DNA from: Blastocystis sp. Blastoise | Taxonomy: Eukaryota; Protista; Bigyra: Opalinata | Reading direction: 5' to 3' | DNA length: 64,000 nucleotides | Assembly (NCBI GenBank): GCA_039096225.1 | Contig: JBBPEB010000002.1 | Location: 620,001 to 684,000 of the forward strand | Shown here: positions 1 through 64,000 of the stretch, in pieces | Layout of the letters: each line of letters opens with the position of its first letter | Numbering within the stretch: position 1 is the first letter of the stretch | Notes under the pieces: model-generated | Databases searched by the model: none | What the model was told of the DNA's origin: nothing | Seen by the model: only the letters and a program-made list of their open reading frames with translations | Position numbers and translations under genes: made by a program

Positions 1-689
1 CATATTGTTAAATCATCACTACCTTGTTTTAACATAAAGAATTGATGTGGATCATTCATTAATTCTTCATCTGTAAGAATTTCATTTAGATTCGATGGCA
101 TAATCTTTAATTTATCTGGTAAGAATCCAGGATCACGTTTTAAGATTTGACTATTAATAAAGAAATGAGATACTTGACTTAATATAGATTGATTGGTAAC
201 ATCTGTATGACTTTGAAGACATATAATAGCATTCTGTTTATAATGACGACCTTTAGATAATATAGATACAATCAATTGTTTGGTTTGTCTAGATAATGGA
301 TAGATATCATCCAATACAATAAAATTATGTTCTGGTAATTTATATGTATTGACTAATTCATCAACAGTCTTAATCTTTTTAAATTTATCATCTACAGAAT
401 CATACCATTTATAATCAATTCCAGCATGTTCACAAATATCTTGAAAGGATGTATAACATTCATTCTTATTGGATGCATCAGGACAAATTACTGTGACTTG
501 TTTATATTTATTTTTAAGATCCATAGAACATAAGAGATTCACAGTTAAGAAAGATTTACCTGAGAATGTTCTTGCAATAATCAATATAAATTTTGATTCA
601 TATGTTTTATGATGGGATTTTCCATATTTAAATTCTAAGACTCCACATCCTTTACGTGTTTCTTTTAATGGATTTATTTTATTCACCAT
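1..689 (-). CDS. A32/FtsK-HerA family DNA packaging ATPase (3' end outside the window)
   Basis: Manual translation from ATG at 689: MVNKINPLKETRKGCGVL...ILIIARTFSGKS (Walker A)...FIVLDD (Walker B)...LSKGRHY (Arg finger)...IICLQS (sensor Gln). Open for 229 codons to the window edge; absent from the supplied ORF track. Confidence 0.93.
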   Translation of the reverse strand, partial: MVNKINPLKETRKGCGVLEFKYGKSHHKTYESKFILIIARTFSGKSFLTVNLLCSMDLKNKYKQVTVICPDASNKNECYTSFQDICEHAGIDYKWYDSVDDKFKKIKTVDELVNTYKLPEHNFIVLDDIYPLSRQTKQLIVSILSKGRHYKQNAIICLQSHTDVTNQSILSQVSHFFINSQILKRDPGFLPDKLKIMPSNLNEILTDEELMNDPHQFFMLKQGSDDLTI

Positions 690-757
690 TTTATATGATT
701 TTAATCAACAAAACAAAAAATAATTAATGATAAGTTAAAGATAAATAAATGATTTTA

Positions 758-1423
758 TTAAGATGCAGTAAAGTATATATAAAGATTTGTATTTGATAAA
801 TCAATTGGATTATTTAATTGATCATATACTTCCCATTGGATATCTGTATATTTACCATCAATACATGGAATAGATAAATCACTTAAAGCAAATGTATTAT
901 CAAATCCTTGTTTAGCATATAAAGGAATAGAAATCAAATCATTATCTTTATTAATAATATCACAATACACACGTAACATATAGATCTTATACCATGAAAT
1001 ATTATTAGATATATATTCATCACTGTAAGTAATTGGTGTATTAAAGTATTCATCATCTAATCCTAAATAATAAAAGAATTCTTTATTACTAAGACTTCTT
1101 CTGAATCCACTATATGTACCAAATGTTTTTGTTTCTTTATCATAATAGAATGCACTCGTTTGTCCAGATACAGATATTGTCATATCTTTACCAAGTTCAA
1201 TTAATTTCTCAAAGAATTCTTCCAATGAATAGTTACCAGCTGGAAATGTATGTGCTGTTGCATTATTTTCAGTTATTCTGAAAGATGGAATATTAATGAT
1301 ATCACTTGTATTCACTAATGTATTGATATGAGTAATATTTTTACCTACTAAATCCAAAGTATAATTGAATTGTTCATGACAGATTTGACTTGTAATTTTA
1401 CTTAGATGAGATATTGATGTCAT
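758..1423 (-). CDS. Minor capsid protein (penton, single jelly roll)
   Basis: FPAGNYSLEEF, LRVYCDII, SIPL and C-terminal IQWEVYDQLNNPIDLSN match Polinton/PLV penton motifs; lies between ATPase and MCP. Confidence 0.8.
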   Translation of the reverse strand: MTSISHLSKITSQICHEQFNYTLDLVGKNITHINTLVNTSDIINIPSFRITENNATAHTFPAGNYSLEEFFEKLIELGKDMTISVSGQTSAFYYDKETKTFGTYSGFRRSLSNKEFFYYLGLDDEYFNTPITYSDEYISNNISWYKIYMLRVYCDIINKDNDLISIPLYAKQGFDNTFALSDLSIPCIDGKYTDIQWEVYDQLNNPIDLSNTNLYIYFTAS

Positions 1424-1513
1424 TTTTATTAAATAAATTAATTATGAAATTATAAACAAAACAATATTTATTAAATTGTATAAATTGATAAAAGAAAATA
1501 TTATATAATTAAA

Positions 1514-2737
1514 TTAATTGGTTGCACCATCTCTAACAAATTTAACAAATATAAAATGAGCATATAAAGTATAAGTACCACTAGTAATATTTGCACCATT
1601 ATATTCAGTTAATAAGGAGATATTAACTTCACAACCACTACGAGTATTGACATCAACAACACTTGAAATAGGGAATATATAAATAGGTTGTTCATACCAC
1701 TTTTCACCATTTAAAGGAGATTGAGGATGACTATTACATCTCCAAGTATTATAAAGCATAGCATTAGGAATAATTTGTGATGGATTCGTTGTTTTATATG
1801 TAGTAGGGAAATCCGTCTTTGGTAAGATATTTTGACCACCAATTTGGAATTGACACATCTTCAATAATTCAGTCTTAATAGGAATCATACTCTTCTCTTG
1901 AGTTGTAAAATATAACATACAGTAATCAGGTACGAAAACAACACTTCTATTGGATAAGAATTGTTGTGGAGTTGGTTTACCTGCTGTTGTGAATGTTTCT
2001 GAATAAACAGGTGTAGTAAATGCAGATATCTGACAATTATTAGGAATACATTTAATCAAAGCACGTGGATCATTACCAAAATTAATATCATAAATTTGTT
2101 GAAGATGAATATAAACACGATCAAAAGTTAATGCAGTGATTTTAGTCGTACCTGTAAATAGATTCTTTAAATAATTTGTAACGAATTGCATCTTCAAAGA
2201 TTTTACTTTAATAGCACAATCAAATGTACCAAGACCAGTAATAAGAGATAAAGGAATAATAACTTGAGCTTTTTCTTTCATTTCCATTCCAGCAATACTG
2301 CTTGAGGTTGTATTATATAAGCATTCTGTCATACTATACATAGATTTATCAATTTCATCTTTACTTAATTCTTTAATAGTAACAAATTTTCTTGCTTTAC
2401 TGGATTCAATAGAAGATTCAGAATAATTAATAAGAATATCTTGACCCGTAGGAGATACAAACGTAAGATCTGTAGTAATTTTATCAATAATACTATAGAT
2501 ATTAGAATGTTGTACAACAGAACTAGTTGTTGCTGCATTTGTTGTAATATTGAAATTCAGTTCTAAGAATGAATTACTGAAATCAATATAAGGGCTATCC
2601 ACTGAATTATGTAAGAATTCAAATGGATAAGGTTGATTTAATAAATCTTGACTTGTAGAAACTAGAATAGGAATTTGTACAGGTTTAATAGTTTGATTTG
2701 CCTTTGAAGGTAAGAATTGTCTTGGGAATCCTTCCAT
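1514..2737 (-). CDS. Major capsid protein paralog 1 (double jelly roll)
   Basis: 407 aa, beta-rich; N-terminal YIDFSNSFLELNFNI and IIPLSLI motifs typical of Polinton/PLV MCPs; gene context. Confidence 0.78.
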   Translation of the reverse strand: MEGFPRQFLPSKANQTIKPVQIPILVSTSQDLLNQPYPFEFLHNSVDSPYIDFSNSFLELNFNITTNAATTSSVVQHSNIYSIIDKITTDLTFVSPTGQDILINYSESSIESSKARKFVTIKELSKDEIDKSMYSMTECLYNTTSSSIAGMEMKEKAQVIIPLSLITGLGTFDCAIKVKSLKMQFVTNYLKNLFTGTTKITALTFDRVYIHLQQIYDINFGNDPRALIKCIPNNCQISAFTTPVYSETFTTAGKPTPQQFLSNRSVVFVPDYCMLYFTTQEKSMIPIKTELLKMCQFQIGGQNILPKTDFPTTYKTTNPSQIIPNAMLYNTWRCNSHPQSPLNGEKWYEQPIYIFPISSVVDVNTRSGCEVNISLLTEYNGANITSGTYTLYAHFIFVKFVRDGATN

Positions 2738-2912
2738 GTTAGTAATTATTGTTTATGTATTTTTTAACAAAATAAAAATAACATAATAATAATATTTTAT
2801 AATTATTTATTAATTTAAATTTTTTATAACAAAACAAATGATTGTATTATAGAATAGAATAGAATTAATTAAACAAGTTAACGTTAAGAATAGTAAGTAA
2901 GAAATATTAAAT

Positions 2913-4385
2913 TTAAATATCACGTACACTACGTACAGCAATCATATGTAAGGTATAAGGATGCTTCTCATTTAGTTCAGTATTAATATGTTTATAAATA
3001 CCAGCATGAGATGCTACACTATAAGAAGCACCAGTATCAGGTGTCCATATTTTAGTAGTTTCATTATATGTACATGTATATCCATCAGGAACAGTAGATG
3101 AATCAGCATGACCATACTCAATATCATGGACATCTAGATTACAATCAAAATTCATTTCTATACCACTATCTGATTGGATATTCATTAATGCTTTAGTTGG
3201 AATAATATAAATAGGATGTTTAATCCATTCATCATATTTAAGAATAGTTTCAGGATTTGAATTATCAGCCCATAAACAATATAGTTTTTTATTAGGACAA
3301 GATAAACTAGCAGTTTCTTCATTATTGAAGACATGACCTTTAGTAGTAAGATTATGATAATACATTTGAGTAGGGAATTCAGTTTGAGGGAACATTTGAA
3401 CATCACCAATCAAACAACTTTGATATTTAGGCCATACAGATGGACTAGCTACATTACTAATAGTTGTTGAACTATAACCATTTGTAAACCAGTATAATAT
3501 ATATTCAGGTATAAATGGTAAAGCTCTATTGATATTGAATTGATCACTAGTTATTCTTGTATTTTGATAATCGACTTGAATACATGCAGGTATAGTTTTA
3601 TATAATTCATTCGTTTGGAATTGAATATCTTTATAAGTCATTAAATTCATAGTAGCTGATTCCAATTCAAATGTCTTAAACCATTTTTCATCAGTTAGAT
3701 GTAACCATTGTGTTGATAATTTAGCACCACCATTCTTGAAATAAATACTCATATTATTATCAATTAAAGATTCAATTGTACTCGTTCTAAATAGCATATT
3801 GAAATGTTTAGTTAATATTAATGAATCTCCATCAACACCTAAACCACTAATGAGATATAAAGGAATAGCAATATGAATAGATTCATTTGGATGTGCACGT
3901 ATATAACGAATAGAATTCAATTCATAAGTATCTGCAGATAAATCTTCACCATACATAGATTTTTCTAAATCATTCTTACTGATATCTTTTAATAAAATCA
4001 TCTTACGACCACGTGAAGCATGTGTACAGTTTTCTTCATATTTCAAAGCACGATCAGATCCATCAGGTAATGTATAAGCCATTTCAACATCAGTGGAATC
4101 AATAATAGAATAAATATTTGCTTTTTGAACTAATTGATCCAAGAAATATTGACATAATTGATCATAAGTGAAACTAACAGAAGTACCTGTTTCATCTAAA
4201 TAAACAGAAACTGGTCCTTTTTTATCTGTAACAGTTGCTTTGACAGTAAGATCCAAATAGGATTGATTGAAATTGATATAAGTATTATCCACATTAGTCC
4301 AATGATATTGAAAGATATAAGGACTTGATAGAATATCAGTATCACTTTGAATAGGAATATTATCTTTAATTCTTAAGATTCTCAT
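2913..4385 (-). CDS. Major capsid protein paralog 2 (double jelly roll)
   Basis: 490 aa, colinear with 1514..2737: YINFNQSYLDL/YIDFSNSFLEL, NIYSIID in both, KSMY in both, IPLYLISGLG/IPLSLITGLG, FIPEY/FVPDY, PQTEFPT/PKTDFPT, PIYIIP/PIYIFP. Confidence 0.75.
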   Translation of the reverse strand: MRILRIKDNIPIQSDTDILSSPYIFQYHWTNVDNTYINFNQSYLDLTVKATVTDKKGPVSVYLDETGTSVSFTYDQLCQYFLDQLVQKANIYSIIDSTDVEMAYTLPDGSDRALKYEENCTHASRGRKMILLKDISKNDLEKSMYGEDLSADTYELNSIRYIRAHPNESIHIAIPLYLISGLGVDGDSLILTKHFNMLFRTSTIESLIDNNMSIYFKNGGAKLSTQWLHLTDEKWFKTFELESATMNLMTYKDIQFQTNELYKTIPACIQVDYQNTRITSDQFNINRALPFIPEYILYWFTNGYSSTTISNVASPSVWPKYQSCLIGDVQMFPQTEFPTQMYYHNLTTKGHVFNNEETASLSCPNKKLYCLWADNSNPETILKYDEWIKHPIYIIPTKALMNIQSDSGIEMNFDCNLDVHDIEYGHADSSTVPDGYTCTYNETTKIWTPDTGASYSVASHAGIYKHINTELNEKHPYTLHMIAVRSVRDI

Positions 4386-4478
4386 ATTTCTTTTTATTTT
4401 AAATAAATATTAATAAATAAATAAAATTAAATAATTTTTATAAATTAATATAAATTATTATTTTATAAATTAGAAAAT

Positions 4479-6914
4479 ATGGAGCTTGATGATGATAATT
4501 ATGAAGAACAGACTTCATTAGAAGAGAAGGATACTCGTATTAAAACACATGTAGTCCCTATTGATGTTCGTTGTATTGATAATCAATTCAATATACATTT
4601 ATCGAATTCTATTGATATCACTAAAAATATCATTTCTTATATTGATCTTAATTTAATTGGTAGTGAAAGTGTGCCTCTATTTGATACATTCACAAAAACA
4701 CAAATATTCAAATATATAAATACTCGTGTCAATGGTAATAGTTCCGTATATACAATCACTTTAGATCAGAAAAATTATTCAATTCCACAATTATTAGAAC
4801 TATGTCATTTTGATATATGTGATAGACCAGTAATAAAAGATTCTCCTGATATTGATTCTACTGTTAAAATTAAGAAAATTCCAACAATTACAATTAATAG
4901 AGATGATTGGTATTGTGAAATTACAATTTATAATAAAAGACGTGGTTTTTACTTTCCAAAAGGTACTTATACGGATATAGAGTTTTGGTGGATAGCTGTA
5001 TGTTGTGTATCAGCTAAATGGGGTGATAAATTTAATCGTTTAATGATGAAATATGATGATGATACTATAACCATATATCGACCTCAATTAACTTCTTATA
5101 ATGTTCCTGTTACATCAACAGGAATCTATGAATTGAATGAATTCTTTACTGATGGTGTGAGTGATCATTCAAGTTATATTGTTCCAACACAAGGTTCTAA
5201 TGGAATTATGAAATGTGTATTAGCTGATGAACATAAATTTTATTTCCAATGGTCAAGTAATAATATACTCAGTTTAGAAAAACAATTATTCACTGGCTTA
5301 TTTGAAGATTCAGAAACATTGACATATACTTCACTTCAAGAGGAAATTACATTAAATAGAATTAAAAGAACAGTCTTTGTGGAAGATGGATATAATACAA
5401 TGATTGTTCGACAATTGAGTGGTTATGATGGTGTTCATGAAACTACATTCACTGTTCCTCCTGGAAATTACACAGAAAACAAATTCTATGAATTATTAGA
5501 AAGTTCAATCAATAATACAATTTATACTGATTATTTAAATATATCCAAAGATGCTCAAACTATGGACAATAAGGATGGATATATAATATATTTATCTTGT
5601 AAAGGTACTGATTCTACGTCATTCACGTTTACAGCTACAGATATAGAGCACTCCTTATTTAAGTATCGTGGTGCTCTACATAATATACGTCCTGATCTGG
5701 TTTATGATGAACAAGGATGTTTTGCTTGGCATGTATCTTATGGTAAACAATTATTACCAGATACACCTGTTTATTTGAATACATTAGATTTAGATGGTAA
5801 TTATAAGTGTTATACTGATAGTTATCATATAGATTTCTCTCAAGCTCAAGAATTAGGTGAAATCCTAGGATATAATAAATTAGGTCATGATGAAATTATT
5901 AATTATGGTGTTCATAATATTGATAGTAGTCGTCCAAAAGGAATGTTAATAGCTCAATCGAATATAGTAGATAATAGTCAGAATTCTTTATATTCATTTA
6001 ATGTGAATAATTATAAAGGCAATAATGAATTTCATGATATTATGAATATTAATGTGTCTCCTTATTTGAATACAATACAAGATATTACAATACGATATAC
6101 TGATAAAAATAAACAATATGTGAATTTCAATGATAATTGTATTTTAAGAGGATTCTTAGAATTCTCAGATACAGTAGATACGATTCAACCAAGTGAAACC
6201 ATTAAGAAATTATGTTTGAATTGTTTAACAGCAGACACACAATTCTATGCTGAATATCCTACATTGAATATCCAAAATAAGATCTTGAAAGATATTATTA
6301 TTCAGAATGATACTGATACGATCCAAATAAATGCATCTAAATTATGTACTGGATATATAAATGGATCTTATTATCCTACATTTAGTTTTCCTTTATCTGA
6401 TAAATATGTTACTTATAGTAATATAAATTCTCCAATCACAATTGATCATAATATAGATTTAAGATTTGATGAATTATTCAAAGGAAATATAATTTGTAAT
6501 ATATGTGAACCTAATGGTAGTGATATACGTTTCAAAGCTTATGATGAAGTGTATTGTGATTTTAGTACGAGTAAGAATTTAATTTATGAATTGAAGAAAA
6601 CCAATGTCTATGGATATCAATATTTAACAAATATACAAATTATATCAGTGTATGGTCAATCCACTGATTACTTATATCCTATTTCATTAAGATGTTTTAC
6701 TAATGAATATGAGAATAATATTCATGTTATTGATACTACAAATCTACCTTATTACTATTCGAATGGTATTAAATATGAAGGTATATCAAATAAGATCAAT
6801 AAGAATGTCTATTATTGTAATCGTAAATTATTAAAGTTATTACCTCATGATAATATGTTCTTTATTACTTGTGATTATCCTTGTGTTGTTTTATTAACTA
6901 TCTCTTATATATAA
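4479..6914 (+). CDS. Large penton-like / vertex-fibre protein with repeated insertion modules
   Basis: 811 aa with repeated turn motifs (LDQKNYS, FPKGTYT, STGIYEL, VPPGNYT), LGEILGY and a penton-type segment (QSNIV...IQDITIRYTDKNKQYVNFN) resembling 758..1423. Confidence 0.6.
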   Translation: MELDDDNYEEQTSLEEKDTRIKTHVVPIDVRCIDNQFNIHLSNSIDITKNIISYIDLNLIGSESVPLFDTFTKTQIFKYINTRVNGNSSVYTITLDQKNYSIPQLLELCHFDICDRPVIKDSPDIDSTVKIKKIPTITINRDDWYCEITIYNKRRGFYFPKGTYTDIEFWWIAVCCVSAKWGDKFNRLMMKYDDDTITIYRPQLTSYNVPVTSTGIYELNEFFTDGVSDHSSYIVPTQGSNGIMKCVLADEHKFYFQWSSNNILSLEKQLFTGLFEDSETLTYTSLQEEITLNRIKRTVFVEDGYNTMIVRQLSGYDGVHETTFTVPPGNYTENKFYELLESSINNTIYTDYLNISKDAQTMDNKDGYIIYLSCKGTDSTSFTFTATDIEHSLFKYRGALHNIRPDLVYDEQGCFAWHVSYGKQLLPDTPVYLNTLDLDGNYKCYTDSYHIDFSQAQELGEILGYNKLGHDEIINYGVHNIDSSRPKGMLIAQSNIVDNSQNSLYSFNVNNYKGNNEFHDIMNINVSPYLNTIQDITIRYTDKNKQYVNFNDNCILRGFLEFSDTVDTIQPSETIKKLCLNCLTADTQFYAEYPTLNIQNKILKDIIIQNDTDTIQINASKLCTGYINGSYYPTFSFPLSDKYVTYSNINSPITIDHNIDLRFDELFKGNIICNICEPNGSDIRFKAYDEVYCDFSTSKNLIYELKKTNVYGYQYLTNIQIISVYGQSTDYLYPISLRCFTNEYENNIHVIDTTNLPYYYSNGIKYEGISNKINKNVYYCNRKLLKLLPHDNMFFITCDYPCVVLLTISYI

Positions 6915-6983
6915 ATATTTTAATTCATTTCATTTAAATTAAAAAATGTTTTGTTATATTATTCATTTAAAAATTATTAAAAA

Positions 6984-7406
6984 ATGGAGCCTAAATCTGT
7001 ATCTGAATCCTTACATTCTTTATCAAGTACAAGTTCAACAAGTTCAGATAGTTCAACAACAACCACATTATCCGAAGAAGAAATAGAAAAGAAAAATACT
7101 TTATTAGAATTTATTATAAAAGCTATAAAATGTTTATTTGAGAAATCAACTGAATTCTTTCAATTAATTGTTAAAAATATAGATATTCATTGTAATTGTT
7201 GTAATCCACAAACAAAGAAAGTCTATTATAAGACAATGAAAATACAACAAACTATTATAGAAGAAGAAGTCAAACATATATCTGAAGTCTTGAATGAATT
7301 AGAAGAAATTGATTCGAATCAAAATGAATCAATACAAGAATTAGCTGTTCAATTAATGAAATTAAATATAAGTGTTGATTCTATTGTTCAATCTCTTCAT
7401 TTATAA
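6984..7406 (+). CDS. Hypothetical viral protein (Ser/Thr-rich N-terminus, predicted coiled coil)
   Basis: 140 aa ORF with AAAATG start context and downstream TTGTTTTGTT motif like neighbouring genes. Confidence 0.7.
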   Translation: MEPKSVSESLHSLSSTSSTSSDSSTTTTLSEEEIEKKNTLLEFIIKAIKCLFEKSTEFFQLIVKNIDIHCNCCNPQTKKVYYKTMKIQQTIIEEEVKHISEVLNELEEIDSNQNESIQELAVQLMKLNISVDSIVQSLHL

Positions 7407-7473
7407 TTCTATGAAATGTTATAAAATATTAATAATAAATTTGTTTTGTTTATAAATAATTTAATTTTTAATA

Positions 7474-9318
7474 ATGCAATCAACAGGTTATTCAGATAAA
7501 GATTGTGAAGAATTCTTTACAAATTGTATAGATCAATTATTACATTGGAAGAAAATACAATTATCAACAAGTATAAATTGGAAGAAATGGATAAAGACAA
7601 TATGTAAGAAATTTCGTAATGAAGAACGAATTCAAATAGATGATATGGAAGAACCATTCTTTTGTGTAGAAGTGTTAACAGATCCATTTCAATTTCAAAA
7701 TGTTATGCAACATACACAAACAGAAGCTCCTGGACAACAAGGTGGATTATCCAATACTACTGTAGCTAATTATATGCAAATGATTACTTATATAATGAAG
7801 AATATATCTATTTGTACAGATGATGAAGATATCATTAATTATAAAGCATTTACTCCACAAAATATAAAGAAATGGGAACATTTATGGGGTTCTTTACAAA
7901 TTGATGCTACTTATTCAAGACATTATGAAATCACTCAGAAAATTATTAATTGTGAAGCTGATTGGGGAGAAATCATTAATATCACCAAAAAGAATTATTT
8001 AGAAAATCCTAATGATTTATATTATGTGAATAGTTATTTATTAGTTTTAACTTATGATACATTATGTGCTCGTAATGATTATAATGATTGTGTAATCTAT
8101 ACTCGTGGTCAACAAATTCCTTTATCGTTAAGAAGAACAACCAATTATATTGATTTAAATACTTTGACTATTCATGTGAATGATACAAAGAATCGATTTG
8201 AAATTGGTAAGAATGAATATCCTACTTATCAATATTTATCAGAAGAATATTTGAATGTCTTAGCTAGATCCTTACGTTTATTTCCAAGACATTATTTATT
8301 TGTTACTGAGAATGGTGGTAAAGTACGTGATTTGAAATTTGGTGATGAATATATAAAACCTCATTTAGGATGGATTTATAAAACACAACAGAATAATTCT
8401 TTAATTAATGGTTGTGATATTATAAGACATTTATTTGCTCAATATTATTATAGATTATCAAGAGAAGCACAATTCCAACATAATGATTCAGAACACGAAT
8501 CTAAAGGTGTAGAACTCTTTGAAAACTCTATTATGAAGATGTTACATAGTCAATCAACACATATGGAAAATTATATATCTCCTTATTTATCTTCTCATTC
8601 AACTAAATTGCAAGATTTAGATAATAAAACAAGAACATTTCATATTGATATGAATAATATTACTTATACAAGAGAAATTAATCAATTGAATAAATTATTA
8701 TTTTTATGTAAACGATTTAATGATCGTATAGAACAATATGATGAAGATTATGAAGATGTATTTGGTAAAGAGAATTTCAATATGAAATCAGAATCCATAT
8801 TAGGTAGTCTAGAACAATATTCATCAGATAATGATACTATAATGATTACATTAAGATATTATAAAGATCTATTAAAGCATAAGTATCCAGATAAAAACGA
8901 TTTAGAAAATGAATTACCTGTAGGATGTTCATTAGAATCTGAAGAAGTTCCAGAGAATTCTAGAGATCGTTATAATCGTTTTATACGTAATAAACAATTA
9001 TTACCTGATCATTTACATAATAATACAACAGATTCAGAATTAACGAATACTCAAGCATCTCTTATGCAACAAAATACTCAAGATGAAAACTCTACACCTA
9101 TAGTTATGAATAATTCAGATACTTATGCATTACGTAGTCTTTCTACTATGCCTCCTTTAGAACCTATTCATCGTGGTCATGGTTTATTGAAAAACATAAA
9201 GGTAATGCATTCTTTAAAGTCAAAGTCCCTAAAAAACATTTTCATGGAATTCAATTTAAATTTTATTAATTTTTTAAACAAAACAACTTTTTATAATAAA
9301 AAAAATATTATTATTTAA
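7474..9318 (+). CDS. Tyrosine recombinase 1 (PLV/virophage type) with long extensions
   Basis: Catalytic series ARNDY (R), NYI, DTKN (K), YLF, DIIRH (R), MLHS (H), ENY (Y); same motif order as 18048..18983. Confidence 0.72.
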   Translation: MQSTGYSDKDCEEFFTNCIDQLLHWKKIQLSTSINWKKWIKTICKKFRNEERIQIDDMEEPFFCVEVLTDPFQFQNVMQHTQTEAPGQQGGLSNTTVANYMQMITYIMKNISICTDDEDIINYKAFTPQNIKKWEHLWGSLQIDATYSRHYEITQKIINCEADWGEIINITKKNYLENPNDLYYVNSYLLVLTYDTLCARNDYNDCVIYTRGQQIPLSLRRTTNYIDLNTLTIHVNDTKNRFEIGKNEYPTYQYLSEEYLNVLARSLRLFPRHYLFVTENGGKVRDLKFGDEYIKPHLGWIYKTQQNNSLINGCDIIRHLFAQYYYRLSREAQFQHNDSEHESKGVELFENSIMKMLHSQSTHMENYISPYLSSHSTKLQDLDNKTRTFHIDMNNITYTREINQLNKLLFLCKRFNDRIEQYDEDYEDVFGKENFNMKSESILGSLEQYSSDNDTIMITLRYYKDLLKHKYPDKNDLENELPVGCSLESEEVPENSRDRYNRFIRNKQLLPDHLHNNTTDSELTNTQASLMQQNTQDENSTPIVMNNSDTYALRSLSTMPPLEPIHRGHGLLKNIKVMHSLKSKSLKNIFMEFNLNFINFLNKTTFYNKKNIII

Positions 9319-12317
9319 TTTGGTATAGCATATAAAGTATTATCTATTAAAATTCGTTTTGTTGATGACGTATTATGATATTGATCTTCACTATAAACAA
9401 TTTCTTCTTTTTTAGATAAACAATTGGATAAACAGAATAAATCTGTATCCACACATTCATTATAAGTATTATCAATCATTAAACCACAAATACCAATAGC
9501 ATTCCCCCCCTTATAGAAATTTGAAGTATGTTTTCTATGAATATTCACAATATCTATAGAATTAAATGTATCTTTACTACTTAAACAACCAAATAAAGCA
9601 TTTGTAAATTTATCTAAATCCTTCTTAATCGTAAATTGATTATTATTATTCACTTTCTTATAACTATTAAAAATATCTTCAATAGTAACTACATTCAAAT
9701 AATAAGGATCTATAGTAATATGGTTATCAACAAAAGATTTCAAATCATATCCTTCTGTACTACGATCAAAGAATCGTTTCTTACATTCACTTATATGATA
9801 TTCATTATCTAATTCATGCATATCTAATTGCATACTAGAATAGAAATAATTACTTACTAGATAACTAAAGATAATTGAACGATTCTGATAGAATTTATCG
9901 GATAGAGTATAATCCATTTCATAATGATTTGGTTTCAATCTCTTTTCTACTGTCTGTTTACGTTTAGGTAAATTATGATCTACATAATCTTCATATAAAT
10001 TAGCATTACCAGGAGGGAAATAACGACAACATGATGGTAAGAAACAGACTCTTCTTTCAATAGGACCAGCATTCACAGCAGTAGGTTGGATATTACTTGT
10101 CATAAATAAAGTACCCGTGAAATGAACTTTTGTAAATATATTACTGAATAATTTACGGGCACTAGCACCTTCTTTCTTTTCTGCTATTTCTTTAAAGACT
10201 TTAGAAGAGAATGGATTAAATGTTTTCTTTCTACCAGTAACATCTTCTTCTATTAATTCATTCATATAATACATTGTTTTATTAGACATATCTACAATCT
10301 TAGGAGCTATAGATGTTTCTTCTAAATTATCTGGATTTACTATAATACATTGATTACTACCTACAATACGAGATATTAAATCAGTTGTTATTGTTTTACC
10401 ATTACTACCTGTACTACCATATAATATATAAGAAACTGTTTTCTGAGTATTGACATAGAAAGCAGTGGTTAAGATACGTAACATAATACTTTCATATTTC
10501 TTATCGAATTCACAATATCTTGCAATATGTTGTTCAAATAATTGGATAATATCTTTCTGTTCATTATTAATATTCCAACTTACATTAAATTCAGTATCAA
10601 TTAATAAATCTTCAAACACCATATCTTCTTTATGATATGGTTGGATATAATATTGTCTAGGATCTTCTTCTGTAGATTCTTTTGGATATAAATAACCAAG
10701 TTGTGTATAGATAACACGTTCTTTATGAACCATATAAGTATCTAAATATTCTTTATAAGATTTACCATAAGTCTTCAAATAACGATTCAACCATTCTTTA
10801 TAATGATATTCATTAGTAACAGAAGCAGACATTATTTTATCAACAATTTTTTGATGCTGTTCATTCTCTTTGGAATATAATCTTGATAATTTGAATTTCT
10901 CTACAATCGATTTCATAAATGTAGTTATTTTGGTTTCAAAGAAATTAATATCATAATTATTCTTACAACGTCTTAAGATATTATATTCATCAAATGTATA
11001 TAAGATAAAATTATCTTTATCTAATATAATAGATACAATTTCATTAAATTCTAATAATTGAAATAACATAACTAATGTTTGTGAATCTACAAGATTAAAG
11101 GATTGAATACATTCTAAAATAGACATAAATATGAAATCATTATCATCATCTTTATTAAATAATTTATTATCCATTAATATCTTCAAAATATAATTATTCG
11201 ATAAATGAGTAGGATCAACTTGTATATGATTCCATGTAGATTCAATTACATCATCACTTCGATCATGACCATAACGTAATGAATAATTTTTAAATAATTC
11301 TAATCCTCTTGTTGTATTACAAATCTGTTTTGCTGCACAACATAATTTATACCAAGTATTATGGGATTCAAAATAATTCATATCTTCAATAGAACCAATC
11401 AATAATAAATATCGTTCTAATAAAGCTTCTTTAGATGCTGTAGTATCCAATATAGTATCTGTAGAAATCAACATAGGAATATCTTTAATATCTTGTATAG
11501 AACATAATATAGTACGTGAACAATTATTTAATCTTGCATAATAACGTTTATAACGTGAATATTGTTTTAATTTATAAAAAGTAATAGGATTAATAATATC
11601 ACTTATAATATCATCTTCATTCTTATAATTCAATAATGTTTTGAAATAATAATGTTCATCGATTTCATCATCTATTTTCTTCCATGTTTTATTGGTATAT
11701 TCTTCATATAATTTATAAGTAGATGGAGAATTATCTTTACTACAACCAAGAAACATACAACCATTATTCTTTCTTGGTTTACCAATAACATTATAATCAA
11801 TGAATTCTTTTATATCTAAATTATTCATTTTACATAAATCAACCAATTTTGTATTCAGAATCATACTATTATATAAGAAAAATAAATAATCACCATTTAC
11901 AAACCAATTTGTATATATATGAATTCCCCATGAATAATGTATTTCATTATGAACTGTCTTCTTATTCACTTCTTTCTTTGTATACAGAAGCGAAATAAAT
12001 TCTTGATTATAATAATGAATACAATGATTACACATTTCTTCTATAAATTCATGAATAAAAGAATCTGTTAGAAAAGAAAAATCATTTGATATTTGGTGAT
12101 AATCTAAATCAAACCATAATCTTCTATAATTAGTTGATGTATTACAAGGAGTACAATCAATATAATGTAATAATTCTTTTGGATTTTGATAATTAGTAAA
12201 TAGACTTTTATAAAATGGTAATGGATTTGGTATAATAATTTCACTATGATTATCTTTTGAATTATCATGATTAAAGGAACCAAAAGTATAAACAAAATGA
12301 ATTTGTGAATTTTCCAT
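9315..12317 (-). CDS. AEP primase - PriCT - superfamily 3 (D5-like) helicase fusion
   Basis: LWFDLD (DxD), WGIHIY, FIDYNV primase motifs; HNTWYKLCCAAK...FKNYS PriCT-2-like; GSTGSNGKT Walker A, YMNE Walker B, FMTSN motif C, IERR Arg finger. Confidence 0.9.
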   Translation of the reverse strand: MENSQIHFVYTFGSFNHDNSKDNHSEIIIPNPLPFYKSLFTNYQNPKELLHYIDCTPCNTSTNYRRLWFDLDYHQISNDFSFLTDSFIHEFIEEMCNHCIHYYNQEFISLLYTKKEVNKKTVHNEIHYSWGIHIYTNWFVNGDYLFFLYNSMILNTKLVDLCKMNNLDIKEFIDYNVIGKPRKNNGCMFLGCSKDNSPSTYKLYEEYTNKTWKKIDDEIDEHYYFKTLLNYKNEDDIISDIINPITFYKLKQYSRYKRYYARLNNCSRTILCSIQDIKDIPMLISTDTILDTTASKEALLERYLLLIGSIEDMNYFESHNTWYKLCCAAKQICNTTRGLELFKNYSLRYGHDRSDDVIESTWNHIQVDPTHLSNNYILKILMDNKLFNKDDDNDFIFMSILECIQSFNLVDSQTLVMLFQLLEFNEIVSIILDKDNFILYTFDEYNILRRCKNNYDINFFETKITTFMKSIVEKFKLSRLYSKENEQHQKIVDKIMSASVTNEYHYKEWLNRYLKTYGKSYKEYLDTYMVHKERVIYTQLGYLYPKESTEEDPRQYYIQPYHKEDMVFEDLLIDTEFNVSWNINNEQKDIIQLFEQHIARYCEFDKKYESIMLRILTTAFYVNTQKTVSYILYGSTGSNGKTITTDLISRIVGSNQCIIVNPDNLEETSIAPKIVDMSNKTMYYMNELIEEDVTGRKKTFNPFSSKVFKEIAEKKEGASARKLFSNIFTKVHFTGTLFMTSNIQPTAVNAGPIERRVCFLPSCCRYFPPGNANLYEDYVDHNLPKRKQTVEKRLKPNHYEMDYTLSDKFYQNRSIIFSYLVSNYFYSSMQLDMHELDNEYHISECKKRFFDRSTEGYDLKSFVDNHITIDPYYLNVVTIEDIFNSYKKVNNNNQFTIKKDLDKFTNALFGCLSSKDTFNSIDIVNIHRKHTSNFYKGGNAIGICGLMIDNTYNECVDTDLFCLSNCLSKKEEIVYSEDQYHNTSSTKRILIDNTLYAIPN

Positions 12318-12403
12318 GATTATTTGACTTATAAATAATGAAAATAATTATAATACAACATTTAAAACAAATAATATATTAAAGATTCTAGAAGTCAGTT
12401 TTG

Positions 12404-12451
12404 GAAGCTTCTAGAACATTCTAGAACATTCAAGAACATTCTAGAACATTC
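12404..12451. promoter_or_regulatory. Heat-shock-element-like array (10 alternating nGAAn units) upstream of primase-helicase
   Basis: GAAgcTTCtaGAAcaTTCtaGAAcaTTCaaGAAcaTTCtaGAAcaTTC. Confidence 0.7.
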
Positions 12452-12485
12452 TATAATAGTAAATATTACTTTATATTTTTAAATG

Positions 12486-12533
12486 TTCTAGAACCTTCTA
12501 GAACCTTCTAGAACCTTCTAGAACCTTCTAGAA
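12486..12533. promoter_or_regulatory. Second heat-shock-element-like array (10 units) upstream of primase-helicase
   Basis: TTCtaGAAcc repeated five times, last spacer ca. Confidence 0.7.
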
Positions 12534-12643
12534 CATCCTTTTTATACTTTAGTGTTTTAAATGTATATATAATAAACAAAACAATTTTCAATGATTTTTT
12601 ACAAGTTTATAAGTAAAACTAGAAAAATAAACAAGAAAAATAA

Positions 12644-13267
12644 TTAAATTTCAATTGGTTCTTGACTATTAATATATGTACATGAATGAGGCCATCCATT
12701 CTTATCATATAAAATACCATCCCAGAAATACATTTGTTTTGAAGGATCTCTTTTAATCTTGTTAATACTCTTAGCATGAACAACTTCATAAGAATAAACT
12801 TTACCTTTTTCATCATAAAGAAATCCATCTTCCATATGGAATTTCATAATATCAAAATCATCATCTTTAGAATTCGAATGTTCTTTAGAATCTTCAGAAC
12901 ATAAAATAGTAGTTCTATCACTTTCTAAAAGATCTTCAGTATTGATAATATCTTGAATATCTTGTTCTTCATTAAGTTGTTGAGTATAAATATCAGCAGC
13001 GAATTCTTCATAATCTTCAAGACCTTTAATAACCGCGTTTATACGTTTTAAAGCTGATCTATAGTTTTCGACTTCGAAAGAAGCAAGACGTTCTTTAGAT
13101 TTTGCAATACCCAATAGATTCTTTTCTCTATTCAATTGAGACTGATGTAAATCAATATCACGAAGAACATTCTTATGAACTTCAACAGCCTTCTTAGAAT
13201 TCTTAAGAAGTTCCATACGAACAGTTTGAAGACATTTACGGGAATCAGCAGAAAGATTAAATTGCAT
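12644..13267 (-). CDS. Hypothetical viral protein with N-terminal coiled coil
   Basis: ORF track starts at TTG 13312; first ATG is 13267 (MQFNLSAD). Charged helical-looking N-half. Confidence 0.7.
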   Translation of the reverse strand: MQFNLSADSRKCLQTVRMELLKNSKKAVEVHKNVLRDIDLHQSQLNREKNLLGIAKSKERLASFEVENYRSALKRINAVIKGLEDYEEFAADIYTQQLNEEQDIQDIINTEDLLESDRTTILCSEDSKEHSNSKDDDFDIMKFHMEDGFLYDEKGKVYSYEVVHAKSINKIKRDPSKQMYFWDGILYDKNGWPHSCTYINSQEPIEI

Positions 13268-13378
13268 TATAATCGCGAATATCGTTACAGAGAGAAAATT
13301 TGTATTTATCAAAATGAAATAAATAATACATTTAAATGGAATATTAAATATTCTAGGAGACAGTGTAGAATCTCTATG

Positions 13379-13396
13379 GAATGTTCTAGAAGGTTC
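13379..13396. promoter_or_regulatory. HSE-like array (4 units) in a divergent promoter that also has three inverted CCAAT boxes
   Basis: GAAtgTTCtaGAAggTTC; ATTGG near 13402, 13475 and 13545. Confidence 0.55.
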
Positions 13397-13665
13397 ATTT
13401 GATTGGCTAATTTTGTCGACTTAGCATTTTTTATTTGTGTTTCAATGACGAGTATAGTTGGCATCTGTAATCTGATTGGATAAAAAAATTAGTAAAACAC
13501 AATTAGACGATGACGACGATGTGTCATACGAAATAAGTTATTTTATTGGCTTATTTTCCAGCTGGAAGCAATAGGCTTTTGTTAGCAACTGAAATGAAGA
13601 ACTGTACACTAAAAATAGTATATTTAATATATTGTATAAAAATACTTTTGAAGGTTTAAATAATC

Positions 13666-14193
13666 ATGGAAATTTCTGATAGTCTTTCTGCCAGTTTATC
13701 CCCTTTCGGTCAAGCCATGATATCCCCCTTGTTGAATCCATTTGAAAATAGTGTTTCTGCAAATCCTATGGCTTTACCCAATGATAATGATTTCTGTTTT
13801 AATTCGCGTGACGAAATCATGTTTGAAGATCCACCTCAAGATATTCATCCAATCAATGATGTTTACGTATCTAAAAATCCAGATAGATATCATTCGGTTA
13901 ACAATCAACCAATACAATTTCAAGATCAAGTAAATACAAATCCTAATAAGCAAGCATTATTATTTACAAATGAGGAGTTAACAAATATATCCAGTCAATT
14001 CGAATCTTTATTTCAAACTATTGAAACAGCTGATAATATATTAAATGGTATTTATTGTACTGTTGATCATTTAAAAACAAAGATTGAAAGTCAGAAACAA
14101 GATTTGAAACAGATTCATGATGATTCTAAAGAAATTGTTTCATTATTATCCGAATATTCTATTCCTTCTATGTCTGAAATATTTGATCATTAA
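13666..14193 (+). CDS. Hypothetical viral protein (acidic/Pro-rich N-terminus, C-terminal coiled coil)
   Basis: 175 aa ORF; heptad-like C-terminal region; TTGTTTTGTT about 25 nt after the stop. Confidence 0.7.
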   Translation: MEISDSLSASLSPFGQAMISPLLNPFENSVSANPMALPNDNDFCFNSRDEIMFEDPPQDIHPINDVYVSKNPDRYHSVNNQPIQFQDQVNTNPNKQALLFTNEELTNISSQFESLFQTIETADNILNGIYCTVDHLKTKIESQKQDLKQIHDDSKEIVSLLSEYSIPSMSEIFDH

Positions 14194-14284
14194 TTATTTT
14201 TATTTAATTAATTATTTTGTTTTGTTTATTTTTTTTTTAATTAATTACACAAAGTTTAAATGGAGAATAGAATAGTTTCAAATA

Positions 14285-14391
14285 GAATTCTTGAATGGTC
14301 TAATGGATCTATTAAAGAAATATGTAACCACAGTATCATGGTTCGATTCCGTTAAAATGTTTCCATTAGATTATTCAAGTGTTCTTTTTTT
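14285..14391 (+). ncRNA. Candidate Pol III small RNA, VA-RNA/vault-RNA-like architecture
   Basis: A-box TGGTCTAATGG 14296-14306, B-box GGTTCGATTCC 14340-14350, T7 at 14385-14391; 14290-14307 pairs with 14362-14379 (18 bp, two G-U). Confidence 0.65.
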
Positions 14392-14437
14392 CTAGAACCT
14401 TCTCGAACCTTCTAGAACCTTCTCGAACATTCTGGAA
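14390..14437. promoter_or_regulatory. HSE-like array (10 units) upstream of the SSB-like gene
   Basis: TTCtaGAAccTTCtcGAAccTTCtaGAAccTTCtcGAAcaTTCtgGAA. Confidence 0.7.
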
Positions 14438-14514
14438 AATTGATTCATTTGAAAAGAATATCGTAATATATTAGTATTAAAATACTTATATTTTTACTAA
14501 ATACTTAACTAAAA

Positions 14515-15108
14515 ATGTCTTCAACTGAATTTAAGAAACCTACTATTCTTGATACTTCTAACTTTAATTTACAATGGGATGACACCAAAGAAAATGCTGT
14601 TCTTTTAAATAATAATCATCGTGTATGTATTTCTACTGATGCTACACCATGTTTATTTGGTTATATTGTTACACGTGATAAATGGACTTTATTAACAATT
14701 GAAGATGATAATCAAGTATTCTTAACTGCTTATAAAGAACTTTATCGTAAATTATGTGAATTATGTCCTGATGGTGATATTGTTAATTTTGTACGTATGG
14801 ATAATGGTAAATATAAGATTACAATTAAAGTACCTATTAATGCATCGAAGAATGTTACTATTGATATCACTGATAAAAGAGATAAGAAGATTAATATCGG
14901 TAAAGATCCTAAGTTAACTTACGAAGAAATACGTGAAAAGTATATTCCACCAAATACGTTATGTAAAGTATTATTTACAATACATGGTATTCATCGTTAT
15001 AATAACAAGTATTATATTGGTTTATATGCTCGTTCTATTAAAGTCATCGATAAATCTACGAAGAATACTAATAGTAATGATACTATTATTGATTTAACTA
15101 ATTTATAA
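14515..15108 (+). CDS. Probable OB-fold single-stranded DNA-binding protein (viral, DUF2738/gp2.5-like)
   Basis: C-terminal pattern IPPNTLCKVLFTIHGIHRYNNKYYIGLYARSIKVI resembles viral SSB OB-fold strands; shares the upstream array with the primase-helicase. Confidence 0.55.
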   Translation: MSSTEFKKPTILDTSNFNLQWDDTKENAVLLNNNHRVCISTDATPCLFGYIVTRDKWTLLTIEDDNQVFLTAYKELYRKLCELCPDGDIVNFVRMDNGKYKITIKVPINASKNVTIDITDKRDKKINIGKDPKLTYEEIREKYIPPNTLCKVLFTIHGIHRYNNKYYIGLYARSIKVIDKSTKNTNSNDTIIDLTNL

Positions 15109-15183
15109 ATTTTTAATGTTAAATTTATTTTTTATTAATATATTTGTTTTGTTTATAAATAATTTTATAATTGAAATAAAAAA

Positions 15184-16911
15184 ATGCAAAGTTGTATATT
15201 AGGAATGCCAAGTCCTGGTACTTTTGGTATGAATTTAATTTCAACTGGAAAAGAATATAGGCGATATAATACACAACCATTACATAAAATGGATCAATAT
15301 AATCCAATATTTCATGAAATAGGTCCAAATTCATCTATGCCTGTGTCTACTTTAGAAAGTAAAGAAATACATGATGGTAAAGAAGATGATTATGTAGATC
15401 GTTCTAAAACATTTGGTAAAGATGCTGTTCCACAAGGAAATGGTGCATTAATTCGTGCTAGAGCAGCAGGTAAAGGAATAATGAAAGCAGCTGGTCCAGA
15501 AGAAGATAAAATAGATGGTGAAGATCGTCAATATAAAGTATTAAATCCATGTAAACCAAGACGTAAATCTGGTAGAGGAATTATTCCAAATAAATCAGAA
15601 ATCAATAAATTAGAGAATAATCAAGGTTCTGGTATTGGTGATGCAATTAAAAATAAAGTAAAAGATATGTATCAACGAAATGTATTAGATATAAGAGATG
15701 CTATTGTAGATAAAAAAGCTAATAGAAAAGCTCGTGATGCATTAGCTATTTTAGCTCAATATGTTGGTGACGGTCATCATGATCTTGATGATGAATTCAA
15801 AAGATTCTATGAACATAAAATTAAACGTGGTGGAAAGATTCCTATATCAGTTGCTTCAGCAATTATGAATGCAATTAAAAATAAGAAAATGATTAAGAAT
15901 CCAAAATTAAGAAGAATGTTAAGACCTTCAATTATACCAAAATATATAGATTTAGATTCAGCTCAAAGTGGTGATGGTATATTAAGAGTAAAAAGAGGTG
16001 GTGGATTCTGGAGTGGAGTTATGAACTATGCACCAGCTCTATTAGGTGTAGTTGATAAAGGTATGGATTCTTTTGCTAAAGGTAGAAAAGCTTATTATGA
16101 TACACATTTGGCACAACAATCAAGTGAATTAAATGATATGGAATTTGAAATGGAAAAATTAAAACGTCAACAAGCATTAAATGAAATGAAAAAGCAAATA
16201 GGTAATGGTATAGTAATGGGAACAATTAATGATGGTTACGATACAGTTGAACGACAATCAGAATTATTAGATCAAGAAGTGCAACCATTAAGAGATTTGC
16301 ACAGTATGAAACAACAACTTAGAAAGAATCTTCCTGTTCGTCAACCACCTCCTCCAGCAGCACCCATTCAACCACAACCAGAAATTGAACCTGAATTGAA
16401 TGTTGATACATTTGATATACCTCAAAATGATACACCAAGACATCCACAAACTCAACAACCTCCTCAACCTTATAAACCCATGTCTCGTGATGAACAAAGT
16501 TATTATTATAAGATTTATGGTTTCCCTCAAAATGATAAAGAGAAAGTCGATAGAAAATGGAAAGAAGATGAAAGGGATAAACGAATAGCTGCAAGAAGAG
16601 CTAAACGTAGAGGTTATGGTGGTCGAGTTAAATTAAGTAAAGCAGAATTCTTAGAACGAATGAGAAGAGGAAAAGAAGCTAAAAAGAAAAGAGGTGGTGA
16701 TTTGAATCCATTAGTATCATTTTATACAGATTTTATAATACCTGCAGGAGTGGCACGAAAAAAACGTAAAATACAAGAGGCTGATTTAAAACAATTACAA
16801 ATTATAAAACAGAAAAGAGATAATAATGAAACATTAAATACAGGTGACGAATTGTTCTGGAAAAAAAAGAAGTATATGTTATCAAAAAACTCAGGGGAGG
16901 GGATCTGGTAA
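15184..16911 (+). CDS. Basic core protein precursor with repeated adenain-type G-x-G / GG cleavage motifs
   Basis: 575 aa, Lys/Arg-rich; QGNGAL, AGKGIM, SGRGII, QGSGIG, RGGKI, SGDGIL, RGGGFW, IGNGIV, YGGRV, RGGDL, SGEGIW; adjacent to the protease. Confidence 0.7.
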   Translation: MQSCILGMPSPGTFGMNLISTGKEYRRYNTQPLHKMDQYNPIFHEIGPNSSMPVSTLESKEIHDGKEDDYVDRSKTFGKDAVPQGNGALIRARAAGKGIMKAAGPEEDKIDGEDRQYKVLNPCKPRRKSGRGIIPNKSEINKLENNQGSGIGDAIKNKVKDMYQRNVLDIRDAIVDKKANRKARDALAILAQYVGDGHHDLDDEFKRFYEHKIKRGGKIPISVASAIMNAIKNKKMIKNPKLRRMLRPSIIPKYIDLDSAQSGDGILRVKRGGGFWSGVMNYAPALLGVVDKGMDSFAKGRKAYYDTHLAQQSSELNDMEFEMEKLKRQQALNEMKKQIGNGIVMGTINDGYDTVERQSELLDQEVQPLRDLHSMKQQLRKNLPVRQPPPPAAPIQPQPEIEPELNVDTFDIPQNDTPRHPQTQQPPQPYKPMSRDEQSYYYKIYGFPQNDKEKVDRKWKEDERDKRIAARRAKRRGYGGRVKLSKAEFLERMRRGKEAKKKRGGDLNPLVSFYTDFIIPAGVARKKRKIQEADLKQLQIIKQKRDNNETLNTGDELFWKKKKYMLSKNSGEGIW

Positions 16912-17003
16912 AGAGTAAAGATGAAAAACTTATTCAAAATTCAATGAATTGCGATAATCCTATTATATCTGATAAAACTCGTCATGTTACTCCTAGATCC
17001 CCT
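16884..17003 (+). other. Candidate -1 programmed ribosomal frameshift signal linking core precursor to protease
   Basis: In-frame A_AAA_AAC (16884-16890), 7-nt spacer, AGGGGATCTGG (16898-16908) pairing with CTAGATCCCCT (16993-17003); the -1 frame is the protease frame and is open from 16848. Confidence 0.7.
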
Positions 17004-17477
17004 GATAATTTTAAACAAACTCTATCTCAATATTGTAATATACCCAATTCTTTAATATCTCAATTATATAATTATGCTTATTTAAATAAACCTACTTCTT
17101 CTGTTGCTTGTGATCGTGCTGAAAATGTTATGAAACAATTAAATAAAACGAATTCTCAATCTTATAATTATTATAATAGTTATGATGATTTTGAACAAAA
17201 TATAGATCAAGATCAAACTAAATTTAATATGATCTTTCATGAAAGTCCTAGTGATCCTTATAATGGTCATTTTGAAGCTGTTATTTATAATGGTAATAAA
17301 AACATAGAACACTATTCATCATTAGGAAATGAACCTACTTTTTCAAAATCATTTATTCAAAATCATAATATTCAATATAATCCTATTCAACACCAAAAAA
17401 CTACAAGTAATGCAAATGGTTGCTTTTATTATTCTTTACTTTATTTACTTTCTAATGGAAATCTTATGCCTTGTTAA
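16944..17477 (+). CDS. Adenain/Ulp1-like (clan CE) maturation cysteine protease; frame open from 16848
   Basis: NGHFEAV (His), EHYSSLG (position of the usual FDSxG motif), IQHQ (oxyanion Gln), NGCFYYSLLYL (Cys). Confidence 0.78.
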   Translation: MNCDNPIISDKTRHVTPRSPDNFKQTLSQYCNIPNSLISQLYNYAYLNKPTSSVACDRAENVMKQLNKTNSQSYNYYNSYDDFEQNIDQDQTKFNMIFHESPSDPYNGHFEAVIYNGNKNIEHYSSLGNEPTFSKSFIQNHNIQYNPIQHQKTTSNANGCFYYSLLYLLSNGNLMPC

Positions 17478-17481
17478 AACA

Positions 17482-17504
17482 TTCTAGAACATTCTAGAAC
17501 ATTC
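17482..17504. promoter_or_regulatory. HSE-like array (5 units) upstream of ORF 17600
   Basis: TTCtaGAAcaTTCtaGAAcaTTC. Confidence 0.55.
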
Positions 17505-17599
17505 ATTTTGAACTGGCTCTATTTGTAGAATCTTTAATTTATTATATTAGTGTTTTATATAATTAATTTGTTTTGTTTAATCATTGGTTAATTTAAATA

Positions 17600-17974
17600 A
17601 TGAACAAGAAATATCTTAGTTATTCTTATTTTTGTCGTGTGATGAAGAATCTAAAAGAAGAAGGAATTAAATCCAAAAAGAATGAAATAGCAAATCTATT
17701 AGAACAATTTTTAAATAATAATAACAACAAGAATCTTAGTGATTTGCAATTGAGTTACTGTAGAAATATGTTACTTTATATAGATGATCCTGTGATTCAT
17801 CAACGTCTTGAAATGCTATTGGATAAACAATATATGAAGAATGAGAATCAATATCAAGAGGATAAGAATCTTATTCAACCCAATAATATGTTTATGCCAA
17901 CTATGAAAAGTAATCAACAACAAAATCAATACCAAAATAATAATAATACTCTATCTTTCTTACCTTTTAATTAA
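17600..17974 (+). CDS. Hypothetical viral protein
   Basis: 124 aa ORF with Asn/Gln-rich tail, preceded by an HSE-like array. Confidence 0.6.
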   Translation: MNKKYLSYSYFCRVMKNLKEEGIKSKKNEIANLLEQFLNNNNNKNLSDLQLSYCRNMLLYIDDPVIHQRLEMLLDKQYMKNENQYQEDKNLIQPNNMFMPTMKSNQQQNQYQNNNNTLSFLPFN

Positions 17975-18047
17975 TTTTTATATCCTTTTATTACTAGTTG
18001 TTTAGTTATATTCAAATTTAAAGCAAAACAAGCATGAAAACACAAAA

Positions 18048-18983
18048 TTATTCAATTAATTTTTTAAATAAATTATTATTTTCTAAAGATACATAAGAAT
18101 TAATATGTGTATAATCATTATGACATAAAGCAGAAGCAGAATTTTCTATATCTTGGAATGTATTGGTTGTAGTTGTAGCATATAATTTTCTTAATGCATT
18201 AATGGTTAATTTTGGATGGATTTGTTTTAAATGCTTATTCACAAACCAATCAAATGCTTTAGTAGTAAATCCAGTTCGTACAGAAGATTCAAATATAAAT
18301 TTACGATTTGGATTTCTTTTTAAGAGTAATTCTAGATCTTCAATCAATTCTTTTGGTGCATCTAATTGAATTGTAGAGTATTTACCAGCAGTTTTATAAT
18401 CATTTAATAGAATAGAACCAGTATGTTTCTCTTTATCATAAACAATATAATTCTTATGAATAGCTGGATCAATAGTATCTTCTGGTGATAGAATGAATAA
18501 TTGAGCATAATCAGCACGAGCAGGAGGAATATAGGAGTAAAAATCTAATATTAATCGTAATGGATTATAATTTTCTAATTTATCGTGATATTCATGTAAA
18601 TATGGAGTCGTAATACCATCTTTAATAAGATCTTGAATCAAAGTACGTTTCTTATTATCCAGATATTTTTCATACATTGAATTGATAATCACATAAAATT
18701 CACACCATTTATTCAAAATACCTTCTTTATTTAATGAAGAAACATTACGTATAATAAATAATATCAATTCACATAACGATTTCATGGGACTAATTTTGAT
18801 TTTACGTTCATTTACCATATAATCCATGAATGAATAAGGATTCTTTAAGAATTCTGAGAACTTTTTAAATGGTAATGGGAAAATATATAAATTGAAATAA
18901 TTGGTTAAACGTTTTTTCCAAATATCAGAATAATTTGAATTTTGTATAACCAAAAGATACTTGTCATAATTTGTATTTTTCAT
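18048..18983 (-). CDS. Tyrosine recombinase 2 (PLV/virophage type)
   Basis: PPARADY (R), NYIV, NDYKTAGKY (K), FIF, INALRK (R), ALCHN (H), INSY (Y). First ATG at 18983; the track uses TTG 18995. Confidence 0.85.
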   Translation of the reverse strand: MKNTNYDKYLLVIQNSNYSDIWKKRLTNYFNLYIFPLPFKKFSEFLKNPYSFMDYMVNERKIKISPMKSLCELILFIIRNVSSLNKEGILNKWCEFYVIINSMYEKYLDNKKRTLIQDLIKDGITTPYLHEYHDKLENYNPLRLILDFYSYIPPARADYAQLFILSPEDTIDPAIHKNYIVYDKEKHTGSILLNDYKTAGKYSTIQLDAPKELIEDLELLLKRNPNRKFIFESSVRTGFTTKAFDWFVNKHLKQIHPKLTINALRKLYATTTTNTFQDIENSASALCHNDYTHINSYVSLENNNLFKKLIE

Positions 18984-19071
18984 TGATTTTCTCAAGTAGA
19001 ATCTCTAAAACTTCTATTTTCAAAAGAATAATATATAAGAAAATCAAAATAAAATATCTAAAATTCTCGTG

Positions 19072-19119
19072 TTCTCGAATGTTCTAGAAGTTTCTAGAAT
19101 GTTCTAGAATGTTCTCGAA
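19072..19119. promoter_or_regulatory. HSE-like array (10 units) upstream of tyrosine recombinase 2
   Basis: TTCtcGAAtgTTCtaGAAgtTTCtaGAAtgTTCtaGAAtgTTCtcGAA. Confidence 0.7.
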
Positions 19120-19175
19120 AATTTATATTTTTCCATATCAGTCGCTCATGTTTCAAAAAGTCTCTCGTTATAATC

Positions 19176-19708
19176 GTGGTGGTGGGTACATCTTTTTACA
19201 AGACCACACCACCACCAGCTTTTCTTTCACCCACTATAAATACATACCTTGATCACTTTACTCTTTTTATATATTTTTTTTATGATTATCATGACTTTTT
19301 ATATTATTTATTGATCACTATACATACATTTTTATTTTTATATATTCCCGTGATTATTTTTATTATTTCTTTTTAGATAGAACCATCCATTTCATCTTTT
19401 CTCTATATAAAGGGAGGGTCGGGGTGTGTGTTTATTTAGCACATTCTGTGCTTCTTTTCGTATTTCTTTCTGTATTCCCGTGATTATTTTACTCACTTTA
19501 CCAACGATGGAGTCATTTTCCATGAATATTCCCTGTAAAGGGGAGGGTTGGACTGTGTATTTTATTTCTTTTATGATCACTATGAGTTTCTCCTTGATCA
19601 CTTTACGTTTCACGTTGGAATCGGAACACAAATAAATTAAAAATAAATAAACATGGGAAAAAATAAATACACACACACACTACCCTACACTCCCATGGTT
19701 ATTTTACT
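19176..19708. repeat. Repeat-rich putative terminal region of the PLV
   Basis: GTGGTGGTG/CACCACCAC hairpin (19176-19215); four TGATCACT; TATTCCCGTGATTATTTT and GGGGAGGGT each twice at ~129-bp spacing; (AC)n near 19670. Confidence 0.5.
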
Positions 19709-19721
19709 TCAGAAATGTTAT

Positions 19722-19841
19722 TAATTCTTCCGTCGAGAACAAAAAGGGGGGATGTCTTCCCCGCTTATGGCTGCGCGTGTCGCGCAGACTCTATGCGGGG
19801 TTTGCATACCCCCTTCTGCAGTTCGAAGAAAGGAAGAATTA
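19722..19841. other. 120-nt GC-rich nested imperfect hairpin
   Basis: TAATTCTTCC/GGAAGAATTA, GAAC/GTTC, AAGGGGG/CCCCCTT, CCCCGC/GCGGGG and apical CTGCGCG-tgt-CGCGCAG pair concentrically. Confidence 0.8.
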
Positions 19842-19875
19842 TTAAAGGCACGTAGGTCAAAAGGATAAATTCTCT

Positions 19876-21039
19876 ATGATATCATTTAGTGAAACTGATA
19901 ATTACAATATGGTTGATCAAATGAAAGAGCAATGTAATAATACAGTTAATATTATAGGATTAAGAAAATATTTCTTATCAAGTATTGAAAAATATTCCAT
20001 TAAATTTCCAGATAATAAGGTATTTGATACTGCTTTTCTAAAGTTTAAAGATATATTAAAGAAACAAGTAGAAGAAGGCTACAGTAGAAGAAGTATTGAA
20101 GATACATATTATATTCTTTTTCATGTTGAGTATCTAATAACAGAAAATACATTTCATCAATATAAGGACGATTTTGTTTCAAATAAAGTAACGTTGATAA
20201 TATGGCGTAAATATATGAGCAAGAATAGAATTGCAAATAAAAGATATATCTTTTCCGTTGTATCAAAAGAACTATTTCATTTAGACTCAAACACTTTGTG
20301 TATTCAGAATTATTGCTACATTCAAAATATTAATAGAATCATTAACCTATGGGAAATAACCTATGGATTTCATTTTGATAAAGATATTCGAGAATATAGT
20401 CTTAATAAATTACTCACTAATAATAAACCTATTTCAGATAATACAGGTAGCAACGATGTTAATAAAGAATCAATTCATGATACATTAAATAGTATGGTTG
20501 ATATAGATGAAGACGAAATGCATATTGAGAACAACGGGAATATAATAACGTCTTTCAATACGGATGGAACCAAGTCGTTAAGCACGCAAACAGCAAAAGT
20601 AGATGAAGGAATACAACTGTCATATACATATAATTCAAACTCATCAATCATAGATATACAAAACGATAGAAACAAATCACACCATGAAAATGAAATAGAT
20701 AAAAGAAAGAATAATACATCAATAGAAAGCGAACCATCATCATATATCTGTGGAGAAATAGAAGGAGCAATAGATTCAACAGTTGATAAGCTTCAAGAGT
20801 ATTCACTAACTAAATCAAATACTGATGATGGTAAATCAAATCATTCTGATCAAGTGATTATTCATAAGAAAAGAAATATTGAGACTGAATCAGCAGCCAC
20901 TAGTTACACGAATATATCTAATACAACATCAATCTCACAAAGTAAAGAAGAACACAATACAAGAAAGAAATCAATACCAATTTGTAAGTACTGTAATGGA
21001 TATCACACTTCTAATAATTGTAAACAAAGATATCTTTAG
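19876..21039 (+). CDS. Gag/ORF1-like protein with C-terminal CCHC zinc knuckle; no pol gene follows
   Basis: 387 aa intron-less ORF ending CKYCNGYHTSNNC (Cx2Cx3Hx4C) after a long low-complexity linker. Confidence 0.5.
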   Translation: MISFSETDNYNMVDQMKEQCNNTVNIIGLRKYFLSSIEKYSIKFPDNKVFDTAFLKFKDILKKQVEEGYSRRSIEDTYYILFHVEYLITENTFHQYKDDFVSNKVTLIIWRKYMSKNRIANKRYIFSVVSKELFHLDSNTLCIQNYCYIQNINRIINLWEITYGFHFDKDIREYSLNKLLTNNKPISDNTGSNDVNKESIHDTLNSMVDIDEDEMHIENNGNIITSFNTDGTKSLSTQTAKVDEGIQLSYTYNSNSSIIDIQNDRNKSHHENEIDKRKNNTSIESEPSSYICGEIEGAIDSTVDKLQEYSLTKSNTDDGKSNHSDQVIIHKKRNIETESAATSYTNISNTTSISQSKEEHNTRKKSIPICKYCNGYHTSNNCKQRYL

Positions 21040-21741
21040 ATAATATACACGAAACTTATAGCACGGAACAGAAGAAGTTGATAACACCAATCATTTTATA
21101 TATGTATTAGACTCCCATCATAACCTAAACAAAATATATATTTTATATTAAATTATATATATATATATATATATATATTATCTTATATTATATCTACATT
21201 ATATCTATGTTTTATTATATATATATTATATCTATATCTATATTTTATTATTATATAAATATATATATATAATTATATACAACAAGTATTAAGATTATAT
21301 ATTCTAGAATGACTTCTTTCAATATAAGCATGTCGTATTTGCCAAATACTTGCGTTTTGTTTTATATACTTATAATCATGTACATTTAATATACCTAGAA
21401 AAAGAATATTATAATACAATATAACATTGTATACAACAGAGTATAATATAAGATATAACAGTACATAGTATAAGACAATATAAAATTAAAAAAAATAATA
21501 TAATAGAATACAATCTAGATTATAAAAGAAACTAAATAGAAAATCTAGACTTTATAATTGATATTAGATACTATAATAGGTAATATATATATAAAATAAA
21601 AGAACATAAAATTATAGAGCAATGGATAATATATTGTATAAAGAAGGATACTATAATAAAGGTTAATATAATAGATAATGAATTATATAGTATATAGTAC
21701 ACAATGCATAATAAAATATAAAACAATATAATAAACAAAAG

Positions 21742-21813
21742 ATTTAAGCCAGGAATTGAACCTGTATATATATATATACATATATATATATCCATCCGTT
21801 ATGGAGCCTAAAT
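21742..21813 (-). ncRNA. tRNA-like cloverleaf, divergent copy
   Basis: Minus strand: ATTTAGGC/GCTTAAAT stem, TCCA-taacgga-TGGA, (TA)n arm, CAGG-TTCAATT-CCTG. Confidence 0.5.
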
Positions 21814-24043
21814 ATAATGAACAAGAATACTTATAGTGAATAGAGAGTATAGGAAGAAGAATAGAAATAGTACTAGTAACACCATATACTGTACCAGAGC
21901 ATAGATAATAGATGGAGAAATTAATACCATAATCAAAGCTACTATATATAGTAAAATAGAATGATATGAATATATAAACACATATCAAGATAAAGTATAT
22001 ACATATATATAGAAATTAATATAGAGGAAATATATATCAAAACATATACGTATATATAAAGAGCTATAGAGACAATAAATATATATATACTAGTAATAGT
22101 AATTAAATAATCATTACTATTATAAAGCAAATAGGCAAAAAAATTCCCATTGGTCAGTTTTTGGAAAATTCATTTGATTGGCTACTATATACTATAGTTT
22201 GTACCCACAACTCCTCTAAACTTACGGGGAGTTAACTCTTGGTTGAAACACAGTTCAATAGGATATAACGTGTAGTTGTGCACCATATATTTGGTTAAGC
22301 GATATTATTAATAATTAAAAAGTTATTAATAAAAGAACAGAAAACATGATTTTTGAGTCGTTTTTGATTGGCTCTTTGGGATGACCCCGATAAAAATTGT
22401 TGACCAGACAATTGGAAAATAAACATGGGGTAAACTTGACTTTTTCTCAATCCCACAATATACGTTATCCGTGTTTATTCTTTATATTCATCTTTTTTTT
22501 AATACTTTTTCATATTGAACACGTGAGGCCTTAACGGTCAAATTTAGATTGTTAATTTGACATGATATTCTGATTCAGGAGGTCAAAAAACCTAGGTGTA
22601 CCAATTTTCAGCTCCTGAGGACGATTTTTGAGTGATCCATATTTTCTTTGATCTTCTTATAATTGACTAATATTGTAGAATTGTAATCAATAGGTCCTCA
22701 AACTACTATAGTTAAAACAGAGTCTTAAAATGACGAGTTTGAGTGTCACAATTTTGAAAAGTGTGAATTAAGTAGTCTTAGAGTGACAAATTCAATATGA
22801 TGACTTTTAATTAGTAAACTAGACTTATAACTCTATACTATGTTAAAAGAAGAGTCAAAATTATGAAGGTCAAAGTGTATGACCAAATGACAAAATGTGT
22901 CTTAAAAAGTAAAAGGGTTTATATATGTGTATAGAATCATGTATTAAGTCTATTCTATGAATAATAGCTTTAAATAAATAGTTTAAGGTTGTCAAATTCA
23001 AAAGAATGTATAAAACATAGTCTTAGACTTTGAATAAAAAATTTAGAGATATTAATTAGTGTGCAGCTATAGTAGCTCTACAACATATCAAAAGTACAAA
23101 GAAAATAATTTTTAAAGAGTGGATGTGTGAAGGGTTGTGACTATTATTTAAAATTTATTTTTACTTCAGTTTATGTTAAATCGTGAATTTCGTGCACTAT
23201 AAAAAAATTGAGCCAAAAAATTAACTCTAAGGGTCTTAAATTTAAAAAAATGTAAAAATGAGTGACTTAGAGGACGAGATTCAAAATAAGAGCTTTTATT
23301 CATTAAACTAGAGTGTATGATCTATATTGTGTTTAAAGAAGGGACAAAAATATTTTGATCAAAGTGTATGACCAAATGGTAAAGTGTCTTTAAAAGTGTT
23401 ATGGTGATGACAGTTGTGTTTAAGGGGTTAAATCAAGTTTGCTCTTAAAATATCAGCTTTAAATAGCAAGTTAAAGGTTGCTAATTTGTCAAAATGTTTT
23501 AAACACTGTCTTAAACAAAGAGATTCAAGAAGTTGACTTTCATTTTATAGATAACATGTGTATATAAACACTTTATTGAAAGTACTTTAGAAAATATTGT
23601 GGATGAGTGTTTTGTCAAATGGTAAAGTTGTGTCAAGAGTTAATTATTTTAATTCATTTTTGTTTAAATCAATGTTTCGTGTTTACTCTATAAAAATAAA
23701 TTTTTAATACTGAGTTTAACGTTTTAAAGTCGACATGTGTGTTTGGTTTGTTTACTTTTAATTATTAAAATTGAGTTTAAATTGATAAATTATGTCAGAC
23801 ACGTCTATATTGATTGATTCAAACAGTTTAGAGATAATTTATTTGTTTGAGTATAAATAGATTTGTTCTCATTGTGACTGTTGTTAAGAAGAGGAAGTCT
23901 AAAAAACTATAAAAAGTTAGATATATATGTTTAAGGTCAAAATTGAAAAGTATAAATTAAAATGGTTTAAAATAAATTTAAAAAAGAGAATATATATATA
24001 TATATAATATGTGAATAAAATATTAAAAAATAAAAAAATAACA

Positions 24044-24109
24044 CTTTATGTCAGGAATTGAACCTGAAAACAATCTATATGATTGTTTCTCTCCTTCTAG
24101 AGCATAAAA
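24044..24109 (-). ncRNA. tRNA-like cloverleaf
   Basis: TTTTATG/CATAAAG, CTCT-agaagg-AGAG, AAACAATC/GATTGTTT, TCAGG-TTCAATT-CCTGA. Confidence 0.55.
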
Positions 24110-24162
24110 GGAGTTTATAAATAATAATAATAATCAAATATATATATTTATATATATATAAT

Positions 24163-24720
24163 AAGAAGGAAATGAAGTGGAAGGATGAGGAAGAAGGAAG
24201 TAGGAAGGATTAGGAAGAAGAAGTAAGAATAAGGAAGGATGAGGAAGAAGGATGAAGAAGGATGAGAAAGAAGGAAGTAAGAAGAAGTAAGAATAAGGAA
24301 GGATGAGGAAGAAGGAAGAATCCAGAATGAAGAAGAAGTAAGTAAGAAGAATCAAAGATGAGGAAGAAGGAAGAAGGAAGTAGGAAGCATGAATGAAGAA
24401 TGAAATAGGAAGAAGGAAGCATGAATGGAGAAGGAAATAGGAAGAAGGAAGAAGGAATGAAGAAGGAAATAGGAAGTAGGAAGAATGAGAAAGAAGTAAG
24501 AAGGAAGAAGAAAGAAGAAAAAAAGAATAAGAAGATTTTAAACCTATATAAAATAGAAAACATATAAAAAAGATAATATAAATAATTAATAAATACATAA
24601 ATAAATATTAAAAATAAATAAATAAACATATAAAATAAATAAATAATAATAAATAAATAAACATATAAATATAATAAATATAATAAATAAATAAATAAAT
24701 GAATAAATAAATAAATAAAA

Positions 24721-24755
<35 letters not shown>

Positions 24756-24830
24756 AATAAATTTAATAAATAAAATATAAATAAATAAAGAAACAATAAA
24801 TAACAAAAATAATAAATAAAATATAAATAT
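24163..24830. repeat. Purine-rich (GAA/GGA) low-complexity tract followed by (TAAA)n
   Basis: Directly visible; accounts for spurious ORFs 24134..24902. Confidence 0.9.
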
Positions 24831-25559
24831 ATACATATAAATCAACCTGAAACCAAAGACTAAAGAAGAAAGACATCGATAAACGAAGAGTATAACACAC
24901 ACATCAGTTATATTTTCTTCCCTATAGAATAAAAATAACTAATAATCTATTGATTAATTATATATAAAGAAAATATAAACCAAAAAGATAATAAAAAAAG
25001 AAACAATTAAAGAAACAAATGAATTAAAAATGAAATATTATAAAAAATATATATATTTATATACCTGACACTAAATAAGCCATTTCATTTAACCAGGACC
25101 ACTTCAAGAACCACTAACCATGACAACCAAGGCAAATACAAAAGAATCCTATAAAGAAGTGTATTATTTTAAATAAATAAATTAGTATATAAATAGATAA
25201 ATATAATACTAAGTTAAATAACTTTAAATAAATAAATAAAACACACTAAGTCAATCAATACAATAAAATATTTAAAAAAGAGTAAAGAACTATGTTTTTT
25301 GGGTACCCAAAATGATTTTAAATAAGAATGACCCAATTATTACTTTAGTAACAAAATCAATGAAAAATTGAGGTTATTTTTGATTTCTATTATGTTTTAA
25401 GAAGCATATTTTAAAAATAGACCCTATTATATTTATTAATTCAAATGAAATAGGATTGTTAAATACATAATCTAATACTCATTTATATATTAAATTATTA
25501 ATTATGATGTCTAAGAACAACAAAATTGCTTCAAGGTGGAGGTCTGGAAATAAAAAATA

Positions 25560-26810
25560 ATTTATATTTCAAAGAAAATCAGGTATATTGTATCTATTTG
25601 TTATTAGTATTCATATTTAGGTTCTTCTACTCAATAGAATCCAGTTATGTATGTTCTTAGTCTTGGTGGTACTTGCTCTGATGGTCTTAAAGGTTGTTCT
25701 ATGTTATTTGTATCATACAGAGGTGGTGGTGTTGCCTGTTATGCTAACTGTGAAGGTATGTTGTCAATGATTTGTTTTTATTTTTTTAACTTTTCTTTAT
25801 ATATAGGTTCTTCTGTTATTGTAAGTGATTCCAATAGTGATATCGGTGTTGATGTAGGTTCTTCTTGCTTTATAGATGGTATGTTACCAATCATTTATTT
25901 TTTTTTTTATATTTTATTATTATTTTTTTATTATTTCTATATATATAGGTTCTTCAGTTGTTGTACATGTTAACAGTGATGTTGATAATAGATGTCTGTG
26001 TGGTGTTGAAGGTATGTTGTCATTCATTTATTTTTTTTTTACTTTTATATATATAGGTTTGTTTTATCGATGTAAATGTTGCTATGGATGTTGTTGGTGA
26101 TCAGGTAGACTTCTCATATGATATTAAAGGTATATATATATTGTCATTCATTTATTATTATTTTTTTTTTATTTATTATTTGTCTATTACTGTTTCTTTA
26201 TAGGTTATTCTACTGTTGTGGTTGTAGTTGCTGAACGTATTAATGATGAAGGTATGTCTACTTTTTAAATTTAATTTAGTTTATTATTATTTTTATCTTA
26301 TATAGGTCGTTCTTTTCTTATGGAGTCTTGGATTAATGGTAATAATGATACAGGTATATTCTTATTTCTTCCTTTCTTTTTTTTGATTTATTAATTATCT
26401 TTTCATTATATATAGGTTCTTCAAGTCAGTTAAGATATCATGGTGATTCCTCTGTTCCTTCTTTAGAAGGTATATATATATATTTATTGTTTATATATAT
26501 TTTATCATTTATTATATTATATATAGGTGTCTTTTCTAATAGGGGATCTTATCACCCTAATGTTAGCTTTCATTTTAATAATAAAAATGTATCTAAAGGT
26601 ATATATATATATATATAACAAATATTTATAATATTTCTTTTAATATATCTATATCTTATATCTATATAGTGATGGTGTGAATAGTTTTTAATACTGAAGG
26701 TATATATATATATATGTTAGATATATTTATTATACTATCTCTTATTATATATATATATATCTTTTATCTATATAGGTTCTCTTAGTGTTATGGTTATGTT
26801 TAGATTTTTT
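25560..26810 (+). pseudogene. Micro-exon array gene fragment inside Helitron 1
   Basis: About ten 30-75 nt exons bounded by ATAG|G and AG|GTAT, separated by short T-rich introns; some carry stops or frame-breaking lengths. Confidence 0.55.
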
Positions 26811-28204
26811 TTTTTTTTTAGTTCTTTTTCTTTTTCTTTTGCTTATTATTTTTATTATTTTTCACATTTAATAGCTTTCTATTATCTGCTTTCTTTATAT
26901 TATTTATTTATTTATGCTGTTGTTATCGTTTTAGCTATTCTATATTTAAATGTTTTCTTTTGTTCTATTTTTGTTTTGTTCTTTTTTTTTTTTTTTTATT
27001 TAAATTGTGTCGACTATTAAGATAATTCTTCAATTACTTAATATATTAAATAGTGTCAAGTTTTTAAATGTTTGGATTCAATTTAATTTAAAATATCTAT
27101 TGTCCACTTTTAACTTTATTTAGTATAACTGATTTAATACTGTCAATGATTGAGATATTTAAGTTTTGTTTTTCTCCACTAATTCATCTTGCATATACAT
27201 ATTATTGTGTAAATACAAAATCATAAAAGTAAGTTTAAGGTTTTAAAATTTAAAAAATTGTAAAAAGGGGTTCTTAAACTAAGAGATTCGAAATTCTAAA
27301 AAATGATTTAATATACACTAAGCTAAATTCTACAACATACTAAAAATTAAGAGAATTTCATTTTTGAAAAGTTAATTAACAATGTGTTTGAGTTGTCTAG
27401 AAATTTTAAAGAGTTAGCTTCTTTGTTTAAAATTGTGTTTTTATTATACTATGAAAATTTTGACTTTTAAAAACAAGTTTAAAGGGGTTTATTTTTTTAA
27501 ATGTAGAAATAAGTTACTCAACGGACGAGATTCAATATAAAACATTTTATTTATCAAACTATGATTTATAGTCTAAATTATATTAAAAGAAGTGACAAAA
27601 ATACTCTTGAAAAAGTGTATGACCAAATGTAAAATGTTTATAAAGAGTGTTAAAATGGTAACTAATGTATTGATAGAGTTATGTTGAGTATAGTGTTTAA
27701 ATATTAGAGTTTTAAATTAACTATAAGTGTGTCAATTTTTCAAAATGTATTAAAAAGCGTCATGAAGTCAGAGATTCAAGACATTAAACTATAATTAATA
27801 AATAATACAATGAGATCTATACTGTGTGAAAGTTATGTCTAAAACGATTTTGATACAGTGGATATCGAAATGGTAAAGTCTCTCTAAAAGCGATATTGTT
27901 GATACTTTTATGTATAAAAATTCTATTTAGATTGATTTCATTAATATTAATTCTAAAACTATGTGTTTAAGTCGTTAATGTGAAAATAAATGTTGATATT
28001 GTTGTGTTAAATTTGTTTTAGTTTTATGAAATGGTTAAAAATAGTTTAAACTACTTTATTCTAATCTATTTAAATTAATTTAATAAAATAAAAATATTTT
28101 TCAAATTTTTATGGAAATTTTCAATATTTTTAACAAAACAAAAAAACCTGAAAACAAATCAGTTTACAGCAAAAAACCTGAAAACAAAAAGTTTTCAAAG
28201 CAAT

Positions 28205-29346
28205 TTAAATATGATATTCCTGGGAAATTGTTTGAGTTTGACTAAATTCTTTTTGACGAACTACGTTAATATTAATTGTAGTAGATGTCATTGTACAGTT
28301 CGAGAAGAGAGCCGACATCAAATTATTCATACCAGATCTAGGAGAGGAGAAAGTTACACCAACATGATCAGCAGAATGTTTCTTAGGTGAAGGAGGAAGT
28401 ATTTTCTTGGCCATTTCAAGTCTTCTAGCTTCAGTGTTACCTACGTAGTGGCTTGCAACATCATGACCTTTCCATCTACCTTGCTTCATTAGGTCATCTG
28501 AGGTTGCTCCATGTTCTGCTGCTAGTGTAGCCATTGTTCTTCTAAAACAATGGCCAGTGTAAGCTTCTGGATGATCCAAACCAAGGTGAGTAGCAATCAT
28601 TTTGGGATAATCTCCAATTGCTTTGATTCCTGTCCTTCTAAGATCAAATGAACCATCAGTAACACATGGAAACAATGCTCCTTCAGGATCTCCAGGTAAC
28701 ATATCATAATATCTTTTAACTATATTATATAGCTTACAATCATTGGCTTCTTCTTTAGGAATAAACGCTGTAAATCCCTCTCCTACTTGATCAGTCTTAC
28801 TCCTTTCGATGATAATTTCAATTCCTTTAGCAACAAACTATAAAAGTATATAGATATATAATATATATATATAATTACCTTTATATTCTTCTTCTTCAAA
28901 TCATATATTTCACTTCTTCTCATTCCTGCATGTATGGCAATTACCATACATGCTTTGAGTTGAACCATCTTAAGATCATGGTAGGGAAAATCCAAGAATT
29001 GTCTGCATTGTTCTTCAGAGAAGAAAGGGGTTTGTTTAGGAGGTGGGCATATCTTAGTATAGTTTCTTAGGGCACATTTGATTCTCTCTACAGTTACCTG
29101 GTTGATAACAGAGTTATCATTAGCGGAGATCATCTTGTAGATGGCACATAAGCGAGTCTTGATCGTTTTCGGTTTTATATTAGTATCTATTAAATGTTGT
29201 ATATATGATTCTAACAATACCTCTTTTTTCTTTAGATTCTGCTCATCATGTTCCTTAGAGTAGTTCAAAAACATATCGTAGTAGATGGAATAGCGTTTAG
29301 CGCTTTTAGATGGTATAATATTCTTTAATACCTGTAATTCACTCAT
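28205..29346 (-). CDS. Crypton tyrosine recombinase, two exons (29346-28879, 28837-28205), ~366 aa, intact
   Basis: 41-nt GT-AG intron 28838-28878 joins KKNIK to FVAKGIEIIIERSKTDQVGEG; catalytic GMRRSE, SKTD, GHCFRR, GRWK, HY. Confidence 0.88.
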
Positions 29347-29919
29347 TATCAAATAAAAGAAAATATGAATTAAAAGTGCATGATAAATGGTTGTTTGTTA
29401 TTAGTTATTTATTTATTTATTTTATTTCTTTATTTATTATATATTAAATGTAAAGTTATTTATATTATGTATATATCATCCACAATGAAATTGTTTTATA
29501 GTTATTTACAATTTCTATTTAAAACATGAAACAGAAAATTACTAAACATTTTATATAAATAAAAAAATTATGTACTGACAACTATAAAGAATAAAGACTA
29601 TTATATATGTAATATTATATATATAGATGATATAGTATATAAACATTTATATGCCATTTTTCTAAATAATCACTCTCATCATTATAAATCTAAAAAATCA
29701 ATAAACAACATTTTTTAATATTTATACATCTTATGGTGATTCAAAGCTTATAAGAAAGTATTATAGTCATATATATTGCAGATAGTAATTTTTATCATTT
29801 TCATGTATACTTACTAGTATATGAGTTTAATATATATACACATATAGTAAAAATAATTATATATTTATTATTATAAACATTTATATTAAAAATTTCCATT
29901 TAAAAATTAGAAAAATACC

Positions 29920-30053
29920 TTTTGGATGTTTTCATTATGAAAATTTGGTAATATTTCAGGTATTTTTGATTTCACTTGATTTCCCTACGGGAAATACAAC
30001 TGAAATACAAAAATAACCTGAAAATTACCAAATTTTCATAAAAACACCCAAAA
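29920..30053. repeat. ~130-bp imperfect palindrome at the Crypton end
   Basis: Centred on TTTCCC-tac-GGGAAA; arms TATGAAAATTTGGTAAT/ATTACCAAATTTTCATA; AACCTGAAAA also occurs twice at the other end (28141-28190). Confidence 0.85.
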
Positions 30054-30260
30054 TATATTATTTCAATACTTCACATTGTGACCCATTTCGAGATTTATTA
30101 GCTTTAGAAATTCCATAATGATTAAAAAAGTAACTAAACTATTTATAAATACAAAATATATTTAAAAAATAATAAATAACAAATATAATGAATCAAACAA
30201 GAATTTATATATTTTTTTTGTTTTTAGTTTTTCAGATATTATTTAAATAATCTATTTAAT

Positions 30261-30328
30261 TCTTATATCAGGAATTGAGCCTGATTACAATTAATAAATG
30301 ATTGTTACTCTCCATATAGAGTATAAGA
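30261..30328 (-). ncRNA. tRNA-like cloverleaf near Helitron 1 3' end
   Basis: TCTTATA/TATAAGA, CTCT-atatgg-AGAG, ACAAT/ATTGT arm, TCAGG-CTCAATT-CCTGA. Confidence 0.55.
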
Positions 30329-30565
30329 AGTGTTTTTAAAATAATGTATAATATATATAATATATTATATATAATAAGTAACATCTAATAGATAATATTT
30401 AATAAATAATACATATTATATAATATATAATATATAATATATAATATATAATATATAATATATTATAGATAATAAGGAAAGAAATTGTATAAAAACCAAA
30501 CACTTATTATTCATTGCAGCCGCGGTCCGGTGCCGTTAGGCCCCGGACCTGCGGCGTGACCCTAG

Positions 30566-31933
30566 TATTTAATATAGGAAAACAAAAAAAGAGAAATTTG
30601 CTAATGCACAAGAAAAACAAAAAATACTATATTTATATACCTTCAATAACGTAACAGCGCGTTGTTTAAGAGTGTTTTGAATGACAATCATCAAGAGAAC
30701 CTAAAAAAAATAAAATAAAAAGAAATGTAAAAAGATACCTTATTAAAAATATAAAGGCACGATTCCAGCTGATAAAAACCTTTTGAACCTGACCAAGGAA
30801 ACTGTTTGACAAGAGACGGGAACCCAGAATGGAAAATCTAAAAGAATTATATAAAATAATAAGAAATATTTAATAAATACATAATGATGCAACACATACC
30901 TGTATCAAAAACTCCTGAGAAATGCATAAAAGTCCCTGGATCTGCTTGCATGCAACAAATAAAAAATGAATACGAATTCATGCTTAAATTCAAATTTGTT
31001 AGTCAAATACTAAAAATTTCTATGAAAATATTTTTTTAATTTTTTACATTTTTTTTATGACTCACTATTAAAATAATAAGTTTTAACACTTCACACACTA
31101 CATTATTCACACAACAATACAGTATCCCATTATTTTTGACTTTAAAAAAAAATTCATTTCTTTGACTCTGTGATCTGTTGAATAACCTGCCTAAATACTA
31201 TTGATTTCAACATAAAACATTTGCCTATTGCATAATTCATTATAAAAACTACGTTCTAAAAGACTCTTAATTGATTCTGAGAAAAAAGTATTTGTTTATG
31301 ACCTTTGATAGATTTGTTGTATGCGGAACTTTAAGTCATAGTAAAATTAAATGTAAAAGACTTTCTAAAAACTTTATATCCTCTGATATATAACAAAATA
31401 TAAATAGACTCAGTTTTGAGCAAGAAAACAATTCCCGTAAATATTCAAAAATTTAAAACTCTGGTCAAATTCTCCGCCAAACAAATAGGCTCGGTTCAAT
31501 TTTTCAGTGTAAAAAAAATATAATTTTTTTACTTTTTGGCTGAATTTTGGTTTTGAGCCATAGAGGTTAGTTTATTCACTTTTACTTATATGTATGACTC
31601 TCAGAGGTCCTACACTTCAAACACAACTATAAAATGTTTTAAACTATTGACCCCAATAATCATCAAAATTATGACTTAAAACAAAACAAAAACGTTTTTG
31701 AAGTTATGTAACCCTCTACAAATAAAAAATAATGCCAATTCTTTAATAAATTGTATCTAACATGAATTTTGGAGTCTAATAAAAAGTCAACTGAAAAAAA
31801 GTGTCAGAATTTTGTCAAAAATCACGATTTTTGCCTAAGTCGCTGAAGTCAATTTCATTCTATTGGTGGAACAAGTTTTGAACCAAAATCAACCAATTGA
31901 AATGCTTTAAAAAATAGAAATGACCTGATAGTG
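30566..31933. mobile_element. Right-end fragment of a CACTA-terminated element
   Basis: Ends ACCTGATAGTG (reverse complement CACTATCAGGT); homologous to ~39700-40267 plus 42996-43786. Confidence 0.65.
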
Positions 31934-34763
31934 TTGATTGACCCTCATAAAATCAAATTTTGACTTTATTTATGAATACAGTGATTGTAACCATACACAA
32001 ATATGTCATTACTGGGTTTTTCATAAACAATAATGAAAATTTTACAAATTTTCGTGATTTTTCACAAACATTCGTTTTTTTTTCATTTAGATTCGCAAAA
32101 ATTTCATTTGATTTAATAAAAATTTTACTTTATTTCACTTTATTTTTATAAATATTCGTAATTTTTAACTTTGATTATTTTTTTCATTTAAATTTAATAA
32201 TTTTTTCATTTAAATTAACGTAAGTATTTTTGACTTTTTACTCTTTTTTTAAACTTTTATAAACATATAGACTATGAGCGAAAACAATTTAAGCCGAAAC
32301 CAGCGAGGCCATTATTCCATCATTACTGATGAGACGAGAAAGCGAATTATTGACTTTTATACAAGCGGTGCCACCGATTTCTCAAGTTTTTGTCAAACTA
32401 TGAAGGTTAATGAAAGTACTGCCCGATCAATCATTTCAAGTTATGTCAAAAATGGAAAAGTTGTCCGTCAAGTTCCTTCAAGTCGAAAAGCGAAAGTCGT
32501 CAGTCAATAAATAAAAGATCAAATTATAAAGTCAATTGACGAAAACTGCTGTATTACTTTATAAAAGATCAAATTATAAACACTATCAGGTATTCCCGTG
32601 ATACTTTTTGGAGAGTTTTGCCAAAAAATGACTAAATGACTTTTTAAGACTTTTTCAGCTATGCGAATAGCGTCGCCAAAATGAGGCTGATTTTTCTCGG
32701 ATATAATCTGTCTTTCTTATTCATTCATTACTTTTATAAACGTCATTTTTTCATTTATTTTATGGTTGTGGAATGATAATTAAAATAAATATAACAAAAG
32801 ACAATAAATAATAATTATAATAATAATAAAAATAATAAAAATAATCATTATTTGAGTTTGTTTTGAGATAATTGGAATCTTATTTTGAGGACTATATATA
32901 AAAATCATAATAATATAGATAATATATAAATATATACCTTGATAGAAGACCTCAAGACAAACTGACGAAGGAAAACAAACACTATAAAAATATAATCAAT
33001 AAAAATATATATAATATAATAATATACCTTCAACTACCAAACAGTTGTTGACCAACAGGGACTACCGAAAGTACCTTGAACCTATATAAAATAAAAATAG
33101 TTAATTGCAAAAAAATAAAATCAAATAAAATACCTTAAGAACCAGGGAGTTGTTGACCACGAAGACAAGTAACAATACCTGAACCTATAAAAGATAATAA
33201 ATAGTAATAAGAAAGAGAATGTAAAAAAATACCTTTAATAGCACCAGATTTCTGGTCTCCTAGACTCTACAACTCATAGGCTAACTAAATACAATAAAAT
33301 AAATGAAAAAGAAACATACCTTAAAAAATGAAGACCAATTGCGACCTATTTGAAATCATTTGGATAGACCATGGAGACTATATAGTATAAAGCAAATAAA
33401 AAATATTATATACATTTTATAATATATAAAATATATCTGAAAAATAAATAAAAATAAAAATAAATATGTGAAAAAGTTGAATTTTATAAACAAAGAGAAA
33501 TTCCCCCATATAAAATCTTTTTTTCTATAATAAAAGTCTGTATAAATTCTGGGTTTCAAGGGGTTAAAACATTTTAAAATTTTCATTTTTTCTCTACTAA
33601 TAAGTGTATTTGAATGTAAAAATGATTTATAAATATATTATGTGTTTATGAACCTAAATTATTTAATTTCAACATGTTTAACACTTAATAGAACCAAAAA
33701 ATAGTTATTTTTAAAAGTTTTAATTTCAATTAAATATATTTGTCAGTTATAGTTATATAATAGTATTTGATTTATAATAAGAATACAATAGATAATCAAG
33801 ATATATATTTATTATAATCACTTATAGAGACATGATTCATAATTTATAATTCTTTTGTTTTTAGTATGTTTTATTAAAACGAATTATTGAATATTATAAG
33901 TAACTGAATAAACTGAGTTTTTTTTTAAAGGTCATCAAGTTGTTTTAGATATAATAAAGAATATAATTTATTAAAATATAAAGTAGATTAATATTTACTC
34001 TTTTTCATTATTCTAAAAGAATTCTATAAATAATCTTATTATTTAAATACTACAAAACAAAAGGAGTAATATATAAGTAATTGAAACACAATAAAAGATA
34101 GATAAAAAAGAAAATATATAGTATATATATAATAATCTATCATTATAATATATATAATATATGAATAAATATGAAACTTCTTTCTATCCTATATATACAT
34201 GATTATAAAACTAGATATAATTTAAATATATATATATTGATATAGTATTATAAATATATATACATGGGAGAATAATAATTATCATTACATATAAAGTGAA
34301 TTATGCTAAAGTCTATATAATAATAATAATAGTAATAATATTTAGTATATATATATATACAGGATATATAATAACCATGTTTCTGATAATTATGGTTATC
34401 AATAAGGGACATAAAACATAGGTATTATAGGATGTATATAGTATAGTATATATTGACGTATTTGTAGTTTAGAGATATAATAAACATTGTTTGTAGTATA
34501 TCTAATATTATAATACCTATATATATATATTATATAAAAGTATAATAATAAAGTATATATAAATATATTGTATAAAAAGTTTAATAACAAAGTATATATA
34601 CATATGTATACAATTGAGAAATACTAAAGAATAAATATTTCCCGCGATTATTGATCATAAAAACAACATGATACTCTTAGGATAGAAGATGAAGTAGGAG
34701 ATAAAAGGAGAAAAGTATATAACAACGGGAATAAATTAGTATATCTATAAGAAATAGATATTG

Positions 34764-34801
<38 letters not shown>

Positions 34802-34979
34802 TAAAATATTAAATAAAATAATCATGTGACGTTAGAATTCGATAGAGAGATTTATATATCTATAGATTGTATATAATAATAATAATAATAGTAATTTGGT
34901 TAATAATAATATGGTTAATATAAATAATAATATGGTTAATAATAATAATAATAAATATAATACACATAATAATAATAAG

Positions 34980-35010
<31 letters not shown>

Positions 35011-35569
35011 TATATATATATATATATACTTTTAAGTTTAGATATAAGTCATTAGATATAATAAATAATACTCGAATCCTTACATGTTTCATCATTCATT
35101 ATATAATTTTCTTCTTCATTTCCTTCTTCTTCTTCATCATCATCATATCATCAATTTTTTCTTTAACTTCTTCATCTATATAAGTGTTTTCTTATATTTC
35201 TTTTTTTATTCTTATCTTCATTATTCTTATCTTCTTAACTTCAATACATCTCTTTCTTTTTCTCTTTCTAAGCATCTAACTTTTCATATAACTTCTATTA
35301 CTTCTTCTTTTCTTCTTCATAAGTATTTATTGGTTTTCTTCTTAATTTGTTATAATATAATTCCATTTAGTTGATTTCTTAGTTCTTACCTGTGCTTTAA
35401 TTTAATCACTTCATTATTTCAATTCTTCTTTAGTAACATCAGAAACATTAAATACCCAATAATATAATAAAACACATAATATATGAATTGTTATCTTTTC
35501 ACCAGGTTTCTTATTCTGTATATATAGGATATATATATATATATAAAATAATAATAATAATAAAAAAGT

Positions 35570-35687
<118 letters not shown>

Positions 35688-36585
35688 TAATAAATAATAT
35701 ATATATATATATATATATACCATTTTAATTATATATCTGAATAAGAATAATGTTTGAGACCAGGAAGAAAACGATTAAAATACCAAGTGTATTAATACTA
35801 GAAAGCAATTATCTATATAAAAAATTAAAGATATTATAGTCATAACTTTTATATATAATAAATATAATAATAATAATAAATATAATAAATAAATATAATA
35901 ATATACCTATTTTAGTGGTATCTTCAATAAAATGAATTAATAAAGGAATAATTATATTACTTAACGTGCTATTATAAATAAACTCTTAGAACAATCTGTA
36001 ATATAATTATTATTCAATTTAATTTTATTCTTATCAATTATAATATTATTTTCTTTATTCACTTCTACATTATTACAATTCTCTTCTTCTTCTTCTTCTT
36101 TTTCTTCTACTACTACTACTAATTGACTCTCATCATAAATTATATCTATAGATTCTTTCATTAATAAGTCATTTCTTCCTCTTCTTTATCTTTTCTTCTT
36201 CTATTCCTACTTCTTTGACATCATATTCGTTTCTTCATTTTTAAACTTTTTCTTCAATTTCTTATATTTCTAATTCTTCTTTCTTCTTTCTCTCTTCACC
36301 CTATCAACAAATAATAATAAATCACAGTGTTATGCAGGATCATTCTATATATATATATTATTATTATAATAAATACTGTTATTATAAATACTATTATAAA
36401 AAATATTATTCTACAAATATATATACAAGATGTTTTAAAATATAGACAATATGTCCCAATAATTGAACAAGGGTCGACGAAGGATATAATTATTATTCTT
36501 AACTCATATCGTATAGTATGTAATACTATATTCACTGTACCCTTATATATTATATATATATAAATATAAATAAAAATAATATTAA

Positions 36586-36678
<93 letters not shown>

Positions 36679-36679
<1 letters not shown>

Positions 36680-39371
36680 CATTACTATATATATGAGAAT
36701 AGGCAAAAAAATTCCCATTGGTCAGTTTTTGGAGAATGCATTTGATTGGCTACTATATACTAGAGTTTGTACCCACAACTCCTCTAAACTTACGGGGAGT
36801 TAACTTTTCGTTGAAACACAGTTCAATAGGATATAACATGTAGTTGTGCACCATATATTTGGTTAAGCGATATTATTAATAATTAAAAAGTTATTAATAA
36901 AAGAACAGAAAACATGATTTTTGAGTCGTTTTTGATTGGCTCTTTGGGATGACCCCGATAAAAATTGTTGACCAGACAATTGGAAAATAAACATGGGGTA
37001 AACTTGATTTTTTCTCAATCCCACAATATACGTTATCCGTGTTTATTCTTTATATTTATCTATTTTTTAATACTTTTTCATATTGAACACGTGAGGCCTT
37101 AACGGTCAAATTTAGATTCTTATTTTGACATCATATTCTGATTCAGGAGGTCAAAAAACCTAGGTGTACCAATTTTGAGCTCCTGAGGACGATTTTTGAG
37201 TGATCCATATTTTCATCGATCTTCTTATAGTGGACTAATATTACAGCATAGTAATCAATAGGTCATTAAACTACTATAGTTAAAACAAAGTCTTAAAATA
37301 ACGAGTTTAAAAGTGACAATTTTGAAAAATGTGAATTAAGTGGTCTTAGAGTGAGAGATTCAATATAATGACTTTTATTTAGTAAACTAGAGATAGTACT
37401 CTATACTATATTAAAAGGAGAGTCAAAATTATGAAGGTCAAAGTGTATGACCAAATGACAAAATGTGTCTTAAAAAGTAAAAGGGTTTGCATATGTGTTT
37501 AGAATCATGTATTAAGTATATTCTATGAATAAGAGCTTTAAATAAATAGTTTAAGGTTGTCAAATTTAAAAGAATGTGTAAAACATAGTCTTAAACTGTG
37601 AATAAAAAATTTAGAGATATTAATTAGTATACAACTGTAGTAGCTCTACAACATATCAAAAGTTCAAAGAAAATAATTTTTAGAGAGTGGATGTGTGAGG
37701 TGTTGTGACTATTATTCAAAATTTATTTTTACTTCAGTTTGTTTAAAATCGTGAATTTCGTGCACTGTAAAAAAATTGAGTCAAAAAGTCAACTCTAAGG
37801 GTCTTAAATTTAAAAAAATGTAAAAATGAGTGACTTAGAGGACGAGATTCAAAATAAGAGCTTTTATTCATTAAACTAGAGTGTATGATCTATATTATGT
37901 TAAAAGGAGGGACAAAAATATTTTGATCAGAGTGTATGACCAAATGGTAAAGTGTCTTTAAAAAGTCTAAAGTGATGACTAATGTGCTCATAGAGTCATA
38001 TAGAGTCTACTATGAAAATATTAGCTTTTAAAAATATGTTTAAGCCTTTCAATTAGTAAAAATATGTTTAAAGAGAGTCATAAAATGAGAGTTTTAAGAA
38101 ACGAGATATTGTTCAGTATACACTAAGAGACACTCTACAACATATCAAAAATATAGCAAAATCTATTTTTAGAGACTGCATGTGTAAAGGGTTGTGAGAG
38201 TTATTGAAAAAATATTTTTACTTCAGTTTGAGCAAAATCATGTTTTTGGAACACTGTAGAAAAATTAACTTCAAAAATCAACTCTAAGGGTCTTAATTTT
38301 TAAAAATGTGAAAATGTTTGACTTAGAGGACGAGATTCAAAATTCCATCTCACTTTCATATAACTAGAGCACACACTCTATATTATATCAAAAGGAGGGA
38401 CGAAAATATTTTGGTCGAAGTAAATGAGCAAATGCAAAAGGTTTATAAAATGTCTTAAAGTGATCACCAATGTGTAGCTAACACTATACTGAGTATAGTA
38501 TGTAAATATTAGCTTATAAAAATGAATTTAAGTGTGTCAACTTTTCATAATGTGTCAAAAAAGGTCTTTAAGAAAGAGATTCAAAACATTTACTTTTATT
38601 TAATAAATAGTATGATAAACTCTATACTATATCAAAAGACTGAAGGAAATTATTTTGATACAGTGGATCTTGAATGGGTAAAGTCTCTTTAAAAGTTATA
38701 TTTTTGAGTTATTTGTGTTTAAAATCATTAGTTGAAATTAATATAAAAATATTAACTTTTTAAATAATGTTTTAGTTGTCAAAGTGAAAATGAATGTTGA
38801 CTTTGTTATACTTAAAACTTCAAAATTCTTTTAAAAAGTATGAAAATGAGTTTAAATTATTATATTATGCTAATTTAAATGAATTTTATAAATTAAAAAT
38901 ACTTCAAAGTACTTCACATTGTAACTCATTTCTGAAGTTATTGACTTTAAAAATTCACAAAATGCTTTAAACAGTTGTTTAATCATTACTAAATACAAAA
39001 TATATTTAAAAATAATTTTTTGTGATGAATATAACTCAAAATATTGTTTTTAATTAAAAGATAATTTTTATTTGTTTTCATTTCTTATTTAAAAAGTCTA
39101 AAATAATCTTATATCAGGAATTGAACCTGATTACAATTATAAAATAATTGTAACTCTCCATATAGAGTATAAGAAATTAATATTTAATAAATAATATATA
39201 TAATATATAATATATAATATATAATATATAATATATAATATATAATAAATGACTCATATTAAAAACTATATATATAATATATAAGATAAAAGATAAATAA
39301 ATATTCTTTATATACTCTTTATGCAGCCGCGGTCCGGGGCCGTTAGGCACTGGACCTGCGGCGTGACCCTA

Positions 39372-39372
<1 letters not shown>
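36679..39372 (+). mobile_element. Non-autonomous Helitron copy 2, inserted in an (AAT)n tract
   Basis: A|TCATTACTAT...hairpin-CTAG|T; three degenerate internal ~490-bp units (GTGTATGACCAAATG-like at 37443, 37933, 38420); tRNA-like motif at 39107-39174. Confidence 0.9.
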
Positions 39373-39428
<56 letters not shown>

Positions 39429-39470
39429 TTAATATATATAATACAATAAAAAAAAAAAAAAAAAAAAAAA

Positions 39471-39561
<91 letters not shown>

Positions 39562-40267
39562 TATAAACTTACCTTTTACTTTTGAAATGACACAATTAAT
39601 GAGAAGATTCACAAATGGAAACAAGATAACTAATTCTATATATAAAATATAATATAGAAAACATATAAAATTGAAAAGTAGAATAAATAAAAATTAAACC
39701 AATATTTTATATAGGAAAATTTAAAAAATAGAAATTTGTTAATGCAAATGAAAAAATAATTATAGTATAATTATATACCTTCAACAGTGTACCGAGTGGC
39801 TTTTTCTGACAATGTTTACAATGTGAGTCATCAAGAAACCTAAAAAATAAGAAAAAAAGAAATGTAAAAAAATACCTTTGTAGATATATAGAAGAAGCAA
39901 TTCTTTTTGATAAACACTTTTGATTTTGACCAAAGAAAGTGTTTGACATGATAGGGGAACCCAGAATGGAAAACCTAAAAGAATTATATAAAAAAGTACG
40001 AAATATTTAATAAACACATACTTATAAAGTACCTACCTACATAAGAAAATCCTGATATATGTATAAAAGTGTCTATATATGTCTGATTGTAATAAATTAA
40101 AAATAAAGATGAATTCATATTTAAATTCAAATTTGTTAGTCAAATTCAAAAAAAATCATGAAAAACATGTTGTTAATATTTTATTATTTTTATGATACAA
40201 TATTAAAATTATAAGTTTTAATACGTCACATACCACACTACTGACATGCTACTACTATGTGCACTAA

Positions 40268-42995
40268 TCATTACTATATATATGAGAATAGGCAAAAAAA
40301 TTCCCATTGGTCAGTTTTTGGAAAATGCATTTGATTGGTTAAGGTATACTATAGTTTGTACCCACAACTCCTCTAAACTTACGGGAAGTTAACTTTTGGT
40401 TGAAACACAGTTCAATACGATATAAGCTGTAGATTTGCACCGTCTACTTTGTTAAGCTATATTGTTTATAATTAAAAAGTTATTAATAAAAGAACAGAAA
40501 ACATGATTTTTGAGTCGTTTTTGATTGGCTCTTTGGGGTGACCCCGATAAAAATTGTTGACCAGACAATTGAAAAATAAACATGGGGTAAACTTGATTTT
40601 TTCTCAATCCCACAATATACGTTATCCGTGTTTATTCTTTATATTCATCTATTTTTTAATACTTTTTCATATTGAACACGTGAGGCCTTAACGGTCAAAT
40701 TTAGATTGTCAATTTGACATGATATTCTGATTCAGGAGGTCGAAAAACCTAGGTGTAGCGATTTTGAGCTCCTGAGGACGATTTTTGAGTGATCCATATT
40801 TTCTTTGATCTTCTTATAATCAACTAATATTGTAGTATTGTAATCAATAGGTTATTAAACTACTATAGTTAAAACAGAGTCTTAAAATAATGAGTTTGAG
40901 TGTCACAATTTTGAAAAATGTGAATTAAGTAGTCTTAGAGTGAGAGATTCAATATAATGACTTTTATTTAGTAAACTTGAGATATTACTCTATACTATAT
41001 CAAAACAAGAGTCAAAACTATGAAAGTCAAAGTGTATGACCAAATGACAAAATGTGTCTTAAAAAGTAAAAAAGGGTTTCTATATGTGTATAGAATTATT
41101 TATTAAGTTTATTTTATGAATAAGAGCTTTAAATAAATAGTTTAAGGTTGTCAAATTTAAAAGAATGTGTAAAACATAGTCTTAAACTATGAATAAAAAA
41201 TTTAGAGATATTAATTAGTGTACAGCTGTAGTAGCTCTACAACATATCAAAAGTACAAAGAAAATAATTTTTAAAGAGTGGATGTGTGAGGTGTTGTGAC
41301 TATTATTTAAAATTTATTTTTACTTCAGTTTATATAAAATCGTGAATTTCGCGCACTGTAGAAAAATTGAGTCAAAAAAACAACTCTAAGGGTCTTAAAT
41401 TTTGAAAAATGTAAAAATGAGTGACTTAGAGGACGAGATTCAAAATAAGAGTGTTTAGTCATTAAACTAGACTGTATGACCTATATTATGTTAAAAGGAG
41501 GGATGAAAATATTTTGGTCGAAGTAAATGACCAAATGGTAAAGTCTTCTTAATAAGTCTAAAGTGATGACTAATATGTTTATGGTGTCTTATAAAGTCTA
41601 CTATGTAAATATTAGCTTTTAAAAATATGTTTAAGCCTTTCAATTAGTAAAAATATGTTCAAAGAGACTCATAAAATGAGAGTTTTAAGAAACGAGATAT
41701 TGTTCAGTATACACTAAGAGACACTCTACAACATATCAAAAATATAGCAAAAACTATTTTTAGAGAGTGGATGTGTGAAGGGTTGTGTGAGTTATTGAAA
41801 AAATATTTTTCACTCAGTTTATCCAAAATTATGTTTTTGGAACACTGTAGAAAAATTAACTTCAAAAATCAACTCTAAGGGTCTTAATTTTTAAAAATGT
41901 GAAAATGATTGACTTAGAGGACGAGATTCAAAATTCCCCCTCGCTTTCATATAATTAGAGCACACACTCTATATTATATCAAAAGGAGGGATGAAAATAT
42001 TTTGGTCGAAGTAAATGAGCAAATGCAAAAGGTTTATAAAATGTCTTAAAGTGATGACCAATGTGTAGCTATGGTCTTATTAAGTAAAGTGTGTAAATAT
42101 TAGCTTATAAAAATGAGTTTAAGTGTGTCAACTTTTCATAATGTGTCAAGAAGGGTCTTTAAGAAAGAGATTCAAAACATTTGCTTTTATTTAATAAATT
42201 GTATAATAAAATCTATACTATATCAAAAGACTGAAGGAAATTATTTTGATACAGTGGATCTTGAATGGGTAAAGTCTCTTTAAAAGTCACTTTTTCGAGT
42301 CATTTATGATTAAAATAAGTATTTGAGACAACTGAAGAAATATTAACTTTTTAAACCATGTTTTATTAGTCAAAGCTAGAATGAATGCTGACTTTGTTAT
42401 GATTAAAGCTTTCTAATTCTTTTAAAAAGTATTGAAATGAGTTTAAATCATTATATTACGTTTATTTAAATGAATTTTATGAATTAAAAATACTCAAGAG
42501 TACTTCACATTGTGACTCATTTCTGAAGTTATTGACTTTAAAAACTAAAAAAATGCTTAAAACAGTTGTTTAATTATTTATAAATACAAAATATATTTTT
42601 AAAATAATAAATAATATATAATAATACAAATTTCGTTTTTAGTATCTAAGAAATTCTTTTAGTTTTTTACATATTATAAAAAAGAATCTAAAAGATACTT
42701 ATATCAGGAATTGAACCTGATTACAATCATTTACTGATTATAACTCTCCATATAGAGTATAAGAAATGTAATAAATAATAGATAATAAATAATAATATAC
42801 AGTAAATTAAAAATAATAGATAATAGATAATAAATAATAAATAATAATAGATAATAAATAATAATATAAAATAAATGATAAATAATAAATAACAATAGAT
42901 AATAAATGATAAAAGATACAAAAAGCCAAATATATATGATTTTATGCAGCCGCGGTCCGGGGCCGTTAGGCACTGGACCTGCGGCGTGACCCTAG
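40268..42995 (+). mobile_element. Non-autonomous Helitron copy 3
   Basis: Same termini; A|T insertion without TSD, shown by comparison with the empty paralogous site near 31130; tRNA-like motif at 42697-42764. Confidence 0.92.
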
Positions 42996-45142
42996 TTTCA
43001 AGTTAAAAAAATAACTCATTTTCTTGGACTCTCTGATCTATTTTCATACTTGCTGACAAACTATTGTTTGCAACTTAAAATGCCTCTCTATTACATAATT
43101 AACTCTAAAGGTGACTTTTTAAAAGACTTTTATTTGATTCTGAGAAAACACAGTTATTTTATACTCTTTGACAATTTGTTTTTATGCGGAACTTTAAGTC
43201 ATAATAGAATTTAATGAAAAACCTTTTCTAGAACTCTTATGTCCTCTGATATTCAATAAAATATAAATAGACTCAGTTTTAAACAAGAAAATTATTCCCG
43301 TAAATATTTTAAAAATTCAAAATTCTGGTCTGACTGTCCATGAAACAAATAGGCTCGGTTCATTTTTTCAGTGTAAAAAAAATATAAATTTTTGACTTTT
43401 TGACTGAATTTTGATTTTAAGTCATAGAGGTCATTTTATTCACTTTTACACATACTTGTGACTCTAAGAGGGTCTGAACTTCAAACAGAACAACAAAATG
43501 TTTTAAAATATTGACCCCATTTTTTGTCGAAATTGCGACTCAAAACAAAAGAAAAACGTTTTGGATATTGTGTAACCCTATGAAAACAAAAATCAATGTC
43601 AATTTTTTATTAAAATATGTTTAATAGGGTTTTTGAGTCCAAATCAAAAGTTAACTTAAAATTTTTGTGAAAATTTTCATTTTTTGCCTAAGTCTTTTTC
43701 TTTATTTAGTTTTCATTGGTTGAATCAATTTTGAACGAAAATTAGCCAATCAAAATGCTATAAAAAATCAAAATGACCTCATAGTGAAAGTCAATTGACG
43801 AAAACTGTTGTATTACCTTGGATCAAATTAGAGGAAAATTAATCGCGGTTTTTCCAGGTCAACAAATTCCTTCGGTTTCCACTATTTTTAGAACCATAAA
43901 TGGTCTTTTCTATTCGACGAAAAAGGTCTAAATTTCTCCTGCTGATCGAAATTCTCCAACCACAATCGAAAAACGCCATGAATACGCCGACGAGTTGGCT
44001 GATAATAGAGACAGTTTTAACTTCGTCTACGTTGACGAATCTGGCTTTAATTTATGGGAAAAAAGAATTTTTGGCCGAAGCAAGATAGGTTCTCCCGCAA
44101 TTATGGTTGTTCATGGTCAACGTGGTTGTAACATTTCATTGGTTCTTGCTATTAGTGGTCTTCGGGGAAACGTTCATCATCAATTTTTCAGTAATTCTGT
44201 TGGTTCCGAGCAATTTCTTGAATTTCTTACTGGTTTATGCGAGACACTTCGTGGAATTCCAACTGCGAAGCCGTTTTGCATTATAATGGATAATTGTTCC
44301 ATTCATAAAACCAAGGAAATCATTGATTTTTTAGGCGCTTCTGGTATTGCTTTTCATTTTCTTCCGCCTTGGTCCCCTTTTTTGAATCCAATTTAAGAGT
44401 CCTTTTCTTCAATTAAAACAAGAGCTAGAAACAATATTGCTTCTTTTGACTGGTCTAAGGAAAGCATTCTGTCAGAATCCAGAGAACACCAAATGACTTT
44501 ACTCGATTATCGATATTTCATTCTTGATCTCATGTTGACTGACAGTTTCCCGTCTAGTCTGATTATTGAGAACGTCCAAAAGTGGGAACAACACTCAATG
44601 GACTTCTTAAGAAGATGTCAGAATGATGAAATCATTCTTTAAGTTATTTTTTAAGTTTTTTTTTATAAAAGTGTTGTTTAGTTGTTAAAATGTTAAAAAA
44701 AAGGGTCAAAAGTCAAAATAAAAATAACTAATTTAAATGAAAAAATTATTAAATTTAAATGAAAAAAAAATAATCAAAGTTAAAAATTACGAATATTTAT
44801 AAAAATAAAGTGAAATAAAGTAAAATTTTTATTAAATCAAATGAAATTTTCGCGAATCTAAATGAAAAAACGAATGTTTGTGAAAAATCACGAAAATTTG
44901 TAAAATTTTCATTATTGTTTATGAAAAACCCAGTATATTCATATATTCCTTTGATATTTATTTTTCTCAAGAAATATTTTGAATCTTCATCTAGGATATC
45001 ACGATTACAGAATCTAATAATATTATTTTCATCTTGCAATATAAGTTTTTGTACTGACGAATCTATTACAATACAATCATTATCATTATCTTTTTCTAAT
45101 TCTTCATTTGCACATACATTCTTTTCAACATACGCATTACTA

Positions 45143-45214
<72 letters not shown>

Positions 45215-48200
45215 CTTATATATAAAGGCAATAGAAGTTGGACATTTGTGTCTCAAGTTCACGGACCGTTTATTCTATGATGGTTAAGACTATGATAATA
45301 TCCTTTCAGTATGTTATAGATTATGTTCCAAATTTTATTTTAGTTTTTTTAAATTTTCAAAAATTCCATATCCAAGGCCTCAAAATAGTCCGAGAAGTTT
45401 TGCCGACCGTTAGCAAGTTGGCCGTCCTATGAAATCGATTAAAAATTTTTGAAAACTCATTCTAATTGGATAAAAAGAACACAAATATCTTTGTCTATTT
45501 TCGCGCCAAAAATTTATTGACATGGTCAAAGTTTATACTTCTAATCATTTTGTCTTCATTTTTTCAAAAAAATTTCAATTACATTTCTTTTTCTTTTGCA
45601 AAACTTTATTTTGCAATTTTTTTATCCAATTTTTTTTATCTTTTATTTTTAAAATTTCTTATTTCTTTTTAATTTCTTTTTTTATATATTTTATTTATTT
45701 TTTTATATTTATTATTTATAAATTTATTTTATAATTTATAACATTTTTCGCCACACATAAAAACAACTTTTAAAATATTAGAAACAATTTAGACCAGTAA
45801 TCAGTTATCAAAGTGACTTAATAGACTTAATTTTAACCTATATACATAAAATAACCTAAATAATGATAATATATGAAGCTTTGAAAAAAATTGATCCACA
45901 GAGTGTTGAGATATCGGACACATTCTCTTTTGAACCTTTTAAATTTTAATGAAAACTATCTGGATCATCATGGTAACTCATGAAACCATCCTAAAAGTAA
46001 ATTAAAACCTGTTTTTGACATGTTGAAAAATTAATAAAAAACTTCAATTGCGTGTTCTGCCAACATTTTTTATTTTATTAAATTTTAAACGTTACAGAGT
46101 TTATCCTATGTGTTTATGTTCATAAATTATTTGAATAAATTTTTAAAATAAAAAGGTCGAAGAGATATCGAAATCATTTCACTTTTAATAAAAATATTTG
46201 GACTTAATATTTGATATTTAGACAAAATCGCCACTCATTGAACCCATCATGTTTCTTTCAAGACAAGAATGAGTCGATATCTGTTTGGTTGACCCTCATA
46301 AAATCAATTTATGACTACATTTATGAATACAGTGACCTATATTATACACAAATATGTTATTATTGCATATTTATGACAACAAAGTTGGTGTATCGGCAGA
46401 TTTCGACCACTTTAATTTCGACTCTTGACTTCATATTTGGTGTAAGGATGCGATATATGTTACACTATGATTTTTTTTGTCTTTAAAGACTTTTTAAAAA
46501 AGGTCAAAAAAAGTTAATTGCGGCTTTGCACCAAAATAAGTCGTTCTAACACACTTTTTAAAAGTCATATGAGTAGTTAATATACTATTACATATATATA
46601 TATGAAGTTAAAATGTAAAATATCGTTGAATCTCGGTGTCAAAAATGAGAAACAAATTTTGATATTCTTCAAAAATTTTGTTTTTATTGTTTCAACTAAG
46701 GTCTATTTCTACCATCATTTTATAATATATATATAAAATATAATAGAATTTGTATATGTTATGTTATTCTTATTAAAAGTATATGAAAAAATTCTAAATT
46801 AATTAAAAATTGACAGAGTTATTAAATGAATAAATATTATGTCTTTTTTAAAGTTTTTTATTTTTGTTTTTTGTTTTTTTATTTAATTTTGAGTTGAATG
46901 AGAATGTTTTAAATTATACAACTACTATTTACAAATACATTAAGACTTTGGACATATAATATATAAATATTGGCTTTTTAAAAGACAGTTAACAAACAGA
47001 TTGGCTGATGTAAAGATACTTTGATGAGTTGTTTGACAAATTAGCATTCAATTACTGAATACATGTATAACATAAGACTTTAAACAAGTGTTGGTTATAT
47101 TTATATTGAAAAGTTGAAAACAGTATAATTGTGACTTATCACTATTAATTCTAAACATAAAGTGTAAAAGTAAGTTGGATACTGTTATATAGATATTTAT
47201 AATTAAAAATTAGTTTTAAAATAGTTTTGTATTTTGAAGATATGTCTTCATTCTGACTCTATGTTTTTTAAATTCAATTGAAAATGATAAAACATAGTTT
47301 TAAAAGGAAATACAAATAAAGAAATTAAACCTATTTTTCAATATTTTGTTTTAAAGAGTGAATTTATTTACAATTAATTTTTACATAGTAGAGATTCAAG
47401 TCAATTTTTGTTATTTGTAACTGTGTATAGCAAATATTACTGAATGACAAAATTACAGACGATTTCATTCTGATGCAAAACATTTCAAAATGGTAAAGTC
47501 TTTCAAAAGTCTTTCTTAACTAAACGATTTTAATCAAAACCAAAATAATTTGTTAAACTGTTGATAGTTAGTTTTAAAAATTATTTTAAATAGTCAACTT
47601 GAAATGTTTTTTTTTTCTAATTGTTGAGTTGTAAAGTAATAGTAATAAATTTTTTTTACTGAATGTTTTTTAAATAACGTATATATTAAATATATATATT
47701 CAATTCAATTAAAAAATAAAAAAAATTTGATATTTTGACCCATTCTTTGTAATATGTTTTACAAACATGTCACCAAAGAGTTTTTCTAATAATGATAAGT
47801 ATTCTAAACATGTTTGTAATTAAAACAATTGAAATTAATAGTAACAACAAAAGAATGAATTGCATTGTTATGTTTAGTTTTTTAAACAGTTGTTAGTTTT
47901 GTAAGTGAAATGGTCACTGATATGTATTCAAGCCATTATTGAAAGTCTATTAAAAATATTTTTGTCAATTTGTGATCAGAATCGTTTTGAATAGAAAATT
48001 TGATAGTCAAAAAAGAATATTTATTTTATTTATATGTTTATTAAAAAAACTGTTGTGCTTATATAAAAAATAGAAAGGTAATATATAAAGTATAAACAAA
48101 ACACAAACTTCTGTTTTTAATTATTTTTTTTAATAATAGAAAATACAAAGAAATAAAACAATTGGCTTATTTTATCAACCAATAGAATTATTTATAATTT

Positions 48201-48421
48201 TTATAAATTTTATTCTTTTAGAACCACAAATAAAAAAGTCAAAATATGAAAAGAATAATAATTGGCTGTTCATTTTTTGTGTCCCATAAAATCTCAAAAA
48301 TCTCAAAAATCTCAAAATATCTCGAAGATTCAGAATTTTGAAGATTCTTGAGACAAAAGTCATAATGGGAATGGTCTCATTTTTATTTTATTTCCTGTTA
48401 TAGAGTTGCTTCTCGAAAAAG

Positions 48422-49118
48422 GATGACTAGATCCAAAAGAAATTATAATAGTCACGATGGTATATTATTAATTTTATTGAGATTTTTTAAATTATTTAGA
48501 CTCAAGTTTAGATATGGAATACCCGTTATTGTCTTTGTTGTCACAATACAATCAAGAAGGTAGATATACATTTATATTATTATTATATTTAGTAATATAA
48601 TATATTTTTATTAATAATTGGTTTATCTTTTAATTGATTAAAAATTAATATTTCTTTTTCTATTATTATATAATTCTTTATTTTAACACAAGATAATTGA
48701 ATTTTTAAACAGTTTATATTTTCTAAATTAAATATATATATTATTTTTGATTTTCGTTTTCAACTCTTTAAAATATAATATTATTACAATATTAAATTAT
48801 TATTTTTGTACATAATTTGAGTAAGAATCTATATATGAATAATGTTAATCAAACATATATATACTATATATATTATATATACTATTCTATATTTCTATAG
48901 ACTCCAGTTCGATTCCGAATTCCATGAATAGTACATATACATATTATATATATTATATCTTATGAGTAATAATTATTTTATATATGTAGATTATTCAAAT
49001 ATTCCTTCTTTTTTGGGAGGTATATATATATTATAAATATTATTTAAATATTATTTTATAATATATAATGATATCTTTCTTTTATAGATTCTTTATCGAC
49101 AATATATTCTATAAACTG

Positions 49119-49149
<31 letters not shown>

Positions 49150-49993
49150 ATTCATTACTACAAATATGTTCTTTAAATAACCTTTTTTTCCTTAATAGTA
49201 CATATATATATAATTTATATATATATTTAATATTACGTTATAATGTATATATTATTATATATATAGACCCTTCATCGAGCGCTTCTTCATTAAATAGTAT
49301 ATATAAAATATTATATTTTATATATTATAAAATATTTATTAAATATTATACTGCAATATCTTATCTCATTTATATATAGACTTCTCATCGATACCTAATT
49401 CCACAAACAGTAATTATACATTTTATATACATATTATATGTATACTATATATACTAATTTATTATTTATTTATAGACTCCTCATTGATACCTAATTCTAT
49501 GAATAGTACATATACATATTATATATATTATATATGCTATATATATATTATTCTTTTTCTATTTATAGACTCCTCATTGATCCCTAATTCATTAAACAGT
49601 AAATATATATTATATATATAGTTTTTATATTATAATGTGTATTAAAATATAATATAAAATAAAAATTCTTTTATCTAGGTACTTCTTCTATTCAATCAAT
49701 ACCAAATGGTATGATTTTTTATTATATTATATATTTTTGGTACAAATATTATAATATATGCCGTAATATATAATAATCATTACATATATAGTTGCTTCTT
49801 CTATTCTTTCAAATCCAGTTGGTACATATCATATCATTCTAAATTATATTACTTATATATTTATATATTATGATTATATTATAATACATATATATATATA
49901 TAGATGTTGATTTATCAATAATGAATAGTATATAATCATTTTATTTACTAATATACAATATAGACGATATAGCAGATACTGAAATCTGTTCAA

Positions 49994-50053
<60 letters not shown>

Positions 50054-51172
50054 GATTCTAAAAGGTCAAAACATTATTTAAATCAAAGTATGTATTAATA
50101 TTACTTATAATTATATATTTAGAAATTCGTTCTATGAAAAATAGAAATAATTCAAATGAAACTGCATTAGTAAAAAGTATATAGTACTAAATTCAATTAT
50201 ATCTATATATATATTAGGTAAAGAAGAGGATGAATGTTGTCTCACTAAGTGTGAAAAATGCAGGAAAGAATCTGCAATGTTTAATATAAATTGTAAAAGT
50301 ATTTTATTTAATTTTATTTTTGTTTTACTTGAGTTTTTTAATTTTTTTCTGTTTTTAAATATATAATAATTTGTTATACTTGATATCATTTATTTATTTA
50401 TTATTTTGTGTTATGTATTAAATATTAACCTATATAATAAGAATCTCATCTATTTATAATATTGAGTATTCAGTATAGTCTAAAGTTAGAAAAATTTAAT
50501 ATATATCAACGATATAAATAAATATTTATTTGATATTGATTAGAAACTTATTATTATATATTTTGTTTCTTTTCCATAATAGCATATCACTAAGAGTGAT
50601 GCTATGCTATTATTATTTTTTGTATTATGTTTGTTTCAATTTGACTAAACGTTTTATATTTTCTTATATACATAGAGTACAAGAGAATAGAGAACATATT
50701 CGAATTTCACTCTTCTTGCTTTTGTTTAAATTATAAAGGAAGCGAAGGTACATTTTAATATTAACTATTTTTAATATATTTTTATTTAGAAAATAGTCAT
50801 TTTAGTAATAATATTGAAAAACAATTCTTTGAGAGTAAACTATTCTCGGTTAATTGTGATAGTATGATTTTTAATAGAAATAGTTTATATAAATAGGTAA
50901 CGATGACTCAGAAGTTATTAATAGATTTATATTCAAAGATAATACAACTCTATTTGCAAATAAAACTAAAGAATTATCCAGTAATAAAGAAAAACACTCA
51001 GGTATGTAATATATATATAAATTAAAATATTATAATAGTTCTTTTATCAAATAATAATAAAAATGATAAAGAAGAGGATGAAGAGGATCTATCAAGTCCT
51101 CCTTATAGTGATAGAGAGGTTTCACCTCCTACTTCACCTATTTGTCCTTTATCTCCTCTTGATTATTATTAA
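48422..51172 (+). CDS. Helitron-borne multi-exon gene with an array of mostly 30-nt micro-exons (model approximate)
   Basis: About eleven AG|exon|GTA units between 48901 and 49992, mostly 30 nt and mutually similar (ACTCCTCATTGATACCTAATTCTATGAATA-like); terminal TAA at 51170-51172 followed by TTTGTTTTGTT. Confidence 0.5.
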
Positions 51173-51376
51173 GAGCTTTGTTTTGTTATTTTATATTTTG
51201 TTAGATTTGTATTGTTATTTACTTTTTTTTTCTTTTTAAACTTACTTTTTGTTTGGTTAAATATTTTTTAATATAAATATAATGAAGATAATAATTTAAA
51301 TATGTATATATTTTTAAGATAATAATACATATTTAATTACATTCTTATATAAAACTAATTATATGTAATACTATAG

Positions 51377-54300
51377 GGATAAAACGAATACAATCTAATT
51401 CTCTTAAAAGAAGAGATATATTTGGAAATTTTTTGAATACTCACAAATCAAAAAAGAGAAATAATCAAATATTAGACGAAAGTCAAAATGATTTAAATCA
51501 AGATAATTCATTATTCAATACAAATAATTCATTAAATAATGTATATCAAATAAGTGAACAACATCAAATACAACAAAACTATATAGAAACTATATCTTCT
51601 TCTTCTCTAATTCCAAGTGTTACTTCAACTCAAAATAATTATACAAACTTATCTATTAATAATGCAATCGGCACATTAATTAGTGAAACAAATTTTATTG
51701 AATCAAATTTAAATAATTATACAAATTTAAATAATGAAAATATTGCTCAAACATTAATTAATGAAACAGATTTTATAGAAACTGACATAAATAATAACAA
51801 CAATGAAAATATGTCTCAATCAATAGTTGATGATAGTTTTAATTCTACTTTTGTTTTTGAAAATAATGATACAAATGATAATACACAACCTACTATATTA
51901 AATAATCCTATAACTCCTTTACATAATCAACACAATAATGATATTCTATCAGATAATAATAGCAATAATAATCATACTCCATCTATACATAATACACCAA
52001 ATTCTAATACAAATAATCAAATAGTATCTCCTTCTACTTCTCTCATTATAACACCTCCTAGATTATCACCTATTATAACACCTCCTAGATTATCTCCTCT
52101 TGATTCAAGAATTATTAATTCTTCTTCTTCTTCTCATAATAATAATAATAATTCTATTATTCCTCCTCTGCCAAGATCATCGATATTAGATATATTAAAT
52201 TATTATCAAATATCTCCTATTCAAAATCCTAATAATAATAATTTATTATCAGCAAAAATAAATAATCATAGAAGAAGAATTAATTTTGATTCTTCTACTT
52301 CAGATAATGATTCAAGTACAGATAGTGATTTCACACCTATTATTCTTTCTAATACTACTAATAATCCTATTTTGCAAATAGAACCAATAAACTCTACAAA
52401 TAATAACGATATAGATATAGATAATCAAAATGAAAATAATAATGAAGAAAATAATGGCAATATTCCTATTGTAATAAGATTTGAAAACTGTGAAGCATGT
52501 ATTAAATTAAGTATGTTTAATATTATATCATTATATTATTATAATTCTTTATGATAATAGAACTATTATTATATTATGTATAGGAAATGGAGAACAAATA
52601 ATAGAAGAGAATGAAAGAGATATTCATAGAAATAATATATATGAATATTATAATATAGGTAAAATGAATCATGTTTGTATTCATTGTGAAGCTCTTCATT
52701 TTGAAGCAGAAAAAACAAATTATAAGATTACAAAATATTCTACATATAAAAAATATATTAACTTAATTAATAATTCAAGAATAGATTTTGAGTATTATGA
52801 AGGAGATCATGATTATATCATTACAAGAAATTCAAATTATACAATGTGTTGTAATAATGGGAAAGTGAAAGTAGAATCACCTATAAATCTTCCAAATGAA
52901 TTATTAAATCAATTAAAGAGTCAGACACCAAATAATAAATTATTTAGAAATGAGATAAGAAGATATAATAATGCTTTTGCTTTTGCTTCTATGTCATGTT
53001 CTAATGTAGTAACAGGAATGAATGGTCCAGGACCATATTTTTATAGAGTTCATGGTAATGTATATCATTCTATGAGTGATTTATATCCTTCTGATAATTC
53101 TCCTCCTTCTTTTAATCAAATATATATTTATGATGAAGAAGAAGCTCTTCATATTCGAAATGGAAATAGTATGTTTTCAGAATTATCTTCTGATTTATTA
53201 TTAAGTATTGATTCTATGATAAGAAATAATAATAAAATATATGAATCTTTTAAAACATTACATGAACAAGTAACAGAATCAAGAAGAATAAATAATACTA
53301 CTTATTCACAAGTAAATTTAAAATTACAATTTAAAATAAGTAATTATGATGATAGAAGAAGATTTAATGTTCCTACTACAACAAATGAAATAGCTATGAT
53401 TATACCAAAACAAAATGATGAAGGTTTACCAAATATTAATCTTTCATGTTATCCAAGAAGAAGAAGAAGAAATGATGATAATAATGAAAATAATAATGAA
53501 AATGAAAATGAAAATAATAATGAAAATATATCAGAACAACAAATGACAAATCTTAGTTATAATAATCCATTTTGTGAGCCATTAATATATCCATTAATGT
53601 TTCCTTATGGATTACCATTATGGAGTTTAGAATCTACTTCTAATATTATACGTAATTCTGAATTACATTTAAATCGTCAAAATAATAATAATAATAATAG
53701 AAATATTTCTACAAGAACAACAACTAATAATAATAATAATGAGAATGAAATAATAGAAGAAGTAGAAAATGAATTAAATAATAGAAATAATTATAGAATA
53801 AATAGTAATCATACAGAGAATAATGATAGTAATGGAGATGATTCAAGATCGATGAGAATTATTCCAATTTTTAGAAATAGATCAGAAAGAGGATTTCCAT
53901 TAGATATTTTAGGAAATGAATTTTATACTATACCTACTATTTCATTAAGAGAATTTTATTCTTATTTATTATATACAAGACATCCTAATCATAAGAATTA
54001 TTTATTATTATTTGAAAAATTATTATTACAATTTATGGTTGATGCAGCTACAAAAATAGAATATTCAAGATTATTATTTATAGCAAATAATCAAACAAAA
54101 TTAAGATCAGAGAAATATTCAGTATTTAGAGATACAGTGAATGAGATGATACGAAATGGATTTAGTGATGAATATATAAGAAGTAGAATGGGAAAAGCAG
54201 TTATTATTCCATCAAGTTTTGTAGGTGGTCCTCGATATATGAAGAATTCTTACTTAGAAACAATGGCTATTGTAAGAGCTTATGGTAAACCAGATTTATT

Positions 54301-57300
54301 TATAACCATGACTTGCAATCCAAATTGGCCAGAAATCTTAGAATCATTAGAAGAAGGTCAACAACCTTGGATGAGACCTGATATAGTAGATAGAGTATTT
54401 TATATAAAATTGAAAATCTTAACTCATTTGATAACAAACTTTAAAGTATTTGGAGAAGTAAAATGTATATGTTATTCAATAGAATATCAGAAGAGAGGAA
54501 TGCCTCATGCACATATTTTAATTACTTTAGAGAATGAATATAAATTAAGAACTCCTGAAGATATAGATTCCTATATATGTGCAGAAATTCCTGATCCTAT
54601 AAAGAATCCAAGATTATATGAAATTATTACTTCAATGAATATGCATGGTCCTCATACAAGAACATCTCAATGTATGAAAGAAATAAATGGTCAACAATAT
54701 TGTTCAAAGAAATTTCCAAAAGATTATAGAAATGAAACTACAATAAATGAAGATGGATATCCAAATTATAGAAGAAGAGATAATGGTAGAGTATATGTAA
54801 TAGGTAGGCAATCAAATGTAAATAATACTTTAGATAATAGATGGGTAGTTCCATATAATCCATATTTATCATTAAGAATAGGTTGTCATATTAATGTAGA
54901 AGTATGTTCTTCAGTAAGAAGTCCTAAATATATATTTAAATATGCTTTTAAAGGACATGATTCTATTAATGCAGAAATAGAAAGAGAAGATACTAATAAT
55001 AATGCTAATAATAATAATCCAAATAATTCAAATAGAAATGAAATAGAAATACCAAATGAAATGAAATCTTATTTAAAAGGAAGATATTTATCAGCTCCTG
55101 AAGCTATGTGGAGAATATATGGCTTTCCAATAAAATATTGTAATGTGAGTGTAATTACTTTAGATATTCATGATGAGAATGATAGAACTGTATATTATGT
55201 GGAAGGAGATGAAGAAAGAGCTTTAGATAGAATAATGAATCAAGATACAATGTTAACAGCATATTTTTAAATGAATGATTTATATATAAATGAAGAATCA
55301 AGAGGAACAATGGATGAACCCTCTATTTTAACTTATATAGAATTTCCTAAATATTATACATATGATTCAAAATTAAAGAAATGGAATCATAGAAGAAGAA
55401 ATAATAAAGTAATAGGAAGACTTCCTTATATGGATCCTACAAATGATAATTTATTTTGTTTAAGAATACTTTTATTACATGTAAGTCGTCCATTAAGTTT
55501 TGATGATTTAAAATGTTATGAAGGTCAAATATATAATACATATAGAGAATCCTGTATAGCAAGAGGATTATTAGTAGATGATACAGAATATTATGATATT
55601 CTTGCAAATGAAGTAATAGATGCTACTCCTTGGCAATTAAGACAATTATTTGGTTTACTTTGTTCTTATTATCCTATTACTGATCCATTATCTATTTGGA
55701 ATACTTATAGGAATGATATGATAGATGATTTCTTTCATCAATATATAAATGAATATATAAGTATAGATAGACAAGATGCATATGTATTAGATTCAGAAGA
55801 TAATGAAGTGAATAGAATAATAGAAGAATATTGTATACCTAGAGCATTAAATCATATAAGAAGTGTCATAGATACAAATAAACATAATGGAGGATATCAA
55901 AGTACTAATTTACCACAATTTGATAATAATACTAATATGATAGATTATGAATCTGAAGGAATTAATTTTGAAGAAGATCATAGAATAGCAGAAAGAAATA
56001 TAAGTTTATTGAATGAAGGACAAAGAAGAGTATATGAATCAATAATGGAATCAGTGAATAATAATGAACCTCATAGAAATAATATGTTTTTTATAGATGG
56101 ACCAGGAGGAACTGGAAAAACATTTCTTTATAATACAATAATTAAATCAATAAGAAATAATATAGATGATGTGATAGCAGTTGCATGGACAGGTATTGCA
56201 GCTACTTTATTATGTGGAGGAAAAACATCTCATTCACAATTTGGATTACCTTTTGAATTAAATGAATCTTCTTCTTCTTCTATTTCAAGAGGATCTCCAA
56301 GAGCAGAACAAATTAAGAAATGTAAAATAATAATATGGGATGAAGCTCCTATGGCTTCTAAATATGCTTTAAAAGTAGTTGATCGATTATTAAGATTCTT
56401 ATATAATGATGAGATAGATATTCCATTTGCAGGTAAAACAATAGTATTAGGTGGAGATTTTAGACAATGTTTACTAGTAGTAGCTCATGGAAAAGAAGCT
56501 GATATAGTTCCTTTATGTATTAAATATTTAGATATTTGGAATGAATTTAATCAATTTCAATTGACAGAAAATATGAGAGCAAATGCAAATGAAATAGAAT
56601 TTAAAGAATTCTTATTGAAGATAGGAAATGGTGAGAGATGTAATAATAAATTAAGATTATTATCAAAAGATAAAGTACATATTCCAAGAGAATGTATTTG
56701 TGATGAGAATATAGGTGAAGAGATATTTCATGAATTTATTAATGATTCAAATACAGATATATATAGACAGAAATTAGCTTCAAATTGTATATTATGTGCA
56801 ACAAATGAACAAGCATATTTAATTAATGAAAGAATTCAAAATATGATAAGATCAAGTTCTAATCATTATTATAGTCATGATGAATTAGCAGAAGAAGTAG
56901 AAGATATAGATGAAAGAGATGCTTATAGTACAGAATATTTAAATAGTTTAATTCCTCAAGGATGTCCACCTCATAATTTAGAATTGAAAAGAGGTTCAGT
57001 TATTAGGTTATTAAGAAATTTAGATATAAAGAGAGGATTATGTAATGGAACGAGATTAGTAGTATTAGATACAAAACCAAATGTAATAAGAAGTCAATTA
57101 TTAGTAAGAACTGATAATATGTTAGAAGGACAAGATATAGTATTGATTCCAAGAATTAAATTTATAGTAGATGATAGTGATTTACCATGTAAGTTAAGTA
57201 GAAAACAATTTCCTGTCAGATTAGCTTTTGCTATGACTATTAATAAATCACAAGGTCAAACATTTCAAAATGTAGGTATTTATTTAGAAAGACCAGTATT

Positions 57301-57454
57301 TAGTCACGGTCAATTATAGGTTGCTTTAAGTAGAGTACGTTCTTTTCATGGTATAAAAATGTTTATAAAGAATGATAATATTAATCAAGGTCAATTAATC
57401 AGAAATAGTAATGAATGGTATACTAAAAATTGTGTATTTAATGGAGTATCATAA
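51377..57454 (+). pseudogene. Helitron Rep/helicase (RepHel) with two nonsense mutations; intron ~52512-52583, first exon unresolved
   Basis: Zn finger CIHC...CCNNGKV; Rep motifs PDLFITMTCNP, EYQKRGMPHAH (HUH), KYIFKY; Pif1 motifs GPGGTGKT, WDEAPM, GDFRQ, CNGTRL, AMTINKSQGQT, HGQL*VALSR; stops at 55268 and 57317. Confidence 0.95.
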
Positions 57455-58585
57455 TTTATTTTTTTATTTTCGTATTTTTGTTATGTTTTTCAATTTTCTT
57501 ATTTTTCTTATTTTTCTTATGTTTTATGAATATTCTTTTGTTATTTTTCTGTTTTCAATGATTTATTTGTTTATTTATTATTTGTTAATAATTAATTCTT
57601 AAAATTTATATTGTTTAGTTTATAATTCTTTATCATTATCAAAAGAAATCTAATAGCTAACGAAAAGAAATAATTGACAAAAACAGACTTAATAGACACA
57701 TAGCATCGGCGAAGCCGATGCCACCCGCTAGTATTAAATAAAAATATGAAACATAGATGACATTTAGGTTGTATTGTTTGCAAATATTTTTTAAATTTTA
57801 TTCTATGTTGAATATTGACAGGGATCTAATGATCATAAAATTGTGTGTCAAACACTAAAATTTTTAGAAACAAATATTTCTTTATTAAAAAGTATATGAC
57901 AAATATAAAACATATTTATAACGGATATAGAGTTAAATAAATGCATTAAAGCTCAAATAAGTTTATTTAAAAGGAATGTGTTGGATATCAGTTTGTCTTT
58001 TGTTGTTATTTAAAAGAGTTATTGCTGTTTCAGAGTAGTCAAGGTCATTATCATGACAACTTAAAACAACTTTAGAGTTTATAGTTAGTGATCTGTGTAT
58101 TAATATGCTGTTAAGTTCTTAATATAAACAAATTTACCTGTCAAAACTATTTATAAGACTAACCCGTAAATATTTATTTTTTTTTTTTTTTAAATAAATA
58201 TAAACAATGTGAGTGGATATGATAAAAACAAGAAAACAATAATAATGTAAAATGATAACTGTGTGTTTTAAAAAAAAAAGAATATTGGATAAAATAAAAA
58301 TAATCCAATAATTTTGGCTAAAATTTTGTGTGAAAATATTTTTTTACTCTTTTTAGCCAGAAATTCTGAATTCTTGAAAAATATTTTAATGGCCATTTTC
58401 TAAATTGTATTCCGATTTTTATGATGTTATTTTTACTTTATAAAAGTTAATAACAAAGCTATAAATAGTAAAAGTGTATGAGACACCGTACTTTTGGGCT
58501 GCTAAATTAAGGATATTAATTTTTCTATAACACTAGTCTATGATCTATTTAATAATAATAATAATTTCTCAAGATATGGTATAGA

Positions 58586-59765
58586 ATGGAAAGAAACGAA
58601 ATTAATGCAAATACTAGTGATGATGCTTTAGATAGTACAAACTTAAATAATGCTGATAACTCTGAAAAAGAGTTTGCTGAAGAAGATACAATTGTAAATG
58701 ATGAAGAAGAATATCAAGAAAGGAAGCAAACTAGACACCAACGATCTATCAAATATTTTACGCAAATACATATGATTGTAGTGAATCTCTTATTAATTAT
58801 AATAACTTTGAAAATTTGTCTATGGAGGATAAATTTAAGTCAATTCAATTGAAAGGTGAGCCTCACTTCTTATTCTTCTTCACGAGCATCAATTGAAACT
58901 TTTCAATATTGAAACTCAGTGAGAAGCTAATATTTTTGGATGGAACATTCTTCTACTACTCGAATTTTGTTTCAATTGTTGCATGTACAGTAAACCTTGA
59001 TCGAAAAGTAGTTCCACTTGCTTTTGGCATATATGAAGGTGAAAATTAAGCTACATGAACTTCCTTTTAAACACATTTTAAGCAATCATTGGGTACTAGT
59101 AATCTACAGAATGAAGAGTTTACTTTCTTTAATGATAGACAAAAATGTTTAATCAATACTGTTTCTTCTCTATTCCCATTATCATCACATTTATTCTGCC
59201 CATTTCATTTGATTCAGAACTTAAAGAAATTTAGAGATAATTCATATTTGTTAATTAAAGACATGTGCTTAGCTTCAAATATTGATGAGTATAATGCAAT
59301 ATTTTTAGAATTGATAAAAAACTTGTCAGGACTATCTTGCAAGTCTACCAAAAGAAGTATATTGTGTGTTTGCTAATACTTCAATAAGAAGATATGGGTA
59401 TATTGCCAGCTTCACGATAGACTCCTTAAATAATGTACTAAAGGAATTTAGAAAATCTAATATTATTGATTTTATTTTTTCTTTCTATTCTTACTCTGTT
59501 GAGAAACAGCAACAATTTCGATTGTCTTTAAATTATGGTGGAACAATGATTTCCTTCTATCAATCCTTTATGATTCCATTAAGAATTCTATCCTTAACGA
59601 TGTAGGAAAAACATTAGTAAAAGCAAAAGTTATTAACTGGAATAATGGTATAAAAATTGGTGATATTAGATATAATAACAGTTCGTATCATGTTAATTAT
59701 TTAGTAAACTTGTTCTTGTATGATTTATCAATACCTTAATGCACCATGTGAGCATGCTATTACAC
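58586..59765 (+). pseudogene. Mutator (MULE) transposase relic with SWIM zinc finger
   Basis: DGT, VPLAFGIYEGEN, NDRQKCL...FP...HLFCPFHLIQN, and CSC...PCEH at ~59711-59757; many stops and frameshifts. Confidence 0.85.
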
Positions 59766-59944
59766 TATATATCCTATTAAAAACGAATAAAACCTCTTTT
59801 TCTCAGATAATACGGAAGAAATCTTTAAATGTATGTCTATTAGCAAGTTAATTAATCAATATATGAATTATAAATCTCAGTATATTTCATTAATATATTT
59901 TATATTATATGTACTATATTTTTCTCTATTACATTCTACCTTAT

Positions 59945-59977
<33 letters not shown>

Positions 59978-61076
59978 TATAGATATTTTTCTAAAGAAAA
60001 TCTACAATTCTATGAAGAAAATTATGTTCTTCATAAACCACTTTATCTTGTTTCGAATGTCGGTAGACAGGCCATTTATAGCTATGGATGTTTACTTGAA
60101 ATATTATCAAAATTAAAATCGTACTCAAAGAGAAAATTAGAAGTTATTGATAAGACATGGAAGATATTATAGCAAACTTTCAGGAAATAACTACATTTGA
60201 AAAAGAAAAAATTCATGATACTGACACTAATCATACTAACAAATACTATAATTTTAGAACAAATAGAACTCCTTCATTGAAAAGAAAGGCTATCGAAAGT
60301 TCCATAAATTAAAAGCCGAATAGTATATCAAGAAATAGGGTTTTATTAGTAGCTAAAAGAAAACGGCAACATAAAGATAAATAAATATTAATACATTTAG
60401 TTTTATTCAATTAATATATGCATATTGTTATGTTCGTTTTTTAAAATTACGTGTTGTAAATTATTTATTTATTTTTCTGTTTATTTTATTATATGTCTAT
60501 TATCATTGAATAATTTATTATTGAATTGAGTTTGCTCCTACTTTTATTTATATCTGAAACTAATGGAACAAATATAATGAGAGCATAATATGAATTTTCT
60601 TATGATATCTAGAAAACAGCTATTGGAATTATGCAAAGACTTATGCCTTTTTATATTTACCATTGAATAAGCTGTTGATAAAAAATTTTCTTTATACATA
60701 AATAAGGTATTACTAACAAAATATATATTTATAGAAATCAGACTTCATTTTGCAAGAACTCACATTATTATTAAAGTTATCAATTTTGAATAAACAATAA
60801 GAATGTGGAACAGAGAAATAAGAAATTTAATATTTTAAAATTCTTTAGATAATCATAAATATAATTTTAATTGATTTAGATTAGATTAATATTATTATGA
60901 TTATGTATGCTACATTCTAACTTGATTCTATTTGTTTTATGTATCAATGTATACAAATTGAAATTCATTACTAAAATTTTAAAATATAACCCAACAAATT
61001 ATAACTGTTAAAAAGCAATAAATAGCATAGTAAAACATTTATTATGAAAGAAAGTGTGAAAAGATTCAAAACTGTC

Positions 61077-61250
61077 ATATTAAAAATATAAATACCAACT
61101 TAGAACATGCAGAGTATTAACTATCAACTTGGAATATGTAAAGTATTAACTGTCGACTTGGAACATGTAAAGTATTAACTGTTAAGTTAGAACATATAAA
61201 TATTAACGGCTAATTTAGAACTTTTAAAATATACAAATGTCAACTTGGCA
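61077..61250. repeat. ~29-bp minisatellite
   Basis: AACTTGGAACATGTAAAGTATTAACTGTC-like unit, about six degenerate copies. Confidence 0.8.
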
Positions 61251-61251
61251 C

Positions 61252-61348
61252 CACTATTAGGCATTTTGACATTTTAAGAAAAATGATTGGATAAAAATGT
61301 GAATTCTGCCAATCATTTATTCTAAAAGGTCAAAAGTGCCTAATAGTG
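61252..61348. mobile_element. 97-bp palindromic CACTA-ended MITE with 3-bp TSD
   Basis: CAC|CACTATTAGGCA...TGCCTAATAGTG|CAC, inserted in the minisatellite. Confidence 0.75.
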
Positions 61349-62048
61349 CACTTTTAAAAATACAAATATAAACTTGTAGACTGACTACATAAATTCTTAA
61401 CTATTGGGAAATTACCCATATTCTTGATTTCTTTTTTCTAATATTGACAAAAGAAATAAAAAATATTTTATTGGTTATTAAGAAATTTGTGTTTTCAAAA
61501 TAACAATCGTTTGAGTCTTGAGAAAAATGTGGATATTTCTAACAATTTTGTTTAAAGTCTTGGATATTTTGGAAAAATTTCTAGTATTTTTTTGTATTTC
61601 TAACAATTCGATTTTTTGGGTAAGTTAAAATAATTATGTTTTTTGGGGTATTTCTAGCAATGACTCTAATAATATATATAAAAAAAGGTATTAAATATAC
61701 TGAAAGTCTTTATCAATTTTGTAATTTTATTTAACTGGACTGTGAATAGAATCCAATGGCTGTGTTTAAATATGAGATTATTTATATATATATATATATA
61801 CATTAAGTATGGAATAATTACTATAGATGGATTACATTTTATAATTCTCTCAATAATAGGTTCATTCAAATAAAAGATGATAATAATAATAATATATATT
61901 AACATATATAATACAGCTATTTTATAAATTTTAAGAGGTTTGAGATTTTTTTTAAACTTTTGAGGAAACTCCAGAGCTTTTCAAGAAAAATACTGTGTCT
62001 TTGTCGTAAAAATCCTGAGTATTTTGAGTAAAAATATAAAAACATTTA

Positions 62049-63544
62049 CAGTCTTTTCAAAAACCTGTTTTTTTATAAAAACTCATCAATTTTTGAAAAA
62101 ACCACGTTTTTTTGGTGTTATTTTTGTTTTGTTTTTAAAGAATTCAATTGATTTAACCTCTTGCGGATAAAGATATTCACATCTTACGAACAAGACAGAT
62201 ATTGCCGTTCATGTTTGGCTTGGCATACAACGACTTAAAGTCCCATTCAGAATGACAAAAAAGTAGTATATGCACATTTTGGTATCTTCTGCTAGATTGA
62301 ATAGGGTAGTTAAAGCTATTAATGAATCAAATGAAGTAGGAGTGAATGGTTGTCCAAAACTACTAAATAAAAAACAAATTGATCAATTTGTGTTAGTTAA
62401 AAACAAAGATCTTGAAAATGAGCCACTAACAATACTTCAAGAGATCTCTGCAATGGTCAATATCATTAACAGTCATCAGCTCCCATTGGCCAAAAAAAGA
62501 AGACAGTTTCGCGAGCTAGTTTTAGCAATTATATCTATAGAAACGATCTTCGATTGAAATACGCTAATATTGTCAAGAAGGTTGATCCTGAACCTACTTA
62601 AAAAGAGATTCAGATGTTTTATGATAACCTAGAAAAGCTTTGAAAAATGAATTCCTACCCTCCTGAATTAATTTTTAACATGGATGAGTCGTGGTGTACA
62701 TATAATGTTAAGAATAGAAAATACAAAGTAATTGTCGAAAAAGAATCATATAGATATAAAAAAAAAGAGTGAAATTGAAGATCATGTTACTGTTGTTTGC
62801 TGTGTGTCAAATGCTGATGATTTTTCGATTCCCATGTTTATTGTACCTTTCAAAACATTGGATATCAAAAGTACGAAAGAATACAATTTATCAAGAATAA
62901 CTATAGCAAATTCAGAATCTTGTTGGATGACAAAAAGTACATTTCTTCAATGGATTGAGAGTATTTTTATAAAATTTGTCGATGAAAACCGAAATAATGA
63001 TCACTCAAGAAGAGCTCTTCTATTACTAGATGGTCATGAAAGTCTAAATATTGTTGAAGTTTGGAAGTTATTGAAAAAGAATAATATAGATTGTATTACA
63101 TTTCTTGCATATTCAATTCAGTTTTTACAACCACTTGACCATATTATATATTCTGATTTTAAATCGAATCTACATAAGGAATTCGCCTCTGGTAGCAAAT
63201 ATGTTTTTCTTCAAAGTTGTAGAAATTCAATTATAAAATCTATGAATGTATTTTATATTGAAAAAGCCTGGGAATAGTGTGAATTTTTTGGAAAACCGTT
63301 AAATGATATCTTGAATAAGTTTCCTGTTGATAGTCCAAAAAATAAAAATGTCAAAAGATTCTCAATCTCAAACAAAATTTGTAACTAGTGACGATGGTAT
63401 AACTCAATTAGAAGATGAACAACGAAAAATAACTAAACAATAATTTATTTTTTATTTTATTTGTTCCTATTCACTTTGTTTGTTATAAAATAATATTTGA
63501 AAAATTGAAAAAACACAAGAATTGATGGGTTTTTGAAAAGACTG
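62049..63544 (+). mobile_element. pogo/Tigger-like element with DDE_1 transposase pseudogene
   Basis: TIR CAGTCTTTTCAAAAACC at both ends (TA left, TG right); motifs IFNMDES, VTVVCCVS, WMT, LLLLDGH, LQPLD; stops and frameshifts. Confidence 0.88.
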
Positions 63545-63548
63545 TGGC

Positions 63549-63693
63549 CTGTATTTCATCCAAAAGTTAATTCTCTATAAGTTTAGAGGAATTGTGTCCA
63601 CAAAAGTATAGTATATAGTAGTCAATCAAATGGTTTTCCAAAAAACTGATCAATGCGAATTTTTGTTGCCTATTTGCTTTATAATAGTAATTA
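63549..63693 (-). repeat. Diverged 5'-end fragment of the non-autonomous Helitron family
   Basis: Reverse complement aligns by eye with 22111-22255. Confidence 0.8.
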
Positions 63694-63754
63694 TTTCAAC
63701 TATTTTATATATTAAAAAGCTAAAAAAATATTTATTGATTTTAATTTTAAAAAA

Positions 63755-63828
63755 CTCTCCCAGACGGGATTGAACCGTCGACCTCCCGGTTAACAGCCGG
63801 ATGCTCTAACCAGCTGAGCTATGGAAGA
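63755..63828 (-). tRNA. tRNA-Asn (GTT)
   Basis: TCTTCCA-TA-GCTCAGCTGGTTAGAGC-A-TCCGG-CTGTTAA-CCGGG-AGGTC-GACGG-TTCAATC-CCGTC-TGGGAGA-G, followed by a T6 terminator. Confidence 0.97.
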
Positions 63829-64000
63829 TTATATCCTTTGGTTAATATCATCTATACTAAACATATCTTTATATACTTCTATTCTATTTTCTTATTGATT
63901 TGTGTTTATGATAATTATATTTTCTTTTTTTATAATAATAATTATTATTATTAGTCAAATTTACAAATTATATTTCTTAAAACATTTTAAACCATGCCTT

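Follow-up and report, generated by a model that had tools for sequence, protein, structure and literature searches.

A 64,000-nt stretch of the Blastocystis sp. Blastoise genome (the window) begins within an element that is almost certainly a recently mobile PLV provirus. We interpret it, with moderate confidence, as an intact and recently multiplied Blastocystis provirus that keeps several of its non-capsid genes behind arrays of heat-shock elements (HSEs) and is likely induced by heat-shock factor (HSF) under stress. The HSE-associated gene set comprises the primase-helicase, the likely recombinase and three to four further non-capsid genes. Among the PLV hallmarks it has a double-jelly-roll major capsid protein (MCP), an A32/FtsK-like ATPase and an AEP-SF3 replication module, and likely a penton and a tyrosine recombinase. 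PLV units measure 15-40 kb and often bear terminal inverted repeats; at least 19.1 kb of the element is in view, with the window edge falling inside the ATPase gene. Its features are as follows.

3..689, minus strand, A32/FtsK-like packaging ATPase, truncated at the window edge
758..1423, minus strand, ORF221, likely penton (minor capsid protein), 221 aa, adjoining an MCP gene
1514..2737, minus strand, MCP1, predicted double jelly roll, 407 aa
2913..4385, minus strand, MCP2, paralogue of MCP1, 490 aa
4479..6914, plus strand, ORF811, beta-rich, likely second penton or spike with insertions, 811 aa
6984..7406, plus strand, ORF140, coiled-coil-like C terminus, no significant family match, 140 aa
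7474..9318, plus strand, ORF614, likely second tyrosine-recombinase-fold protein, no family match, 614 aa
9315..12317, minus strand, AEP primase-polymerase with SF3 helicase, assigned from profiles and conserved motifs, 1000 aa
12644..13267, minus strand, ORF207, no assigned function, 207 aa
13666..14193, plus strand, ORF175, coiled-coil-like towards its C terminus, no assigned function, 175 aa
14284..14391, plus strand, predicted VA-like Pol III RNA gene, closed by a long terminal stem and ending in T7, with its A and B boxes at 14296 and 14340
14515..15108, plus strand, SSB-like ORF197, assigned from appearance alone, 197 aa
15184..16911, plus strand, basic core-protein-like ORF575, 12 GxG/xGG sites, 575 aa
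16944..17477, plus strand, predicted adenain-like protease fold of clan CE whose active site is apparently non-canonical, from Atlas, AF2 and fold search
17600..17974, plus strand, ORF124, no assigned function, 124 aa
18048..18983, minus strand, 311 aa, likely integrase of the tyrosine recombinase type
19130..19870, non-coding terminal region that contains two hairpins (19176-19215 and 19722-19841) as well as short direct repeats

The 15 ORFs between positions 3 and 18983 have zero internal stops and require no intron (1-19.1 kb), and they occupy 89% of positions 1-19100 with the GC3 of the AT-rich host. The right end of the element likely lies inside the terminal region (about 19.1-19.9 kb), whose hairpins have DNA-fold z scores of -4.2 and -8.3. 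Stops or frameshifts interrupt the neighboring frames of Tc1 (43932-), MULE, pogo and Helitron, the last with stops at 55268-70 and 57320. A Crypton-like gene (28205-29397) is likelier to be split by a single intron than to be decayed. The preliminary description of an intact endogenous PLV with open, intron-less ORFs amid mostly decayed transposons holds.

Twenty other loci occur in Blastocystis sp. Blastoise, with one gene order as judged from accession order; 19 of them carry MCP2, the remaining one is incomplete, and shortened ORFs also occur in the set. The primase-helicase is identical across copies at 991-999 of 1000 residues (11 full-length sequences of 14 compared), the tyrosine recombinase at 307-310 of 311 (9/9), ORF207 at 205-206 of 207 (3/3 other sequences) and MCP1 at 382-399 of 405-407 (8/8). 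In 19 of the 20 loci the capsid genes remain open; they vary in loops, whereas the enzymes do not, and the MCP1 differences sit in loop blocks that assort among copies. Such near-identity, together with the assorting blocks, is what would be expected if a recombining population of viruses had inserted repeatedly and independently. These 20 near-identical loci, in which primase and recombinase are about 99% identical, bear out the recency of what had been described as a recent, divergent virus. Metagenomic relatives share 40-65% identity, and their contigs measure about 23.7 or 27.4 kb (range to 27.5 kb). In a tandem pair of loci (accessions 8807150-55), there is room for no more than four gene models, counting those of the host, between the ATPase of one locus and the next locus.

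MCP1 is, by its predicted fold, a double-jelly-roll major capsid protein (AF2 model, pLDDT 81.5, pTM 0.81). The top PDB match in Foldseek is the Sputnik MCP (E 1.9e-12, TM 0.50), and the MELD virus sp. protein A0A8S5L5M3 is clearly nearer (TM 0.69, E 2.6e-17). The best match in the VIA fold search has a Z score of 18.7 and an rmsd of 5.7 over 326 aligned residues, against 9.8 for adenovirus hexon, and the PBCV-1, faustovirus and Sputnik capsids differ by about 1 Z at most. MCP2 shares 28% identity with MCP1 over 418 columns (E 2e-39) and is by homology a second double jelly roll; its sequences (relatives P0095-P0098) form a separate clade in the MCP tree. The proposal that both capsid candidates are double jelly rolls is therefore backed by predicted fold for the former and by homology alone for the latter. 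A profile built from both proteins retrieved 13 matches with no third Blastocystis-labelled paralogue, and among 1.84 billion representatives no sequence relative beyond the own clade was found except one 23% outlier. ORF221 is likely the penton, with Atlas features of 0.97-0.98 to unnamed viral clusters, some of them Preplasmiviricota. ORF811, which varies more from copy to copy, has a repeated PxGxY-type motif in common with ORF221 (a weak match, E 0.016) and is likely a second penton or spike. The ATPase matches PHROG 2666 (E 2.7e-10); its putative Walker A and Walker B motifs lie at residues 39 and 124, the GRH and Gln motifs at 146 and 156.

AEP motifs, a PriCT-2-like region and SF3 Walker motifs are kept in 7/7 aligned primase-helicases, and matches to PHROG primase (E 2.4e-9) and TIGR01613 (E 1e-8) further confirm the AEP-SF3 assignment made earlier. 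The SSB-like gene keeps its SSB-like appearance, with support from neither profiles (Pfam, PHROGs) nor PDB searches. No pPolB or rve was matched in the scanned ORFs of 1-19.7 kb (16 ORFs for Pfam/PHROGs, 11 for NCBIfam), as first noted; its significance had been overstated, since PLVs often replace both by the published module of AEP-SF3 and tyrosine recombinase (10.64898/2026.06.19.733378). The element carries AEP-SF3 and a likely tyrosine recombinase, so that the absence is ordinary; pPolB is quite probably missing from the left arm beyond the window as well. The ORF at 18048..18983 is likely an integrase-type tyrosine recombinase, with R156, K197, R265, H288 and Y297 in R-K-R-H-Y order and weak matches to Pfam Phage_integrase (E 0.084) and PHROG integrase (E 0.81); it is the terminal gene in 18 of the 20 other loci. 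ORF614 has R200, K239, R318, H358 and Y367, spaced as in the recombinase motif set, and likely adopts the same fold; its match to the former is limited to 20 residues (E 0.056).

Within positions 1-19750 lie six perfect runs of 4-10 alternating GAA/TTC units, all intergenic, against none in the other 44,250 nt of the window and a shuffle mean of 0.005 (200 shuffles). All six contain at least three alternating nGAAn/nTTCn units, the canonical HSE definition (PMC12801592), and match it exactly through up to 10 units, with only the free positions varying. Neither these arrays nor the common 3' motif and second recombinase-like ORF figure in the preliminary description.

12404..12451, 10 units, 87 nt upstream of the AEP-SF3 gene
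12486..12533, 10 units, 169 nt upstream of the AEP-SF3 gene, beside the preceding array
13379..13396, 4 units, between the divergent ORF207 (112 nt) and ORF175 (270 nt)
14390..14437, 10 units, 78 nt upstream of the SSB-like gene, touching the T-run of the Pol III hairpin
17482..17504, 5 units, 96 nt upstream of ORF124
19072..19119, 10 units, 89 nt upstream of the tyrosine recombinase gene

The nearest array thus stands 78, 87, 89, 96 or 112 nt from the start codon of five genes (the SSB-like gene, primase-helicase, recombinase and two small genes). The longest GAA/TTC run in the 300 nt upstream is 4-10 units for six of 16 ORFs and 1-2 for the remaining ten, which take in every capsid, ATPase, core and protease gene. 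In composition the arrays approach tandem 10-mers. TA forms the inner spacer in 16/22 units, and CA/TG and CC/GG, the outer spacers, represent a single unit on either strand (19/21); slippage or a viral DNA-binding protein could account for the arrays. The array at 169 nt and that touching the hairpin could be origin elements. Judging from the sequence, host HSF probably recognizes the arrays; no description of such a factor in Blastocystis was found. For ONSEN, Helitron1_CE and LTR elements of flatworms, induction through HSEs is proven (PMC12801592).

The hairpin folds at -34.6 kcal/mol (z -6.8), with 0/200 shuffles as good, and its A and B box arrangement recurs in 0/300 shuffles. VA RNAs have internal A and B boxes, a terminal stem and an oligo-T terminator, all of which the predicted gene possesses; as a sequence feature, the VA-like RNA proposed earlier is well founded. 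It has no Rfam or ARAGORN match, and the sole Rfam match at E<=1 over 1-24000 is MIR1314, located on an HSE array and far under the cut-off. The 3' motif TGTTTTGTT lies 24-92 nt past a stop in 10/10 occurrences, all on the sense strand (shuffles: mean 2.3, max 8). This placement, in addition to the host-like GC3, suggests host-type transcription.

The model of the ORF at 16944..17477 (pLDDT 65) has a predicted clan CE fold. It resembles the MELD virus sp. protease (TM 0.53, E 2e-4), nearly all of the top 29 VIA rows are clan CE/YopJ-like (Z 4.5-6.9), and its Atlas similarity is 0.96 to clusters in which 13-16% carry Peptidase_C5. The putative catalytic His, H109, precedes strand 110-115 and is present in 21/21 relatives. 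In adenain, an Asp/Glu follows past the next strand, and the oxyanion Gln is followed 7 residues later by Cys-Gly, where a helix begins. Here the corresponding pattern is S125 and Q151..N158-G159, with the helix from 157, so the catalytic Cys and acid positions likely hold Asn and Ser. Residue 158 is Asn in 17 and His in one of 18 relatives retaining this stretch; Asn158 and Ser125 are apparent in all three sequence clusters and recur in 60%-identical metagenomic relatives, which indicates a lineage trait and not decay. A conserved C160, two residues beyond N158, may provide a different catalytic register. ORF575 contains 108 K+R; its GxG/xGG sites number 11-12 in other copies (5/5), and its G.G/GG count of 15 compares with a shuffle mean of 7.0 (max 17). 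Of the adenovirus-like protease and cleaved core precursor suggested at the outset, the fold is thus retained; cleavage is doubtful because the canonical Cys and acid are apparently lacking.

We propose that the provirus would be transcribed in the nucleus by host Pol II, with stress-activated HSF turning on the early genes. The tyrosine recombinase would mediate excision and re-integration, and the AEP-SF3 and SSB-like proteins would prime and unwind, and elongation would fall to them or be shared with host polymerases. The capsid would be built from the two MCPs and penton(s), possibly with mixed capsomers, and the ATPase would fill it; the Pol III hairpin might act as a decoy against host RNA defences, and the protease-fold protein would be inactive or altered in chemistry. 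Much more tentatively, two-capsid Blastocystis viruses might be widespread, unrecognised stress-inducible proviruses, with host HSF in the role that the SOS response has for prophages, a VA-like RNA arising outside adenoviruses and a non-triad protease fold maturing capsids.

The same virus might instead use the GAA/TTC arrays as sites for its own regulator or replication protein (auto-regulation, origin iterons), HSE-like by resemblance. The near-tandem 10-nt units with scarcely varied spacers and the paired arrays at 12404-12533 would suit this, and the small ORFs (207, 175 and 124 aa) or the second recombinase-fold protein could bind DNA. We nevertheless consider it rather unlikely, given the exact canonical HSE with variation at free positions alone, the constant 78-112 nt to five start codons on both strands, which favors a promoter element over an origin, and the need for a host factor to start early genes. 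Somewhat less likely still, pPolB, alone or accompanied by rve or a third MCP, might lie in the left arm, in which case the element would be a Polinton/MELD-type or Trimcap-like hybrid with an extra primase-helicase. The lengths of the relatives' contigs imply 4-8 kb beyond view, MELD virus sp. is the best structural match, and PolB and an integrase are described for Blastocystis MELD virus (PMC8502044); however, AEP-SF3 and YR normally displace pPolB and rve (10.64898/2026.06.19.733378), the tandem pair leaves room for at most four gene models, and the 13 profile matches include no third paralogue.

It is decidedly unlikely that the element has lost particle formation and multiplies within the genome by segmental duplication or as a transposon driven by its recombinase. 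The capsid genes stay open in 19 of the 20 other loci and vary in their loops, whereas the enzymes do not, and the same gene set occupies unit-length contigs elsewhere; in favor of this reading are the partial locus, the shortened ORFs and the apparently missing canonical protease nucleophile, although the latter is shared by the 60%-identical relatives. A virophage-like satellite, reactivated by and replicating with a co-infecting giant virus, is very improbable. Such behaviour is reported for some PLVs, no elongating polymerase of its own is in view, and the Sputnik MCP tops the PDB matches; yet VIA places PBCV-1, faustovirus and Sputnik within about 1 Z of one another, the HSEs, Pol III boxes and 3' motif are host-type signals pointing to nuclear host transcription, and the egovirus preprint reports no gene flux between Blastocystis and the gut giant viruses it describes.

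What reactivates endogenous Polintons/PLVs without a giant virus is an open question, and the preferred reading of a stress-inducible provirus points to heat or proteotoxic stress via HSF. About twenty intact copies in a culturable gut protist make heat induction cheaply testable. The capsid lineage is wholly missed by sequence profiles, yet its relatives are frequent in public assemblies. As Blastocystis is the commonest gut eukaryote, the candidate virus could shape populations during fever or host change.

Adenoviruses possess a VA RNA with A/B boxes, terminal stem and T-run, the clan CE protease adenain and the basic pVII with Gly-rich sites. The element has comparable features in its A/B-box hairpin with terminal stem, clan CE fold and basic protein with Gly-rich sites, but its RNA is about 108 nt without Rfam match, the catalytic Cys and acid are apparently replaced, and neither an adenoviral polymerase nor a hexon-type MCP is in view. 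Canonical HSE arrays likewise occur in the mobile-element promoters of ONSEN, Helitron1_CE and Macrostomum LTR elements (PMC12801592). Those heat-activated transposons are retro- or rolling-circle elements with one promoter and proven induction, whereas the present one is a capsid-encoding DNA virus with five or six candidate promoters recognized from sequence. PLVs encode MCP, penton, A32-like ATPase, primase-helicase and YR in 15-30 kb and are multi-copy in protist genomes (Bellas et al. 2023, PMC10120064; 10.64898/2026.06.19.733378). The element shares this gene set with AEP-SF3/YR PLVs, its penton and YR being likely assignments, and differs in having a core-like protein with GxG sites and a gene of protease fold; HSE arrays or VA-like RNA in PLVs were not found in the literature searched. 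MELD virus sp. (A0A8S5L5M3, A0A8S5L5S2) matches MCP1 and the protease best in structure, at 14% identity, and this BFVD entry may not be the Blastocystis MELD virus of Starrett et al. 2021. The latter has PolB and an rve-type integrase (PMC8502044), compared to AEP-SF3, a tyrosine recombinase and two MCPs here; virion proteins of Blastocystis-associated MELD viruses were not recognisable from sequence (PMC8502044). Trimcap PLVs likewise have several MCP genes, at times two pentons, and stramenopile hosts, the predicted heterotrimeric capsomer being Trimcap's. They are aquatic and carry three highly divergent MCPs, whereas the two in view here are still 28% identical, which suggests duplication within the lineage.

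Fifteen open reading frames (ORFs, standard code) occupy positions 1-19.1 kb of the window and cover 89% of this stretch, none of them with an internal stop codon; the ATPase ORF is truncated by the left window edge. Right of this Polinton-like virus (PLV) element, the Pfam-identified Tc1, Helitron, MULE and pogo genes are interrupted by stops or frameshifts, which bears out the preliminary description of open viral ORFs amid decayed transposons. The element has the same composition as its flanks (GC 0.22-0.33; GC3 0.07-0.23). A poly(A)-made stop of ORF614 was considered and dropped, as the gene has its own TAA. The features are as follows.

758-1423 (-), ORF221
1514-2737 (-), capsid protein MCP1
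2913-4385 (-), MCP2, its paralogue
4479-6914 (+), ORF811
7474-9318 (+), ORF614
9315-12317 (-), primase-helicase AEP-SF3, 1000 aa
12644-13267 (-), ORF207
14284-14391, predicted VA-like hairpin with A box, B box and T7; fold z -6.8
14515-15108 (+), SSB-like gene
15184-16911 (+), core gene
16944-17477, protease-like ORF
17600-17974 (+), ORF124
18048-18983 (-), putative tyrosine recombinase (YR)
39105-39177 (-), tRNA-Lys(ttt)
63755-63828 (-), tRNA-Asn(gtt)

In the flanks, the Helitron Rep-Hel gene (52511-57319, +) is nearly intact, with one in-frame stop at 55268-55270 and another at 57320-57322. A Crypton-like tyrosine recombinase (28205-29397, -) is split over two frames, probably by a short GT-AG intron, and may be intact. 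Inverted matches of 95-99% and a direct match of 82% around the Tc1 gene (32001-32184/44764-44944; 31444-31743/43308-43607) are probably the terminal repeats of two Tc1 copies. At 22106-23620, 27422-27871, 36674-38722 and 40263-42313 lie members of a dispersed, non-coding repeat family (D5, D6, D8, D13-D15) that has a period of ~489 nt within it and copies 91-96% identical. An open ORF of 387 aa (19876-21039, +) possesses a C-terminal C-x2-C-x3-H-x4-C knuckle and is Gag-like by appearance, with no family match in profile scans. It is preceded by a GC-rich 120-nt hairpin (19722-19841; z of -6.1 as RNA and -8.3 as DNA), and the two form either the end of the virus or the 5' part of a retroelement that inserted next to it.

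MCP1 and MCP2 are paralogous (28% over 418 columns, E 2e-39), and neither has a match in Pfam or PHROG. Structural searches with the AlphaFold2 model of MCP1 (pLDDT 81.5, from an alignment of 86 sequences) gave exclusively double-jelly-roll capsid proteins as top matches, with an E value of 1.9e-12 for Sputnik and Z scores of 18.7 for PBCV-1 (RMSD 5.7, 326 aligned), 18.5 for faustovirus and 17.5 for Sputnik. The clearly best match is an uncharacterised protein of MELD virus sp., with a TM score of 0.69 at 14% identity. The double jelly roll expected for 1514-2737 is thus confirmed by model and fold searches, and MCP2 is, by homology, a capsid paralogue. Profile search of 1.84 billion representatives retrieved 13 proteins, comprising the two MCP groups, fragments, one outlier at 23% and two repeat artefacts (P0105 and P0106), which were excluded from the alignments. 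In a tree of 27 rows selected from ~110 MCP sequences, MCP1 (20 rows, 100/99) and MCP2 (6 rows, 87/99) branch apart as two clades. Blastocystis-labelled sequences stand beside unnamed ones in both, which places the duplication before the spread of the lineage. The outlier P0103, a Logan protein of 403 aa, is a distant MCP relative (E 2.6e-9, 23%) on a long branch of unsure placement, and is a possible link to other lineages. ORF221, similar to unnamed viral clusters in Atlas (0.97-0.98), is likely the penton, and ORF811 may perhaps be a second, enlarged one.

The ORF at 16944-17477 scores 0.96 against Atlas clusters, 13-16% of which carry Peptidase_C5. Its model (pLDDT 65; 14 sequences in three clusters) matches a MELD virus sp. 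protease (E 2e-4) and clan CE enzymes, among them adenain (Z 5.6) and ASFV pS273R (Z 6.6). His109 sits in the expected place; in the canonical clan CE register, the acid position appears to be occupied by Ser125, and Asn158-Gly159, seven residues past Gln151, appears to stand where the helix would begin with Cys-Gly. Relatives at 60% identity have Ser in 19/19 sequences reaching the acid position, and Asn in 17/18 and His in 1/18 at the Cys position; because they agree, the non-canonical residues are a lineage trait. Cys160 is conserved too, so the active site may be an altered one. In the basic core ORF (575 aa) there are 12 GxG/xGG sites, only moderately above chance. Of the protease and cleaved core precursor proposed earlier, the clan CE fold stands, the canonical acid and Cys residues appear to be lacking, and core cleavage is doubtful.

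In all seven aligned sequences AEP-SF3 retains the AEP motifs as well as the Walker A/B, sensor and arginine finger motifs of SF3. The recombinase has the residues R156, K197, R265, H288 and Y297 with weak profile support, and ORF614, which carries a similar set, may perhaps be a second tyrosine-recombinase fold. PDB sequence searches with the protease, SSB-like, YR and ORF614 proteins gave chance-level matches only; histone H2B and fibrinogen matches were discarded as noise. No pPolB or rve (Polinton polymerase and integrase) profile matched among the ORFs scanned (16 against Pfam/PHROGs, 11 against NCBIfam), so the earlier statement that neither is visible holds for the part inside the window. 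According to Bellas and Sommaruga (10.64898/2026.06.19.733378), PLVs often swap pPolB for AEP-SF3 and rve for YR, and multiple MCPs are common (Trimcap). The missing polymerase, headlined earlier, is therefore ordinary for a PLV, and its absence holds for the part inside the window only.

All named members of the 90% clusters containing the window's proteins are labelled Blastocystis sp. Blastoise, which is therefore likely the host lineage. Sorted accessions, at most four per sequence, revealed at least 20 further loci whose genes share a single order that starts with ORF221/MCP1 and finishes with the recombinase. Among copies, the primase is identical at 991-999 of 1000 residues (11 full-length of 14) and the recombinase at 307-310 of 311 (9/9), whereas the capsid proteins vary more (MCP1, 382-399 of 405-407; MCP2, 432-484 of 490). 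MCP1 differences form loop blocks that assort among copies. The pattern fits repeated recent insertion out of a recombining population, and copy number and near-identical enzymes agree with the recency first suggested. More distant families under the same label (P0077, P0079, P0080) are at 48-51%; 82 of 87 MCP1 matches are ENA or Logan assemblies or unlabelled, the full-length ones at 55-63%. Contig scans recovered no relatives' DNA from viral, metagenome and genome contigs or phage records. Among sequencing runs, one was listed as containing the sequence, at a small share (0.19), and no RNA run was listed.

Six arrays of alternating GAA/TTC with a 5-nt period (10, 10, 4, 10, 5 and 10 units), all intergenic, went unremarked initially. 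The remaining 44,250 nt of the window contain no array of at least 3 units, and the shuffle expectation for arrays of at least 4 units has a mean of 0.005 (200 shuffles). They satisfy the canonical heat-shock element (HSE) definition in the relevant passage of PMC12801592. The nearest array lies upstream of the start codon by 87 nt for AEP-SF3, 112 nt for ORF207, 78 nt for the SSB-like gene, 96 nt for ORF124 and 89 nt for the recombinase. In 10/16 ORFs, including all capsid, ATPase, core and protease genes, the longest run within 300 nt is at most 2. Searches for a heat-shock factor (HSF) of this host gave no relevant result.

The A/B box pair of the hairpin arose in 0/300 shuffles. The hairpin has no Rfam or tRNA match, and by analogy it is predicted to be a Pol III gene resembling adenovirus VA RNA. 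An Rfam MIR1314 hit over one of the GAA/TTC arrays was rejected (29.5 bits against 108). The motif TGTTTTGTT is found behind 10 of 14 genes whose 3' end is in view. In 10/10 occurrences it lies on the sense strand, 24-92 nt after the stop, compared with a mean of 2.3 and a maximum of 8 in shuffles. It also lies 65 nt after the stop of the Crypton-like gene, and 11 further matches of either motif form occur in the flanks. It resembles the downstream gene element of Blastocystis, and its 3' position suggests a longer variant of that element in this host lineage. PMC10690189 finds enrichment of the element in human subtypes only; the longer variant would escape a published test based on the human-subtype motif.

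Altogether, the element is most likely a latent provirus that Pol II and Pol III of the host would transcribe in the nucleus. From observed parts, copies and motifs, we infer each step of its cycle. Stress would activate host HSF and, through it, the genes for the recombinase, the primase-helicase and the SSB-like protein. The element would excise and replicate via AEP-SF3 alone or plus host polymerases. Capsid genes would be expressed from AT-rich promoters without arrays, and after DNA packaging by the ATPase the element would re-integrate.

The array units are near-tandem 10-mers with TA as inner spacer in 16/22, which counts against heat-shock elements and favours binding sites for a viral protein, an unlikely reading. 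The longest contigs for MCP1, MCP2, protease and primase of one clade measure 23,710-23,956 nt, and those for MCP1, MCP2 and primase of another 26,864-27,522 nt; these shared values suggest unit lengths, with 4-8 kb of the window copy beyond view. No more than six gene models lie between MCP1 and the recombinase of the next copy in one tandem pair, two of them the expected ORF221 and ATPase. A hybrid bearing pPolB is less probable. MCP2 is present in 19 of the other loci among the matches listed, one locus being partial; spread without particles is less probable still. That the element is a satellite of a giant virus is highly improbable.

Literature search found no publication linking HSEs or VA RNA to Polintons. 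The gene set is not described in the sections compared of the Blastocystis-Polinton literature, including 10.1101/2024.03.23.586382, 10.1101/2022.05.25.493380 and PMC8502044, and bioRxiv supplements may list related MCP clusters. The parts compared of the Blastocystis genome paper PMC10690189 hold no virus passage, and those of the PMC10120064 supplement name Blastocystis nowhere but among the genomes screened; passages of a further source (10.64898/2026.10.13.758929) were also compared. What makes the element of interest is its proposed stress-promoter wiring, the number of copies in a gut protist that can be cultured, the VA-like RNA and the unusual protease, and not the missing polymerase. 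Its architecture is that of a PLV, and it differs from the Blastocystis MELD virus, which, in PMC8502044, has PolB and an integrase.

Follow-up and report, generated by a model that had tools for sequence, protein, structure and literature searches.

Capture of the host heat-shock response is already known for retrotransposons, Helitrons, HIV and EBV. In the portions of the papers available, ONSEN of Arabidopsis (PMC13602373; PMC8376061) and the Ty3/Mdg4 elements of the flatworm Macrostomum lignano (PMC12801592) are mobile elements with canonical heat-shock elements (HSEs) upstream of the transcription start. In the flatworm, mutation of the HSE abolished the heat response of an LTR, and a single HSE was insufficient for induction in two of six LTR families (PMC12801592, available portion). 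These retrotransposons have one LTR promoter with one to four short HSEs, as far as those portions describe them, whereas the locus reported here, known from its sequence alone, has arrays of up to 10 units at five genes of a capsid-encoding DNA virus. HSEs also lie within a DNA transposon, a Caenorhabditis Helitron, where they are bound by HSF-1 on heat shock and drive neighbouring host genes (PMC6927752, partial text); the arrays at our locus, in contrast, face the element's own replication genes. Latent viruses employ host HSF as well, for reactivation (HIV-1 LTR) or for the replication protein EBNA1 (EBV Qp), through single HSF1 sites among many inputs in the available text of PMC9157408, whereas here a multi-gene set carries long perfect arrays.

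Polinton-like viruses and endogenous virophages share with our element a double-jelly-roll MCP, a primase-helicase, a predicted tyrosine recombinase and many copies in a protist genome, and probably a packaging ATPase (PMC10120064; bioRxiv 10.64898/2026.06.19.733378; bioRxiv 10.1101/2025.10.09.676808; all in part); the element stands apart from them through its pair of MCP paralogues and its second predicted recombinase. In the accessible part of bioRxiv 10.1101/2025.10.09.676808, it is giant viruses that trigger the reactivations. Our literature search found no paper on HSE capture in Polinton-like viruses. If true, the reading favoured below would widen HSE capture, taking it beyond the single promoters of transposons to viral genes that act as a coordinated set. 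It would bear on what wakes endogenous Polinton-like viruses and on whether a giant virus is needed, and would propose a trigger in a protist that can be cultured and that carries many recent copies.

Genes and identity of the element

The window, i.e., the whole 64-kb stretch of probable Blastocystis DNA that was analysed, opens with an element of at least 19 kb, the left end of which lies outside the window; host-type repeats begin at 21.1 kb. Polinton-like viruses are multi-copy integrated elements of 15-30 kb. Its parts are the following:

3..1423, minus strand: packaging-ATPase-like ORF, truncated where the window starts, plus a penton candidate of 221 aa; neither has an array
1514..4385, minus strand: two paralogous MCP genes whose products, 407 and 490 aa long, share 31% identity; no arrays
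7474..9318, plus strand: predicted tyrosine recombinase 1, from motif columns; no array
9315..12317, minus strand: primase-helicase, 1000 aa (PHROG 1156 DNA primase, E 2.4e-9, residues 574-749)
12644..13267, minus strand: 207-aa ORF, from sequence; array upstream
13666..14193, plus strand: 175-aa ORF, acidic in its N-terminal half, coiled-coil-like in the C-terminal half
14515..15108, plus strand: SSB-like ORF, 197 aa, a lead from Atlas feature matches
15184..16911, plus strand: basic core-like protein, 575 aa, by resemblance, many GG motifs; no array
16944..17477, plus strand: protease-like ORF, His/Gln/Cys motif order; no array upstream
17600..17974, plus strand: 124-aa ORF, helical N-terminal part and N/Q-rich tail; array upstream
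18048..18983, minus strand: predicted tyrosine recombinase 2, 311 aa; array upstream
19120..19875, no strand: non-coding probable element end, with its own repeats and two hairpins

We read the element as an integrated provirus of the Polinton-like type whose capsid protein has the double-jelly-roll fold. The 407-aa MCP was modelled as a double jelly roll (pLDDT 67), and the model matches Sputnik MCP in Foldseek (E 3.3e-12) and faustovirus MCP in VIA (Z 18.7, rmsd 4.6, 322 aligned); Sputnik MCP ranks first in Foldseek and sixth in VIA, mavirus MCP is also among the similar folds, and a Pfam search gave no match. Further Polinton-like traits are the primase match, with relatives of the primase-helicase 39-45% identical, and the predicted tyrosine recombinases, which have catalytic-type columns and weak profile support: the R-K-R-H-Y columns are common to recombinase 2, recombinase 1 and a 43% relative, recombinase 2 reaches only E 0.084 against Pfam Phage_integrase, recombinase 1 had no match in family profile searches, and a pairwise BLAST of the two was not significant. 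The packaging-ATPase-like ORF, incomplete at the window start, matches a PHROG terminase-type ATPase (E 2.7e-10), and the penton candidate gave no match in family profile searches. The motif order of the protease-like ORF is presumably that of adenain-type proteases; this ORF had no match in Pfam or PDB, and PDB sequence searches with the recombinases, the primase and the protease returned no meaningful match. The 197-aa ORF scores 0.94-0.95 in the Atlas with Nucleocytoviricota DUF5871/DUF2738 clusters, below the recognition threshold of that tool; we take DUF2738 to be an SSB family, and the SSB-like label is a lead only. The 175-aa ORF has CCAAT-type words upstream and is array-free within 250 nt; the idea that it mimics HSBP1 or the HSF coiled coil gained no support, with no such Pfam match up to E 5 and no usable Atlas match. 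Profile searches with the three small ORFs (124, 175 and 207 aa) found no DNA-binding family. The repeats of 19120..19875 comprise three 20-nt copies, four copies of TGATCAC and two of GGGAGGGT, making this region a candidate origin or attachment region. Recombinase 1 and every structural gene are without arrays.

Nineteen primase variants at 90% identity or more and near-identical proteins filed under Blastocystis were found, the latter pointing to Blastocystis as the likely host genus, and many copies of the element are 96-98% identical. More distant families (MCP 51%, primase 39% identical) also exist, as do metagenomic relatives on contigs of up to about 27 kb. Scans of IMG/VR, JGI metagenomes and GTDB revealed no related loci; one sequencing run, not on record as RNA, contains 0.34 of the sequence words, which speaks neither for nor against. 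A "Blastocystis MELD virus 3996" already appears in print, so Blastocystis was known to have a virus of this general type, and we rejected the idea that the element is the first.

Positions of the HSE-type arrays

The non-coding DNA of the element contains six perfect GAA/TTC arrays of 4-10 units:

12404..12451, no strand: 10-unit HSE-type array, primase-helicase proximal, 86 nt upstream of the ATG
12486..12533, no strand: 10-unit HSE-type array, distal primase array, perfect 10-mer tandem
13379..13396, no strand: 4-unit HSE-type array, 111 nt upstream of the 207-aa ORF
14390..14437, no strand: 10-unit HSE-type array, 77 nt upstream of the SSB-like ORF
17482..17504, no strand: 5-unit HSE-type array, 95 nt upstream of the 124-aa ORF
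19072..19119, no strand: 10-unit HSE-type array, 88 nt upstream of recombinase 2

All six starts given in the initial annotation were correct, as was its count of four arrays with exactly ten units (those at 12404, 12486, 14390 and 19072; 13379 has four and 17482 five), and the nine spacer dinucleotide types that it named are those found. It had placed the arrays about 80-220 bp upstream of genes; the upstream location holds, and the distance is tighter, 77-111 nt before the ATG for the proximal arrays and 168 nt for the distal primase array, which is separated from its proximal partner by 34 nt of AT-rich DNA. A scan of the window agreed that no array precedes the ATPase, the penton candidate, the MCPs, the core-like gene or recombinase 1, and the same is true of an 811-aa ORF. 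The array at 17482..17504 lies directly 3' of the stop of the protease-like ORF.

In each of the six, more than three inverted nGAAn units follow one another without a break, and no other array of at least three units occurs in the 64-kb window, including the approximately 43 kb of repeat-rich host DNA at 21.1-64 kb. In the first 19.2 kb, six arrays of at least four units were observed vs 0.007-0.027 expected from Markov models of orders 2-4, each simulated 150 times. Chance is excluded as the origin of the arrays.

Placement, second motif and unit variation

The five proximal arrays end 86, 111, 77, 95 and 88 nt before the ATG, and if arrays fell at random within non-coding DNA, the joint probability of such a spacing would be 7e-5, for a range of 70-115 that was set post hoc. 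Between array and ATG, a second motif, AGAAT-n3/4-TAAT, is found on the sense strand at four of the five array promoters and at none of 10 other genes; the pattern was defined after these promoters had been viewed, and one more match occurs in the rest of the 64 kb. Its copies are:

12378..12389, minus strand: AGAAT-n3/4-TAAT motif
13343..13354, minus strand: AGAAT-n3/4-TAAT motif
14455..14467, plus strand: AGAAT-n3/4-TAAT motif
17527..17538, plus strand: AGAAT-n3/4-TAAT motif

We consider this motif a candidate core-promoter element. Because of it, the array at 13379..13396, which lies between divergent ORFs, 111 nt from the 207-aa ORF and 269 nt from the 175-aa ORF, was assigned to the former. 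The spacing to the ATG, together with the second, directional motif, supports the view that the arrays behave as positioned promoter elements.

The differences between units inside the arrays fall in the spacers in 12 of 12 cases and never in the triplets. When one flanking unit was added per side, 27 of 110 spacer positions differed vs 21 of 183 triplet positions (binomial P 0.006). TCTAGA is broken with TTC/GAA kept in 6 of the 22 central dinucleotides; the flanks of 13 prokaryotic look-alikes retain TCTAGA but not TTC..GAA in 17 instances and show the opposite pattern in none. The arrays were probably built through tandem duplication of a 10-mer: those at 12486 and 17482 show zero internal differences, and because they are perfect tandems slippage is a likely origin, so that the argument for function depends on array position and on the location of the unit differences. 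The argument that varying spacers set the arrays apart from a slippage satellite had to be abandoned, given these perfect tandems and a phage array that also has varied spacers.

HSF in the likely host genus and look-alike arrays

The HSF that the initial annotation presupposed is present at the level of the likely host genus: two to three proteins with the HSF DNA-binding domain (IPR000232) occur in each of eight Blastocystis genomes, and the count for the HSF inhibitor HSBP1 (IPR009643) is 0 in all eight (PMC10690189, supplement file 7). Inverted nGAAn arrays are indeed the HSF type of site, an HSE being defined as a run of three or more adjoining inverted nGAAn units (PMC9157408, available text). 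In a stramenopile relative, the oomycete P. infestans, the HSF PITG_04701 binds TTCTAGAA in EMSA, more strongly with three units, and most P. infestans HSFs assayed bind ungapped sites (PMC11267843). Blastocystis HSP70 increases at 41 C, according to the part of PMC4151958 available.

Arrays of this kind also exist elsewhere. Of 63 loci from metagenomes that carry TTCTAGAA arrays of 7 units, none showed an hsp70/hsp90/ClpB motif or a heat-shock Pfam family, and 10 look bacterial by gene content; three further look-alikes are in prokaryotic MAGs, and a phage has a 10-unit array with varied spacers adjoining its replication genes. The motif by itself is therefore not diagnostic: perfect arrays are found in a phage and on bacterial contigs as well. 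Perfect TTC-first 8-unit arrays were found in only four stretches among 2.9 million IMG/VR contigs; three IMG/VR array matches represent one pure satellite in non-coding DNA. One GVMAG contig has a 6-unit array at convergent stops, not upstream of genes.

Competing readings of the arrays

Our preferred reading, held with slightly better than even confidence, is that the arrays are host-HSF promoters that would make the replication module stress-responsive. Against it weigh the look-alike loci without heat-shock genes, the arrays of prokaryotes and of the phage, the ungapped sites bound by most P. infestans HSFs and the two flatworm LTR families in which one HSE was not enough. The same sequence evidence would be expected if HSF bound the arrays as a basal or infection-triggered activator on incoming viral DNA, the integrated copies being silent and not stress-induced. 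We regard this reading as unlikely. Budding yeast Hsf1 binds basally, which would fit it. The lack of HSBP1 in the eight Blastocystis genomes speaks for it, as does the activity of HSFs in viral infection independently of heat (PMC9157408, in part). Against it, the validated HSE-bearing mobile elements, i.e., ONSEN, the flatworm LTRs (PMC12801592) and the Helitron (PMC6927752), are heat-induced from the chromosome in the available accounts. The many copies at 96-98% identity imply that some genomic route of activation, or reinfection, exists. The homologous regions of baculoviruses are dispersed enhancers or origins, and a viral protein, a small ORF or a recombinase, might likewise bind the arrays as such, the twin array at 12404-12533 with its AT-rich gap being an origin beside the primase gene. 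We regard this as improbable: the dyad symmetry and 10-bp period of the arrays, the fold-back of 12380-12545 (-28.1 kcal/mol, a figure without a shuffle control), the similar array beside replication genes in a phage that lacks HSF, and three small ORFs without functional assignment as possible binders would fit, but the array sequence equals a known HSF site, promoter function suits the constant spacing before the ATG as well as the second motif, the separate repeat set of the end region could act as origin, and the small ORFs matched no DNA-binding family in profile searches.

That the arrays are functionless palindromic minisatellites left by slippage seems to us very improbable. Two of them are perfect tandems, and such arrays are known as satellites and in bacteria; however, they are restricted to five upstream regions at a fixed distance, unit differences spare the triplets, and the 43 kb of repeat-rich host DNA has none. 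Equally remote, in our estimate, is that they are a promoter motif of a helper giant virus: mavirus reportedly uses CroV late promoters, and we assume that the TCTA in each array unit is the core of the CroV late promoter motif. Reactivation of endogenous virophages and of Tetraselmis Polinton-like viruses requires a giant virus, independently of host stress in the case of mavirus (bioRxiv 10.1101/2025.10.09.676808, available part), and the capsid fold resembles the MCPs of Sputnik and mavirus, among others. This reading has to contend with structural genes that lack arrays, with the 6 of 22 centres that break TCTA, with a GVMAG array that is not upstream of genes, and with the absence of a gene-flux signal between Blastocystis and egoviruses. 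The late genes could nonetheless require a helper.

Proposed mechanism

If the arrays are stress-responsive HSF promoters, host HSF would bind the six arrays at five gene promoters, and heat or protein-folding stress would increase transcription of the primase-helicase, SSB-like and recombinase 2 genes and of two small genes. Transcription by host RNA polymerase II is inferred from the ends of the genes: TGTTTTGTT, which differs at one base from the polyadenylation motif of Blastocystis, lies 24-91 nt past the stop on the sense strand of 10 of 14 genes, which accounts for all 10 copies in 1-19200. The argument is weakened by a published analysis, in which the polyadenylation motif was not enriched in low-GC Blastocystis. 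A ten-unit array would load about three HSF trimers, giving a steep response, and the array-bearing module would presumably form the early phase. More speculatively, recombinase 2, as a guess the excision enzyme, might excise the element, and a small ORF might subsequently activate the AT-rich promoters of the structural genes.

SOS induction of prophages works by repressor cleavage; there, too, a host stress regulator starts an exit programme, but the HSF route proposed here is direct activation and the likeness is one of analogy only. In its full form, in which HSF alone would start the five-gene module, recombinase 2 would excise, the primase-helicase would replicate, particles would form without a helper and gut temperature swings or proteotoxic stress would control the whole Blastocystis virus family, the parallel is doubtful. 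If the HSF reading holds, the array promoters would also be candidate inducible promoters for Blastocystis, in which only one promoter worked in a transfection study (PMC6395660).

Alternating GAA/TTC arrays in the viral element

A pattern scan of the whole 64 kb found six arrays of at least three perfectly alternating GAA/TTC units, all in the integrated Polinton-like virus (PLV); between 21.1 and 64 kb, the same scan for alternating GAA/TTC gave no array of three units. The initial annotation had listed six arrays, four with exactly ten units, and the scan bears out both starts and unit counts.

GAA/TTC arrays, with the distance from the end of each proximal array to the ATG
12404, 10 units, ends 86 nt before the ATG of the primase-helicase
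12486, 10 units, also before the primase-helicase
13379, 4 units, ends 111 nt before the ATG of the 207-aa ORF
14390, 10 units, ends 77 nt before the ATG of the SSB-like ORF
17482, 5 units, ends 95 nt before the ATG of the 124-aa ORF
19072, 10 units, ends 88 nt before the ATG of recombinase 2

The feature is real and unusually clean: Markov simulations predict 0.007-0.027 arrays of at least four units in the first 19.2 kb, where two-unit sites stand at background level (30 seen vs ~26 expected). Because TTC-nn-GAA spacers are TA (16), TC (4), AA (1) and TG (1), and GAA-nn-TTC spacers CA (7), CC (7), TG (4), GC (1), GG (1) and GT (1), the arrays are mainly TTCTAGAA repeated with a 10-bp period. 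All 12 differences from each array's own 10-mer fall in spacers, a figure biased by the use of perfect triplets to define the arrays; with one flanking unit added on each side, the spacer excess stays (27/110 spacer vs 21/183 triplet positions, P 0.006). Since two of the six (12486 and 17482) are perfect tandems, the arrays probably arose by slippage. The earlier argument that varying spacers set them apart from a slippage satellite is therefore rejected.

The arrays had been placed ~80-220 bp upstream of the primase-helicase, the SSB-like gene, recombinase 2 and two small ORFs; the genes stand, but the proximal arrays end 77-111 nt from them. Under random placement in non-coding DNA, the probability that all five lie at 70-115 nt, a range picked post hoc, is 7e-5. 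The sense-strand pattern AGAAT-n3/4-TAAT, drawn from the same promoter sites that it scores, is found at -60 to -87 in four of the five array promoters (recombinase 2 has a near match only), in 0/10 other element genes and once more within the window. Upstream gaps of the structural genes are short, with 2-12% GC. A 16-nt word that encloses a CCAAT box, in the divergent viral promoter region (13394-13409), recurs at 22169-22184, in a host repeat family with copies at ~22108, 36676 and 40265.

Gene content, relatives and host of the element

Coding sequence is dense and intron-free over positions 1-19,000. Two ORFs, at 1514-2737 and 2913-4385, form a pair of paralogues (31% identical), and the predicted model of the former (pLDDT 67) resembles double-jelly-roll capsid proteins, with Sputnik as the top Foldseek match (E 3.3e-12) and faustovirus as the top VIA match (Z 18.7, rmsd 4.6, 322 aligned; Sputnik Z 16.5). 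A packaging-type ATPase and the primase were recognised by PHROGs. The ORFs at 7474 and 18048 are predicted tyrosine recombinases, with weak Pfam profile support; both show the conserved columns typical of such enzymes (R, K, R, H, Y). The SSB-like label of the 14515 ORF is a lead from the Atlas, and the protease, core and penton labels are candidates from motifs only. As read from sequence, the element has the complement of genes published for Polinton-like viruses (PMC10120064; bioRxiv 10.64898/2026.06.19.733378).

The left end lies beyond the window. The non-coding stretch at 19120-19875, with three 20-nt direct repeats, four copies of TGATCAC, two of GGGAGGGT and two GC-rich hairpins, is the probable end region. 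The 387-aa ORF that follows (19876-21039) has a C-terminal CCHC-like knuckle and no exact copy in the protein collection searched; it may come from a different element.

All named members of the 90% clusters of element proteins are hypothetical proteins of Blastocystis sp. Blastoise. Nineteen proteins make up the primase cluster, and the 175-aa protein has 14 copies 96-98% identical to the window's, so the family spread recently. More distant families exist in the same organism (MCP 51%, primase 39%), and relatives at 31-45% lie on ENA/Logan contigs of up to ~27 kb. Metagenomic relatives in four protein clusters (P0002, P0004, P0104, P0053) recur on contigs that are nearly the same in length (~8.1, 16.3, 23.7 and 27.4 kb); these may each be a unit genome, or internal repeats may have caused breaks at such lengths.

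From these named proteins and the GC content of the window (24%) and of tortoise Blastocystis genomes (21-23%; PMC10690189), we infer a low-GC Blastocystis host. The initial annotation proposed a search for a heat-shock factor (HSF) DNA-binding domain in the host, and at genus level the domain is there, with two to three such proteins in each of 8/8 Blastocystis genomes; HSBP1 is scored 0 in all eight (PMC10690189, two rows of supplement file 7). The main text of that paper has nothing on viral elements or heat shock.

Look-alike arrays and the case for HSF control

A 7-unit TTCTAGAA pattern matched 63 metagenomic loci, 15 with at least ten units and 0/63 with two arrays of at least eight units more than 500 nt apart. 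Peptide motifs of hsp70, hsp90 and ClpB occurred in 0/63, many of these loci being 1-2 kb and spliced genes escaping such motifs; heat-shock Pfam families were absent from 89 and 70 chosen frames of look-alike loci. By inspection, ten of the 63 are bacterial and six carry retroelement, transposase or parvovirus-like genes. GTDB gave three matches in two MAGs, and eight perfect units in IMG/VR were met in four stretches, three copies of one satellite and one phage. On phage contig L069 (4006-4053), ten units with varied spacers form an array just upstream of ORFs that appear, by inspection, to be replication-type and DnaB-like. With such arrays in bacteria and phage, and no heat-shock motif or Pfam family seen at the 63 loci, the motif is not proof of HSF control. 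Prokaryotic arrays differ, however: the flanks of 13 of them retain TCTAGA where TTC..GAA is lacking in 17 cases, with 0 cases the other way round, compared with 6/22 window centres that break TCTAGA yet keep the triplets. In the prokaryotic cores the centres, though not the flanks, were set by the pattern used for the search. Intergenic TCTAGA-based 10-mer tandem repeats were seen on bacterial contigs L005, L024, L032, L048, L054, L057, L064, L067, L073 and L074, two of them from a Prevotellaceae MAG, and at L049:2928-2960 a 7-unit HSE-type array marks the upstream end of a group of minus-strand frames, among them one with a phospholipase A2 domain of parvovirus type.

We lean slightly towards host HSF driving an early replication and recombination module of the element, which would render that module stress-responsive. 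Blastocystis HSP70 is induced by heat (PMC4151958); an oomycete HSF binds TTCTAGAA, best with three units, and the majority of tested HSFs from that species favour ungapped sites (PMC11267843). The arrays would extend a known strategy, the capture of host heat-shock elements (HSEs) by mobile elements and viruses, as validated for flatworm LTR elements (PMC12801592), ONSEN and Helitrons (PMC6927752); the HIV LTR and EBV Qp are acted on by HSF1 (PMC9157408). In corals, it was reportedly not possible to compare polintovirus expression with and without stress (PMC11131425). A Blastocystis MELD virus is already named in print (bioRxiv 10.1101/2022.05.25.493380). In the portions of the literature available, our search met no account of a Polinton-like virus under HSF control.

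Binding by HSF with no induction from the chromosome is unlikely, though it deserves weight. Somewhat less likely still, the arrays would be sites for a viral protein, a reading for which the phage array near replication-type ORFs speaks; the match to the known HSF site and the fixed distance to the ATG speak against it. That they are a helper-virus motif seems very improbable; in its favour, reactivation of mavirus and of Tetraselmis PLVs requires a giant virus, and against it, no gene-flux signal is reported between Blastocystis and egoviruses (bioRxiv 10.1101/2024.03.23.586382). A satellite, with the two perfect tandems for it and the spacer excess against it, is just as hard to credit.

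A 3′ motif and the neighbouring DNA

TGTTTTGTT occurs ten times in 1-19200 (sites within 707-17577), always on the sense strand, after 10/14 genes and 24-91 nt past a stop (distances worked out by hand); further sites are at 26972 and 28132, and it likewise comes after the recombinase gene at 28205, which is part of another element. TGTTTTGTT may represent a variant form of the polyadenylation motif of Blastocystis published as unenriched in low-GC strains: polyadenylation sites of ST1, ST4 and ST7 use TGTTTGTT (PMC5608401, PMC6395660), which showed no enrichment in tortoise strains (PMC10690189). Given that lack of enrichment, TGTTTTGTT after stops is a weak pointer to transcription of the element by host polymerase II. 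The core-like and protease-like ORFs (15184-17477) may be carried on a single transcript: the gap of just 32 nt that separates them lacks the 3′ motif, and there is a run rich in G close to where they adjoin.

Host-type repeats and mobile genes start at 21.1 kb. A tyrosine recombinase gene with intron(s) at 28205-29346 (Pfam Phage_integrase, E 3.6e-4) is presumably Crypton-like. A Helitron occupies 51811-57319, with abutting open frames for Rep (868 aa) and a PIF1 helicase (682 aa), and a DDE_1 fragment lies at 62834. Inverted arms at 32001-32184 and 44764-44944, ~12.6 kb apart, are 95-99% complementary. Dispersed repeats, with a period of 244/489 nt, lie at 22100-23600, 36700-38700 and 40300-42300.

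Follow-up and report, generated by a model that had tools for sequence, protein, structure and literature searches.

A polinton-like virus integrated in the DNA of Blastocystis sp. Blastoise appears to make its putative maturation protease as an extension of a likely core precursor, and the two are most probably joined by a -1 ribosomal frameshift at the slippery heptamer A_AAA_AAC. Expression of the protease as a core fusion is supported by relatives in which both proteins are fused in frame, by a conserved segment ahead of the first protease ATG, by a family that lacks the corresponding methionine, and by a signal geometry like that of MMTV. The slip itself we infer as the best explanation of this arrangement. 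A preliminary description of the same DNA had proposed a Gag-Pro-like mechanism; a core-protease fusion, most likely reached by -1 frameshifting, is the form in which that proposal stands, and the fused relatives and the conserved segment uphold it. All positions refer to the window, the entire stretch of 64,000 nucleotides that was analysed, and the features of the junction lie on its forward strand.

The first ~19130 bases of the window (1..19130) are an endogenous polinton-like virus, the left end of which lies beyond the window and the right end of which is approximate. It forms an A/T-rich, compact cluster of 15 long ORFs with a third-position G+C of 13%, and its gene set comprises a packaging-ATPase-like ORF, two paralogous major capsid genes, a primase-helicase, the core, the protease and recombinase-like ORFs. 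The P-loop ORF at 3-689 matches a packaging family (E 2.7e-10), and the replicase ORF at 9315-12317 matches a primase family (E 2.4e-9). Two further ORFs, 7474-9318 and 18048-18983, resemble recombinases on visual inspection and matched no Pfam or PHROG family. The capsid paralogues are 28% identical to each other, and their double jelly-roll assignment comes from a low-confidence model of one of them (pLDDT 50). This model has a MELD virus protein as its top match (E 1.7e-13), followed mostly by proteins named major capsid proteins, and aligns with the mavirus MCP over 296 residues (Z 9.5, rmsd 11.5). The G+C content of the window as a whole is low, in line with the tortoise-clade Blastocystis genomes, for which an excerpt of PMC10690189 gives 21-23%. 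Together with the species name carried by near-identical core proteins, this points to a probable tortoise-clade host.

The core ORF (15184..16911) encodes a basic protein of 575 amino acids with several G-G and G-x-G motifs, and its composition, these motifs and its position make a role as internal virion precursor likely. Searches of Pfam, PHROGs and PDB sequences recognised neither this protein nor the protease. The database holds 21 near-identical core proteins, 20 named Blastocystis sp. Blastoise plus the window's own, and these 21 intact copies are recorded under locus tags of one genome. At its 3' end the ORF reads AAA AAC TCA GGG GAG GGG ATC TGG TAA, which confirms the location of the heptamer at 16884..16890, in the X_XXY_YYZ register of the core frame, as reported in the preliminary description. 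The protease occupies the -1 frame, which is indeed stop-free over 16848..17477 (209 open codons). A ribosome shifting at the heptamer would enter it at 16890, from where 195 codons lead to the protease stop.

Downstream of the heptamer, a 7-nt spacer (16891..16897) is followed by a predicted stimulatory stem, at a distance that agrees with the ~6-9 nt 3' of the heptamer at which such structures are expected according to an excerpt of PMC3835772. The pairing of 16898-16908 with 16993-17003 (11 bp, one G-U) was already part of the preliminary description; folding recovers it within a larger structure of 22 bp, in which 16913-16918 also pairs with 16987-16992 and 16920-16924 with 16979-16983 (pair probabilities 0.67-1.0). 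The 5' arm thus spans 16898..16924, with the core stop codon (16909-16911) in a bulge, and the 3' arm (16979..17003) lies within the protease coding sequence, in the VTPRSP region. The predicted stimulator is a long multibranched stem-loop. The only pseudoknot options that emerged from a simple scan were weak and A/U-rich, and a search of Rfam returned nothing beyond a chance match to a miRNA hairpin.

This structure stands out within the element. Folded over the interval chosen beforehand in the preliminary description, it has a z of -2.79 and none of 200 shuffles is as stable; for a 110-nt window trimmed to the fold, with ends picked after the fold was seen, z is -4.3 (0/500 shuffles). When 495 coding windows of 110 nt were slid across the element, none was as stable as this trimmed window, and on that grid the one at 16894 shares first place. 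Among 73 stems of at least 11 bp, the junction stem has the most G-C pairs, which bears out the impression that so G/C-rich a match is exceptional in AT-rich DNA. The heptamer is likewise unusual: 20 in-register heptamers occur in 5647 codon positions, and only A_AAA_AAC at 16884 opens a -1 frame of more than 12 codons. The chance of finding any in-register heptamer within the 20-codon overlap is ~0.07, and ~0.007 for one of the A_AAA_AAC type. A second slippery candidate, the A8 run at 16861-16868, was dropped because a K-to-E change breaks it in 9 of the 21 core copies.

Codon usage at the junction points in the same direction. The six core codons starting with the AAC of the heptamer form the rarest six-codon window of 5379, and in the protease frame the junction bases give a reading that none of the 5379 matches for rarity. 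An internal control is provided by the R-G-G-D-L motif at 16690..16704, about 200 nt before the junction, the upstream repeat noted in the preliminary description, which is written in common, A/T-ending codons. Rarity in both frames at the junction next to ordinary codons in the upstream motif argues for a constraint beyond one protein sequence, be it overlapping frames, pairing, or both. These observations bear on the least probable of the explanations considered, namely that the frame break is an assembly error, with a homopolymer base lost from a truly continuous gene, or that RNA polymerase slips on an A run. The junction does contain A6, A8 and two G4 runs, some relatives are fused in frame, and no independent contig covers the junction. 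A single coding frame, however, would have no need of rare codons in both frames, and the stop is identical in 21/21 copies; the two together argue against a simple assembly slip. In addition, the otherwise intact ORFs hold 14 A/T runs of at least 6 and 10 G/C runs of at least 4 (junction runs included in both counts), and the A8 run is itself interrupted in the nine copies with the K-to-E change.

The copies of the core ORF are informative in another respect. The final 14 core residues are identical in all 21 genomic copies, among them the S-K-N encoded at the heptamer, whereas the two allelic core types differ at 19 of the 56 residues before this shared tail (one pair compared). The invariant tail may be no more than a recombination boundary among near-identical copies.

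Core and protease are likely carried by one mRNA. The motif TTGTTTTGTT, which by its position we take as a probable mark of 3' ends, occurs with 0-1 mismatch 17-91 nt past the stop in 13 of 14 evaluable ORFs. The sole exception is the core, after which the best match has 3 mismatches, in agreement with the earlier remark that no such motif separates the two ORFs. One copy at 15144..15153, belonging to the gene before the core, sets the upstream bound of the likely core-protease transcript; the first one after the core start lies past the protease ORF, at 17568..17577. The first protease-frame ATG (16944..16946) has T at -3, a poor context in an element in which 13 of 15 start codons have A there, and it is this context together with the missing motif that makes a single transcript likely. 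Among the sequencing runs, no RNA run is listed with the element; one run holds a small share of it, and the contigs from that run touch parts of the element, none of them over 16208-16943.

Relatives indicate where translation has to begin. The stretch from the core stop to the first ATG (16911..16943) comprises eleven codons in the protease frame and is conserved as protein, with 5-7 of 11 residues identical in 6/6 relatives, a level similar to the 47-61% identity over the aligned protein. In P0044/P0062 a Leu replaces the methionine of ATG 16944, and the next Met of that family comes 32 or 60 residues on. Translation must consequently enter ahead of this ATG. It is thus very unlikely that the protease is an ordinary gene of 177 amino acids that starts at 16944, whether on a transcript of its own or through leaky access, with the overlap features as coincidence or relics. 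Such a start would be in keeping with the many database calls that begin there, and with the in-frame ATG kept in P0001, P0002 and even the fused P0043, but it would leave the conserved segment and the codon bias of the junction unexplained. Moreover, the ATG lies within the predicted structure, and the locus offers neither an A/T-rich intergenic space nor a 3' motif past the core, nor the A at -3 that is usual in this element.

Entry upstream of the ATG could also be achieved if ribosomes terminate at the core TAA and then start again at an overlapping near-cognate CUG, giving free protease. The candidate, a protease-frame CTG at 16905..16907, lies 1 nt ahead of the core stop and corresponds in the alignment to the start Met (ATG) of P0001/P0002. 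A restart there would account for the conserved segment as well as for the single transcript. We nevertheless regard this explanation as quite unlikely for the window, since the CUG is buried within the strongest predicted helix, and since a restart would account neither for the heptamer nor for the in-frame fusions, nor for the GG that is conserved immediately ahead of the CUG in the protease frame. The corresponding Leu codon of P0044/P0062 also appears to end in A, judging from two model joins, and so would not be a near-cognate start. P0001/P0002 are a different matter: their ATG and the changed residues over the 3' arm suggest that this family may use another route, and the stem is not visibly kept in it.

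The most direct support for a core-protease fusion comes from proteins that are already fused. A search for longer homologues found four clusters, all with core-like sequence ahead of the protease. In the P0043 family core and protease form one in-frame ORF of 617 amino acids; the join is present in at least 11 of the 30 cluster members (11 of the 15 listed), 7 of them distinct full-length proteins. The cluster is drawn from ENA records, which we treat as unspliced ORF calls on account of their source. The two parts meet at K-G-K-G, the counterpart in the alignment of the L-R-G-G of the window, and the Met equivalent to 16944 is kept despite the fusion. Three further fused gene models, P0046/64/65, which may contain introns, are without Met at the protease start. 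In the near-identical copies P0044/45/61/62, V-T-P-R-S-P is unchanged over the 3' arm of the stem, and the residues of the 5' arm would allow the same pairing via G-U, as worked out by hand from the protein. A protease tree of 10 rows has one well-supported inner branch out of seven and does not give the order of fused and split states.

Gene models of the sister family P0044/45/61/62 also bear on splicing, that is, on a short intron that joins the core and protease frames in some transcripts and yields the same fusion. There are 49 stop-free GT-AG pairs that would join the two frames, 11 of them no longer than 130 nt; examples are 16872-16894 (23 nt) and 16844-16872 (29 nt), and the 23-nt candidate ends in CAG and would leave a GG site with a basic residue like the others of the core. 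Four models of the sister family do link core and protease through introns, and in human-subtype Blastocystis introns are 30 nt long, as given in an excerpt of PMC10690189. The same excerpt, however, states that introns in the tortoise clade exceed 30 nt, and an intron at this place is absent from 21/21 models of the near-identical core family. The joins of the sister family are inconsistent as well: its four near-identical copies are joined in three ways, and the next gene is merged too, which looks like a gene finder bridging a break. Splicing would, furthermore, leave the in-register heptamer and the stem at 7 nt unexplained, and we consider it unlikely.

Frameshifting at A_AAA_AAC may be one of several solutions in these viruses. 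A profile-free search of 1.84 billion representatives for distant cores gave five matches, three of them new. The three new ones, divergent stand-alone cores with 34-60% mutual identity, all end in Gly-Phe, near the position of the P0043 join. These endings would fit a second slippery type, G_GGU_UUY before the stop, and we read them as a hint of recoding because there is little point in having a motif of the cleavage type one residue ahead of a stop unless translation can continue. Dipeptides compatible with a heptamer make up ~8% of all and occur at 2 of the 14 ORF ends of the window, and the Gly-Phe endings may go back to one inherited event. A tentative generalization, to which we give slightly less than an even chance, is that Blastocystis polinton-like viruses have repeatedly rewired a Gag-Pro-style switch, using a polyprotein, a -1 frameshift at A_AAA_AAC or G_GGU_UUY, and perhaps an AUG stop-restart. 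Searches for homologous DNA with the protease, its alignment, P0043 and the capsid protein gave nothing usable in viral contigs, nor did metagenome contigs and phage records; genome contigs yielded a single weak match, 58 residues long and from a bacterial MAG, which was left unused.

The model of the protease (pLDDT 72) predicts a CE-clan fold of the Ulp1/adenain/pS273R-like type. Its best 29 VIA matches (Z 5.4-9.9) are almost all Ulp1/SENP-type, YopJ-type or viral maturation proteases, among them OtDUB at Z 9.9. Separately, the model matches the protease of a MELD virus (E 6.7e-5). H141, Q183 and C192 are invariant in 8/8 aligned proteases. A position that we take to be acidic and catalytic in related enzymes is Ser here (S157/S158), and with this replacement proteolytic activity is only presumed.

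The predicted release site lies directly at the point of entry, where the protease frame reads L-R-G-G followed by D-L (16890-16907). The preliminary description had read K-L-R-G-G in this frame; L-R-G-G holds, but the K lies upstream of the shift point. It had also assigned the site to the adenain consensus, (M/I/L)xGG with x after the cut. A Gly-Gly site is present, yet it appears to fit the Gly-Gly-X rule of African swine fever virus (ASFV) better than the strict consensus. The core contains five G-G sites, and one K/R-R-G-G is common to all eight aligned cores; its other GG sites have K/R or Y, never M/I/L, two residues ahead of GG.

Taken as a mechanism, most ribosomes would produce the core precursor of 575 amino acids. 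A minority would pause at the predicted 22-bp stem and slip back one base at A_AAA_AAC, giving a core-protease fusion of ~770 amino acids (764 counted). With a low rate of slippage, the core part would bring the protease into capsids as they assemble, in a fixed proportion. There the protease would free itself by cutting after L-R-G-G, and once released it could process the remaining Gly-Gly sites of the core precursor.

Frameshifts from structural proteins to proteases are a hallmark of retroviruses. MMTV gag-pro joins its maturation protease, in that case an aspartic protease, to a structural precursor. MMTV is an RNA retrovirus with a compact pseudoknot, whereas the present system would combine a dsDNA double-jelly-roll virus with a CE-clan cysteine protease and a predicted long multibranched stem-loop. 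The heptamer AAAAAAC and the 7-nt spacer are nevertheless the same as those given for MMTV in an excerpt of PMC3835772, and the likeness extends to BLV, HTLV and IAP. Closer in virus type is a case in adintoviruses. In section 16 of the preprint by Buck et al., one sentence predicts slippery fusions of Hexon and Adenain ('Hexain'); sites at the end of Penton are predicted as well (PMC11071296). There, too, a slippery site would fuse a virion protein to an adenain-type protease in a polinton-like virus, but it is a KnotInFrame prediction for animal viruses, and the protease is joined to the major capsid protein. In the window it would be joined to a likely core precursor, and the site is backed by fused relatives and codon constraint.

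The protease itself has its counterparts in viruses that express it differently. ASFV pS273R shares the CE-clan fold (Z 8.2, rmsd 3.7, 129 residues aligned to the protease model) and, as an excerpt of PMC10308890 describes, cuts the core polyproteins pp220 and pp62 after Gly-Gly. In the same excerpt it is the product of a separate gene and involves no frameshift or fusion, in contrast to the likely core fusion of the window. Adenovirus adenain has the same fold (4wx4, Z 7.6, rmsd 3.5, 118 aligned) and likewise matures precursor virion proteins. An excerpt of PMC8537868 presents it as a free protein, translated from an mRNA that is late and spliced, with DNA and the pVIc peptide as activators, whereas the protease discussed here is likely released from a fusion.

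The preliminary description knew of no account of such a switch in polinton-like viruses or Polintons. As to a core-protease frameshift this agrees with the literature searched, in which we found none described for polintons, polinton-like viruses or virophages (the supplements of PMC11071296 may hold annotated core-adenain cases); as to slippery fusions in general it has to be qualified, given the Hexon-Adenain predictions for adintoviruses. Programmed frameshifting goes unmentioned in the main text of two 2026 surveys of polinton-like viruses (10.64898/2026.06.19.733378, 10.64898/2026.10.13.758929), where the term 'frameshift' does not occur. In excerpts of Starrett et al. (PMC8502044) and Bellas et al. 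(PMC10120064), 'frameshift' refers only to degraded genes or errors; the former describe Blastocystis MELD viruses, and the excerpt mentions no frameshifts in them.

If the proposed frameshift is real, it has consequences for annotation and for our picture of these viruses. At such loci gene finders go wrong, either adding introns that do not exist or cutting the protease short, and this is a warning for automated gene calls. For a stramenopile host, the locus provides a recoding signal that can be put to the test. In a group of viruses whose internal proteins lack annotation, it would identify a likely core precursor and a substrate, and the 21 intact core copies imply that the integrated elements are still built for making virions. 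The junction would be a first well-supported programmed frameshift that sets the dose of a virion protease in a eukaryotic double-jelly-roll DNA virus, and it would mean that a polinton-like virus has converged on recoding as a way to dose and deliver its maturation protease.

Judged from sequence, the active site of the protease family, predicted CE-clan cysteine proteases, is unusual. At the usual position of the acidic catalytic residue in related enzymes, the family has an invariant Y-S-S-L-G motif, whose S157-S158 correspond to 17316-17321 of the window, and around the nucleophile the order is G-C instead of C-G. The relatives P0001 and P0002 begin with Met-Lys, and their start Met aligns with the window CTG at 16905-16907. 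If the core frame of these two, known from their proteins alone, is offset as in the window, a TGA stop would share bases with the protease start (an AUGA stop-start overlap).

The near-identical core-protein copies of Blastocystis sp. Blastoise (P0022-P0042) are mosaics of two allelic modules: variation in the middle region is independent of that in the last domain, a pattern that suggests that the endogenous copies have recombined with one another. The polinton-like element also carries two paralogous major capsid genes on the minus strand (1514-2737 and 2913-4385), which share 28% identity over 418 columns; for the shorter one, a double jelly-roll is predicted. Two recombinase-like ORFs inside the element (7474-9318, plus strand; 18048-18983, minus strand) were recognized by eye only. 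Outside it lie a split integrase-like pair with weak Pfam Phage_integrase matches (28205-29346, minus strand) and Helitron Rep and PIF1 helicase domains (52664-57319, plus strand), encoded by two abutting ORFs with a single stop between them.

Arrays of a 10-nt TTCTAGAAC(A/C)-type repeat occupy intergenic positions in both orientations (12399-12543, 14390-14435, 17480-17503 and 19070-19119) and are possibly promoter or origin elements. An 18-bp intergenic hairpin (14290-14345, right end approximate) lies between ORFs 13666-14193 and 14515-15108.

Downstream of viral ORFs, a TTGTTTTGTT motif recurs at 707, 1455, 2828, 7441, 9277, 12575, 14217, 15144 and 17568, and resembles the downstream gene element known from Blastocystis of the human subtypes. 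At host genes of the tortoise clade, the Blastocystis lineage to which this host probably belongs, that element is reported to show no enrichment (PMC10690189). With the TTGTTTTGTT motif, the virus may have retained a 3'-end signal that is absent from its host.
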